Positions 1 through 64,000 of a stretch of 64,000 nt of DNA are shown piece by piece (the stretch's first letter is position 1; every line of letters starts with the position of its first letter). The notes under the pieces are model-generated. The model ran no database searches. It worked only from the letters and a program-made list of their open reading frames with translations, and was not told where the DNA came from. The stretch comes from Pseudogymnoascus verrucosus (lineage: Eukaryota): assembly GCA_001662655.1 (NCBI GenBank), contig KV460231.1. The stretch is one strand, 5' to 3'. The translations under genes were made by a program, and so were the position numbers.

Positions 1-103
1 GCTGGGTCCATTCGCGGCTCGACGCCGTTAAGTGGTATATTCCAAAAATCGTAAATATTGCGATCAAAGCCACAGCTCGCCATCTTCGCATTGAAAAGCC
101 CAT
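1..103 (-). CDS. 5' end of a gene running off the window edge; type II membrane or signal-anchored protein (glycosylation-enzyme-like N-terminus)
   Basis: The minus strand reads ccaccATGG (strong Kozak context), then MGFSMRRWRAVALIAIFTIFGIYHLTASSREWTQ: basic residues followed by a hydrophobic helix. The frame stays open to the edge. Confidence 0.55.
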   Translation of the reverse strand, partial: MGFSMRRWRAVALIAIFTIFGIYHLTASSREWTQ

Positions 104-872
104 GGTGGATTAATAATGCCCGCAATGGGGGTTTGGCCCAGTTCGAATTGAATAAGTAGCTCGTTTTATATCATTTCGTGACGTTGGTTGCTTCCGTCCC
201 TCATGCGACCGTATAAATCCGGACTGAATCGAGTTTCAGACAGGTGATTCTCCTCTGCAATTACCAAAGAAGTAAGTCGGTGTTTTCGGAGATTGGCTCA
301 GAAAAATATGTAGTTTAAGGGTCTCGAAGCGGTCTCTAAAGCTGGGGGACAATTGAACTAAGTCAAAAGCATCTACGTCAACCAAGGGAGGGAGCTCACC
401 AACAACGAAAGGATAAGCACGTGATATCTGATGTGTTCCACGAAAATTTGACCGATGGCTCCTCATTAATAGGGGATATGCGATCATCGATAACTGTTGT
501 AAATGTGGCCAGCAATAATGGGCCTTTCGTGCGGATCATTGCTCCCATAGTTTCCTGTGCCAGTCGTTATCTAGGGAGTTATCGGCGCAATGACGTAGAA
601 AATATTGGTGCCGCCGAAATGTCTCAGGAGGCTGCCGATAACAGTAATATTTACAGCAACCATAATCCAATTAAAGGAGTTCAATTACCTGAAGCTGTAG
701 TCGATGGGCCATCTATTGAAAATGGGACCAAAATGAGAGCTTAATTAATTTAAATAGCTGTATTGAGCTATGGAGTCCCTCAGACATATCGGCGGCAATG
801 AATAGATAGTGCTAAACATAGAAATATGATATTATTTGCGTTAAATTGTTAAATATGGTATCGAATTTGCTT

Positions 873-3800
873 CTATGTAAACTTAACCTCTCCAAACATG
901 GCCGCTCGCACCTGTACCAGCGCTGCCAACTCGAGAATAAACTCTTGCAGCACAATAATGTTGGTTAAAACATGGCTCACACTGACCATCTTCTCTACAA
1001 CCTCCTCCTCACGGTCTGTCTCCGTCTCCGTTCCCGTCTCATCCGTCCGCGCAGTGATCACGCTCCCCTCCTCGTCCCCTTCTCCATCTCCAACCGTACT
1101 TCCCGCCGGTGTACTCGGCGCAATGCTCGCAGTATCCACCACCCTCCTCCCACCTGCCTCTCCAACCACAATCTTCGCCATCCCCACCCTCCGCGTCAAA
1201 ATACCCCGATCAATATGCGCATACGCAGCAGACTGACTCGCACTCCCCATTGACTCCCACGCAACTCCATCCTCATCGAGCATCGACCCAGCCCCAGCCG
1301 TCTCTGACGCCCTCAGCGGCGAATTCGACACCACGCGCCCCCCGCCCGGCGTCCCATGTCCACTGCGCTTCTGCTCGCGCGACGTCCGGCCCCTTGCTAG
1401 AGGCGACGACGAGCGCGATGCCAGCTCAGGGAATATGCGCGAGGCGAGGGAGTCGATGGCAGCGCTGGCACCGAGGCGGCGCGTGCGAGACGTGCTTGCC
1501 GGGGGCGTGCGGCGCTGAGCAGGCGGGCTAGAGGAGCGGTCCGACTCGGAGCTTTTACGGTTTCCGCGGGCGTCGGTGCGGCGAGGTGGGGGAGGTGGAG
1601 GAGATTCAGCATCGAGTTTGAAGGCTTGGCGGCGAGCGTGGAGGAGGTCGTCGAAGCGGGGGATGGCGCTGCGGTAGGTGGTTGTTTGGGTGACGAGGGC
1701 GCGGAGGGTGAGTAGGAGGGGCGGGGTTGCTGCAGTTGAGAGGGTTGGGCGCCGGCGGGCTTCGCGGAGAGTTTCGATTTGCGAGAGTTCGATGGCTGCT
1801 TGGGAGCCTGGCTTGACGGGCTTGGAGGGCGCAGGTTGCTGGGGGGGTGTTGGGTAGGTGTATTTGCTTGGGTCGGGAAGGAGCCAGCCTTCGATGTTCA
1901 TGTATCCGCATATTGCTAGGTCGATGAGAGCTTCGGTTAGGGCGAGGTTTGTTTCCACTGAGTTGGTGAAAAAGGTTGACAGAATAGACAGAAGAGTCTT
2001 GAGGATCGGATCGTCCGGTCTTAGGGTATGGAGATGGACATCCTGCGGGGTTCCTGGGATGGTTGAGTGCTTTGCTGGAGGTTTGCTGATCCCTACCGGC
2101 ACAATAAGCTCGTGCGAACAGGGGTGGCTCTCAAGGAGGTTAGTTGCATCCTTAATATGGCCATCATAGATTTCATCAAATCCCTCTTGCACACTAATAT
2201 CGTTGGCTAGGTTGAGAATATATGTTAACTCCATCTGGTGAGCCCCAATCAACTTTTGGGGTCCATCTGTCACCACTCGGGTTGTCCTGAGCAAGGTTGA
2301 TACGGCGTACCGGTGGTGACGCCGTAAAATGACCGAAAATAGCTGTAGAGTCACAGTTATAGTTTGGACGCTCTTTGAACGCAAGCTACCAATAATAAGA
2401 TCAACAAGATTGAATAAATCAGGGGTCGATTGTTGCGTTCCCATAGTTGCCAAGTTCATCGACTTGCGCTTTCTTGCTTCACTAGCAAGCGATTTCGTTG
2501 ACGCCATGGATTCTAACATGGTTGTATCCGGCAGGGCTAATAAATAATTAAGGATGAGATGTATCATGTCTGGGTGCTCGACAGATTCGAGAACTCGTCG
2601 GAGGTACGTGAGGACGGCCACTGATGACCCGCCGTCTGCATCCGAAGACTCTAGAAGAGATGGGTATCTGGGAATAATTAGCAGAATTTCCGGAAACAGG
2701 GTGCCGCACTTACAATAACTGCTGAAGAAAAATAACTTGGAAATGCTCAAGCAAAGTCTGCCTCACCTCGACAGACTTGCAGTGATCAAGGACATCTTGC
2801 CAGAACACAAGATGTGAGAGAAACGTGTCCATTTGGCTCTGGAAATCCGTAGAAGCGGAGCTTACAATATCGGCTGTGGCTCTTGGATGTCTGAAGTCGG
2901 ACATAGCCAGAATTAACGGAAAGCTGTCTTCGGGGTAGTCAATGACCAGCTTTCGGCTCAACTGACTGTAAAGGGCGCCAAGCCCTGTAGCCATCAATGT
3001 TGCCAGGTCGCTCTCAACAAGCCACTGCTCCAAAGGCATAGAGACAGACGCCGACTCAATGATGTATAAGAGGCCAGTCCGCGCAAAATCTCCTATCCGC
3101 CCTTCATGGTGGATATAGTCTACCAGAAGGTAGAATAGGGGGAAATCCTCTTTGCTCGTCTTTCCCGTAAATCGCTCATGGTGACCCTTGTCTTCATCAT
3201 CCGAGGATACATCCCCCGTCGTGAACCATGCTGGCAATATTTCCGGCTGTAGTCGTATCTTCGCAGCGATTCCGAAGGCAAGCTCGATCACATCCACCTC
3301 GGTCTCCGAGTTCAGTCGGATGCTATTCGCCCCAGTGATGCGGGCCAGCAGGTTCATCAAACTCTGCGAGAAAGCCTCATTCTCTATGAAGTCCTCCTCT
3401 TCGCTCTCAATCAGTGTGCTGAACAAGGTGATAGCCTCCCTGATAATGTCTTCGTTGTAGGAAACCGTCGCTATCTTGGCGGCCGAGACGTATATCTGGT
3501 TCTGGGCGGAAAACGACAGGCACGGATGAGGAGAGGGCAGTCGCGACTCATCACTGAGGAACTTGTTGATGTTGCGCAGGCATGCTCTGATAGTGTCGGC
3601 TGTATCTGTGTCTTTCGACAAGTTCGTAACGTGTCGCCATTCTTGCTGGTATCTGTTAGTATCCGCGCCCCTCGGTCGCAACGGCTTCCACGTACCAACA
3701 ACTGGCTGTATTCCCTCCTAAAGCGCGCCAGGCGCTTCACCGGATCATTAAAGGCAGCCTTGCTCGGTGTTGATGGCGAGAGCGAAGTGCCTGCGATCAG

Positions 3801-3882
3801 TCTCGACCACTGCGGTATGGAATCAGCATCTAATTTCCACTCATTCATGGGGAACCGTAACCGGCCTACTTACAAAATCCAT
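873..3882 (-). CDS. FHIP/FAM160 (RAI16-like) family protein, Hook-FTS complex subunit; multi-exon
   Basis: Micro-exon ATGGATTTT|GTAAGT at 3882-3874 splices to WSRLIAG. ORFs 2710-3681 and 873-2750 carry FPLFYLLVDYIHHEGRIGDFARTGLLYI and C-terminal HVLTNIIVLQEFILELAALVQVRA, typical of the family. Confidence 0.85.
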
Positions 3883-5145
3883 CTTCTCTGGGGCATTACA
3901 CTTTCAAGGGCTATAAGTTGCTCGCCATGTCCCTTATTTTTCAATCAAAGGCTGTTTAATTATAAATATGTATGTGCTGTACTACCGCTTTGTCTCGGTG
4001 AAACGTGGTTGATGGTTACTACTATTTCCAATAAGCCTCGCTTCATCTCTTATCGCAAGGCCTAGGTCCGATAAGGCGGGGCACACTGCTCTAATTAGTT
4101 ACTGGTACCAGGAACAGCTCTTGGGTAACGACAGGAACAGTACCGTACCACCAGCTGGGAAGCACTTTCTTCTGTTTATTTATTTATGAAATAATCAATC
4201 TACTATGAAGATTCTCAAATATGATAGACACAGTCTACAGTGATCAATAAGCCTCATTTATTGGCGTATTTGCTCTGGACCGCCATGGGCCTGTACCTGC
4301 AAGACCTCACAGCCCTGAACGCAAGGCAGCGATCTATTGTACACCGTTTATTGAACGGCCTCTGTTTTTAAACTTTCGGGGGCGGCGCGAGAACCCTACA
4401 AACGGGCGTCCAAGGTCGGACGGACACAAAGGCAGGGCTCCCGATCCGATGCAGAGCTATTCCAAATGCATAAGCTGGAAGTTAATCATGGCCATAGAAA
4501 TGCTATCTAACATTCACCACGATCATGTCGTCAGTATGCGGTATGCACTGGCATAAGGGCAATTGAGATATGTGAGACATAGGGATGCTGTCATGGTGTG
4601 CTCATGGTCTCTGTCACCCATCGGACGACCCATACACGACCGGATGGAAGAAGGCTTGTTCCTTCTTGTCCCTTCTTCCATTCGGTTTGAGACAGCGCGT
4701 GCCTGGCAACTAGTATCCTTCGGATTTCGAGTACCTGGTGAGCACACTGCATCTGTGATATCGAAAAAGTTGACCTACGGGCCATGATTCGTCAAACTGC
4801 CATGCTCCTATGTCCAATGGGGACGCCGACTTGGGCGACCAACCGCCAGGCTGGGATAGGACAGGGCAAAGTACATCGTATCGAGGCGGTGCAAGGCCGC
4901 TCTTGGTTTACTTTATAATCCCCATGTGGGGAGGAACCCTTACCAAAACCCTTGACGACATTATCACGGGCGCTCTTTGTTTCTCTTTCGATGTTCTATA
5001 TCTTCTTAATGCCTCTTATATTTAGTCTTGGTTTCGTTTTCCCCTTCTAGCTTCTGTGCTCTTCAATACTGTCACCGAACCCTTCAATGATCGTCGCCTA
5101 CAAGGCTGAGCAACAGCCAAGCACCGCCACCAAACCACCTCCACA

Positions 5146-7047
5146 ATGGGACTTTTTGGGAAGTCAAAGAAGAAGGACTCGTATGAGTCGCAGCAAACAT
5201 ACGGTCAACGAGCACAGTCATCGTATGATTTGACTTGTGACCGCCGGCGCTACAGAGATGGGGACTATGCGCTCGACCATCGCCAGCAGTATCAGTACCA
5301 GCAGTATGGTGCGCCGGCTCTCGCTCCACCAGGCTGGATGCTGGCACCGCCGTACATGCAACCGCAACAGCAACCGATTCTGATACAGAACAATTACGTA
5401 CTTGCGCCTCCGGCACCTCAGTCGAATGGGAAGGTTAGCAAGGTCAACAAGCTGGCCTCTGCTTCAGTCGCCAATCTCCCGTCCTTTCTACAAGGAGATC
5501 TGCCGAATTACATTCCGGGTGCGCAACTCTTCAATAGTGGGGTTGCAGAGTGGCAGAAAGAAGGCGTTCAGTACATGAACCAAGGAGCAGCGCTTACTGA
5601 TTTGATCTCGTCGAGATTTGATTCGGTTCTCACTTTGATGGACAGCGATAAGTTTGGTAGAGATGAGCACGAGTTGGTCGAGCTTAACGTTACCGAACAA
5701 GGTCAAGAGCCAGTACCTGCAACTCGAGATCGGGCTTTGACGACGTCACGGAAAACTTCCAATACGAGAGCGGATGACCGCGGACCTCAAGGTATTGGAA
5801 AGGCGATATCAACAACGGATGTCTTCACGAAATGGAAGCTTTACTCAAATTCCATGGTTGCGGAGTCTTTGACTCCCGTTAAATTGTAAGCTATCCTCAA
5901 AGAACCATGTTTGCAGTATATTAACATTGAGTAGTTACACGTCGACTCTCCCGCTTCTTTGTATAGCGGCCCAGTACTCAGACCGTGTGTACCACACTCC
6001 GAAGGGTCAAGAGAGGCATGAACACATACCACCCAATGTCCGCTTGGGAACCAAGGCTATGGTGATAAAGTCAGTGCCGGTAGATGCCCAAGATGTGATT
6101 GTCTTTGCAATCAGAGGCAGCGCCAGGTTTATGGATTGGGCTGTCAACATGAACCAAACTCCGGCCTCGCCTTCTGGCTTCCTGGTAAGGACTAATCACT
6201 GAAGCTCATCAACAACTACTAACACATTCCACAGGATGATGCTGGAAACCTCTGTCATGCAGGCTTTCTCGACGTTGCTCGCAATATGATCAAGCCTGTT
6301 GCAGCTCGCCTACGACACCTCCTCCAAGAAGACCCTTCACGGTCTCGCTGCTCTCTTCTCATAACCGGCCACTCCGCAGGCGGAGCGATTGCCGCACTGC
6401 TATACAGCCACATGCTCTCGTCGAGTCGAGGAGCAGACTCCGAACTCCGAGCTCTAGCTGGCTTCTTCAAACGAATCCACTGTATCACATTTGGATCGCC
6501 TCCGATATCTCTATTACCACTCCAAAAACCGCAAACCCCGGAGTTACGGAAGAGCCTCTTCCTCAGCTTCATTAACGAAGGCGACCCGGTATCCAGAGCT
6601 AGCATAGCTTATGTGCGGTCGCTGCTCGACTTATACCTCACGCCAGCCCCCATGGTCGCGAGTTCTCGGTCAAGATCAGAACAAAAACCAATGCCTAAGT
6701 CTATTCTCAAGAATAGCAAAGCCGCAAGTTCAAGCACGCTCGCCGTTAACGACTACCGCCCGCCTCTTCCAAGCCGCTCTACGAGCGCCCCTGACGGAGC
6801 TTCACCGATATGGAGAGTGCCAAATGCAACATTGAGTAACGGCGGTAAACTCATTCTACTCCGCGCCGTGCCTCGAAAGCTGGACTACAAATCGAGGCAA
6901 AGTGGCGGCGGGGATGTTATTCAAGCTCGTCTCGTTTCCGATGAACAGCTGAGATCTGTGGTTTTCGGCGAGATGGTCGCGCATTCAATGTCTACCTACT
7001 TGAGGCGGATAAATATTCTGGCGACGAATGCGATAACGAATCGCTGA
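5146..7047 (+). CDS. Lipase class 3 family alpha/beta-hydrolase; 3 exons
   Basis: VFAIRGS...DWAVN, CHAGFL, nucleophile motif TGHSAGG, ITFGSPP and NEGDPV. Introns at about 5886-5934 and 6186-6234. Confidence 0.85.
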
Positions 7048-7906
7048 AAAGGCGTCGCTGCGCGATTGGGAGTTATGGAGGGAATAGGAGGCGAATTAAC
7101 GATACCCGGGCGGATATGGAGTTATGAATCATCACGAATAAATGTCTAATAATACGTAATTTTTACACGGCAGGTCAACAGTCACCCTCGGTGGCGGTAT
7201 ATTTGGTATTTGCCAAGAGTGCGTTACTGTCTGCTCTAGAAATTATATAGTCAATATATAAATAATCAAACATCAGCTCTTGTCGGAAAATAAGTATAAG
7301 TTAGCTCTATGTCTACAGTACTTGCATTCCGAGTTTCACGTTCGTAAACAAACCCATACCAGCACCAAGAAAATCCCGTCATCACGAGCCCAAGTCCAAC
7401 AAACCAGCCAGCATGTGATAAAGGGCTGGGTTCAGCCTTGTCCCCAGCTAGCCTCACCCACCGTCACGCCGCCGATAACATCTCCTATCCAATCAGCGTC
7501 CCCGGCCAGACCATCCGGCGTGCCTCGGCCCCGTCCCGAGCACCAAAAAAAAGAGGCTCTTATCACACCACGAAATCATCATCGAGCTCCACAACGTCCC
7601 GATAAATGGCAGTCGGAGGCCAATGGGAACGGGTTGCGGCGTGGTTGAGGGTCCAGATGTGCTCGGAATACCTCGGTCCAATGTGAGCACGGCGGAGAGG
7701 ATTGTGAACGCCGTGATGCATATTGGCTTATAGTTGAGGCCCGTCTTGCCACTATTTTTCTCCTGATATATATCCTTTCCCCAGACTCTTTCTCCAGACT
7801 GTAATCCGTATATTTTCGCTTGACAGGTGTCCACCAGCGAACTCGCTTTGAAATATCGTGCTTGGGATAGAAGATTCAACTAAAACAAAACACCACAAAC
7901 GCAGCT

Positions 7907-8946
7907 ATGAGCCCCAAGGGAGATTTCGCGGCCGTCCGCAAGGACATCAAGGCCCTCCTCAACCAGCCAGAATACGATGATGGCTCTGCAGGCCCAGTCC
8001 TCGTCCGCCTCGCATGGTAAGCAGCTTTCCTACGCAGCAGCACCCTCCCACAAACCCATCCACTAACACAAACCACAGGCACTCGTCCGGAACCTACGAC
8101 ATCCGCACCGACACCGGTGGCTCCAACGGCGCCGGCATGCGCTACGAGATCGAAGGCGGCGACCCCGCGAACGCCGGCCTCCAACACGCCCGCGTCCTCC
8201 TCGAGCCCGTCAAGGCCGCACACCCATGGATCACCTACGCCGACCTGTGGACACTCGCCGGCAAGGTGGCGCTCGAGGAGGCTGGTGGTCCTGAGATCGC
8301 GTGGCAGGGAGGGCGTACCGATTACGTCGACGATAGCAAGATCAAGGAGATCCGCGGCAGGCTGCCGGATGCGGCGCAGGGAAGCGATCATTTGAGGAAC
8401 ATCTTCTACAGGATGGGGTTTAATGATCAGGAGATTGTGGCGCTGAGCGGTGCGCATACGCTTGGGAGGTGCCATGGGGATCGTTCGGGGTTCGAGGGGA
8501 AGTGGGTTAACAACCCGACGAGGTTCTCGAACCAGTACTTTAAGCTGCTGTCGACGCTGGAGTGGGAGCCGAGGACGCTGGCAAGCGGTGTCAAGCAGTT
8601 TGGGTATACGGATGAGGATACCGAGACGGAGCTGATGATGTTGCCGAGTGATATGGCGTTGTTGGCTGATAAGGGATTTGAGCCGTGGGTGAAGAAGTAC
8701 GGTGCGGATAAGGAGCTGTTCTTCAAGGACTTCGCGGCCGTGTTCGCGAAGTTGATGGAGTTGGGCATTAAGAGGAATGAGAGGGGTGAGGTCACGAACT
8801 TGGATAACGAGAAGGGTGGATATATCTCGGCGCCGAAGAAGGCTGATACCCCTGGCTACAAGAAGCACTCCGGTGATGATGGACAGCCCGTTGCGGAGGC
8901 TGAGGGCCTTGAGAAGAAGAACGCACAGTACAGATCGAGATTGTAA
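7907..8946 (+). CDS. Class I heme peroxidase (cytochrome c peroxidase-like, Ccp2 type) with a C-terminal PTS1
   Basis: Exon 1 MSPKGDF...[10 protein letters not shown] joins HSSGTYD (distal RxxWH). Proximal [13 protein letters not shown] and [12 protein letters not shown] are present. It ends in SRL and has no mitochondrial presequence. Confidence 0.92.
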
Positions 8947-9175
8947 GGGTGTAGACAGAGACGTATGGTTGTATGATTTAATGGTTGCAGCGGGTTACTA
9001 CTCTGCCTTTTGGGGAATTAGAAGAATAGATGGGTTGGATACACAATTAGACTAGACAGAGACATAGAGAGAATAAAAGGCTCGTCATCAAGAAGCGCTG
9101 TTTTCACATGACCTCTCAACCGTTACATTGCTGCAACTATCCACTATTATCCCCAAGTAAGTGGCTTAACATGCT

Positions 9176-9587
9176 CCCATATCTAGAAGTTAAACGTTCC
9201 TGAGGAAGCTACGACTGCAGATTCGCCAGGTAATCGTTCTTTCCATATATACGGCCTGCATATCCCGAGCAAGGTGCGATTGAGACTTGCTTTGTTATCG
9301 TTCTTTCCATATCTATAGCATCGAAATTGCGAGGAAGCTGCGACTGAAGCTTGCTTGGTAATCGTTCTTTCCATATTTATATCTTGAGAATTCCGAGGAA
9401 GCGGCGACTGAGGATGGCTTGGTAATCGTTCTTGCCATATCTATAAACTTGAAAACTTCAAGGAAGCTGCGATTAAGGATTGCTTGGTAATCGTTCCTTC
9501 CATATGTATAACTTGAAAATGTCGAGGAAGCTGCGATTGAGGCGTGTTTGGTAATCGTTCTTTCCATATATTGGGGGTAATCGTTCT
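9176..9587. repeat. Tandem array A: 6 units of 64-65 bp plus partial units at both ends
   Basis: Units start at 9202, 9267, 9331, 9395, 9460 and 9524. Consensus core GAGGAAGCTGCGAYTGAGGCTTGCTTGGTAATCGTTCTTTCCATAT is followed by an 18-19 nt linker. A partial GGTAATCGTTCT lies at 9576-9587. Confidence 0.95.
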
Positions 9588-9976
9588 GCCTTCACGTGGT
9601 GGACGGGATACATGCGGCTTCATGATACTGGTCAATTATAATACAATCCACACAGCGAATACACATGCATGTCAATAATAGCTGCGATGCACAAATCATG
9701 TGTTTCATATTCTGATCTCTCGTAACGTATCCGTGCTGATCACAGAAAATGAAATATTGACAAAATCCTTCAGCAGCAGTTTGCCTCCGCAGTAAAGACA
9801 GGGTATATATGTTTAAGTGACTGGCATCGCTCGACCTTGACACGAATACCAAAACATCAAAAGAAAGTCGTAATAAGAAAATTCGTTCCACGATATCCGC
9901 CCTCAACCCCCTCTTCAGTCTAGACCACAACGAATGCAGCAACAGCAACGTTCTTGCCAAGCAACACGGCAGACAC

Positions 9977-12900
9977 CTAATCTTCATAATCCAACTCTTC
10001 ATCTTCATCAACCACCGCTTCGTCTTTGACCTCCCAAAACCTGGGATGGTGCTCATCTTCCACCTGCGCTAACTTCACGTAGGTATTATCTGGCTTCAGC
10101 ATGGCGTACATGGCCGGTATAACTGATACAGGGCCCTTGGACATAGCCTTCAGATGAGCCAGCTGCTTTCCGGCCAACCACCAGACCATCTTGCTCACAT
10201 AGCGTCTGTGTTGGGTGCTGAAAAGAATAGATGCTTTCAGAAGTTCCCAGGTAGATAGCTCGGCGTTGGCGAGATATGGCATCGTTAAAGATCTGGTGAA
10301 GGCCGTATCCATGGCAGGCTTGATCTCGCACCACTGAGGGTAGACGTCGTCAATGGCTGTCGAGAATATGTTTTTCGATTCCTCGTCGTCACTGGTGGAA
10401 CGAAAGTACTTTATCCACAGTTTTCGAATAGGCTCGATGTCCGCGTCGAGCCCCCTGAGAACCGACGCCCACTCATCTGAAGTCTGGGCTTCCTTCCTTG
10501 CAAACTTAGCTAGTTGAACAACATCGTCGTCCCAATATTGAGGAATTGGCAGGTTATTGTGTAGATCTGCCAAAGTATCATCTATAGTTTTCTGGGCAAC
10601 CCTGAATTTCAAATGGTCGATTAAGTGTATTTCTCCTCTTGGGTTTCCATCAAAAGCAGGCCGCTTGTAATTTGGTTCCCTCACCAGTACTCGAATCTTT
10701 TCTGCCTTCGCCCTCTCCCAGTCGCTCTCGGTAAAGGAATATCCTTGCTTTGCTTGATCAACGAGGGAACTTAGAAGTGTGCTCAAAAAGACTGCCTCCT
10801 CACATGCAACACTCCCTTTTGTATAGCAAAGCTTTTCTTTGAAATTAGTACAGATCCCAAGCATATTTTGCTTGAGGTTAAAGTCGAAACTGTTTGCTAG
10901 AAACTCATCGATTGTGTTCTTGGGATTCTTCCAGGCAAGCTCCGCGTAGGTCGTGCTGTTTTTTGTGATGTACCCCTCTTTAACCATGTCGCTACAGACC
11001 GGCATTTTTGCGTTCTCAAATTCGCTCACGATCTCTGTTTGCCAACAAACCCAAGCAATGTCGCCGTCATAATCCCCACCAGAGAGCTCCCCAGCGAGCG
11101 GAGAATCCCCTTGTGTCGAGAAAACGATAACGTCCTTGAGGGCAGACAGTTGAGGCTTGAACACGGCTCTGACTTTTTGGATATCTGAGGTGTAGTGGGC
11201 TGGAGATCGCGCCACGAGGATATCCATATCCGATAAGATGGTATCACAAAAACCAGTTGCTTCATCTTTGAAAGCCGTCGAAAACCCTATATGAACTTCT
11301 CTCGGGCCCAGAGTGCCGGTGAAGTCGACGACCATCGGTAAGTACGCTGACCGCCCAACCGAGATGTTTAGTTTGGTTTTTAGAATCTCGCCCCTCGCAA
11401 CGTTTGCCTTTCTGGCTAGGTCTCTTACAAAAGACTGTTCCTTCGGATTGAATCCAGCGTCAAGTAGCAAGTTTATCTTTTCTCCCTGCGATTTCGGTAA
11501 CCCAGCCCAGTAGGCAACCTGACCGAGTTTGATTCTATCAGTTATCCCAGGGTCGGTCTCGCGGACCCATTTGCGGAAAGACAGTGGGTTATCCATTGCC
11601 GCACGCTGTCGTCCCATCTCATAAGTCAGGCCATTTTCCAACATCCGGGACAAAGCCTCGCGCATTCCCTTTCCATTGCTTCTACCTCTGTCTTCAAGAA
11701 TCGGAAGAAACTGCAAATTCAGTGTCGCTGAGCGGACTGGCTTCGACCAACGGAGAACTTCGAATATTCTATGGCAAGGGTCGGTGAAAAAGCTACTATT
11801 ATCCCATTTCACCTGAGAGGGATAGATTTTAATGTTCGTCTTGTCACCGAAATCTTTCACATCAACTATCCACATTCCTTTTGCGCCGCCTATTCGAGCC
11901 TGAAACGCACTTGGCGTATAATCCAAGTTGAGCTTCTGAGCGATATTGTGGGCCAATTTGCGAGAGATCTGGCCGCAGCCATCGTTCATTACTTCGCCGC
12001 TTTCTGAACAATAATCATAGCGGACGAAGGATATCTCCGTGGCTTTCAGTGAAACAGTTGCATATGTTTTGCTCAAACCTGTGAGAGCAGTTAGTAATTT
12101 TATAGAGACTAAGAAAAGGAACCAATGGCACAGGGCATGGCAAAATGATTCATTAGTACAGATGCCAATAAATAGAACCATTGAAAAAGGACCCGACGGA
12201 ATGATTCGTTTGTATAGAGACTAATGAAAGGAACCATTGAAATAGAGTCTCACTTACCAAGTGATATTCTCGAGAAAAGCTTAAGGTACGGCTGCTTCTG
12301 ATTTTTTTCCAGATGGAATGGAATCAGCCAATGTAACAGCCCTTTTACGGCAAACTTTGTGTGGTGCTTGGGATCATCGTTTGTGGCAGGTGGTGTTGGG
12401 CCCGTCTGAAATCCTGTGCCATCGACAGCAAAGAAAAAAACTTGGTGGGTCGCATTATTCTCCGCATCATCAGAGGCCTTCTTCAGTTCGATGTTATTGA
12501 TCTTCTTCGATCTGGCGTCCTTCAGGCCAAATGCGCGCCACTCAATACCCATGAACTGGTGGCCATAGCCTCTTATCCAATGGCTAATTTCTTTCCGCCT
12601 CATCTCCAAATCGTCTTCCGTGCTGCCAGGTGGTCGAAATTTGGTAAGGTTGGGCAAGGTCATCTCCAGAAATCGATCGTTGCCAAATCTTCTTCCGAAG
12701 CGATGGGTAAGAGCCGTGGCTAGGGGTTTGAGCTGGACCTTGAAGAAGGGGCCTGTCTTTGAGGAGGCAAACTTCAGTGACGCTGACATCACCACGCCTT
12801 CAAAGTTGCCAACAGACCACTTTTCCAGACTGGATGCCCAGACCTTAGGCGCGCATTTCTCTGGTAATGGTTTCCCTCGGAGTTGCGGTAAGTCCTTGAG

Positions 12901-14366
12901 AAATTGCCAGAGAGCATTGTAGTCAAGAAGTGTGCGGATATCGCGAACTGGAAGGCCATCCATGGAAACTTCAGCGTGAAGGAAAACTCTTGTGATTTCG
13001 TAGCGCACGCACAGAGGTGCCTCTGTCAACCATTGGGGTAGTTCAGCTGAAATGACATTAGTCACAAGTTGCAGCTGGGAGCGACTTCATAGATATAGCG
13101 TTTGGAATCGAAGTGAACTACATCAGGTTCGGGGCGTGCCTTGAAAGTGCAGCTAGAAAGTTTGGAATCTCTGTCTCATGTCCAGCTGAGTTCAGAAACC
13201 AGGAGGTGTTCTACCGGCGATGAAGCACCCTCTTGATTGATGGAAATAATGAAGTCTGACTTACGAAATACCTGTTGTAGTCGCTGTGACAAGTCTCCCT
13301 GGATGATAGGACCTACGGAAACGTCGGACATACTGATGTCAACCCCCGAGTTTTCTTGTAAGTCCTCATTGATAATTTCGATGAAGTCATCATCATCCAT
13401 GCTCCCGTATTGGGAGCTGTGAAGCTCATCTGACATAGCCTTTATTCTTTGAATTGGTGGCGCGATTGACTGAAAGGACGTGTTGAATGAAGAAGCCTGA
13501 GTGGTTGTCCCTGTGCCTGGAATGGACCTCCCAGTAAAAACACCAGAAGCAATGGAGCTAAAGCTCGTGTTCGCGCTGACTGTCCTGGAGGTCTGTTCAT
13601 GATAAGGATTGAGAGAATACCCAGGGAAAAGCGTTGACGACGTAGAGTTTGTGGAAGGTGCCACCGTCTGTAGCGCACTGTCCTGTTTGGAAGAGGTTGT
13701 AGCGACAGAGTCAGCAGTCTTCGTTAAATCTGGCGAACCTAACAAAGCAGGTGTTCTTGGTTTCTTAAACTCTGCAGCTATGTCTGGGGCAGAAAATTCA
13801 CCGGATGTCCTCTTAACTGGACGTTGGCCCAAGTTCAAAGGAATTGGAGAGCTATCTAGTTCCGTCTGGAGAGATACTTCTCTAACACGAGTAGACTTGG
13901 GTTCAACATTATCACTACTACAAAAATCTTTACTTTCTCGGGCTTCTTTCAGCCTAAGCAATAGGCACCCTCTCAATTGTAGTCTTTGATCTCTGCCGGA
14001 GCCGTCTCGGAGGGGAGCATCGCCAACAATGGGGATAACATCACGATCTCCATTCGGCTTGTAAACCCAACCGTGGCTAACCCGGAGAGTATCCGCCTCG
14101 GCCGTAAAGGTTTGTAAGGCGCCTTGAAGAGCATGATTCTTTCGGCGGGAAAGGAAGGTAATAAGCCAAACTATCTCATCGCCGATCTTGGCATCATAGT
14201 CTCGAAGGGCAGAGCGCCTTGAGACTGGTGACTCCCCATCTCGAGGTATCGGGAGTTGAAGACCAAAGCGTTCAGATAGAGTCTTTATAAAATTGATTAT
14301 CTCAGATGCTTTTATAGGCGTGGTATCATATCTCGACGACGGTGTGCCTGGCGTCGGGAGACTCAT
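9977..14366 (-). CDS. RNA-dependent RNA polymerase of the RNAi pathway, QDE-1-like; 3 exons
   Basis: MNDGCGQIS, PSAFQARIGGAKGMW, LVARSPAH and catalytic LSGGDYDGD (the DYDGD variant found in Neurospora QDE-1). Introns at 13047-13264 and 12079-12257 join the three ORFs in frame. Confidence 0.92.
12101..12250. repeat. Degenerate 56-bp tandem repeat (about 2.7 copies) inside RdRP intron 2
   Basis: tatagagactaagaaaaggaaccaatgg (12101), tacagatgccaataaatagaaccattga (12157), tatagagactaatgaaaggaaccattga (12213). aatgattc recurs at the same offset in copies 1 and 2. Confidence 0.8.
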
Positions 14367-14897
14367 GGCCTTGTCTCTCAGGTCCGTCCCGTCGAGTCGT
14401 ATCGAGTGGAGCTAGAGTCTCGGAGACGGCGCCGACGAGACAGGCACACGCTTAGCAGGTAGACGGAGGATGATGGCCCACACAGCCGCGAAATGACACA
14501 AAACGCTGCAAAAGGGTAAAAGAGCGAGAACTGTGCAACAGAGAGCAAATATATAATGTTGGACAGTATGCAAGAGGCTGGAATTGTATTTTCCCCTCAA
14601 TGTTTCCATTTCACGGGGGCTGGAGCCTCGCGGTTCACAAAACGCATGTGTGCCTTGCAGCCTTAGTACATCCCATGTGATTGAGTGTGGGCAATAATGC
14701 GGTTAAAACGTGGACACTTTTGGTTGTGGACGTTTTAACCTTCTTCTCCGAAAATGTGGGGGTGGGTGTCGGTGAAATATTCTGCCACCTCCGAAAGAAA
14801 AAAGTTCCAGATAACTACTCTACATTCGTATCTTTCCCTCCAAAGAGAAGGAAGGGCTTCTCATTTATTGACGACCAAACTCAACACTACCGCAACA

Positions 14898-16860
14898 ATG
14901 AAACGCAAGCTCGACGGCAACGATGTGCCCGCACCTGTAGAAGAGACCAAGACTCTAGAAAGCAACTCATTTGCAGACCTTGGCCTCGATGCGCGACTCC
15001 TCCAAGCTATCGCCAAACAGAACTTCAAAGCACCTACCCTGGTTCAGAAGAAAGCTATACCTCTGGCAATAAAGGGACGGGACGTACTTGCCAGAGCGAA
15101 GACAGGATCAGGAAAGACTGCTGCTTATCTTCTCCCAATCTTACATGCTATCCTCAAGCAAAAAGAAGTGTGTTGATTGACTGCCAATTCGTCTTTTATT
15201 CTCACTAACAGTATTAGACATCTACCAAGCCTTGCACGGCCGCCCTCATTCTTGTCCCAACTCGCGAGCTTGCCGACCAAGTCTTCAAGGCTGTGGAGTT
15301 GTTCACGTCGTTCTGTGCGAAGGATGTTAGAGCTATCAACCTCACACAAAAGGTCTCCGATGCCGTTCAAAGATCGCTCCTCGCAGATGCTCCCGATATC
15401 GTTGTCGCGACACCTGCCCGCGCAGCATTAAACATCAACACATCTGCTCTCTCTCTGGATAACCTGACTCACTTGGTTATTGACGAGGCGGACCTTGTTC
15501 TTTCATACGGGTACGACGAGGATTTGCAGAATGTCGCCAAAACCATGCGCAAAGGAGTCCAAACGATATTGATGAGCGCGACACTGACAAGCGAAGTTGA
15601 TACTCTTAAGGGCCTGTTTTGTCGGGACCCCGCGGTATTGAAATTGGACGAGCAGAATGACGAGGGCGAGGAGATTAGCCAATATGTCGTGAAGTAAGCT
15701 TGGCATACAATCCAACTGGCAAACCGTTACTAACAATTCCCAGATGCGCAGAAGACGAAAAATTCCTCCTTATCTACGTTATCTTCAAGCTCAAGCTTAT
15801 TAAGGGCAAATGCATTGTTTTCGTTCAAGACATTGACCGCTGTTACCGGTTGAAGCTTTTCCTCGAACAATTCGGCATCAAGAGTTGTATTCTCAACTCC
15901 GAGCTCCCAGTCAACTCTCGTATTCACGTCGTGGAGGAGTTTAACAAGAATGTTTATGATATTATTATTGCAAGCGACGAGTACGAAATTATCGGCGATG
16001 AAGAGGATGCACCAAGAGTCCAAGAGGTTGAAGAAGCCACCCCTGAGGAGCCTAAGAAGGCTGCTGGCGATGATGAGATGGAAGTCGATATTGCAGAGAG
16101 CGAGGAGGTTGTGAAAGAAGAGAAGCCGGCAAAGAAGAAGCGCAAGCAAGCGAAACGTGACAAGGAATATGGTGTCTCCCGTGGAATTGACTTCAAGAAC
16201 GTCGCCTGTGTGTTAAATTTCGACCTCCCAACAACCTCAAAATCATATACCCACCGCGTTGGTCGTACTGGCCGTGCTGGGCAATCCGGCATGGCGCTTT
16301 CTTTCGTCATTCCAGCAAATCAATACCGCAAACACAAGCCCACATCAGTTGAGTCGTGCAAGCACGATGACGAAGTGCTCGCGAAGATCATCCGTCACCA
16401 GACCAAGAAAGGCAAGGAAGTAAAGCCGTACAACTTCGACATGAAGCAGGTTGAGGCATTCCGGTACCGAATGGGCGACGCACTACGTGCCGTTACTCGT
16501 ATCGCTGTGCGTGAAGCTCGGACGCGCGAGCTGAGACAGGAGTTGATGAAGAGTGACAAACTAAAGAGGCATTTCGAGGAGAACCCAGAAGATCTGCACC
16601 ACCTGCGACACGACGGAGAGTTACGTGCTGCAAAGGTTCAGGGGCACATGAAGCACGTGCCCAGCTATTTAATGCCAAGCGGCGGGCAGAAGGCAATCAC
16701 GGGAGAGTTAGGCTTTGTCGGGATCAGGAAGGAGAGCGAGAACCGTATTCGCAAGGCGAGAGCGGCGAACAAAGCCAAGGGAAGAGGCGCGTTTGGCTCG
16801 AAGGCGAAGAAGCATGACCCGCTGAAGAGCTTCAGGGCCAGGACGAAGAATGGGAAATAG
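14898..16860 (+). CDS. DBP9: ATP-dependent DEAD-box RNA helicase Dbp9; 3 exons
   Basis: MKRKLD start, [52 protein letters not shown] and the Dbp9-type C-terminus [16 protein letters not shown]. Confidence 0.93.
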
Positions 16861-16969
16861 TAAATTAAGGGGCGAATGTGTCAGGCGCTTAGCGAATGAA
16901 TATGATATTACATGTCACAGATGCACTCAAAAGGCGATTATGAGGCAACCCAAGTGATTTATTGGTAGC

Positions 16970-18260
16970 TTATTTCTGCCATACCTTTTCGAGTTTCAAA
17001 ATGTTGTTCACGGTGTCGACCACGCTGGTCCCTAGGTCCCTGTAAGTCCAATTCTTTTCAAACACCTGGTAGCTCTTTTCATTGTTCCAGCGAGACAATT
17101 CAATGCCGTCTGGCACGATTTTGCTGGGGTTTCCTTCAGGCACCTTGCTTTTCAGCTCCGGAAAGTTCTTTCGGATGATGTTTACCACGAGCTGGGGAGT
17201 TATAAGACCATGGACTAACGCCACGCGCTGATTAGATGTTGTGAGGCTGTCCAGAGATAGAACATGCGCTCGGGAAACGTCTCGTACATCGACCTGCCAT
17301 ATGTCAGCGCTAGGTTCCAAGAGACACCAACGGAGGAGAGTCTCTCAGTCATACAAAGTGATAAAAGGGGAGTCCCCAGGCTTCAACTCCTGTAGTGGTT
17401 CCGTCCAAGAAATTGTATATGGTAATCCTATTCGTCTCATTTATTCTCTCGGGCGTGGGCAAACTATGGAGCATCGGCCCGATGACAACGTCTGGATTGA
17501 TGACTGTCATATCGAAGCTAGTCTTGTTGTCCTCGAGGAACGTCCAAGCCGCCTTCTCAGCCAGCGTCTTGGCCGCACAATATCCAAAGAGGGGGTTTTT
17601 CTGCTCAACAGCCATTTCCGCAGTGACCTGGCTCTTGATTAGCATCGGAAAATATGAGGTGTTGGGACTGGGTTACTGGGTCCCAATCTTTCTCGCTATA
17701 TGGGTCTCCTGTTATACTTGTATCCTCCATGGGGTTCACGATCGCAGCAATACTGCTAAGCAACACGACCCGTTTGACCTGCGGTCCCCCATACTCATGC
17801 ACGCTCTTCAAAAGTGACGTTGTGCTGTCCAGTGTTAAATTAATCGACATATACAAACTAGGACACTACACTTACCCCTGAACAGCAGGATCAATGATCT
17901 CCTTCTGAATGTCCTCAACATCAAAGGTAATAGGGGATGCGGTGTGAATAATATAATTCAATTTGCCTCCCTCCTGTTTGATTGCCTCGTCGAATGCACC
18001 TGGGACGGTGAAGTCTGATACATATACAAATCTGACAATATCTTTCCACTCCGGATGGGCATCTAGCATCTCTTGGGATTTGGTCTTTGATCTCACGGTC
18101 GCGGTTACTAGATATCCTGCCTGCAAAGTATTTGCCGTTAGTATTTTCTTGATTTGTAACAAAGACATGCTGTGCCAACCTTGATCAAATCGGACAAAAT
18201 ATGGCAGGCGACGAAGCCATTTGCGCCGGTCAAAAAGACTTTCTGGATACTGTGCGGCAT
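16970..18260 (-). CDS. NAD(P)-dependent epimerase/dehydratase-family reductase (Gre2/ARII-like); multi-exon
   Basis: VFLTGANGFVACH Rossmann motif, HTASP, YxxxK (YCAAKTLAEKAAW) and VDVRDVSRAH spread across ORFs 16970-18359. Confidence 0.85.
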
Positions 18261-19810
18261 ATTGATATATATTTTCTTGTAATATCGAATATCTTTGTAA
18301 CTCTTTCTTTGCTTGTTGTGGTATTTTTCCGAATATATGGTAAAAAATCGTGATATCATATATTACTAGCTCATTTTATCGCGGGTTCCTCAAAACCAGG
18401 GGGTAACTAAGGGGTAACTCACCTGATAATGACAACACATTGCACATAAACTATTATGCACTAGTATAAGCACTACAATATAAATGCAATCGAAACAATA
18501 CTCGAGTTACTGATAGTCCGAGTGATGAGGGCCTTGATACCGCGCTCTGTCGTTGTCATTGTGGCACTAAAGTCGCTTATATCTCAGACTAGCTATTATC
18601 AAACACGATCAGATATTTACATTTCTATTTGCTACCGAATTGTAGCAGATTCATTGGGATAAGTACAAAGGCGCCATAGACTTTGATGAGCTTGAACCAA
18701 TTTATCAATATATTTATTAATTATTGTAAGATTTAGAATCTTACGTTTCCAGAAGCCATTTCTATTGATCCTAGATCTTACAAATGCGGACAGTCTTCTT
18801 TTACAGCTTCTTCTTTTAGCTTTAAAATATTTTCTGCGAGATGCCACATTGCAAGGAGACTGAAGACTCTGGATTATGTTGTCTAGTATAGTGTCCTTGC
18901 TGAATCTCTATAGTAACAGAGTCCGGCGCACGCGAAATCAATACTAAAGACCATGAGTTGGGTCGCCTATAACCGCCACTCTGCGACCATCCCCAGAGAA
19001 TATAGTCTATGATAGCCGCGATACATACCGAGTCTCTTTCAGAACACTACAGAAAATAGAGTCTATAGCAAACGTGATACCATCGGGAAATGAGTAACTA
19101 TAGAACTGCATAACATCACATATCTGACATTTAAGTGAAGATATCTCTGATTTCATTCGTACCGAGATTCATTTCTTATAAAAGAGAGAAATAACATAAA
19201 GGCCGATATGAGAACGATAAAGCTTGTAATAAAAAAAAACCGTTTAGATATTTATGGTTTATAGAGCAAATATTTATCCCAGAAGAGCGCTCCATATTGA
19301 AGGCCATAACTATATTATTTCCAACTCCCTTTCATGCTATTGTGACCATCTTGCTATTGCCGTCCCATCCTCACCTTGTTGTTCTTGTCAAAGCCACCTT
19401 TTCTCGTCAAAGCCTTACGGTTCTCACCGAAGCCGCCTTTCTTTCCTCAAGGCCTTATTTTCTTACCACATCCTTCTTTCTCCTCCCAAAAGTCTTATTT
19501 TCCACCAAATCCTTCTTTCCCTCGAAGTCTCAGTTTCCTACCAACATCTATACTGGGCCACGGTAACCTCGCCCAAACAAGGTAAATAAACGTGTTTTGA
19601 CAGAACTGCACCCTTCTTCTTCCAAACTCTTACTTCTACTTGATCAAGTCCTCAAGTGAACTCTATCAAGCAGTTGCTGACACTCTTCATTATTCTTCAG
19701 TTACCTTCATGCAACTTCAAATTCTGGACCCCTGTGGGCAGTCTATGTTTATCGCCATTACGGCTTCATCACAACCTCAGCCAAGATATATTTCTCAATA
19801 ATCACTCAAA

Positions 19811-22800
19811 ATGCCATACGTCGAAGGTGGGTATGCCCAGAGAGTTTTATCTACGAGGCCGAGTAACGAATATCAAGAAGGGCCGGAAGACGAGAGCTGG
19901 ATCCGCGAATTCGACGTTCCATTCAAACCCAAAAGACCTGGGAGCCAAATCTTCGACAGCCAGACTTACCCAGTGAAACGCCCTCGAAATACCCTCGAAG
20001 CTTCACATCCATATGGCAGGCAAGAGGAGATTCACCCGAGGATCAATGTAAACATCAATGGTCACCCTTCGCGACATATACTGGCTCCCGCAAATCTCCT
20101 CCACGAACAAGCACAGTATGGGCCAAATATCCCACAGTCGAACCGGGTGCAGTCTATGTAAGTTTACTGACACAATCACCGACCTCTCGATTTGCTGATA
20201 TGATTAGGCCATATCATCAAACAAGCACCCAGCCAAATACGATGGACTTCCATCCTCGTCACCCCTCAATATCTGCCCAGGCAAACCAAACACAGGGAAA
20301 TTTTGCCAGTCCTCATCAACCTGCTCCACAAGGAAACCATATCTCACCTCCAAGGCCACCTTCGTACGCTGAATCGGATCTTCGACAACCTGACGGCAAA
20401 AAATCCTTGGTCCAGCCTTTTCGCCCAAACCAGAATATCTCAAACCAGCTTTTCCAGCCACAGAACCTACAAGGTTCACGTGCCTCCAGTGTTGCACCAC
20501 CACAGGGACACGCAGGTGTCCGTGGAAACATCGACTTCAAAATCACACGACACCAGAGCGTGCCGCCTTCGCCTGTACCTCACCAGCGCCCCGCACAGTA
20601 TGCTGCATCCGGAGCTGGGGCTTCGGGCTACGGCTCTCAACCTCCCCTTCAAGGATTTCAACCCCCCCCTCAAGGATTCATACCTTCACCTCGAGGGCCT
20701 CAAAATCTGACCCAAGGATTCCAACCTTCTGCTCAAGGATTCCAGCCTTCTCCTCAAAGGTTTCTTCCACCTTCACCAATGCAGGCACGACCAGACACAA
20801 TATCACGGACTGATTTACAGCCTCGGAGTGAAACTAGCATCGCTAATGACACAAATATCTCAAAACTTCCTGTTGTGAAACGGACTGGGCCATTTATAAT
20901 TGATGACGACGAGAAGGGAATTAGGCAACCTGAAAGTCTTATCACCAACAGCGAAACAAGGGGCAACACAGCTACAGCTTATCAGACCCCAGCGCCTACA
21001 ATAAACTTCGCCCAAGGACGCCGGGGGGTTCGCAGCTTAACCTCTGGTCTTGACGATCCACCAGATCGAAAAAATGACGCTCACAACCAAACCCGGAAGA
21101 ACAAACCCGCGCTAAAAAGGTCAAAGAAGGACGAAGACGCCGCCTCGGAGAAAATACGGGAGCAATCTGAAGCTTATGCTAAAATCCAGGAGAAACAGGA
21201 TATGGCAGCCAAGGCCAAGGATACAGATGCCCTATTCGAGGAACCCATCAACGAAGCAGCCCGGGCGCGAATCCAGGCAGACATACACAAAGAAGAAACG
21301 CGCAAACGGGAAGCAGAAGTCAGAAGGAGGTACAGGGAGGGTCTGGCCCAAGAATTGGAAACTATACAGAAAGAAAATGCTGAGCGCGAAAAGGCGCGGA
21401 AAGAGGCTGAAAGGGCCGAAAGAGCATCGAAGAAAGCCAAGACTCAAGAGGAACGAGAGGCAATCCAGAAGACTCGAGAGGAAGAAGAAAAGAAACGACA
21501 CGATGAGCAAAAACGCAACGCGGAAGAGCTTCTACGGAGGAAAAGGCAAGAGCAAAGCGAGCGAGAAGCTGCCGTTTTAGAAAAGGAAGCTGCGGCCGAG
21601 CGCAAGCGACAGCAAGATGCCGAAAACCTAAAGGAAAAACTTGAAGCTTCTAAACAGGCTGCTATAAGCTTGAAGCCAGCCAGAAAGGGCCAAGGCGGAC
21701 GAGAGGAAGAGGGCGGAAGGGCCACAGCGGAAGACATGGAGATACCTGAGCCTCCAGTTGACGACGACGGAGGGCTTTTCGTCCCGGAGTGGGTTGTCAT
21801 TGAGAGTCCAGATGAAACCTATGCACCAACGGGTAGGAGTGTAGCAGTTCACCTCAGGGGAGATATCCCACGCCAGCCTTTGACGCCAACATCTCCACCA
21901 AAGATCGATTCCATACCAAATATAGAGAAGAGAGCATCCAATATCGCCGGAACAATAAAAGGGATACCTGGCTCCGATAATATTTCCCTTCGAGCGAAGG
22001 CAGGCTGGAGGGGGTCGATAAAAGCAAATACTGAGACAAAAGTTGCCAGCATAGTAATCGAACACCACAAGGAGATAATATCAGCAGACCAAAAGAGGCA
22101 CGACGAAGCTTTAGCCCAGGCACGAGCACGTGAAAGAACCGAATTGAAGGAGGATCTTGTTGATTCATTCCAGACGCTTACCTCGACCCTGATAGAGGAA
22201 GTTCAGGGACAGCTAAAGGCAGCCGTGGTTCAAGTCTTAAATGTGCGAATTCCTGCCATGCCCATGAATGCGAGGAATGGACCAAACCCGGCGAGCGCTA
22301 TTACAGTCTCTCCAAAGAAATATGCCTCGGAGACTCAGTGCTTCTTGGGCCGTAAACCTATCAAGCAACCAAAGGAGCTTACGCCATTTGGAGAAAAGAG
22401 CCCGAGCGACAATGAGGCGAAGAGACGTGAGAAAGACGAAATGCGCCTGGCTGAAAAGGCAAAGAAAAGATTCGAGGTCAAACTCCACAGGGATAACGCA
22501 GAACAAGGCAGATATATGAGTGAATATGAATTCAGGTCCACTATAGAGGGACAGGTGGTAAGTTATTCTGTCAGTCACGTTTCTTCAAGTGCTAATATTG
22601 ACGATAGAAAGAATACCGAGAAAAGCGAGAGAAAAAATATGAAAAAGAGCAGAGGATGATGCCCCATGGTGGAGGGAGACCACAAGGTCAAGCCCGTTTT
22701 GGGTATGAAGACATTGACTTCAAGGAGGGTGACTCTACTAGACCCAGCAAATCCAACTCCCAGAGCGATAAGGGTCGATGCGGGGGGGTTATGGCGCGGT

Positions 22801-24158
22801 TGCGCGAATCCAACGGTTCTCTGGGCCATTTCCAACAAGCTGCAGCCGCAAAAATAGTTGACGACAGAATGCACCACTTGAGAGATGACGGCGACAGTGA
22901 AAGCGAAGTCTCGGAAGAAGATCCTGATGACGACGAGTCAGACACTATTCTAATACGCCAGCCAAAGTTGACTGAACCTTCGAATCACTGGGACCGTGCT
23001 TCTGATATCAAAGCAACTGGAGCTGATAGAATGGCAACCTTCGAATATGACAACAAGCCTACGCAGGTGATAAAGCCTCGCCACCTCCAAGACAAAGAAA
23101 TGGTGAACATCTTTTCGGTGCAACGATCGGAAATTAAAGATGAAGAAAAATCTCTGGCTATCACTATAAAACAGTTTTTTGATAGAGACGATGCGAATGA
23201 ATTTGCAGAAGAAGAGATCAGACGAACTCGTTGGGGCCCAGCAATGTTTAGACCTCAGATAACACAATGGTATTCGAAGGAGACAGGACTGTTCCACGGC
23301 AGGGCCTACATCGACTCCGAAGAGAACATAGTCGAATGTGTCGATGTAGCGGTACAGGCCCAGTATATCGGAGATTTGGAGTTTGCGCATGAAAAAGTCA
23401 AGCCCAAATTAGAGCCCAAACTATATATTATTTTCAAGTCAATAACCAAGAGGGTTCGAACTACTATGGGTTCAGATGATGATGATGAGGCCAGCGAGAA
23501 CGGAGCGTCCGAACAAAACATTGAATCGGATGAGAGCGAAGAGGCAGAACAAAGCATGGAGATAGACCAGAATGGCGAGCCAGAACAACCCATGGAGGCA
23601 GACCAGGCTCGCGCAGCAGAACAAGTCATGGGGACTAATCAGAATGGCGAGGAAGAACAGAACAAAGAGACAGAGCACGACACGGACAATAATCAGAATG
23701 TTAATGAAAAATCCGACGATCACAAAAGTGGTAGCTCCAGGGAACCTGGCGGGGACGGAATCGATGCCCTATTCGAAGAAGAGGCAGAAGTTGAACCTTC
23801 CGACAACTCTGGCCATATTTTGGCGGCCGACGTGCATCAGCTGTCTCTTGACTCCAAATGCTCTGAAGCAAAGCCCGAAATGATGCTCACTCAAACCTGC
23901 AAGCCGGTTGGGGCATATGCTGAGCGTGAGTTGGCCAACAAGCGAGCTTCCGAGATATTTCTTGCAGAAATTAGGCCTGTTGGAGGCGATATTTCCCAGC
24001 TTGTTGCATTCCAAAACGATGCCGTGAAGCCGGTCAGAGAGAGCCTGGAAAGCCATAATAGATCCGGGGAATTGTTCTCGGCCTCAAACGATTACGCAAA
24101 CAGTGGTGAGATTCGGATCTGGGTTGAGGACTTCGAGATCATGGGGCCATCGAATTGA
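19811..24158 (+). CDS. Large hypothetical protein with a Pro/Gln low-complexity N-terminus, a charged coiled coil and an acidic C-terminal region; 3 exons
   Basis: ORFs 19811-20161, 20200-22659 and 22656-24158 can be joined by GTAAGT introns at about 20159-20207 and 22558-22607. No family was recognised. Confidence 0.7.
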
Positions 24159-24628
24159 GAGACAGAGGGGAGCGTGCATGGTCGAGTACGGGTTAGAAAC
24201 CATTCCCGTAAGATGTTCCTTGATTCTAATGCGAAGAAACTACTTTCGATGATTTTATGGAGACTGTGTAAGATTATAAAGATTACGGGAAATAAAAATG
24301 GAGTAGCAATTGGTAGATTCTATTCCACGTTACCAATGGAACAGCAGCTAAATATAAAAATCCGCCTACAAATAATATCTTAATCTTGATAATATGATGA
24401 GCGATACAACAATGGTTTGTACAGGTATTGAGATTTGGCTGAACAAGAAACAACGTTTCGTTCAACTCTATCTGATGGTTCGGGCCCCACTTACAGAACA
24501 CCACGGATTAATGTTGAACCGTGGCGCATAAACCCCTGTACGCCAGATCGATAAATCGATGCGGTGATACGCGGATAGAGCAAATAAATAATCCAGCTTT
24601 CGAAAGGAGTGTATAACTGGCGCTCATC

Positions 24629-25702
24629 ATGGCATCTAAAGGGTGCATAGCATGTCTACGGACGCTCCAGAGACAAGCTCAATTTGTAAATCCTTCACTT
24701 TGTCGCTTTCAAAGTCATTAACTAACTGCTGCATCAGTCCCGACAAACGCCCCAGATTGCAAGAGTTTCTCGGAGTTTCACGACAACACGATATTCACGA
24801 GCCAACCCTCCAAATTCGGATAAACCTGCCGCTTCCTCTCTCAAACCCACTGACCCGTTAACGGGATCAAGCTCAAGCGCCAGCCCGACCACGGAAAGCG
24901 AAAGCGGGCAGACCTCCAAACTCGCGGCCGATGGACTTGCAGCACTTTCGAAAACAGCCGGGACATACTCAGCATACGGCGTAGCAGAAGTGCTCTACCG
25001 CCAATGTGCTGCCAAGGCCGACTATTCGATCCCGGAAGCCGCCATGGAAGATGAAGAAATGCCCAAGACGGCTGATGGGGAGGATTTGGGCCAAGGCGCT
25101 GGCTGGTGGCACACTGGTAACCCCTCCCATCACCTCCTGACCTGCCCAGTCTCTAACATGCGCCTGTAGAACTCGGCCTCCCGCCCACCTTCAGCACCTG
25201 GTCTCAAGTGACCATGCTTCACATGTACCTCCTCACCGTGCGCCTCCGCTGCTTCCCCGCCTCCACCTCTTCCATCTACCAACAACATCTCATCGACCAC
25301 TTCTTCTACGACGCCGAGCACCGCATGGTCGTCTCGCACAACATGGAGGCGCGCGGCACGCGAAACAAGTACCTCAAGGACCTGTTCACCCAGTGGCGTG
25401 GCATCCTTTTCGCATACGACGAGGGCCTGGTTAGGGGGGATGCAGCACTTGCCAGTGCTGTGTGGAGGAATGTGTGGAAGGGTCGGGAGGATGTGGATGT
25501 CAAGGGGTTGGCCAAGGTGATTGCATATATGCGAAAGAGCCTTATGGATCTGGAGGCCACAGAGGAATTGGAGATGCAGATGGGGAACTGGAAGTGGAGT
25601 GACCCGGATGCGCTGAAGGTGTTGGTCGGGAAGAAAAGCCCAATGATAGACCAACCGTTTACGGAGGGTACGGAAGCTGTAGGAGATACCAAGAGTGTAT
25701 AA
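24629..25702 (+). CDS. CBP3: Ubiquinol-cytochrome c reductase assembly chaperone Cbp3
   Basis: Presequence-like MASKGCIACLRTLQRQ, then LPPTFSTWSQVTMLHMYLLTVRLR and KYLKDLFTQWRGILFAYDEGLVRGDAALASAVWRN. Confidence 0.88.
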
Positions 25703-25918
25703 GGCCGGCGATGCGTGGATGTATGATATATATGTATGGATGATCATGTTGTATAATATAATACAGACAAACCTACTTTTTGCAGACTTACAACCCGTGG
25801 ATTATCGACGAAGGCTTTAGCACAGGTTAAACGTGAAAGTGATGAACTGTCAGATAATATTTATAAAATACAGCCATGTAGATGCCCGATATCCTTCTAT
25901 GAGGCAGCCCGCGACTAT

Positions 25919-27913
25919 TCACTTCTTCCCTTTCTTCTTCTTGCCAGCCTTGTTAGCTGAGGTTTGTACCTTGACTACTCCGGCCCCCCCAACTAATTCC
26001 ACGGATTCCTCTTCTCTGACTACACCACCCTGTGTCGCATCCGCCGCCTTCTTCTTCCCCTTCTTCCCCTTCGGCCGGTAACTACTTCGGTCCTTCAACG
26101 GCAGCCATCGCTCCGGATCCATCTCCTTGCCCTCAACATAGTCTTTCGGCAATTGGCTCTTCCTGAAACGCTTCTTCGGTGGCTTTTCTTCAGTAGGTGC
26201 GGAGCGCTTCTTGCTGGCAGTAGCCATTGTCACAGGGAGGGAAGCAATGCCAGCATTTTCGAGAGCTGCTGAGTCCACTGAGCCAATAAGGCGATCAACA
26301 GGGGACAACTTTGCGAGGTCGGCAGAGACGAGGGAGAGATCCGTAGTTGCAACTGAGGCGACATAGCCGGCGAGAGCGATGCGGTCATTGGGGTCTTGCT
26401 TTCGGAGGGAGCCAAAGAAATCAGCTGCAGCTTTCAGGTCCTCAGGGTTGGAAGATTCGAGGAGGGATAGCCCTGCTGCTTTAAGCAATTCGTCGGATTG
26501 CGTTGACTTGCTAGACCAGTACGAGGCAGCCTTGCCAAGTTGCACCTTCATGGGCCCTTTGCGTCCCTGCAAGCGATACAGAGATACAATAAGGGCCACA
26601 AGACCAGGAGAATAGCGAACATTTAGGGCTGCTAGCGTCGCTGATTCTTCAAGACGCTTGAAGAAAGACTCAAGAAGTGCGATTGCAGGACCAGGATTTT
26701 GAGCGAGCACGTAAAGCTGGATAATGGTCAAGACCAAGCCGACGTCGTTTGGTCTTTTCTGTAGTAGGGAAAGGAGTGTCTTAATGCTTGCTTTGTCGTT
26801 TTGGCACTTTGTATGCGCGGCTGCATTAACAGAGGAGAGGCCATTGACATATGGAGAGGTCGTGGGCGCCGGGACCTTCGAGATGGCCTTGCTTGTCGAC
26901 CTTATAACTCCGTCATACTTAAGAGATTGTAAATCAATAGCATATCTATTTCTCTCAATTATGCTTGCTTGATATTGGAAGAGCTTCTCGGTATCTGGCA
27001 CTGTCGGCATGGCTTCGAATAGGCGCTCTGTGAGATAAGGATTTTCCTGCTTTTGGCATGCAAAGGTATTATTCTGTGCAACCAGTCGTGTGGGGGCTTC
27101 TGGAATCCTGTAGCAAGGTTAGAATATCTTCCTCAACCTGAAGCCAGCCACTTACTCTGATGTATCGATCATTTTTTGTATCGTCTCCGCTTCATGCGAC
27201 TTGCCCAATTTCGTGAACACGTACGCCTGCTGCACCATAATAGGCAGAATTTCGGCCTTCTTCTCCTCATCCGTTAATTCATCCAAAGACTCGCACAGAT
27301 CTCTCGCCCTCTTCAGTAGCACGGAGCCTGAGCCTAGGTCGCCCCTCGCGACACATCCGCAAGCAGCATTGTACGCCGTCTCAAACGCTTCAAAGTCCTC
27401 CCTCGAGGGTTTCCTCCTGCTCTTCTCCACTTTGTCCCCATTACCCTGCCACTCAAGTTGTGCATCCACCGCAAGCGTATTGATTCTAAGGTCATTCTCC
27501 TCATCCTCGAGCGCGGCGTCCTGGACGCTTAACTGCTTGTATATCTCCCCCGCCTCCTCGAAGTTCTCGGCGCGATATGCAACCTGCGCAGCAACATGTC
27601 GTAGGCCTCGAGACACCGATGTCACCTCGCCGAAAATCTTCTGTGCAGCCTCGAGCTGGCCTGTTTTGTAAAGGGCGTACGACTTCTCAACGTGGCAGCT
27701 TTCGCTGAGAGCGTCGCCCCCATCGTCGAGGGCGCGGAGAGCATCCGCGTAACGGTCTAGCTTGAGGAGTGCAATAACGCGAGTACGCAGCGCATCCTGG
27801 TCTGTTTTCGACTTCTTGAGAACAGCATTGGCGGCTCTCAGAATCTCCTCATGGTCCTCGATAGTTGCTGAGCCGAGTAGTTTGCTCAACGTAGCGGTGG
27901 GGTTGGACGCCAT
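25919..27913 (-). CDS. SRP72: Signal recognition particle subunit SRP72; 2 exons
   Basis: TPR-rich N-terminus (VEKSYALYKTG, ETAYNAAC) and the C-terminal RNA-binding motif LPKDY...DPERWLPLKDRSSYRPKGKKGK...TQG. Confidence 0.92.
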
Positions 27914-28261
27914 GCTAGCGAGTATTGGGCGCACTTGAGTAAGCTGGTATATTTATTATATGCGAGGCCATATATGTTTCATTCCATGTATATGTATATT
28001 TCAGACGTCTCGTTGGGCGTTGCGGGAGGCTGAGCTGTCAACTTCGTTCTCCAACCAAAACGTTGGTGGGGTCTTGTGCGCAATACCGACCCACCCCACA
28101 TTCGCTTGGATTAAGGTTCGCGGTAGCGCTTAGCAAATTGATTCTGGAATATCAAATAAGCGCCGCCATGTGCAACGGAAAAATATTCAATGGTCATGTT
28201 CTATCATAAGTTGCCATATTGCTACATAATAAACCCACGCTTGTAATCAATACATAGAATC

Positions 28262-30992
28262 CTACACTAGGCTTAGTCTCTCCAACCTTCCCTTTACTCC
28301 CTCAACCAGCGCCGTCTCCCTTTCGATAAGTTGCATGACCTGAGCGACCTTTCCTCGTCGAATATCCGTAGGAACGCCTTCGTCCCTGGTTGCCTCCGCT
28401 GCCCGAGACCCTTCCTTTTCACTTATCTTGGCAACTTCTTCTACGATCCCCTCTTTCAAGCTTTTAACCTCCTCAAAGCGTCTCCAAAACTCCATTTTCC
28501 TACCGCCGGTAAGACCGCTGTCCTTCCCCTCTTCAGCGCCAAGGATGTTCTTATTCAGCGTGCTGATCTCCTCGAACCAAATCTTCTCGCGGTCGCTCAA
28601 CTCCCTCACGACCGATCTCCCGACTTTCTTCTTGATGTTCTCAACTCGCTCAGCTAGCTCCCGTTGTCGGTCTTTGGCATTCTCGATGCGATCTTCGATG
28701 CTTTGATTGGCGCCAACATAACTGTCGTCAACATCGTTATCATCTCCGATGACTTGCTCAATCCTGTTCGCGACTTCGTTGGCCTTGGCAATCTGTTCCT
28801 TCAGATCAACTTGCAACTTTTCACAGCGGCGGAATAGCTCAGCTGCTGCACCATTAATTCGGTGAGTCTCTTCGCTCATGATCTTGTGGGCATCAGCAAA
28901 TATGGTCAATGTTGCTGGTGAGAGTCGGATAGGCTCGTGAAGTAGCCTCTTATTTTTGCTGTGTCGGAGATTGTCGTGCCACTCTGGGAGGTTAGAGGGA
29001 GCCGTGAAAGCCGCAGGGGGTTCATAGACTGGTCTTGGTGGGCACAAAAGCAAAGGCTGATCAGGCGACTCGGAATCCTCGTTAGAAGGCGAGTCCGTGA
29101 TAAGTCGCCGCATGTTGAATGAGTCCTCAGGAGTGGCTAATGTCAGACTTATAGGACCATGAGAAGAGTTGGTCAGGAGAAAGTAGCCTAAATCCGGGTC
29201 CCTGATGCTTGTGCAGGCAGCCAAAGCAGGCAATGACTCGTCGCCTTGGGAATTATTAGAAATAAGGCGATCGCGGATGAAGTTTTCGCCCTTTGCAAGG
29301 AGATCAAGGCGGAAATCGATCCCTGCAGCCGGACCATTTTGTAAATCGCTTTCAAGTCTGAAGACCCACGCCGAGAGCGAAATGAATGTAACGTTGGACC
29401 AGTTCGTGACGAAGAAGGAGTACCTCGACGCCACGTCTTCGCTAAACATAGGCCAGTTGTCCTCCCTATTTTCTTTGGATCGGAGCGTATCCAGGACTTG
29501 ATACGTTAAGAGCGATGGTGGGGTAGTCTGCTGGGGAAACAGCAGCTGCTTGGATTTGCGAATGGGCAGCCACTGGGCTTCAACACCATCGACATCTAGA
29601 CATATGGAGACCCGCCCACTACTGCTGGCAAGGCAAATGACGCCGATTGAAAGCCCCTCCTGATCAACCTCATCAAAGTCCAGTTCAGCGTCCTCGCCAT
29701 CCATTAGCGCATCTGCGTCAATTTTAGCCCCAATGACGAATATGTCACTCAGGAGAGTGTCGAGGTCATTATCAGAGTCGTCCGGGGCAAGCTCGAAGAT
29801 GAATGGGCCTTGGAGTTTTGGTACCCTGCCAGGCTTTTGAGGTCGAGTATAGACATCTGCCGGCTCTTCTCCAACAGGACCCTCCACGGTAACAGGCTCT
29901 TGGTTGTCAAGGTCAGACATCCACGCAAGTTGCTGTTGGCTTAATCGCTTCGTATCCTCCGAATAATCGAAGTCGTCTTCCATCATAGCAACCTTTGCAA
30001 CGATTGCCACAGACAACGACGGGATTAGAGTCGGAGGGGGCGCCCACTTTTCCGGCAGAAGCGGGCAGAGTGCGTAAACATCACCTTCCCGCATTGCAAC
30101 CCAAAGTGTCATGGGGGACCATCCACCAGTGCCCCTGCCACCAAAACACGCAGACGCCACTTCCATCTCGACCGAATCTGGGGAGAATCTTTTGCTGGAA
30201 CCGAATTTTGAGGCGCTAAAGTCTTGATCAAGGGATGTTCCATCAGCGAGCTTCTTCAAGTCGATCGCCAGAGCCGGTCTGTCAAAGGACCATCTGTCCG
30301 TGGTTGAAAGTTCCCATATGCGCACGACTGCCTCTTCGGTGACGGTAACCAAGCATGTTCCATTGACACCCAGGGGGTGCCACAGTGCTGATTTCACGGC
30401 AGATTGCGATGTGACATGAGTTGTAGGCCCTAACGTGTACGTTTTCAGTCGTAGCGGACTCCGGTCGGGGCCCGTCAAGTGCGAGGAGTCGGGTAGAACA
30501 GAGATATGTACTGTATGTGTGGTAAGGATAGCCAAGTAGTCGCCGTGAGGGGAAATAACAAGCTGTTTGATGTCATCTGCTACTGTGGTTTTGATAATCT
30601 GTGGCGGGTTAGTTAGTTATGCTTGGTTTATAAATACTGACAGCACGTACCCTATAACCTTCGGCAGCATCATCGCTGCTGCTGCCATCATCGGAGAAAT
30701 CTTCGGCGCGTTTCCCTCTGGCCTTTCTGTCTAGCTTCACTTCGTACAGCTCCTTCACATAAACTAGATCTGCCCATCTGATCTCCTTGCCAACAGCAAC
30801 GAAGACTTCCGCCCCACGGCGGGCAATAGTTCTCTTTGGGCCCGGATTCACATTGTATTTTGAGCTTCCACCAGAAATGCTCGTAGAAGGCGCTCGCCCA
30901 TCGACATGCTTTGGACGAGCTGGCGTGAATATTTCGTGTCCGAGGGAAGGGTTTGAAAGCCAAGCAGGCGTATAGCTCACAATATCGGGCAT
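28262..30992 (-). CDS. NUP82: Nup82/Nup88-like nucleoporin; 2 exons
   Basis: Beta-propeller motifs (SALWHPLG, VRIWEL, WSPMTLWVAMREGDVYALCPLLP) followed by a C-terminal coiled coil. Intron at about 30599-30650. Confidence 0.75.
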
Positions 30993-31240
30993 CTTCGATT
31001 TTCGAGCTCGGATTTGAGCTGATCGGGCTGGTGTGAGGTCAACGATATGTTTTAAATCATGTTTTAGCTGGCAATAAAGACTTCTGAAGCTAATGCGCGT
31101 CGAGTGGTTGTGTCAATGAAAGTCAACATGCAGCGCTAGCGCCAGAAATATTAAGCGCGACCTGCCGCGCAACAACATCCACATGGGTAGCTGCAGCAAT
31201 CCGAACAGAAGCACTTTCGCAGGCCAGACAAGCAGCAATC

Positions 31241-31889
31241 ATGCCCGGAGCAGTGATTAGGAACACCGTTGACAGGCTTGATAGGCCAAGCGCCTATTAC
31301 GCAGGGAGGGTGAGTTGGAGGAATTTCTGGCTGTCTTCAATTCATTTTACTGACCTCAACACAGAAGAAGCGTAGGTATGACGATCGTGAAGAGAGAGAA
31401 AGGACGCCAGAGCCTCAAGAAGATCCTCTGAAGGATGCGACGACCCTCTACGTTGGAAATCTGTAAGTTTTTACTTGCATTATTTTGCGACTCTACAGTT
31501 TCTTTGTACTGATATTTTAAAGGTCATTCTACACCACAGAAGAGCAGATCCACGAGCTATTCGCCAAATGCGGAGAGATCAAGCGATTGGTCATGGGTCT
31601 GGATAGATTCAACAAGACACCCTGTGGCTTTTGCTTCGTCGAATACTACACTCACCAGGATGCGCTGGATTCTATGAAGTACATTGGTGGGACAAAGCTT
31701 GATGAGCGTATCATTCGTACGGATTTAGACCCTGGCTTCGAGGAGGGCAGACAATACGGCCGCGGAAAGTCTGGTGGGCAGGTTCGTGACGAATACCGTG
31801 AGGAGTATGATGAAGGTCGTGGAGGATTGGGCCGAGCTATTCAAGCCGAGCGCGTCAAGGAGGAGGAAGAATATGGCAAGGGAAGGTAG
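31241..31889 (+). CDS. CBC2: Nuclear cap-binding protein subunit 2 (CBP20); 3 exons
   Basis: [47 protein letters not shown] and [18 protein letters not shown]. Confidence 0.95.
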
Positions 31890-32107
31890 GCGGTATTCAC
31901 AACTGGCTGTAAGGAGGCAATATAATGGGCATTCACGGCGTAAAGAAGGCGTAGCAGGAAAACCTAGGGCAGCGGAAATGATTGATACATTCATCCTGCG
32001 GTATACATATTTATCTCCATCGTACATCAATCTCCCATAAACGCCTGCCATGCATTGTAATATCCACAGCCATAATATAGTACAGCCCACTCCATCCCAT
32101 CGAAGCT

Positions 32108-32560
32108 CTAGTATCCAGGGGGGTTGACACGCTGAGAAACTCTCGTCCACTTGGGTAATTCTGTGCAGCGTCAGTATATCTGTTTTGGCGTCTATAGGGA
32201 CTGGCAATTGCCTACTGTGGATAGCCTTCCGGTACTTCTTCTCCTTGCGATCGAAAATAGTATATTTGTCCCTCGGCACCATCTCCTGCTCCTTTGGCAT
32301 CTCGGCCTTCCACCTCTCAACTGGCTTGATCTCCATTCCCTTCTTGGCCAGTGCCTGGTCAACAATTGAGACCACTGCGTCGACTGCGCGGAGGCGCTTG
32401 CGTTGTCGTGCCTTCTGGAACTTGGACAGTCTCCATGGGATCTTCCTGTAAGGGTCGCACGTCAGCTCCTGAACCCCGATTGACAACAGTCAGAGGAAAT
32501 ATAGCCTTACCAGAGAAGTCCCACCGACAGCGAATTCGTAGGTCTGAAGGCTCCAAACAT
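32108..32560 (-). CDS. MRPL31: Mitochondrial ribosomal protein L31 (mL60); 3 exons
   Basis: MFGAFRPTNSLSVGLLW|KIPWRLSKFQKARQRKRLRAVD...PRDKYTIFDRKEKKYRKAIH|...PKWTRVSQRVNPPGY*. Confidence 0.9.
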
Positions 32561-32755
32561 GGTGTTCTGATTATCCGCCTCTGAATCAACTCCTCGCAAT
32601 TGGCAGCCGCGATAATATTTTGAGCCTGCGAGCCGCGCCAAGACATCTACCCGCCGCAGCCAATCAGCGCTTGTTTCCGCACCCAACGTCAGTTAACACC
32701 ACAGCCGCAAGCTCCCTCTCCAATCCATGCCCAGCAAGGGCGTAAATACGAAATA

Positions 32756-33353
32756 ATGTCGTTTTACTTTGCCATTGTTGGCACGCAAGATAACCCCCTT
32801 TTCGAGTATGAGTTCGGCAGCTCGAAGCAAGGCGGAGATGGAATCGCGCGGTTTCCGGAGCAGGCCCGCTATATGAACCAGTTCGTGGTGCATAGCAGCC
32901 TGGATATTGTGGAGGAAGTGCAATGGGGGACTGGGCTGATGTAGGTTCTAGTCATTCGAGCTGAAGGAGTCATAGACTAACCAAGTTTTGTAGGTATCTG
33001 AAGTGCCTCGATCGGTTTTACAATAATTACGTCTCATGCTTTATCACCCCTGGAAGTACGTACAACATCGCCATGAACAGTGCAGAGAACTAATCGGCGG
33101 AATAGATATCAAGTTCCTCCTCCTACAAATGCCCTCACAACCTACTGGTACGGCGATATCAACCCGGGCGTCGACATCAATCGCAGCGAACCCAACATCC
33201 CCCCAGACCGAAGAGGCAATCCGACAGTTCTTTGTTGAGGTATACGAGAACTGGGTGAAGACAACTATGAGCCCATTCTACCAAGTTAATATGGAAGTGA
33301 AAAGCCCGGTCTTCAGGAACCGCGTGGTGGCGTCCGCAAAGAAATACTTGTAA
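32756..33353 (+). CDS. TRS20: TRAPP complex subunit Trs20/TRAPPC2 (sedlin); 3 exons
   Basis: MSFYFAIVGTQDNPLFEYEF, NQFVVHSSLDIVEEVQW and EVYENWVKTTMSPFY...AKKYL. Confidence 0.92.
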
Positions 33354-33902
33354 ATTATTAGGAAGGTACTGGGCGGGCGTTTCTCTGGTCTAACGAAGTT
33401 ATGAATGAATAGATGAGGATACTACGTCTCATGCCTCAATTTCTGTGACTTGCGGTGTTTGTGTGATTTGGAAGACGGAAGAAGCTCTGCGTTGTTCTTG
33501 GCGCAAAAGGGTGCAGCTTCACTTGGTCTATCTACAATTCCGCCCAAAGGCCCGAAGAATGACAATGAACAATAGCTGGTGTTTACAGCAACTGTGATTA
33601 ATATGTAGGTACTCAGTTGCTCAGACCTGTAATCAATTAATTCAGTTCTCCATAAATAGAGCTAAAGTATTGGCCTCTCTTTTGGAAATATATTGCGGCG
33701 GCTATCGGAATGCACCACGTGACTGCCCCACCTTCTTTCCCTTGCGTCCATATTGTTGAGACTGGGCGACTTCTTGCTTCTCCTCGCATCTTCATCTTCA
33801 GAAATATGGATGTCATGTACCGATACTAGATCACAATACCGATAACTGATTAGCAAAGCGTGTTATTAAACAGTCTCCTCTGCTTTGTGCACAATCGTCA
33901 AT

Positions 33903-34736
33903 ATGGACTACGCCAACCTCCCAACCCCCGCCACTGCCGTGGCCGACTTCTGTCTTATTCCCGTAGGTCCACTGTTTCTCAAATCGCGGGGACTTCTCAC
34001 CTTTGAACATACAACATACATTTCATATTTGATTATCTAAACTCTTAACTGACTACAAAACAGATTGGCACCCCGACTGCATCCGTCTCCGCGGAGGTCG
34101 CTGCAGTTCAGCGCCTCATGAAAGCAAGTGGTCTGTCTTACACCATGCACTCTGCTGGTACTACAGTTGGTACGTGTAAATTTCCCACTCTTTTATTTTC
34201 CAAGATAATTGGCTTTTTCCTTGGCGACTTCCCATTTATCTCTATAATGCCTGTAAAACCAACCAAATCACGTGCTAGTAGCACTTCCCCTGAGTCCTCA
34301 CACACTCAAGCAACCTACCTCTTCTCATAAGTAACCTCTAACCTCCTTTATAGAGGGCTCCTGGGACGAGGTCTTCCGCATCATCGGACAGGCCCACACG
34401 CTTGTGCATAAGAATGGCGTTCTTCGCGTCCAGACCGACATCCGCGCTGGCACTCGCACAGACAAGAAGCAGCACTTCGCCGAGAAGGTATCCAAGGTTG
34501 AAGCCATCCTCGCTGCAGACGTGAGCACGAAGGCCGAAGGCGCAGCAGGAGGCAGCCACATTGACGCCGAGGGGAACGAGGGCTACATCGCCGGAGACGC
34601 GAAGGTGGGCGAGCCGGCCGCGAAGGCAGGCACCGCGAAGGCGTCGGAGAGTGAGAGCGAGGGTTCCTCCCCAGGCGGGACGCAAGTCGGGCCCGGAAAG
34701 GTCAAGGGCAATTGGGCGAGTCTTCTCAAGAAGTAG
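33903..34736 (+). CDS. UPF0045/thiamine-binding (Ecm15-like) protein with a C-terminal extension; 3 exons
   Basis: VADFCLIP|IGTPTASVSAEVAAVQRLMKASGLSYTMHSAGTTV|EGSWDEVFRIIGQAH...RVQTDIRAGTRTDK. Confidence 0.85.
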
Positions 34737-34769
34737 ATCTTAGCCAGCTAGCAACATCTCAGTGTTCAA

Positions 34770-36092
34770 TTACGCATCTTGCTCATCTTTCTTATAACAT
34801 GCGTCCCCCGTGCCTGTCGGCGAGTTGCCCTCGCTCTCCTTCAATACCTGCATCTCCATATCTTCCCCACAACCCTCACATGACCACATATAACGCTCCC
34901 AGCGCGCCGCATCTTTAACGGGGGCACTTCGTCGGCGACAGGCCCCAGCCCGTCCGTCGAGCTCACATATAGCTCCACATGCGCTGCTCGTGCAACATAC
35001 TACCACGCGCGAGGCGGGTGGGAGACACTCTAGGTATGTGTCACGGTCAAGCCGCGGGCGGTAAATTTTCATGTCATTCCCGTCAGCATCTGTGCCGCCT
35101 ATTGCGAAACGGCGGGTGCGGGGGCTCATGGTCTCGAGTATGGGCCCATAAGGCCAGTCGGCGAGGACATGGACTGTGGGAGGGACGCCGAAGGGGTGAG
35201 TATTGAGCTGCGGAAAAGGGGCGTCAGGGAATTGGGGAGCTGGGGCGGTTGGGGTGTGTGGAGAGACGTTTTCAGGTGAGGATTTGGGATGGATGGTGAC
35301 TCGAGGAGGTACGGTGATAGGACGCGTAAGGAAGGGGTTAACGTACTTGGGGACCGAGGTGGGTGAGTCTGGCAGTGCCAGGGCTGTGGCAAGGGTGCGG
35401 CGGGTATGTGTCTGTTCGGAGCGTGGATGGCGGAGGTTGGAGTTGACTGTCGAGTGACGCCTTGATGGCTGTACTGCGGGATTTGAAATATGGGATTTGG
35501 CAGATTTCGAGGGCACGGCAGTCGCCGATGAGAGGATGTCTGAGAAGAAGGTCTTGAACTTTGAAGCGGGGGTCCTGGGGCGGTCAGGCATGCTGATGCT
35601 TTGGTTTCTGGGTACTATTGGCGTTTTGGGTGCGACTGGCGAATAGGGGCCGTCCACCATGGTGGCTGAAAGGGGGAGGGGTGTCCATGGGTTATCGGGG
35701 ATGGAGGTGTTACCGTCGATATCCTGGCCTGGCGGACGAGGCGGGAACCATAGGCATTGAGGAGGACCAACGTGCTGTGTGGGATTGTATGAGGATTGTG
35801 GGGCATCCGGGGGAGTTGGTTGGGCGGTGTTAGTGTCGATTATGGGTTGATTGTGTGTCAAAACTGGACCGTTTTGCGAGGGAGGGTAGGTGGTTGTGTC
35901 CGTGCTGGGTTGGCTGGGTTGGCCGGGTTTGGGATATGAAGCGAATAGCTCCGCAAGAGTCTTTCGGGCGGCATTGTTTGGGACTTCCTCGATTATGCGG
36001 GGAGCCGTAGGAGGCGGTTGGTTTGCGAAGAATTGGCGCGGAGGGGGGTTGGAGGTTGTGGAGGAGTCCGGGGGGAGTTCGTTGATGATCAT
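34770..36092 (-). CDS. Hypothetical Pro-rich protein with a Cys-containing C-terminus
   Basis: Uninterrupted 440-aa ORF, converging closely on the Ecm15-like gene. No family was recognised. Confidence 0.55.
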   Translation of the reverse strand: MIINELPPDSSTTSNPPPRQFFANQPPPTAPRIIEEVPNNAARKTLAELFASYPKPGQPSQPSTDTTTYPPSQNGPVLTHNQPIIDTNTAQPTPPDAPQSSYNPTQHVGPPQCLWFPPRPPGQDIDGNTSIPDNPWTPLPLSATMVDGPYSPVAPKTPIVPRNQSISMPDRPRTPASKFKTFFSDILSSATAVPSKSAKSHISNPAVQPSRRHSTVNSNLRHPRSEQTHTRRTLATALALPDSPTSVPKYVNPFLTRPITVPPRVTIHPKSSPENVSPHTPTAPAPQFPDAPFPQLNTHPFGVPPTVHVLADWPYGPILETMSPRTRRFAIGGTDADGNDMKIYRPRLDRDTYLECLPPASRVVVCCTSSACGAICELDGRAGACRRRSAPVKDAARWERYMWSCEGCGEDMEMQVLKESEGNSPTGTGDACYKKDEQDA

Positions 36093-38148
36093 GATTGTTA
36101 TAGTATCGAATGTTGCAGTTGGTGATATGTAAACTTTTGACGATGGGTGGTTTGGTTTTCAATTATAATAATCCGAAATCAAACTCTGCCATTTCGAAGT
36201 CTGGCCGGGTTATATGTCACCGGAGAAGCTTTGTCTGAACGATGTGCCTGTTCGTGGGAATTGAACAAGGCAAAATCCGACATTCCAGCAGAAAAAGGAG
36301 AAGGATCCATGTTTCCAAAGCCCATCAAAGAATTTTTTTGAACGAAGGCTCGATGAACGTCACCAATTCTCCCATTAATAAAGAAAACGAACTCAGTCAC
36401 GAGTCCGGTGTAGTAGTGCTTTGTCTCCCATAAAGAGACTCGACGATCACTGATATAAAGAGCATGCTATATGTCTTTGCTCATATCGTAGGTCAAAGCG
36501 AAAGTAATCTCAGTTCAACCATTGGCAATCTTTCTTGACTGCTCGAAGCTCTTACTCCCAACTACTATACCTTTGCAACATACGAGTACTCCCTACGTTC
36601 GCAACTTTACTGAGGAGAACAGGAATGCCGAAAAAGTAGTCAACGAAATAGGCTCAATTTGCCACATATTTCGATATTCTGAAAAATATGCGCTTCAAGA
36701 GACAAGGGGGTACGTGGGGTTTCTTGTCAGGTGCCTCCTGTCGCCACCAAGGTCGCTGTCGCCGTCTAGTTCCTCTCTCACCACTCACTTCTTCCCACCA
36801 CACCTTCTCACTACAGCCACGGCCCAAAATCACCCTCGCCGCCCACCCCTCCCAAATCCGTCCCAGCGTACTCCTCGACTAAACCGTGGCTTGTTTGAAT
36901 GTCCGTATTTAGGGAGAACTACCTTAATGCAGGTTACAAGCCTTTCTCATCCTATTCCTTTTTTATTTCCTCTCAACTCCCGAAAGGGAGTGCCAGCAAG
37001 GCTAGATTGATATTTTAGATCCCATCTCAACAAATTTCTTTCTTACCCGACCAGAACTGGATACTCTACACTCATCCACCCTGAATAAATAAAATGCCCA
37101 CAGCCCAGTAACTTAGCGGACAGGCGCCAAAGCCGCTTTCTCTCCCACAAAGAACCCCGAAGCGCCAAAAATAGATATAAAGAGCACCCTTCCTTTATTC
37201 CTCCATTCTCGTCTCTAACAATCTCACTAGGTCAGGCCACCGCATACTCTGCCTCCACTGAACTTTCTACGGGGCAGCCTTGGGTTTTACAACACAGGGG
37301 TATTGCCCAGCATTGCGAACCTGGTACAGCTCCCCCCTTTCTGTTACCACAAACCTACTGTCACCGCGCATTTGCCACTGTCGGCGCCCTTCCTTTTCAC
37401 CTTTTCTGCGATCCCTTTGATAGCGTTGCTATTGTCCACACCTGGAGTATTGAGCCTGGTCTGAGGGGGGAGGGAATACAGACCACTTGTAGTCGCTGTC
37501 TTTAAACGCGTTTTTGGATACCTGAGACTCCTGTCATGTTCAGGACGGGTTTATATATGGGAAAACGTTCCTGACAGAGTCACCTCCTAGAGATACAACA
37601 CAGAGACTCAAGTGTGTTCGAGGGAGAACGGACTCCCATGGCCCCCAGGTCCATCATATATGTAGTTACAGTTGTAGTTCACCTACAGCGTCTGGGCCCG
37701 AGTAATTCCCTTAACACATCTTGTACGGCAAACGGGTCTCTTCCGAGCTTGCAGGCTGCTGGTGGAGGCACTTCATCCGTCCGCATATAGCCCCCTTACC
37801 ACCACTACCCACGTCCCACACTCCGACTCTCCAAAATGCATAAATAGACAGAAACATATTGGAGCCTACTAATAACACCGCCTATTGCCAATACAGGAGG
37901 TATTATGCAAAGTAAGACAGTGAGACAACTCCACAGTGGCGTGAGTGAGGCTATTTTCATTTTCCAATCAATATAAATACCCATAGACCGTGGGAGTAGT
38001 TACTCGGCACAGAAAAAACATCCAGATCGAGATCCAATGGAGTACCGTGCTGCAGGCTTTCCTTGCTGTCGCAAAAGAAATAGAGAGATGAGAATGATGG
38101 GCACACACTTCTTTAGTACGATACCCATACTGCCATCTTACCAACTTC

Positions 38149-38780
38149 CTGTCACCGTCCACTTCCTCTCATCACCGTCTCACCCCCACTGCCTAAACCA
38201 CCGCACAGCCTATCCATACCATCCTTCGAAATTCCTCCATCTCAATGCCCCAATACACACGCAACCCCATACACCTCAGAACGGATTATCCGGGTCTGGT
38301 CCCAATGTTATTTTGCTTTTCTCAAGTTACTCTTCTCAACCCACAAAGCTCCTTTTATACACTTGAGAGAAAGAAAGAACCCCTGAACCTCTATTTGTAT
38401 TGGATACGTAAAACTTGTTCGTATCATAATTCTGAAAGCTAATCTTCCCTTCGACGACCCCAAATTACCCACCCCCCTGAACATATAAAAGACACACTGC
38501 AACGGAAACAATTTCTTGCCTTAATCAGAACGTCATAAAATCACTACGGAAAACATTTCGAGGCCTTTGAGGCTCTTATATCGTGATAATCTCCACATGG
38601 AGTGTATTAAGAACAACGGCGAGGGCTAATGTTGCAGAATTCTTATCACGCCGATTTGCTGTCACTGCCCACTTCCTCTCATCACTGCTTCACCACCACC
38701 GCTCAACCACCCTGTCACCGCCAGGTCATACAGCCGTATCAAATTCCTCCATCTCAGAACTCAAAACTCAGCACCCATGC
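38149..38780. repeat. Degenerate direct duplication with an offset of about 510 bp
   Basis: ctgtcaccgtccacttcctctcatcaccg (38149) matches ctgtcactgcccacttcctctcatcactg (38659). aaattcctccatctca is exact at 38229 and 38741. Confidence 0.75.
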
Positions 38781-39889
38781 ACCCCGGCTCACCTTAACAC
38801 GAACACCCAACCGAACCCCCCTGAAAGTTGCTAGCATCGCCATGAGTTGTTTGCTGGGTTCCCTCTTCTCAGTCCTCGAAGTCCAGTATATACCTCTGAA
38901 ATTAAATTCGCACCAATGCATTGCGGGCTGACATGGGACATCGCGCCGTCCTGGTGTTCGCCCGAGTGCACTTGTTATTCTCTCGATGTTATTTTTTAGG
39001 TATAGATGGCGGTTTATATGGCTATTCGTCCACACTCCTTTTTTTTTTGAAGGAAAGGGGGTGGCATATTTGAATCTCATAAATATATTCCACACTAATC
39101 ACCAACACCCACCATCTCACGATCCCCTTTCCCCTCCCCTAAACCACTTCATTACCACCATCCCCCGAACAATACCCCCAAAAAAACACCCTACATCAAG
39201 CCCTCTCCCTCTTTCCGAAGACTCCAACGCCAAAGCTAGCAACTATAAAGCACCCCCCGTTTCTCCATCCTCGCTCCATACACCCAGCACAATTGAGAGA
39301 ACGGAAATGCAATATGGCGCGCCCTGGCTGCGTGGTAAAACGGTATCTGCGAGTATGAAGGCACCGAGCAGTTGGTGGGTAAGTGCCAATCGAGTTGTCA
39401 TCGTGATGACGTCGGGGTGTTGCTGTCACCGCCCGTTTCTCACCTGAGCCTTTCTCCTCACGCACTTCTCGTCACCGTTTAAACCACCCGCCTATCTACC
39501 ACTCTTATGATATCTGACCACGCAGCAGTCAGCATAGAATATCTGCGCAACTAACATGCTTTACCACGGACCCCGCTCCGCCACCCCAAGGATAATCCGT
39601 GAGTGGATCGTCTGGCCTCTGCTTCTCTTGAAGGAGGGGGATGGGGTGATTTATATAGCTGGTGGATGATCAGGGGCTCAGCTAGGCCATTGGTCGGGGA
39701 ATGGGGCGGGGTGGGGTAGTAAGGGATAACTTTGGGTTGAAGATGTGGCGCTCATATCGTCAACTATCATCCGCGGATAGAGGTGGGTATGAACAATGTG
39801 TATAATACTTCTTTATTGGGGGTTTATTCCTTCAAAATAGCTCATCTAATATATCTCCCCATATTCCAACACCAACACATTCCACCCTC

Positions 39890-41601
39890 CTACTCCTCCT
39901 CCTCCTTAACCTTCATCTCCTCCACCACCGTCCCCCCACTCTCCCCACTCCTCCTCCTCCCCTCCGCCTCCCCACCCATCCCAATAACCCCCCCATGCTC
40001 AAGCGCATGCGCATCAAACTTCGGCCCCTTAAAGTTCTTCCTGCCATCGACGAACCATTGCACGGTAGCGATGACGAATATGAGGAAGAACGCCACGACA
40101 CAGTAATTCATGTTACTCCCCGTAACCTTCATCTCCGGCGGGAAAAGGAAGAGGACGGTGGTGACGATGACATAGGCGAGGCCGATCAGATTTGCAATCC
40201 ACCCCAACCAGTCTGGGAGCACGAATGGTCGCGGCCCTAACATCTTGCGGCCCCTGAGGCAGTTAATCGCGATGGGGATCCCGTAACTAACGCCCAGCGC
40301 AACGACGCTAGCGGAGATGATGGCGTTGAACGCGCTGCTGGACCCGAGGAAGATGCACCCGAAGACGACGACGAGGGCGGTGGTGAGGTACAAAGCGTTG
40401 AGGGGGAGATCGAGGCGTGGGTGGACCTTGGCGAAGAAGCGGGAGGCGGGGAGGCCGCCGTCGCGCGCGAAAGCGTAGGTCATGCGCGAGGAGGTGGTCA
40501 TTATGCTTGTTGTTGCGAAGAGGAGGCAGACGAGGGGGAAGCTGTGGCGTGTTAGCTTGGGATGCTTTAAAAGATAGGGATATGGGGGTGGAGAAGGGGG
40601 GAGGCGTACACTAAGAGACAGATGGAGCCGGCCTTGCTGCCTGTGGCGTTGTACAAAATAGCCAACATGGGACCAGCAGCTGAATTGATAACCTCCTGCA
40701 CGTCGCCCGCGACGAAGAGGAGGACAACGAGAAAGACGAAGCCGGTGAAAACTCCGATTCCAACACAGGCAATCATGATTTTTGGGCCCTCGACAGCTGC
40801 ATTGGGAATCTCCTCAATCATATGCGCCACTGCATCGAACCCAGTGAGCCCTAACCCGGCTTGCAAGAGTCCGAGAAGCCAGGCGATTCCGTCGGGCCAG
40901 CCTGTCTCATTGATGAATTCGCGGAACACGAAGTCGGGGGGTGAGTAGTTGGGGGAGGCGCAGGCAAGGACGGTGATGGAGATGACGACGAAGCCGGTGA
41001 TGGACCAGAAGAGGGCGGCTTTGGTGATAGTAGGGAGGATGCGTGTGAGGTAGGTGTTGATGAGGAACGCAACGACATTGTATCCGATATAGATGAGGAA
41101 CTGATGCCACGGCTTCGGCACATACTCCGGATTCACCAGCGAGATAACCCCACTAATAAGTTGGCTCCCCAACAACCCCCCGCTCGCAACAAGCGCAATC
41201 CAACCAGACACATTAATCCACCCCGTCACCCAACTCAAGATCGGCACCCACTTCTTCCAGCTAATAACAGCAACCCAGTGATACTGTCCCCCGGCCGTCG
41301 GGTAGGCGGAAAGGAACTCAGCGAGCGAGGCAGCGAGGGAGAGGTTGCAGACTCCGGCTGTGATGAGACCCCAGATCACGGAGGAGGGGCCGCCGGAGGA
41401 GAGGGCGAGGGAGAGGGAGGCGGCGAGGGCGGTCCAGGAGTTGAGAATGGCGAAGCAGAGGCCTAGCATGGCTAGGGGGGAGAAGGAGCGGTTGAGTTCG
41501 CGCTGGTGGCCTAGGGCGGCGAGCTGGGCGTCGTCGCCGTAGGTGAGGGTGGTTTGGGTTTTTTCCATGGTGGAATCGGGGCCTGAAGAGTCGTGTTGCA
41601 T
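39890..41601 (-). CDS. APC-family amino acid/polyamine permease (choline/GABA transporter, Hnm1-like); 2 exons
   Basis: LAEFLSAYPTAGGQYHWV, GFDAVAHMIEEIPN, SSRMTYAFARDGGLP and about 12 hydrophobic segments. Intron at about 40542-40608. Confidence 0.9.
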
Positions 41602-43664
41602 TTTGAGGGATTGTATGGGTGGTTGAGGGAGGAGGAGAGGTGAGGTGAGGGTGGAGGGAGGGTTATAAGAAGGATGGATACGAGACGACAACGGGGCAGA
41701 TGTCAACTGTTAAGTAAGAATTTCCCCAGACTAGATCGACAATCTACGCTTGCAAGGGGGATGATACCAGAGATAGAGGAAGAGATTAACCTCTTCCTCT
41801 TTCCTCTCTTCCCCGATACCACCAGGGTGCGTGTGCAGTAGGCTAGAATAATCACAATCCGGAAAGTTGCGTGCGGAGTCAGCGCGTCACAGCGTGCGGG
41901 GATATCAGAATATTTGCGGGGATGATGGGAAGGAGTAGGCATGATTGGGATTGGGACCGGGAAGGATGGAGGTTAGTAAGTAGTGAGTTGGGTTGTATAA
42001 TGCTCACTCAGTCGTACATCGTACCCCCATCCCTGGAGGAGGAGGAGGAGGCGAATGGGCAGGGAATCCGTGGTATCATCAGGACCGCTTCTAAGTTCTC
42101 AAATAGGAAGGATTGTGGGGTTATTTGGTTGGATATTAGTGTATGCGTACACGTTGTATAGAGGCAAGTGCCGGTTTGTGTCTGGATGACCGGATTCCGA
42201 TGTGGGAACAACAAGTAACAAGTTAGCAACTATGGGACCTCTGATTCAACGGATGCGGCAGTCGGGGATAGTGCGATTATAAGTGTACCAGTACCTCACT
42301 TCCCGCCGGTTTCCCCACACAGAACCCGTACCTCGCGTACCTTTCCCTGTAGCACTCCCGTCAATCCCCCTAGTCGTCGTCGTCGGCGTCGGCGTCCCCC
42401 ATCTAACTATCTCCGAAGTCGCAATTTTGCGGTGGAGAGAACCACAGAAAGAGGCTCGAGAGGCGCGAGGGGGGTTAGTAGATGGCGCTAGAAGCTGTCC
42501 ATCTTCATCCTGGCCGACGCGCGTGGTGGAGATTCTGGTAGGGGGAGGGGAATTCTTATTATGTCAGAGAGTGGGAGAATGGTGTTAGGGGAAGTGCATA
42601 AGCAGGATTAAAGAAGCTTTGGAGAAATGTAGATGTGCCCGTTAATTTAGGACGAGCGTTATTGTTCTGTTTATATGTTATATTCAATATTTCTATCGTA
42701 TCTAAACCATCAATATCAATATCAATGTCAAAGTCCTCTACATCGCATCAGAACTGCCGTAAACCCCTCACAAACCGTTGCGATTACCCCAATTCTCAAC
42801 GTCATACCCAATCAACCACCAGGACACAAAAAAGCTTGTCCCAACATTCCCGATTGCTTATCTCTCCTCACCCGCCACCATCCCATCCCATATCCCGACC
42901 AATCAGCGTTCTCAACGTCCACCTTTCTTTGCCACCATCGATCTGCATACAAGAGCCGGGGTTTGCTTAAAACGGGCCGTTAAGTTATCTCGTTACAGAC
43001 CGTTAGATCCCTCCGCCTGGTCTGTGTGAAGACTCTGGGGGGATGGGGGAAAATGCCGCAAGCGTTTACGTACATGGCGTGCTTCTTTCTTCAGAACTAC
43101 GAGTTTATAATAAGCTATTTCCGACATTCTCCGGGGTTGCGGGGGAGGGGGAGGAGAGGAAACTTAGTCGTAATACCCCGTGTTTTTTATTTGAAGTTCC
43201 TCGTAACCTCACGACACATACAAACTCGCCATAGTCTAGGATGGGATGAGAGGAATTGGGGAAACTTGACCAGAAAGTTGAGGAGTGGAGATCGGGGGCT
43301 CCGCAAGTGCAGATGCAGGGTCAGGGATGGTGGTGGCGCTGATGCTGATGCTGATCCTTTAGAAGGCGGGTCCGCGTGGACGCTCCCGTTTGGGGATGGT
43401 GTCGGTGATAGGGAGGGTCTGGATGGGGGAAGGCCATGTGAGATGGCGTGCGTGGACGTGGGATGATGGGGTGGGATGTGATAGAGGGGTTGTGGAGATG
43501 GAGATAGAGCTTGAGAGAGATGAAGATATGGGTGGGGAAGGGGGAATTAGTAGAGTTGTCTGGAGATAGAGATGTAGATCGGGTGAGAGGGGGGATTACT
43601 CAACGTTCCATACTTTCCATATTCCCGTGTCCTGCATCACATTGTCGTCTTCGCGCGCGCTCTC

Positions 43665-44585
43665 TCTTTATCTCTCTCTTATATTTATATATTTCGCTGC
43701 TGAAGACGGCTGTGTCTATACTCTCCAGGAAAGATATGGGATCCAACCCTTGGCCATCACCCTTTCCTGTGGGTTGGCTGGTAGCCCCATTTGGTCACAG
43801 CACTGTGAGAACTCTTGCCTGGAGTCGAAGAGTAGTAGGTAGGCACGAGAGGCAAGCAGGCGGTGGTAAGAGGCAAGCAGCGGTGAGAAGTAGCTGGTGA
43901 TGACAGGAAGCGACCGTGACAGTGACAGGCAGGCGACAGTGACAAGAAGTGCTTTCTCCAGGTGTCGAGTTCTACTTGCTTCGAGATTTACTTACATTCT
44001 CTCAGCCTTTACGACGGTTACCTTCGACGTCCTTCCAACGCAACCAACCCAGGTATTTCACAATGGTGGCCGGATGAGACATCAAAGCTGTGAAGATGGA
44101 GATATAAGTAGGATTGGATATCAAAGTTGTGATGATAGATATGAGAGATAGGGATAGGGTAGGTAGCGGGTGTTGGTAAGCATTTCTCTGCGTTGTATTC
44201 TCATCTTTGATTTTTTATACTACATCGTCACCTTGGTGCTGCTGTCTCTCTCTCCTCCTCCCTGATTCGATTTATACAGGCGCTGAAGACAGCAGCAATC
44301 TATAAATACCCGCAAAGAAAGGTTTGGAACCCAGCCATCAGCTCGCCACCTTTACGCGTGAAAATGGTGCCATGGAGTCTTCTGCTTAGTTATGGCGTTG
44401 TGAGCATCCTCGCCTTGGTTGTGGAGAGTGGGAGGTAGAAATTAGAGGCAGGCAGGGAGTTGTGAAGGAGGCGGTGGTGATAGGAGACGGTGGTGGGAAG
44501 CTGGCGGTGATCAGAAGTAGGTAGCGGTGACAGGTAGCGACAGTAACGAGAATATAGCGTAAGAAGCGACCGTGACAAGAACAAG
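43665..44585. repeat. Degenerate direct duplication with an offset of about 580-655 bp
   Basis: Collinear anchors: gctgaagac (43699/44282), tgtgag..ct.gcct (43804/44399), aggcggtggt (about 43858/44469) and exact gaagcgaccgtgaca (43907/44563). Confidence 0.7.
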
Positions 44586-45114
44586 GGCATATAGTTCCTA
44601 TCCTCTCTCTCTCCCAGTCTGTCTCTTTTTGTCCCTTTCTCCTACTTCACCCCTGAAGGCGGCTGTCCGAACTATCATCGGAGATGTTGTATGGGCGGCT
44701 GCTGTCCGGGCTGCTGTCCAAACTGTTGGGAAATGATTTGACCGCCGCACCGGACCTGATAGTGGCTTGTTTGGATTGCTTCCTCTTGGTACGTTCGAAC
44801 CAGCTGGGGCGGTTGTAAGCAGCTGATTTTGTCGAACGGCTATTCTGGTGAAGTTTCGCATCGCAGGCTGCTTCGGCACAGGAAGTGGTCTTGGGGGTTA
44901 AGTTTGATCTCGCTGCGATCTTATACTCTCTGATCTCATGTCTGGGTTCATAGAGGGGGAAATCAGCGCTTTGGAGGCTGGGAAGAGATGGATAGATTAG
45001 ATGGATTGTATTCATAACCTCTATGCAGAGATATCATAATATTGCGACAAAAGCGAGGTATAGTAAATACAGTACGTCTCTCTTCCCTCTCTCCATAGTT
45101 TTCCACTGGAACAC

Positions 45115-46623
45115 CTATTCCCTCCCCCCCCTCCTCTCCCTCTCCCTCCCCAACGACCCCTCCACAATCCCCCTCTCCAACCCCGGCGTACTCCCTCCCC
45201 CCTCCTCAAACACCCCCACCTCCCACCTCGGCGCATCCCCCACCAACCCCTCCCAAAGATCACTCGGCAAAAACGCCCCCACCTCCCTCCTAAACGCTTT
45301 CCTCTCCGCCGTATCCGCCTCTCTCAGCCGCTCAACCTGCTCCATCGCCTTCGCAAGCACGTTTTTCATCTTCCTCTCCGCGCCGTGACGACGCGCGACT
45401 TCGAGGACAAGCCCGTCGTAGGAGGCGAGGTAACCGTCGTAGAAGGTACGCATGTTCGTTAACTCATCCGCTTGGTCGTTTAGAGCGGCTTTGGCGGATT
45501 GCCAGGCGGAAGCGAAGGATGTGCTGGCGGCGATGTAGGAGGGGAGGGACGCGGCGAGGTGCTCGAGCATGCTGAAGGCGGCGGTGGTGGCGGTGTAGGC
45601 GGAGCGGGCGGCGGAGACGTGGTGAGAGATGTGGGGGAGGAGGGCTTCCATTTCTTGGAGGCGGAGGTCGAGGTCTTGCACTACGGCGGGGAGTTCAGTG
45701 GCGTCGGCGGCGAGGACGCGGAGCATGGCTGAGCGCTCGGCTGGGGATATGGGGGTTAGGTGTGAGGAGGCGGCGGGGGAGGGGATGACGCCTGAGACGG
45801 TGACGCCGGCGGGGAGCTGGTTGTTTGAGGCCGCGGCTTTGAGAGCGAGGAAGCCGCCCTCGGTGTGCTTGACTGCTTTGGCGCAGAGGTCGAAGTGGGA
45901 GGTGAGTGATTCGAGGAGGAGTGCCATTTCAGCGGCATGGTTGCGGAGGTCGTGGAGGAGCGGGGGGATGGGGGAGGAGTGTGCGGGTGTTGGGGCGGGG
46001 GCGGAGGAGATGGCGGATTTGAGAGCCTGGCGCGAGGTATCGAAGGTGCGGATTGAGGAGGCGAAGGAGGAGCGCGCGGATTGGGTGAGGTCGATTGTGT
46101 TTTTGAGAGCGGAGCGGGTGGCTTCGATGGCGTTTTCGTCGATGAAGTCGAGGAGGGAGCGGGGGGGTTCGGAGGGGGGGCGGAGGGCGGAGGCGACGAT
46201 GGTGGTGCGGAGGGTGGACATGGTCTTTTTTAGGCGGTCGTCGGCGTCATCGAGGTTCTTGATAACGTTCTGTAGTTGTTAGTGATGGTCTAGGGGACGG
46301 GCTAGGGGAGGGGTTACCTCAAAATCGGCCTGTCCATCATCGTAGACGACCTGAATCCCACTCCGGACCTTCTCGAGTAGCCTGACCTGCTGTGATATCC
46401 CCGTCCGTAGAAAGGCTGTCCTCGCGGTCAAGATGACGCTCTCTCCCAGCGCATCCTGTGCCGCGCTGACAATCTCGTTGGCTCGCCATAATGTTCCAAT
46501 AGAACTCAGGGCCTTCTTGGCATCGACGAGGTGTTGTATGAGAGTCGCTATGGGTATATCGGTCACCTCCTGATGCTCCGAGTTGTCTGGCGAAGGCGAG
46601 GCTGCGCTCCCATCATAAGACAT
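45115..46623 (-). CDS. ATG17: Autophagy-related protein 17; 2 exons
   Basis: LIQHLVDAKKALSS...WRANEIV, LRTTIV...LRPPSEPPRSLLDFIDE, LLESLTSHFDLC, FYDGYLASYDGLVLEVARR and FLPSDLW. Confidence 0.88.
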
Positions 46624-47390
46624 GGCTCAGATAGGCTTCAAGGTGGAGGGTAATGTATCGAAGAACCAGCAAGACTATCTGGGGAAGCTGTGTATTGTTC
46701 AGAGCATCAATATGGATAGACTTTTTGCCATATGCTGCGAATGTGAGCTATCAGAAATGAAGCTCAGGGTGGTCAATGGGGTTGCCTGTGACAAGAGGTC
46801 CGGGAGAGCAAACATGACAAACATAGATGCTATGGCACAAGGCCAGTACACTAGCTTGTTTAGGCCTTTAGCGCCAATCTTTTATCCAGCAAATAAATGT
46901 CTGGGTAACGAGTGACAGGTCTAACCCAAAGAGGCAATTAGCCAGAACATCAACGACGACCCCCACCACTACCCCAGCCATACCAGTCATACCCCTACTC
47001 TTAAGTTTGTAAAATGCCTCCGTCTTACTCGTAACATATACCCAATCACCTCCTTCTTTATCTCCCTTATAGGAAGTATCTTTACATCTCCAACCCCTCC
47101 AACACAGCCCACCTCATCGTAGCTGTCACCGCATATCGGCATCGGTATACATCATCTTTCTCCCAGCGCCACGCCCGGTGCTACACACCTTGAAGATCCA
47201 GATCTCGTCGGTGTCGGTGTGTCACTGGGTACTCAGCCTCGTTATGCCGCACCTAGCTCCATCGCCCCTCTCTTAATCGGATCTTCAAAAAGGCAGCAGC
47301 TTTTAACTGCTCTGTTCTCTGTGATCTTCCCTTTGCTTTGATATTTTCCAATCCTCTCGTCAAACATATGTCAAGGCCGTATTAGACATC

Positions 47391-48915
47391 ATGACCCGCG
47401 CAACCAAATTCCTCTATACCAGCTTCGACTCTGCGGTCCCCTCGACCAGCCACTATCCGCGAGACAATTCGTCCAGCACATCCCCAGAGGCAACCCCCTC
47501 GTCCACAAGCAACTCCAGCCGCTCTCCGATAAACACCGCTCTTCTGCGGCGAGTGCACACGAAATCGCGCCGCGGATGCCTCAACTGCAAGAGGAGGCGC
47601 ATCAAAGTATGGACAGACACCGTCCGTGGACAAGCCTACAAATGCTGACCCTGCACTTCAGTGCCCCGAGAACCACCCCGATTGCACCCAGTGCACCAAG
47701 AGAGGCTTGACATGCGAATGGCCAGAGATTCAGATTGAGCAGACGGGGAACGATGGCAGGAGGATTGTGCGGGCAATCCCTCCTCAGGTCGACTCGCCCA
47801 ATACTTTTTCCATGCAGGATTTCCGATTGTTTAATCACTTTGTTAAAGAATGTCACCCTTCTCACCCGCTTGGGAATGAGGCCGCCTGGACACACGATAT
47901 CCCAAGTATCGCACATAATGTACGCTATTCCACTCCCATTTCAGATGCTACGCCTAGTTTCCTACTCCTCAATGGTCCATAACTAACACAATCCACAGCA
48001 TGAGTACTTACTACACGCAATGCTCGCGCTCGCAGCATCAGACATTTCAGGATACTCGCCAAACGACTCAGCCCTCGCTATATCGGGGATTAACCACCGC
48101 GTACGCGCAATCGAGTCCCTAAGCACAGCCTTGTCGCACGGCGTCCATACAATGGAAGAAGGAAACGCCATGCTAGCCACGTGTTATACGCTCGTCTTCC
48201 AATCAGCTCTCATCTCCGACGGCTTCCCAGAATACATGTCTTTTATTCGCGGGTGCATGGTGGTGGCCTGGCAAATGGGGGTCAAGCAGCTCAAGTTTAT
48301 CTTTGAAGGGATTCTCAGTGATGAGCAGCTGGTGAAGATGGGGCCATATCTCCAGGGCCCTCCGGATATTGACCCAGACCTTACGAACGGGGCTATCGGA
48401 TCCCTCGAGGCCTGTAGGCCAGTGGTTGTGAGAGATGCGGAGAAGGCCTTTTTCGAATGTATGCTGGAGATCGCCCAGGCGGCGCAGATATCTAGCCGGC
48501 AGGGTAGGTTTTCATCCTCTACAACTTTACCAGTCACTTGCTAATTATTCTAGCATATATCGGCATCATGAAGATCTACGGTATATTTGCATACTACATG
48601 TCCGCAACTGACTTCCACCAATTCATCCACCCGGACAACCAGGTCGGGATGCTCCTACAAGCCCACATGATCGCTCTCCAGATGATCCTCGACCCGGTCC
48701 TGAAGAACGAGGACAGCGCTGGCACCAAGATGGATAAGCCATGGAGGCCCAGGCATTCGGGCAGCGTCGCGTGGCTCAATACCATCGAGGACAGGATGTC
48801 GGATGAGATGGCACCGTGGTTTGCGTGGCCTATGTCTCAGAGAGATGCGGCCAGGGAGCAGATCGAGGAGCAAAAGTTCTTGCGCAGTCAAGCCTTACAG
48901 GAGGCGGGATTATGA
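47391..48915 (+). CDS. Zn(II)2Cys6 transcription factor (Upc2/Ecm22-like architecture); 4 exons
   Basis: HTKSRRGCLNCKRRRIK|CPENHPDCTQCTKRGLTCEW, followed by a fungal-specific domain (DFRLFNHF...YLLHAMLALAAS). Confidence 0.9.
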
Positions 48916-49703
48916 GATACCCGGAAACGCCCAGTTGGCGCCGGGTCGCGTTTTGGTTACTGTTTCTGTTTTCAGGTGGGGGAGGGCTGCGCGATATCCA
49001 TTTGTTACCATAGGTCAGGGAGAACTGGGGAGGCGTTAAGGAGGGCTACGGAGTTTGAGAGAAATCTCCCATTACATGCGTCACATCTACATATCACATC
49101 TCCAACACATACAATTCAAATCACACATAATACCTCATCACCCTCTATCTCTCCCCCAAACCCGGGTATTGCGGCTGAGCCTGCGCCCTACCCCCTTTCG
49201 CAGCATCGCACCTGTTTCGTCCTCGCCGACTTGGCAGTCTCCCAGGAGTCAAAAAGGCACACCCCTGCACGTGATGACGACGAATTAAAAAGGTTTACCA
49301 TAGTACGCTTCTGGAAGGTCTTGGCGTCGCATTCGCGCATTGCTGCCCAGAAGGGGAAAGTGGGGAATTTGGCGGCGCGGCTGTGCTGGAACTCCGGCAG
49401 GGCTAGGGTGGGCTGGGAAGGGACGCTAGTGGGGATGGGGGAAGGCGGGATGGGGATGCGATTGGAGAGACACTCCGCAAGGCTTAAAGAGTTGTTTCTT
49501 GGGCGCAACCAGGGGATCAAACGGCATTTGAGGAGGAGGATGGTGAGGTATATAACTATTTGTTTCCTGCTGTAGGTTCGCGATTTCTTATTCAACTCTC
49601 ACGATTATATTCTATTATCTGTCCACAGCTTCACAATACTACATCCAGCACACAAAAACACACAGATACAGCACACAGCACACAAACCCCAACCACCATC
49701 ACA

Positions 49704-50750
49704 ATGACCTCCCACGACACCTACCCCCTCCAACTCCTCCCCACAACGTCCACCTCTACCCACTCCCTCCGCTCCTCCCTCAAGAAGACCTCCTCCTTCA
49801 AAAACCCCTTCGAAACCGCCTCCATCCTCTCAACCAGCACCCGCTACTCGCAAACCACCCTCCGCGCTCCCCCACCTTACACACCCTTCCACGCCACTAC
49901 CAGCTTGCAAATCCAAACCTCTGGGCACGCTTTGCTCGCTTTCCCCAGTCCGCCGAAGCAACTCACTACCGCGGTCTTTGGTTTGGACTCTAACGGGCGC
50001 TGCGATCGCCCTGTCTATCTCTCTACGCGCGCGGTGAGGAATTCAGGGAACTGCACCCTGGTCCGCGCCGAAGATGAGACCGGCGCGCCTCTGGCAGAGA
50101 CGCGCTACAAGTGGGGACCGTCGTCAGATCCAGTGGTCTGTATCGGCGACGAAGAGGTAGTAATGTCGCGTCCGAAATGGACAGCTCGCACGATCCGTTT
50201 CAGCTGGGGCGGACGCCGGTACCAGTGGCGCTACGGCTGCAGTTCCGAGAGGCGCGGCGTTGAGGGGGATAGAGGTGAAGGGTGCAATTCCCTCCTTTTA
50301 TTGGAATGGGTTGAGGGAGAAGGGAAGGAAGAGGTCAGGACGACGGTGGCGAGGTTTGTGAGGGGGGAGGAGACGAGGACGCCGGGGACGAAGAAGAGTT
50401 GTGCGGGGAATGGGGGGAGGTTGGAGATGGCGCTTGATAGGGACGGGGTGGATACGTTCGCGGATGGGATTGGGGAGGAGGTGGTGGTGGCGACGCTGTT
50501 GGTGATGTTGAAGAAGGAGGTTGATCGACGGAGGGGGGCGCAGATTGCGGTTATTGGTACGTCTTGAGCCCCTTTTTGCAATGCCGGCGCGGTCTTACCG
50601 TAAACAGGAGGACCGGTGCCGTGTCAGGTTCTAGCGTTTGCGAGGGAGAAGTAGCTAATTGGGATTGCAGCGAATACGAAGGGGGCTTTGTTGCCGTGGT
50701 ATATTTGTCAGCATATGAGGCAGAAGAATATGCCGCAGCCTGAGTATTGA
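49704..50750 (+). CDS. Hypothetical fungal protein; 3' end uncertain
   Basis: Long ORF from caATGacc at 49704 with RPVYLSTR...SGNC, ARFVRGEETRTPG...AGNGGRL and VVATLLVMLKKEVDRRR. A GTACGT donor at 50558 suggests a further short exon; the unspliced stop is at 50567. Confidence 0.7.
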
Positions 50751-51108
50751 GTGGGTGTTGGTTTGGCTTTTGGTCTGGTTGATGATGGAGTTTCTGAGGT
50801 ACTTTTGAGCGATTATTTGGAGTTATACGGGAACGGGGGGCTGAGAGAGGCTGGTTGGTTTCTCACTTTGGACACCGACTTTCACTTTTGGTTCGATATA
50901 TTCACAGGCGCGTATGGCTCGAGGTGGAACGCTCTGGTTACGTCCCATTTCATATTATAGAATTTCCACAAACTCAATATATTTCCTCACGTCTACTTTG
51001 GCCCATAGGAGAGCGATAGAACAGTGCATCGACTCCACAATGAAGCTCCTAGCAGCAACATATCTCTCCTACCTCACTGAAGGCACAAAAACAACACCAA
51101 TACTTCTT

Positions 51109-51423
51109 TTACTTTGGCCTCCCAAGCACCCAATTGTTCCACAACGCATACAGAAACAAGAGCGCCATACAAATCAACGAACCCGCTCTGAGCACCGGCG
51201 CTAGAATCCGTGATATCCAATCTGAGAACGATGTACCAGCGTTAATGATGACTCCCCACCGCCGTGGTTTTGCGACTGGAACGGCGTTTTGGGCCTTGTG
51301 TTTTATCTGGCGAGGGCGATGGGGTTGTGGCGTGATGATGCGTTGGGGTGTTGCTGTGGTTGTTTTCGAATCCGGGGTGGAGATCGGTCCGGTTCGGCGA
51401 TTGCGGCTTTTTCTGGGGGTCAT
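51109..51423 (-). CDS. Small hypothetical tail-anchored membrane protein
   Basis: 104-aa ORF in an acaATG context, with a basic N-terminus and one C-terminal hydrophobic helix (LICMALLFLYALW). Confidence 0.4.
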   Translation of the reverse strand: MTPRKSRNRRTGPISTPDSKTTTATPQRIITPQPHRPRQIKHKAQNAVPVAKPRRWGVIINAGTSFSDWISRILAPVLRAGSLICMALLFLYALWNNWVLGRPK

Positions 51424-51718
51424 TGTTTGGGTTTTATGGTTTTATGGGTTTATATTATATTCTCATTTTTGGAATTGCATCTATTATGAGCATTTGTTAT
51501 AATGGGATGCTGTCTATAGTTGGTCGGATAATACCCTAGCGTGGCCACCCTTGCGAACTCCCAGCATCACCCCACATTGTGGCCCCCACGGTCGCCTACC
51601 TGACAGCTACTCCAGGCATTGTGGTCGTGGCAAGGCTGAAGGCTACAAGCGAAAGGATGGATAGGATTTCTACTCTGTTTTTTCGTCTGTATGAAGCTTC
51701 ACATGGCATTCCCTGACT

Positions 51719-52709
51719 ATGGAGCCCAATATAAACCCATCACCGAAGCTCAAGCTCAAACCCCTCATCATAGCCACCCTTCTCCAAGCCCGCCGCCTCA
51801 CCCGCCCTCGCAAACCACCCATCACCACTCCCGCCCCCATTGATGAACCTCGACATAACCCCTCCCCATGTATCCTCACCACCTCTCTCTTCCTCACTCT
51901 CCTCCCTCTCGAGATACGCTCGCGCATCTACCACTTCGTCTTCGCGGGCCGGGAACTACATCTCGCTGTGCCGTGGTTCTCGAAGGATAAACCTTTGATG
52001 GCGAAATTAAGACACAATGAGTTGGATTCGGAGCCGGGTGGGGGGAAGTGGCAGGCGCGGTGGAGGGGGAGCGTGGCGAGGGGGTATCCTGAGTGTGATC
52101 AGTATTTGGAGTTTAAACAGGAGCCGGGGGTGACGGGGGAGTTGCTCGGGCTTCCGCTGTGTTGTCGGCAGGTGTATGTCCCACCCCCGACATCCCCCTA
52201 GGAGCTGTAATAAGTGCTCATAGCGAAAGGGAGAGCTAATTGCGAGAAGGTACTACGAGTCAATCAGATTCCTCTACGCCTCCACGGGCTTCACAATCCT
52301 ACACCCACCCGCTCTAACGATGTTCGTAGATGCCGACCGGAAAGGCGCAGATTTCATGCGCTGGGTGCGCGTGCTACGACTAGAATACGAGTTCTCCGTC
52401 CCAGTTCGGGCGGGGGATTTCGATGTCCCTGGTGAGATGGGCGGGCTAAGGCCGGGACTGGATTGGGATGAGGTGTGTCGGTGCTTGGTGCTGATGACGA
52501 GGTTGAAGGTGTTGCATGTTACGATATATCCGGTTGATGCGTTGGTGAAGCGGCATTGGGCGGGGGATATGGTCTGGGAGATGCTGGGGGGGTTGGGGAT
52601 GGCGAGGGCGGAGGAGTTTAGGGTGTCGGTGAGGAAGCCGTTTATGAAGTTTAGGGACGTGTTGGGGGAGGTGCCGTTTGAGTTGTGTGAGGTGTATGAG
52701 GATTATTGA
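51719..52709 (+). CDS. Hypothetical protein with an F-box-like N-terminal motif; 2 exons
   Basis: SLFLTLLPLEIRSRIYHFVF and LPLCCRQ|...YYESIRFLY, a pattern common in expanded ascomycete families. Intron at about 52175-52249. Confidence 0.7.
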
Positions 52710-53298
52710 GATGTGGGGGGAGGGGGGCTACTTGGGGGTGTTATTAGATGCAATGGATTTCTAGAATGTATCTAAGATGATTATAAGTGTGAAGTCGAGA
52801 TGCCAGGCGCTATCTTGTATTAGTAATTTCATATTTTACAATGCATCTTAATCATCTATATTGACACCTAAAATAACATTTAAAGTTTTATGATATACTC
52901 ATATACTCATCTACTCATATTCTCAGAGGAGCGTCGGGGGAATTTCGGGTTATTCTAGAAATAGCTACGGGATGCGCCTGGTAGGGTTCCTTCCCCCATT
53001 ACCCCGCATTCCCACTTGTGTCCGCCGCCTCTTCCGCACCAAGACATCACATCTCGAAGCTAAGAGTGATCGCTCTTCGGCGTAACTGCTGACGAGCAGC
53101 TCTCCATAAGCCTATGAGGTCTCGGTTAGTACTACGTTGGAGCCAGGCTCGGTGTAACTGCCTTCGAGGGCGTGTATCTCAGATACAGCCATCCCCTCAA
53201 CCTCTCTCCATATCTGAAATCCATAAATTATCATCCCAAACTTATAAATTACCCCGACAAGGGCTCGTACAGCAAACATATCACTTGCATCCCCCAAA

Positions 53299-56007
53299 AT
53301 GACGGCCCAGCCACAGATCACCTCCGTAACCTTCGAAAACACACACTCCCTCCTCGCCATCGGCCACGCCAAACCCCGCCTCTCGTGGCGCTTCACCCCG
53401 GGCTCCCCCGCTGTCCAAAACTGGAGGCAGCGCGCATACGAGCTTGAAATACGCCGAGGACAGGGCGAAGGAACTGTAGAGTCGTATTCCGTCGAAAGCG
53501 AGGATTCTGTCCTGGTTCCATGGCCGAGCGCGGCGCTGCAATCGCGCGATGTCGTACAAGTGAGGGTTAGGGCGTTTGGAGGTGAGAGCAAGGATGGGAC
53601 GGAGTGGTCGGCGTGGGTTACGGGTGAGGCGGGGCTGTTGAATCAGAGCGACTGGGTAGCGAAACTCATTACGAATCCTGATGTTGATGAGGGTCCATTG
53701 AGGCCTGTGTTGTTCAGGAAGGCATTTTCGCTGGGTAGTGAGAAGGGGAAGATTGTTAAAGCGCGGTTGTATACTACTGCGTGTGGTGTGTATGAGGCGT
53801 ATATCAATGGGAAGAGAATTGGGGATGAGGCGATGGCGCCAGGGTGGACGAGTTATAAGCATAGGCATCATTATCAGGTGTTTGATGTGTCTGAGAGTCT
53901 GAAAGCGGATGGAGATAATGTTATTGGTGTTGAAGTTGGTGAAGGGTGGTATGCTGGTCGCTTGGGCTTTCATGGGGGCCAGCGCTTCATTTATGGAAGA
54001 GAACTAGCATCACTCGTGCAGCTGGAGGTCGAGTTTGCCGATTCAAGTGAACGTTTTACGCTGATCTCGGACGAGTCATGGACGTGTGGGAAAAGCCCAA
54101 GGATTCGGAGTGAGATTTATGACGGCGAAGTTTATGATATGAGAGAGGAACAAGAGGAGTGGAATGAAAGCATTACTACCCCCAATGGCGCCACCTGGGA
54201 AGGAGTCAAAGTTCTCCCTCCTCTCACTGCAAAGCTCATCGCTCCAGATGCGCCGCCCGTTACCGTCACGGAAGAGGTCAACCCAGTCGAAATTATCAAG
54301 ACAAAGTCCGGGAAAACGGTCATTGATTTTGGGCAGAACCTGGTGGGAAACCTACGTGTCAACTCCGTCCGACTCTCTGCGGGTCAGAAGATCTCATTTA
54401 CGCATGTGGAGGTGCTTGAGAATGGCGAAATCAGTACCCGGCCACTTCGAGGAGCAGTATGCGTTGATACTGTGGTTTTTTCTGATAAAGTGCTCCGCGA
54501 CTGGTCTCCGAAATTCACGTTCCACGGGTTTCAGTACGTGCAGGTTGATGGGTGGCCAGCTACTATGGATGGTGAACTTCCTTCTAAGTCTGACTTTACT
54601 GCTCTGGTCATGCATACAAACATGGAGAGGACAGGCTGGTTCAATTGTTCTGACACCCTCGTTAATAAGCTCCATGAGAATGTTGTTTGGGGTATGCGTG
54701 GCAACTTTTTGTCGATCCCGACCGATTGCCCGCAGCGAGACGAGCGTTTGGGATGGACGGGCGATATACAGGTGTTTTGCCCTTCAGCAAATTTCCTCTA
54801 CAATACTGCTGGTATGTTGAGCAACTGGCTTGAAGATGTTTCAGAGGAGCAGTTTAAGGATGAGGAGAATATGATTCCCGGCATCGTTGTCCCGAATATT
54901 CTTCGCGAGATTTGGCCCACGGGTGGGCAGGCGGTCTGGCATGACGTGGTCGTGCTGACTCCTTGGGACTTATATAACTCCTATGGCGATGTAGAGATAC
55001 TACGCAGACAGTACGAGAGTATGAGAGGCTGGGTAGATAAAGGAGTTGCCCGTGGCCCAGATGGTCTCTGGGACCCATTGACCAGGCAGCTCGGCGACTG
55101 GCTGGACCCAGCAGCCCCTCCCGATGAGCCGTCTATGGGCCGCACCGACGGCGTGTTGGTGGCAGATGCCTATCTCGTCCGCGTCACATCGACACTTGCG
55201 CAGATCAGCGCCATCCTCGGATGCCCCGAAGAAGTAGAACGCTACTCTGCTGACGCAGTAAAACTCAAAGCCTTGTTTCAGAACAAATACATCACTCCTC
55301 TTGGTCTCCTCGTGAGCGACACCCAAACCGCCCTCTCCATTGCCCTTGCGTTCAATCTCCATGAGCAACCAGTACAGGCCGAAGCAGCCGCAGAGCGCCT
55401 CTCTCGTCTTGTCCGCACTTCCCGCTTCCGCATCTCCACCGGTTTCGCTGGCACTCCACTCGTTACGCATGCATTGACTCGTTCAGGACAGAGCCAGCTC
55501 GCCTACCGCATGCTGCTCGAGCAGAAGTGTCCCTCATGGTTGTACCCCGTCACCATGGGCGCGACAACTGCATGGGAGCGCTGGGACAGCATGCTCCCCG
55601 ACGGATCGATCAATCCAGGATCTATGACAAGCTTCAACCACTACGCCCTCGGGTCGGTGATTAACTGGCTGCACACTACTGTTGGAGGGATTAGCCCCTT
55701 AGCGCCGGGATGGAAAGAGATAATGGTCAGGCCTGTGCCCGGGGGGTCACTGACGTCGGCTGAGGTCAGGTATGAGAGTCCGTATGGACGGATTGAGTGT
55801 AGTTGGACGTTAGAGGGGACGAAGTTTGCGATGAAGCTTGAGGTCCCGCCGAATTCGACTGCGGTGGTTATCCTGCCTGATCAGGTGTATGGAGCGGTGG
55901 AGGGTGGTAAGGGGCAGGTTGTTGGTTCGGGGACACATGAGTTCTCTTGTGTGTTTGAGATGGGGCCTTGGCCGGAGGAGATTTTTGATCCGTTTAGGGC
56001 GGATTAG
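53299..56007 (+). CDS. Alpha-L-rhamnosidase, glycoside hydrolase family 78; intronless, no signal peptide
   Basis: ARLYTTACGVYE, APGWTSY, DFGQNLVG, FTFHGFQYV, IPTDCPQRDERLGWTGD, GATTAWERWD and SFNHYALG. Confidence 0.95.
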   Translation: MTAQPQITSVTFENTHSLLAIGHAKPRLSWRFTPGSPAVQNWRQRAYELEIRRGQGEGTVESYSVESEDSVLVPWPSAALQSRDVVQVRVRAFGGESKDGTEWSAWVTGEAGLLNQSDWVAKLITNPDVDEGPLRPVLFRKAFSLGSEKGKIVKARLYTTACGVYEAYINGKRIGDEAMAPGWTSYKHRHHYQVFDVSESLKADGDNVIGVEVGEGWYAGRLGFHGGQRFIYGRELASLVQLEVEFADSSERFTLISDESWTCGKSPRIRSEIYDGEVYDMREEQEEWNESITTPNGATWEGVKVLPPLTAKLIAPDAPPVTVTEEVNPVEIIKTKSGKTVIDFGQNLVGNLRVNSVRLSAGQKISFTHVEVLENGEISTRPLRGAVCVDTVVFSDKVLRDWSPKFTFHGFQYVQVDGWPATMDGELPSKSDFTALVMHTNMERTGWFNCSDTLVNKLHENVVWGMRGNFLSIPTDCPQRDERLGWTGDIQVFCPSANFLYNTAGMLSNWLEDVSEEQFKDEENMIPGIVVPNILREIWPTGGQAVWHDVVVLTPWDLYNSYGDVEILRRQYESMRGWVDKGVARGPDGLWDPLTRQLGDWLDPAAPPDEPSMGRTDGVLVADAYLVRVTSTLAQISAILGCPEEVERYSADAVKLKALFQNKYITPLGLLVSDTQTALSIALAFNLHEQPVQAEAAAERLSRLVRTSRFRISTGFAGTPLVTHALTRSGQSQLAYRMLLEQKCPSWLYPVTMGATTAWERWDSMLPDGSINPGSMTSFNHYALGSVINWLHTTVGGISPLAPGWKEIMVRPVPGGSLTSAEVRYESPYGRIECSWTLEGTKFAMKLEVPPNSTAVVILPDQVYGAVEGGKGQVVGSGTHEFSCVFEMGPWPEEIFDPFRAD

Positions 56008-56502
56008 AGAACTAGTGTCCTTATGGTAGCGAATTGTTATCTGACGCATTGTATTTATGCGGAGCTGCCATTGGGTAAGGAGTATTTACACTCTTTTGCT
56101 ATGCCTGGGTAGATCAGTGGATGCGTGATATGGTGAGTGGGGGCGCGAATCATGATCTGCACGGACAACAGCGTTATGCTGTGCTCGGGGTCGGGCCATC
56201 CCGCCTTATTAGTTTTATCAAAAGAGTATAAATACTCTTTAAGCCTCCGAAGGGTTATCCCGCCTTCCACTTCATGGCAGCCTTATTCACATCCTATTTC
56301 ACAGGCAGCTTCCCAAGGAATGCTGAATATAGCAACTTGAATACAGTACGTTCAATTCTGCTACGCTTAAGGAGCAAAGCCACGAATACTATGATATATC
56401 AAGCGTTCGCTATGAAGGCACGTCTCGAAAGGGGAAGCTCCTTGTGCAGAGAAAAGAAAAAGAAGACAATAACACAACCACATCTTCGATCTAGCAAATG
56501 AC

Positions 56503-58115
56503 TCATAGCTCTTTCAACGCGTGTGCGCCCCTCTCCTCACTCAAACTCCGCTTTTGATCTACTTCTTCAGAAAGGTGCAGTCTAGGCAGCCTGCGAGCCA
56601 CGCGTGGAGGGTCGAAAATATTGTTGGACTGCAAAAAGATCTCGTCTATTTCCTCGAGCGTGCGGCCCTTCGTCTCGGGGAAGCAGAAGTACACAAGCAA
56701 CGCGATGGCGGCGTTGAAAACGGCATAGATGATAAAATACTTGTGCTTGATGGTGTTTAGGCCAACTGGTGTCACCTCCGCCACCATGAAGCTAAATGCC
56801 CACACAGTCGCAGTGGAGATGGCATTGGTTGCCGCGCGATGTTGTAGGGGCGCGACCTCGGCGGCGTATAGGTATGGTAGACCCGAAAAGCCGATCGAGA
56901 ATATGCCCTCGAACATATAGACAAAGACAACAGCCACGATTAGCGCGCCGCTGTTGCCAGGGTTCGAAGTGGTGCCAGCAAGGATCGCCATGCAGATACA
57001 CAAGCCTATTGAGGTCCATATCATGAGGATTCGGCGTCCTAGGCGCTCAATAGTGAAATATGCAACAACTCCACCTGCTATGTCGGCAAAGCCAATGCAT
57101 GCAGACAAGATACGAGCATTTACTGGATCCATTCCCAGGAATCCTTCGAACAGAGTCGTCGTATAGAGAGTAATTGCGTTAATACCGCATAGCTGCTGGA
57201 AAAACTGGCCGGCAGACGCGAGGATGGTTCGATGCATGGTTCGTTGCCTGCCCATTTTGAACACGCCCCACCTGGATTCGGACGAAGAGACAGATAGCGA
57301 AGCCTCCATGTCACGAATGTCGAAATTAATCGCGTCCGAGTCGGGCTCAACGTCCAATAATAGGGCTAGAATCTCACGCGCTTCATCGCAACGACCCTGT
57401 TTGACTAGCCAACGTGGGGACTCAGGTAGGAATGCTACAAAGCCTGCTACCATGAGTAGTAGCACGATTTGAAAGGCAAACGGGAATCTCCACGATACGG
57501 AATTCGATCCGACGAAGTAAAATCCGAGATCGAGGAACAAGGCAAGACTGATACCAGATCCGATGAAGGCCGTGTTGGCGACTAGGCTGGCTCCACGATC
57601 ACTTGCGCGCGAGAGTTCTGATTGCCAGACAGGGACTGTTGCCAGGTACCCGCCGGTTCCCAGACCAAGTACTAGCCTGGCAACTATAAGTTGGGCAGTT
57701 CCGAATGCCGTTGCCATCAGAATTGCACCGATCATGGCTACCGAGGCAGCAATGGCGATGACACGCCTACGTCCCAAGCGATCGCCGAAATAGATGCATA
57801 ATAAAGAGCCGAAAATTCCCCCTATATTATACAGGCCCATGACGGTTCCTATTAGAGCACGTTAGAAAACTTGATCGGGGCGAGGCCAACGGTTCTCAAC
57901 GGCTACCAACCTAGGATTTGGGAGTTATAATGTTGTTCGGCGCCCGTAGTAGTGATTGTATTCAACAGGGGGAATGTCTCAATAAAGGAGTTGAGGGTCA
58001 ATAACCCCCCCATCACTGCCAGATTGTACGCATAACAACCAAACGCCGGCCACACAACCAGAAACACAATTGCTCTATTGAGCGACGAGCCCCGAAGGCC
58101 AAAATATTTCTTCAT
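56503..58115 (-). CDS. MFS sugar porter family transporter; 2 exons
   Basis: GDRLGRRR, VPVWQSE, WRFPFAFQ, PESPRWL, QQLCGIN, ERLGRR and PETKGRTLEEID. Intron at about 57849-57909. Confidence 0.93.
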
Positions 58116-58836
58116 TTTTGGGCATCAATGGAACGAACAGAGATGGGGAATGCCAAACTTACATCTCCACAGATCAGCATATTTCATATATCTTTTTTTT
58201 TCGCGTATTTTGTTCCCGAGGGTTTGAGCGGGGTATGCGCGGCGGCTGCCGCCGATAAGGACGCCAAGCTTCTGACTTGTGGGGTAGTGATCTGCCAAGT
58301 TTGTGGGGAAAGTGGCGGTCCCCGATAACTGGAAATTCAACCCCACACCTACAGGCGATGACATTGCATGTATGAGTGCTATATAGTAAAGCAACTGTTT
58401 GTCATAACTTCGGAAACGATCGAGCCTCGGTGTAGACGACCTTGAGCGGCAGCTTTCGGACTACAACATGATTGGATTTCTCTCATTGACCACCTCACTT
58501 ACTTCAATCCCCTGTTACGCCACCACCCCGCGTTACACTATTCCCCGCATTCCGCCATCTTATTTCTCCCGAGATTTGCGCCACATTCTTTCCTACATTA
58601 TCGTGCATCCGGGCTCCTATAATCACTCGAACCTCTTATCTCCGTTATTTCTCATGTCGATATATCGTATCTGCGTTATTTCTTATGTTGGCATCTCGTC
58701 AATACGTAAAGGTCGGAAGCGGCCGGACACCGAGCCAAGACACAGGCGACCATGTTTCCCTGTTGATCCTGCCATCTCCCATCCACCACATAGACTTTAG
58801 TTACTGTTACATGATACTGCGTCGGCGAAGATCGTC

Positions 58837-58870
58837 TTCCAATTCAGTAGGTGTTCCAATTCAGTAGGTG
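58837..58870. repeat. Perfect 17-bp tandem duplication in the guanine deaminase promoter
   Basis: ttccaattcagtaggtg twice, about 70 bp upstream of a TATATAAA box near 58939. Confidence 0.9.
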
Positions 58871-59013
58871 CAGCCTTCGATCTTCGTCGTGCTTGGTAGG
58901 TTTGTCTCTCTAGTACGATTGTCATCCAGCTCGAGGATATATAAATACGCTCTCCTCAGGATGGCAGAGCGATCCAAGAAGTGAGCATCGATTTGAATAG
59001 CTTTTCGTTCATT

Positions 59014-60726
59014 ATGTTTAAAACCTTTTTCGGACTTTCGAGGATACCCGCAGTGGCATGGCTATGTCTTGGGATGTTTTATGCCTCCAGCACGATGGCC
59101 ATGACATATCCATACACAGTCTATCGCGGTACATTCATTCATCATCCTCGGCTTAATTCGAGCTCTGCCAAGCCGGAGCTCGTTCGAAATCAAGGTGCCC
59201 TGTGGGTCTCGTCTGAAGATGGCCGCATCAAGGGATATGATTGGAACGTCCACGATGATGCCAGCTTCCAATCATTCTTGTCTAACCATGGCTGGATTGC
59301 TACCAAAGCTGGAACTAATAAAAATTACAAGTCACAGACTAGAGTTAAAGTTGTACAGTCCAATGACACACGGAACGAGTTTTTCTTTCCGGGATTCATT
59401 GGTATGACCGGTCTACCTTAATGACCATATATTAGAACTGACCATGTAGATACCCATATCCACGCTCCGCAGTTCCCCAATATCGGACTGTTTGGATCAT
59501 CAGGTCTTCTGGACTGGCTAGACGAATACACCTTCCCAGTAGAAGCTAGCTTCGGCTCAAAGTCAGACCCAAACAACGAGGACACAGATCCTAAAGACAC
59601 CCCCCTGGAGGGTCTGCGCGTCTATGATCACGTCGTTGCTCGTACTCTTGCCCACGGCACAACATGCGCATCATACTTTGCCACCATTCATGTCCCGGCT
59701 ACTAACGCCCTCGCAGCACTCTGCCACTCTCATGGCCAACGTGCATTCATCGGCCGCGTCTGCATGGACAACCATGATCAATGCCCATCTTACTACGTTG
59801 ATGAGTCCGCCGAGTCGGGTCTTAACGCAACTAAGTCGACAATAGATTATATCCACACCCTTGACCCGAACGGAACATTGATCAACCCAATCATCACACC
59901 TAGATTTGCCATAAGCTGCTCAAACAGCTCCCTTGATGGGCTTGGAAAACTAGCTGCATCCTACGATCCGCCCTTGCACATCCAAACGCATATCTCTGAG
60001 ACCACCAGCGAGGTCGACCTCGTCCACCAACTGTTCCCCGAGGCAGCCAGCTACGCCGATGTCTATGACAAGGCTAACCTGCTTACATCTCGCACCATCC
60101 TCGCCCACGCGGTACACCTCACCAAGGACGAACGCACCCTCGTCCGCGAACGCGGCTCTAAAATCGCACACTGCCCTGCCTCAAACTCTGCTCTGGGCTC
60201 TGGGCTTGCAGTTGTCCGCACTATGCTCAATGAAGGACTTACAGTTGGTCTAGGCACGGATGCGAGCGGTGGGTACAGCCCCAGTATCCTTGAAGCGGCC
60301 AGACAGGCCTGTCTTGTGTCTAGATTGGTTGGCTACAGCACCGAGTTCCCTGAAATATCGGGTAACGCAACAGCAGATGGATCTGAGAAACTTTCAGTTG
60401 TTGAAAGTCTTTACCTCGCTACACGTGGTGGCGCAGCAGTGGTTGACATGGCCGACGATATTGGAGGCTTCGATGAGGGGATGATATGGGATGCGCAACT
60501 GATTGAGTTGGGTGCTGTGAAGAATAGCACTACTAATCCGCTTGATGCAGCGCACGTCAGTTGTGTCACTACTGAGTCTCTTCTTGAGTCTGGACCTGTG
60601 GGCAATGTTGATTTGTATGGAAATGAGACTTGGGAGGAGCAGGTTGAGAAGTGGATGTGGAGTGGTGATGATCGGAATGTGAAGAATGTGTGGGTTCAGG
60701 GGAAGCTAGTGCATACTAGAGAGTAG
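59014..60726 (+). CDS. Guanine deaminase (amidohydrolase superfamily) with a signal-peptide-like N-terminus; 2 exons
   Basis: FFFPGFI|DTHIHAPQ, LDWLDEYTFP, PIITPRFA, HIQTHISE, LAHAVHL, HCPASN, GLGTDASGG and WSGDDRN. Intron at about 59402-59449. Confidence 0.88.
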
Positions 60727-61961
60727 ATGAGCGGGCTTTCTTCTTTCTAGTATATTTGTTGTGGTGTCTATTTTATTCTATTTCATATGTATATATGGTA
60801 ACGTGTTGTTATTACACGGGTTGAGAACAGGATTCCAACTAAATACACTACTTTACCACTGCCACATGCCCCTTTTGTGCGGGTACAGTGCAATCCAGCC
60901 TCATCATCCTCCCAAAAATTACAGATATGGCTGGTTTTAGTCACTGTTCCTTTTTATTCAAAACCTCGAGAGTCTCCGGATTATGGGCGACATCATGACC
61001 ATGCTGGTCTTTAAACAGAACCTACATATTTATTTAGCACCACCTTCCCCTCCTACCGAATTCTATCACAATACCTTTGGAGGGTATTTCACAAGCTTCC
61101 TCTCTGCGTCTTTCTCATCCAAGACTACTTTATCAGCCTATCTACATTTTAGTCTCCGTGTAATTAGCTACCCGCTTACCGCCCCGAAACTTAGTAAAGA
61201 CGGTGTCGCCCTCCTCAATTGGGGTCCCTGTCCTGTCTTGGATTTCGCTAAGGATGGATGAATGAAAAATTATACGGAGAAGGACAAGGTCTATTTAACT
61301 ATCGTTCTGTACCCCAGGACAAGCGTGGGGAAACTCGGGCAATTGCAATGTCGCATTACATCGTGAAAGAGAGTTTAAGGGTAGTTTTTTATATTTGGTG
61401 TTTTGTTAGAATACATGCGAATCAGGGGTTGTCATTTAAGGTTAGTTAAACGGCGGCAAGCTCCATTACGTCAACGATATATCATGACGCGCATTGCTTT
61501 GAGAACTAACCTCACTTCTCCCAAGAAAAATAGATGGGGGACTGTCAAAAGCATAATGGTTTTTGAAACATAAGCTGCCAATATATGAAAAGGATATAAG
61601 GAGACATGAACTTACAAATGCTCTGCTATAACTCTCAAATTCATGGCGTTTTCTAGCATCCTCTACATGCGGAATATATGATTTGATAAACAAATAATTC
61701 TTTTGCTGCGGCTTAAATTAATCTTTCTTGGTGCTTACCATTCACAATCCATCAAAGCTTAATTTTTGTTAATTTTCCGTACCAGTCATGTTCGAAGCAC
61801 TCGAGAGACAGATTCGTCGGTGTGATGGTGATCTATGGGGCAATTAGAGGCGGTACCAGCCTTTTCGACTACGGCTAGTGCAGAAACCAATCCCATTCAG
61901 CCCATTCAGTCGTTCAAATGACTACTATACAACAGATCCTCATTTTTTAAAAACATATATC

Positions 61962-62245
61962 GGAAGCTGCGACTGCGGCTTTGCTTAATAATCGTTCTTT
62001 CCATATCTATAACCTAAAAGTTTACCTGAAAGTCTACGGGGAAGCTGCGACTGCGGCTTGCTTGGTAATCGTTCTTTCCCTATATAGCGCCTGAAAATCC
62101 CAAGGAAGCTGCGATGGAGGGTTTGCTTGGTAATCGTTCTTTCCATATCTCGAACCTGAAACTTCCAAGGAAGTTGCGACTGTGGCTTGCTCGGTAATCG
62201 TTCCTTCCATATCTAGAACTATATCTTGAACCTGAAAATTCTGAG
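61962..62245. repeat. Tandem array B: 4 units of the same ~64-bp family as array A, same orientation
   Basis: Cores at about 61962, 62038, 62102 and 62167, e.g. GGAAGCTGCGACTGCGGCTTGCTTGGTAATCGTTCTTTCC. The first and last linkers carry internal partial duplications. Confidence 0.95.
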
Positions 62246-62254
62246 CAGATGCAG

Positions 62255-62700
62255 CAGAGAATCCACCTCATCAAACCAGGGAGATCGCAAGTTCTGGTCC
62301 TCTCGACTAATACCTTGTCTACAGGAGTCTCCTGTCTCCTTGTCTCTCTCTCACCAAATGAGTCGGACCCCTTTTTTCTCCGTCATATGGATTCCAGATA
62401 GATATGCGAATTTCTTAGTTTGATGATGATTATAACATCACTGGTATCATCGACTGGGAACTGGCCATTTTAATTCAAAAGGCTCGGCATTCCAATCGTC
62501 TCTCTTGCTGTACAATCTGGGTGAACTGTATCATAAATGTCTCTCAACGCCAAGCGAAGATGAAAAGCGTCTCTCTACGACAAGCAGGCACTTGACAAGT
62601 ATGGCGGAGGTGGCCTATGGGAATTATAACTGTCGAGAAAAAGATCTTCGGCCGCAACGACGCCATGTTACCCAGAACACGCGCGCATTGTATTAAAAGT
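62255..62700 (+). pseudogene. Frameshifted, 5'-truncated fragment of an APH/choline-kinase-like phosphotransferase
   Basis: Stitching across frames gives PFFLRHMDSR..ANFLV/DDDYNITGIIDWELA...SAFQS.LLLYNLGELY...SEDEKR (HxD...N and IDWE motifs), with several indels and a stop. Confidence 0.7.
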
Positions 62701-63185
62701 CATCAAGCACGAGCAACTTATATAACCAAATATCAAATTTCGGCGTTATCAGATAACTGTATCCCCTGCCAAGAACTATCAACAACGTGCTTGCTCCACG
62801 AAAGCTTGGTACCGCGCACGTGTCGCCCCGACGCCCCCAGATTGGCGCTGAGATGAAATTACAGAACAACAACAACCATGCAAACAGCAGCAATACGACA
62901 ACGCCATCACTGAAAGACTTACGACTACAGCGCTTTGGATCGTGTTGGACCCTATTTTATAACTTCCGGCGATGGATAATTAACGGACAAATACGAATGT
63001 CTCTATGCTCCTGTCTAATTGGTTATATGCCAAAATGCGCAGCAGAGTACCTGGAGCTTGTCTGACCCTGGGCGATATTGAATTGTTTTGATATAAGATC
63101 TACCATGAATCCATCTCTTTTTACGATGCTCACAGTGTTCAACTCCACTACTCACCTTTATACAGTCGTTATTTGCTGCTTCAAC

Positions 63186-64000
63186 ATGGTGTCTCGTTCT
63201 CTGTTTACTGCCGGCGCTGCTGCCCTTTCTGTCTTTGCAACCGTTGATGCTACTTCATCGTACCTCAAGTACAGTACCGTACCTGGTTACTTCCTCCAGG
63301 ATATTGATTCCACGGCGACTGATGGATTTGATTATGTAAGACTATATATTGTTAAAGTGACTATACGCGGCAACTGACACATCCCAGACCGCGACAAACT
63401 TTGGCTTGATTGACCAATCCTATGACTCGGACGCGTCCTTTGATCCTGAGGGCACCAAGACCCAGTGGGAGCGTTTTGAGAACGAAGTTACCGCGTTGAA
63501 TATCGCCAGTAGCGCCGATGAGAGATATGCTGTTCTCTACCTCGGTCGCCATGGTGAGGGTTACCACAACGTTGCCGAGTCCAGCTATGGAACGCCGGCC
63601 TGGAACGTAAGTATGCCTATGTCGGTCCTTGACAAATGCTAATTTTATGCAGTGCTACTGGTCGGAGCTTGATGGCAACGGAACCTTCGTCTGGGCAGAC
63701 GCCAAGGTCACGCCGAATGGCATTGCTCAGGCCGAAAGGGCCCATGCCTTCTGGACCTCGCAGATTGCTTCCCAGAAGCAGTCTCTTCCAGAGAGCTTCT
63801 ACACCAGCCCCATGAGCCGCTGCCTCGAGACTGCCAAGCTCACTTTCGAGGGTCTCGTGGCCCCGTTCACGCCTCTCATCAAGGAGTACCTCCGCGAGGG
63901 CATCTCGATGCACACCTGCGATCGCCGCAGCACCAGGAGCTACATTGCCTCCAACTACCCAGGATGGCCATTCGACGCCGGCTTCACCGAGAAGGATGAG
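63186..64000 (+). CDS. Secreted histidine phosphatase / phosphoglycerate mutase family protein (Pmu1-like); 3' truncated by the window
   Basis: Signal peptide MVSRSLFTAGAAALSVFATVDA, GYFLQD, LYLGRHGEGYHN (RHG motif), FYTSPMSRCLET and HTCDRRS. Two introns. Confidence 0.88.

What the first reader, a model, noticed from the sequence alone, without database searches (positions are those of the whole stretch)
9176..62245. Dispersed ~64-bp core-plus-linker array family at two unlinked intergenic sites 52 kb apart
Seen directly: the same ~46-nt core (GAGGAAGCTGCGAYTGAGGCTTGCTTGGTAATCGTTCTTTCCATAT) forms a 6-unit array at 9176-9587 and a 4-unit array at 61962-62245, in the same orientation. I found no shared flanking sequence and no transposase nearby. 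The sub-block GGTAATCGTTCTTTCCATAT is almost invariant over the 10 copies, while the 18-19 nt linkers diverge much more yet mostly keep their length. The 64-65 bp period is not a multiple of 3, so it is not a protein repeat. Inference: two arrays in 64 kb suggest a genome-wide family. Uneven conservation within the unit suggests constraint, for example a protein-binding site array, a structured small-RNA precursor, or the remnant of a non-autonomous mobile element. I do not recognise it as a described element.
Basis: partly seen in the sequence, partly recalled or inferred. Interest (0 to 1): 0.8.

Follow-up and report, generated by a model that had tools for sequence, protein, structure and literature searches.

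The report
Fungal DNA motif arrays between genes
A cold-adapted fungus carries well over a hundred small repeat clusters between its genes, built in several different layouts around one 13-letter DNA word, which suggests landing pads for an as yet unidentified DNA-binding protein.

Summary
The genome is a Pseudogymnoascus. The two arrays belong to a family of 37 arrays of 2-10 units, period 63-65 bp. The conserved core is two inverted copies of one 13-bp motif, GGAAR-NN-RCGAYY. The motif is 16-fold enriched genome-wide (338 vs 21). It also builds at least 45 other clusters with different spacers: 23-bp head-to-tail, irregular, and separate dyads. Motif sites change about 11-fold slower than linkers. 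Clusters favour gene 3' ends: 18 of 33 classifiable ones are convergent, against an 11% baseline. Array 1 sits at the same site in 4 of 4 relatives laid; unit number varies. Arrays spread with variable flanks; no common ends, adjacent transposase, Rfam match or covariation was found. Best reading: an undescribed system of clustered binding sites for one DNA-binding protein that turns over and copies itself by recombination. The protein is unidentified. Whether the host benefits (boundary or roadblock) or the arrays are selfish is open.

The parts
9176..9591 (+). Array 1: leading linker, six 64-65-bp units, trailing partial core. Each unit = forward motif + 14-16-bp spacer + inverted motif + about 23-bp AT-rich linker
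   Evidence: forward half-sites start at 9204, 9269, 9333, 9397, 9462, 9526; inverted half-sites at 9232, 9296, 9360, 9424, 9489, 9553
9572..9755 (+). 3' flank co-duplicated with other arrays: first ~40 bp like the C39 array (L062); about 9610-9755 like the C6 and C3 arrays (L035, L033; 68-75% identity)
   Evidence: only one other genome match, beside the C6 array
61960..62245 (+). Array 2: four units (periods about 77, 65, 64) plus trailing linker-like DNA
   Evidence: forward half-sites at 61962, 62040, 62104, 62169; inverted at 61990, 62067, 62132, 62196
7981..8946 (+). Peroxidase gene (last open frame), ending about 255 bp before the first core of array 1; context only
   Evidence: PF00141
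9977..13086 (-). Cellular RNA-dependent RNA polymerase gene, ending about 405 bp after array 1, so array 1 lies between convergent genes; context only
   Evidence: PF05183
59095..60726 (+). Guanine deaminase gene, ending about 1.2 kb before array 2; the next long frame is also on +, so array 2 is in a tandem interval; context only

Best explanation
The arrays are one layout of a Pseudogymnoascus-wide system of clustered sites for a single sequence-specific DNA-binding protein that reads the 13-bp word GGAAR-NN-RCGAYY (commonest form GGAAGGAACGACC/T) on double-stranded DNA. SHOWN: the word is the slow-evolving part of the 64-bp unit, in both orientations; it also forms 23-bp head-to-tail, irregular and other dyad arrays; the clusters lie between genes, mostly at 3' ends; they persist in place across relatives while units are gained, lost and replaced; they have been copied to new loci with 30-230 bp of variable flank. 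INFERRED: the 64-bp unit arose by tandem amplification of the terminal dyad-plus-tail of a 23-bp-type cluster; a protein binds the word; the bound cluster acts as a local barrier (a roadblock to read-through transcription or a chromatin boundary between neighbouring genes, and a pause for replication forks); breaks or template switches at the barrier cause unit turnover and ectopic copying. I put about 0.7 on 'binding-site clusters for one protein' and about 0.4 on the whole statement, with a host-useful barrier role.
For: Motif enrichment: 437 vs 110, 338 vs 21, paired 37 vs 0 against the reversed-pattern control. Dyad of two half-sites with matching degeneracy. Gamma model better by 317 lnL units; motif sites rate about 0.19, linker about 2.2. 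Units from other genomes match the G000 consensus at 258 of 272 slow motif positions, 433 of 508 other core positions and 208 of 306 linker positions. 45 clusters, 420 sites, in other layouts; modal spacing 23 bp. Scan of 226 kb of C38: 6 clusters of >=3 sites, none in the reversed sequence. Context: 12 convergent, 11 tandem, 1 divergent of 24 classifiable 64-bp arrays; 6, 3, 0 of 9 others; baseline 11/58/31% by length (P about 1e-9 combined). Array 1 orthologous in X3, X8, X11, X14; L071/L055 and L076/L035 orthologous, L075/L040 probably. Beside the flank where another genome (L069) has a 64-bp array, G000 has a 23-bp-type cluster in the opposite orientation. Tails of 6 of 7 23-bp-type clusters score like the 64-bp linker.
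Against: No protein was identified and no binding, chromatin or expression data were seen. Orthologous units are no better conserved than their flanks (terminal units 0.81 and 0.84; flanks 84% and 92%). The layouts probably share ancestry, so they are not fully independent origins of the motif. Only a small share of convergent intervals carry a cluster, neighbours show no common function, and loci are clumped, with several 330-570-kb contigs lacking strict hits. At the G000 site matching L072 there is no cluster. Exceptions to the 3' rule: L151 divergent, L104 just upstream of a gene, L154 nearer a start, array 2 about midway. The 3' bias could come simply from loss of insertions in promoters. 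Gene calls were crude, and 13 of 37 and 15 of 24 clusters could not be classified.
Confidence: 0.4

Rival explanations
1. Selfish, motif-driven minisatellite superfamily. A host protein binds the word for its own reasons; binding stalls forks or invites breaks; units with an intact word are preferentially amplified and copied elsewhere. The host gains nothing, and arrays survive at 3' ends because they do least harm there.
For: Copying with variable flanks in at least 7 groups. Unit gain, loss and homogenisation between relatives. Orthologous units not conserved above flanks. Clumped distribution. A divergence step at array 1 in X3 (37 differences and 18 gaps in about 1050 bp to the left, 8 differences in 1267 bp to the right) and synteny breaks near L069 and L077, one case each.
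Against: Neighbouring arrays are not more alike than average (0.700 vs 0.694), so clumping is not simple local hopping. Arrays stay small (2-10 units). One interval is occupied by different layouts in two genomes. Positions persist across lineages whose flanks are only 80-92% identical.
Confidence: 0.27
2. Sequence-defined chromosome-maintenance sites: replication origins, or homologue-pairing or recombination sites, read by a dedicated protein.
For: Roughly 140 or more clusters in 30 Mb (my estimate); intergenic, orientation-independent, convergent-biased; clustered short-motif design like nematode pairing centres (PMC11605055, abstract start and passages); the X3 divergence step.
Against: Spacing is clumped, not even (median 52 kb vs 87 kb expected, P=0.001; 13 gaps under 10 kb vs 5.9). 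Loci occur on many contigs rather than one region per chromosome. No chromosome-level assembly was available to test this properly.
Confidence: 0.15
3. Decayed subterminal or internal repeats of a DNA transposon (TIR element or Helitron/Helentron), the word being a transposase-binding site.
For: A subset of 23-bp clusters has direct motifs followed by one inverted motif and a shared tail ending near CTAG (7 of 45 sampled, plus one on C23). Flank capture is Helitron-like (recalled). The genome holds about 40 pogo-type DNA-binding domains.
Against: No end is shared by more than a small subset. Similarity of L100 and L153 runs 160 bp past the CTAG. No transposase family in 143 + 123 flanking frames. 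No motif in the TIRs seen among 26 of 40 pogo loci. No Helitron_like_N hit (weak test, its control found nothing either).
Confidence: 0.12
4. RNA-level element: hairpin arrays or repeated RNA-protein sites in 3' UTRs, or small-RNA precursors.
For: The consensus unit folds into a hairpin (-15.2 kcal/mol); per-unit mean z -1.1 on + and -0.7 on -; many arrays lie within 30-400 bp of a stop codon.
Against: Pairing in 23 candidate pairs equals the expectation under independence within 0.05; common variants break pairs without compensation. Whole-array z +1.27 and +1.77. Most 23-bp clusters cannot form the hairpin. Both orientations occur relative to the nearest gene end. Rfam blank.
Confidence: 0.06

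Closest known systems
Dispersed minisatellite (VNTR) families with a shared core, e.g. human hypervariable minisatellites (recalled, not tested against a call)
   Same: Short tandem units at many loci, variable unit number, copying with flanks, one core word shared by arrays of different period.
   Different: Arrays are very short; units within an array are hardly more alike than between arrays (0.715 vs 0.694; best hit in own array for 25 of 158); the word occurs as inverted pairs as well as head-to-tail; strong bias to gene 3' ends.
C. elegans pairing-centre motif clusters bound by ZIM/HIM-8 (PMC11605055: abstract start and passages seen)
   Same: Clusters of an 11-13-bp word with two constrained sub-sites separated by less constrained bases.
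   Different: There the binding proteins and meiotic role are shown and each motif is confined to particular chromosomes; here no protein is known and clusters are scattered between genes on at least 30 contigs.
Yeast general-regulatory-factor site arrays acting as roadblocks, boundaries or fork barriers (Reb1, Rap1, Tbf1, S. pombe Sap1; recalled)
   Same: Intergenic clusters of a short asymmetric word, plausible barrier role at gene ends.
   Different: No sequence match was tested or is claimed; here the sites are amplified as mobile tandem repeats.
Bacterial REP/BIME arrays (recalled; PMC3733652 seen only as a search listing)
   Same: Imperfect palindromes with linkers, arrayed at gene 3' ends and between convergent genes.
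   Different: No HUH transposase partner found (weak), no hairpin covariation, and most clusters here are direct repeats.
Subterminal repeats of TIR transposons and Helentron-derived elements (recalled)
   Same: Direct motifs followed by an inverted copy and a shared tail in a subset.
   Different: No universal ends, no target duplication seen, no partner element found.

Membership tests
Dispersed minisatellite/VNTR family | Head-to-tail units of 10-100 bp at many loci | tested here: met
   37 arrays, period 61-67 for 115 of 128 periods
Dispersed minisatellite/VNTR family | Unit number varies between genomes at the same locus | tested here: met
   5 vs 3 units (L071/L055); X14 lacks about one unit of array 1
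Neutral decaying repeat | Uniform divergence along the unit | tested here: not met
   Site rates 0.19-2.2; gamma model better by 317 lnL units
Non-autonomous TIR element (MITE, pogo, hAT, CACTA) | Common terminal inverted repeats on all copies | tested here: not met
   Flanks fall into at least 7 unrelated groups, same side and orientation, no inverted ends
Non-autonomous TIR element (MITE, pogo, hAT, CACTA) | Target-site duplication and clean empty site | tested here: inconclusive
   Three candidate empty sites were unalignable or rearranged
Non-autonomous TIR element (MITE, pogo, hAT, CACTA) | Autonomous partner carrying the motif in its ends | tested here: inconclusive
   Absent from TIRs among 26 of 40 pogo-domain loci; other superfamilies not searched
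Helitron/Helentron | Fixed 5' and 3' ends with subterminal hairpin | tested here: not met
   CTAG-type tail in about 8 clusters only, and homology continues past it
Helitron/Helentron | Rep-helicase gene in the genome | tested here: inconclusive
   No PF14214 hit, but the control genomes also gave none
CRISPR-like array | Unique spacers between identical repeats | tested here: not met
   Linkers descend from one consensus
Structured non-coding RNA | Compensatory covariation or Rfam match | tested here: not met
Structured non-coding RNA | Expression as RNA | not tested
   The single read-laying run was used on DNA-type runs
Protein-binding-site cluster (GRF-like or pairing-centre-like) | One short word recurring in clusters with unrelated spacers, far above background | tested here: met
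Protein-binding-site cluster (GRF-like or pairing-centre-like) | A protein that binds the word specifically | not testable with these tools
   No GCR1_C hit (weak test); no other candidate tested
Pairing centre | Confined to one region per chromosome; needed for pairing | tested here: inconclusive
   Clumped but on many contigs; assembly is in 151 contigs
Sequence-defined replication origin | Roughly even genome-wide spacing | tested here: not met
   Clumped; several 330-570-kb contigs without strict hits (lower-bound census)
Sequence-defined replication origin | Autonomous replication activity | not testable with these tools
   needs a plasmid assay

The most novel reading that the evidence does not exclude
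A filamentous ascomycete lineage has evolved its own sequence-defined chromosomal element (boundary, fork barrier, origin or pairing site), read by one protein, in which only a 13-bp word is fixed while the array grammar around it (23-bp head-to-tail, 60-90-bp dyads, irregular) is reinvented and the sites re-seed themselves around the genome by recombination. The small DNA fragments exchanged between otherwise clonal Pseudogymnoascus lineages might start or end at such sites.
Probability: 0.25. Interest if true: 0.85.

Novelty: new variant of a known kind. Interest (0 to 1): 0.63.

Why it matters
To my recalled knowledge, sequence-defined origins, boundaries and pairing sites are poorly known in filamentous fungi. 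A short word, amplified in over a hundred clusters at conserved intergenic sites, gives a direct handle: one pull-down names the protein and one deletion series shows its job. It also offers a testable link to the short exchanged segments (mean 878 nt) reported in Pseudogymnoascus (PMC4438637). If the arrays prove selfish, they are still a clear case of a repeat family that keeps a protein-readable word while changing its layout, and they give lineage-specific VNTR markers.

Tried and rejected
RNA hairpin: MI and 23 explicit pair tests showed no covariation; whole-array folding no better than shuffles. Rfam: none in the window at gathering score; two sub-threshold mir-84 hits away from the array in 4 loci. 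tRNA/tmRNA: none. Protein repeat: stops in all frames. Fixed-ended element: no common ends. Helitron and GCR1_C family searches blank but uninformative, since controls were blank too. Pogo TIR origin: rejected for the 26 of 40 loci fetched. Viral collection: no match to either pattern. Prokaryote collection: 2 and 4 isolated matches, taken as chance; only the first two were examined. Five of 11 metagenome hits were not arrays: L067, L073, L074 (one single near-perfect hairpin in AT-rich DNA) and L068, L070 (GC-rich). Two of 36 fetched candidate loci (C34, C53) held no array and were dropped; 6 of 164 units outside 55-72 bp were left out of the alignment. Local hopping as the cause of clumping: near pairs not more similar, except L058/L059, which share a flank. 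Strand polarity of clusters along contigs: a hand count gave about 37 same vs 29 different adjacent pairs, not convincing. Empty-site analysis gave no insertion point. Runs with small word shares were not used except X14, which was laid; X1, flagged as a possible source, was left out. Earlier scan findings were not available. Literature: (listings) found no description of the family; (four 11-letter forms of the motif) returned 90 papers, of which the 25 listed were unrelated by title; 65 were not seen, and subscription journals and supplements are outside the search.
Full report
1. Observation. Array 1 has six cores at 9202-9571, a leading linker from 9176 and a trailing partial core. Array 2 has four cores at 61960-62213, with a longer first period. 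Both have stops in all six frames. No Rfam family or tRNA was found in the window.

2. Organism and census. The guanine deaminase next to array 2 is identical over 422 residues to a protein annotated from Pseudogymnoascus, and the next best hits are from the same genus. The genome is 30.2 Mb in 151 contigs. Pattern and BLAST searches gave 36 candidate loci outside the window, of which 34 held arrays. With the window's two and one found later on C100 that makes 37, a lower bound. The first 36 hold 164 units, 2-10 per array; 84 of 128 periods are 63-65 bp.

3. Anatomy of the unit. In 158 aligned units, positions 1-47 are 0.78-0.80 identical pairwise and the linker 0.47-0.50. Within-array identity hardly exceeds between-array identity (0.715 vs 0.694), and only 25 of 158 units have their best match in their own array. 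A gamma model beats equal rates by 317 lnL units, with site rates from 0.19 to 2.2. The slow sites form two inverted half-sites, GGAAR-NN-RCGAY-T, with similar degeneracy on both sides and a variable inner spacer. This looks like a hairpin, but none of 23 candidate pairs holds more often than independence predicts by over 0.05, and common variants break pairs without compensation. The whole array folds no better than shuffles (z +1.27, +1.77); single cores are only mildly stable (mean z -1.1 and -0.7). A double-stranded dyad of two sites fits better than an RNA stem.

4. The main result: the half-site is a genome-wide word. GGAARNNRCGAYT occurs 437 times against 110 for the reversed control, GGAARGARCGAYY 338 against 21, and a head-to-tail pair 37 against 0. 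I fetched 40 loci chosen from these hits, so the sample is biased. In the first batch 17 of 20 held clusters of three or more sites, including 6 of the 8 picked for a single hit; in the second, 20 of 20 did. With one more at C15 this gives 45 clusters and 420 sites outside the 64-bp family. The commonest spacing is 23 bp (105 cases), but there are also 19-bp, irregular and composite forms, and separate dyad units of about 60 and 80-90 bp. A contiguous scan of 226 kb of C38 (a contig chosen because it is rich in 64-bp arrays) found 6 clusters, 4 of the 64-bp type, and none in the reversed sequence; the window holds only its two arrays. Strict hits mark 84 further loci on C1-C42, about 10 of them expected by chance (list incomplete), so I estimate 140 or more clusters in all. 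Seven sampled 23-bp clusters end in an inverted motif plus a tail; 6 of these 7 tails score like the 64-bp linker, above the 99th percentile of a random null that was not AT-matched. I infer that the 64-bp unit is that terminal dyad, amplified. The layouts are therefore probably related, and what they keep in common is the word.

5. Placement. With one crude codon-based classifier for arrays and baseline, 64-bp arrays fall 12 convergent, 11 tandem, 1 divergent, 13 unclassified; other clusters 6, 3, 0, 15. The baseline from 67 intergenic gaps is 11, 58, 31% by length. Combined P is about 1e-9; for 64-bp arrays alone against the count baseline, 1.4e-4. All 11 tandem 64-bp cases were scored nearer the upstream stop, array 2 only marginally. 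Pfam contradicts the single divergent call (L042) but shows real exceptions among other clusters (L151, L104, L154). Both orientations occur relative to the nearest gene end. Neighbours range from housekeeping to metabolic genes with no theme, and none of 143 + 123 frames matched a transposase family. The 64-bp arrays are clumped: 9 adjacent pairs 21-60 kb apart against 2.4 expected (P=4e-4, contig lengths partly interpolated), yet such pairs are not more similar than average. All 117 loci together are clumped as well.

6. How they spread. After masking arrays, subsets share 30-230 bp of flank on the same side and strand, in at least seven unrelated groups; array 1 shares its 3' flank with arrays on C39, C6 and C3. 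The two flanks searched genome-wide occur only beside arrays. No end is common to all. The genome has about 40 pogo-type DNA-binding domains; TIRs seen among 26 of these loci lack the word, although one element lies beside a cluster. Helitron and GCR1_C searches were blank but weak. The pattern fits template-switch or break-repair copying rather than cut-and-paste (inference).

7. Relatives. A metagenome scan gave 11 contigs, 6 with arrays. L071 is orthologous to L055 (5 vs 3 units; flanks 84% and 92%), L076 to L035, and L075 probably to L040. L072 maps to a G000 interval with no cluster and unalignable intergenic DNA. L077 may be the far end of the L076 array across an inversion (inference). 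The two flanks of L069 map to different contigs; about 345 bp beyond its right flank G000 has a 23-bp-type cluster in the opposite orientation, one case of layout replacement. Foreign units match the G000 consensus at 95% of slow motif sites, 85% of other core sites and 68% of linker sites, but orthologous units are no closer than their flanks: fast turnover with the word retained. Contigs of 4 of 24 listed runs were laid on array 1. All four carry the array at this site (X8 by one low-depth contig) and many paralogues; X14 lacks about one unit; in X3 divergence drops from about 3.5% to 0.6% across the array, a single observation. No array was found in viral contigs; prokaryote hits were isolated.

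8. Mechanism. Shown: one word, several layouts, slow motif sites, 3' placement, positional persistence, unit turnover, copying with flanks. Inferred: a protein binds the word (about 0.7). What follows from binding is open. I favour a barrier at gene ends that also stalls forks and so fuels its own turnover (0.4), over a purely selfish minisatellite (0.27), origins or pairing sites (0.15), a transposon relic (0.12) and an RNA element (0.06). The first two cannot be separated by sequence alone.

9. Comparison and novelty. It qualifies as a dispersed minisatellite family, and fails the tests run for TIR elements, Helitrons, CRISPR-like arrays and structured RNA. It works like a binding-site cluster system; membership of any named one is not claimed. 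Papers: PMC4438637 (passages and part 2 of 3 of the results) reports 77 short regions of altered phylogeny averaging 878 nt, and its main text has one use of 'repeat', for RepeatMasker. PMC12222008 (passages) has no main-text mention of tandem repeats or minisatellites. PMC11605055 (abstract start, passages) describes pairing-centre motif clusters. Searches were seen as listings only and showed no description of this family or word. Supplements were not opened and repeat libraries such as Dfam and Repbase were not available, so an entry there cannot be excluded. Comparisons with human minisatellite cores, yeast regulatory-factor arrays, REP/BIME and transposon subterminal repeats are recalled.

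10. Verdict. Real, genus-level, apparently undescribed, and more interesting than the two arrays first seen, because the 64-bp family exposes a genome-wide motif system. New variant of a known kind; interest 0.63.

Noticed in passing
window 59095-60726: After six other Pseudogymnoascus-like hits, the guanine deaminase's best matches are Penicillium and Aspergillus proteins at 82-84% identity, with no other Leotiomycete named in the top 120; possible horizontal transfer between fungal classes.
   Followed up: no
window 19867-24155: Two long A-rich frames (930 and 516 aa), probably one gene of a large low-complexity, coiled-coil-like protein with no Pfam match, preceded by about 1.5 kb of AT-rich non-coding DNA.
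   Followed up: partly
L043:3069-3176 (G000 C14:181.5 kb): The array ends in one inverted unit, forming a fold-back junction.
   Followed up: no
L157, L177, L178 (G000 C15:405 kb, C46:255 kb, C2:630 kb): Pogo/CENP-B-type DNA-binding domains with no terminal inverted repeats in the stretch fetched; possibly domesticated, and untested candidates for the binding protein.
   Followed up: partly
L158-L182: Many distinct pogo/Fot1 elements of about 1.86 kb with 95-100% identical TIRs and long open frames, suggesting recent activity.
   Followed up: partly
L067:3630-3673, L073, L074: A single near-perfect 22-bp-arm hairpin containing the same word in both arms, in AT-rich contigs of an unrelated-looking organism; probably chance given a palindromic search pattern.
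   Followed up: partly
L101:1840-4921 (G000 C6:120-123 kb): Four motif clusters within 3 kb in a long stretch with no predicted coding segment downstream of the DNA primase large-subunit gene; the first may lie inside an open frame.
   Followed up: partly
L040, 200-1200 bp on the 5' side of the array (G000 C9:612.5-613.5 kb): A separate degenerate tandem repeat of about 175-bp period.
   Followed up: no
window 12101-12242: A 56-bp tandem repeat, 2.5 copies, between the two open frames of the RdRP gene.
   Followed up: no
G000 C9, C18, C20, C39: These contigs carry 64-bp arrays but no strict hit of the other layouts, while C4, C5, C7, C8 and C10 show the reverse; overall densities are not negatively correlated.
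   Followed up: partly
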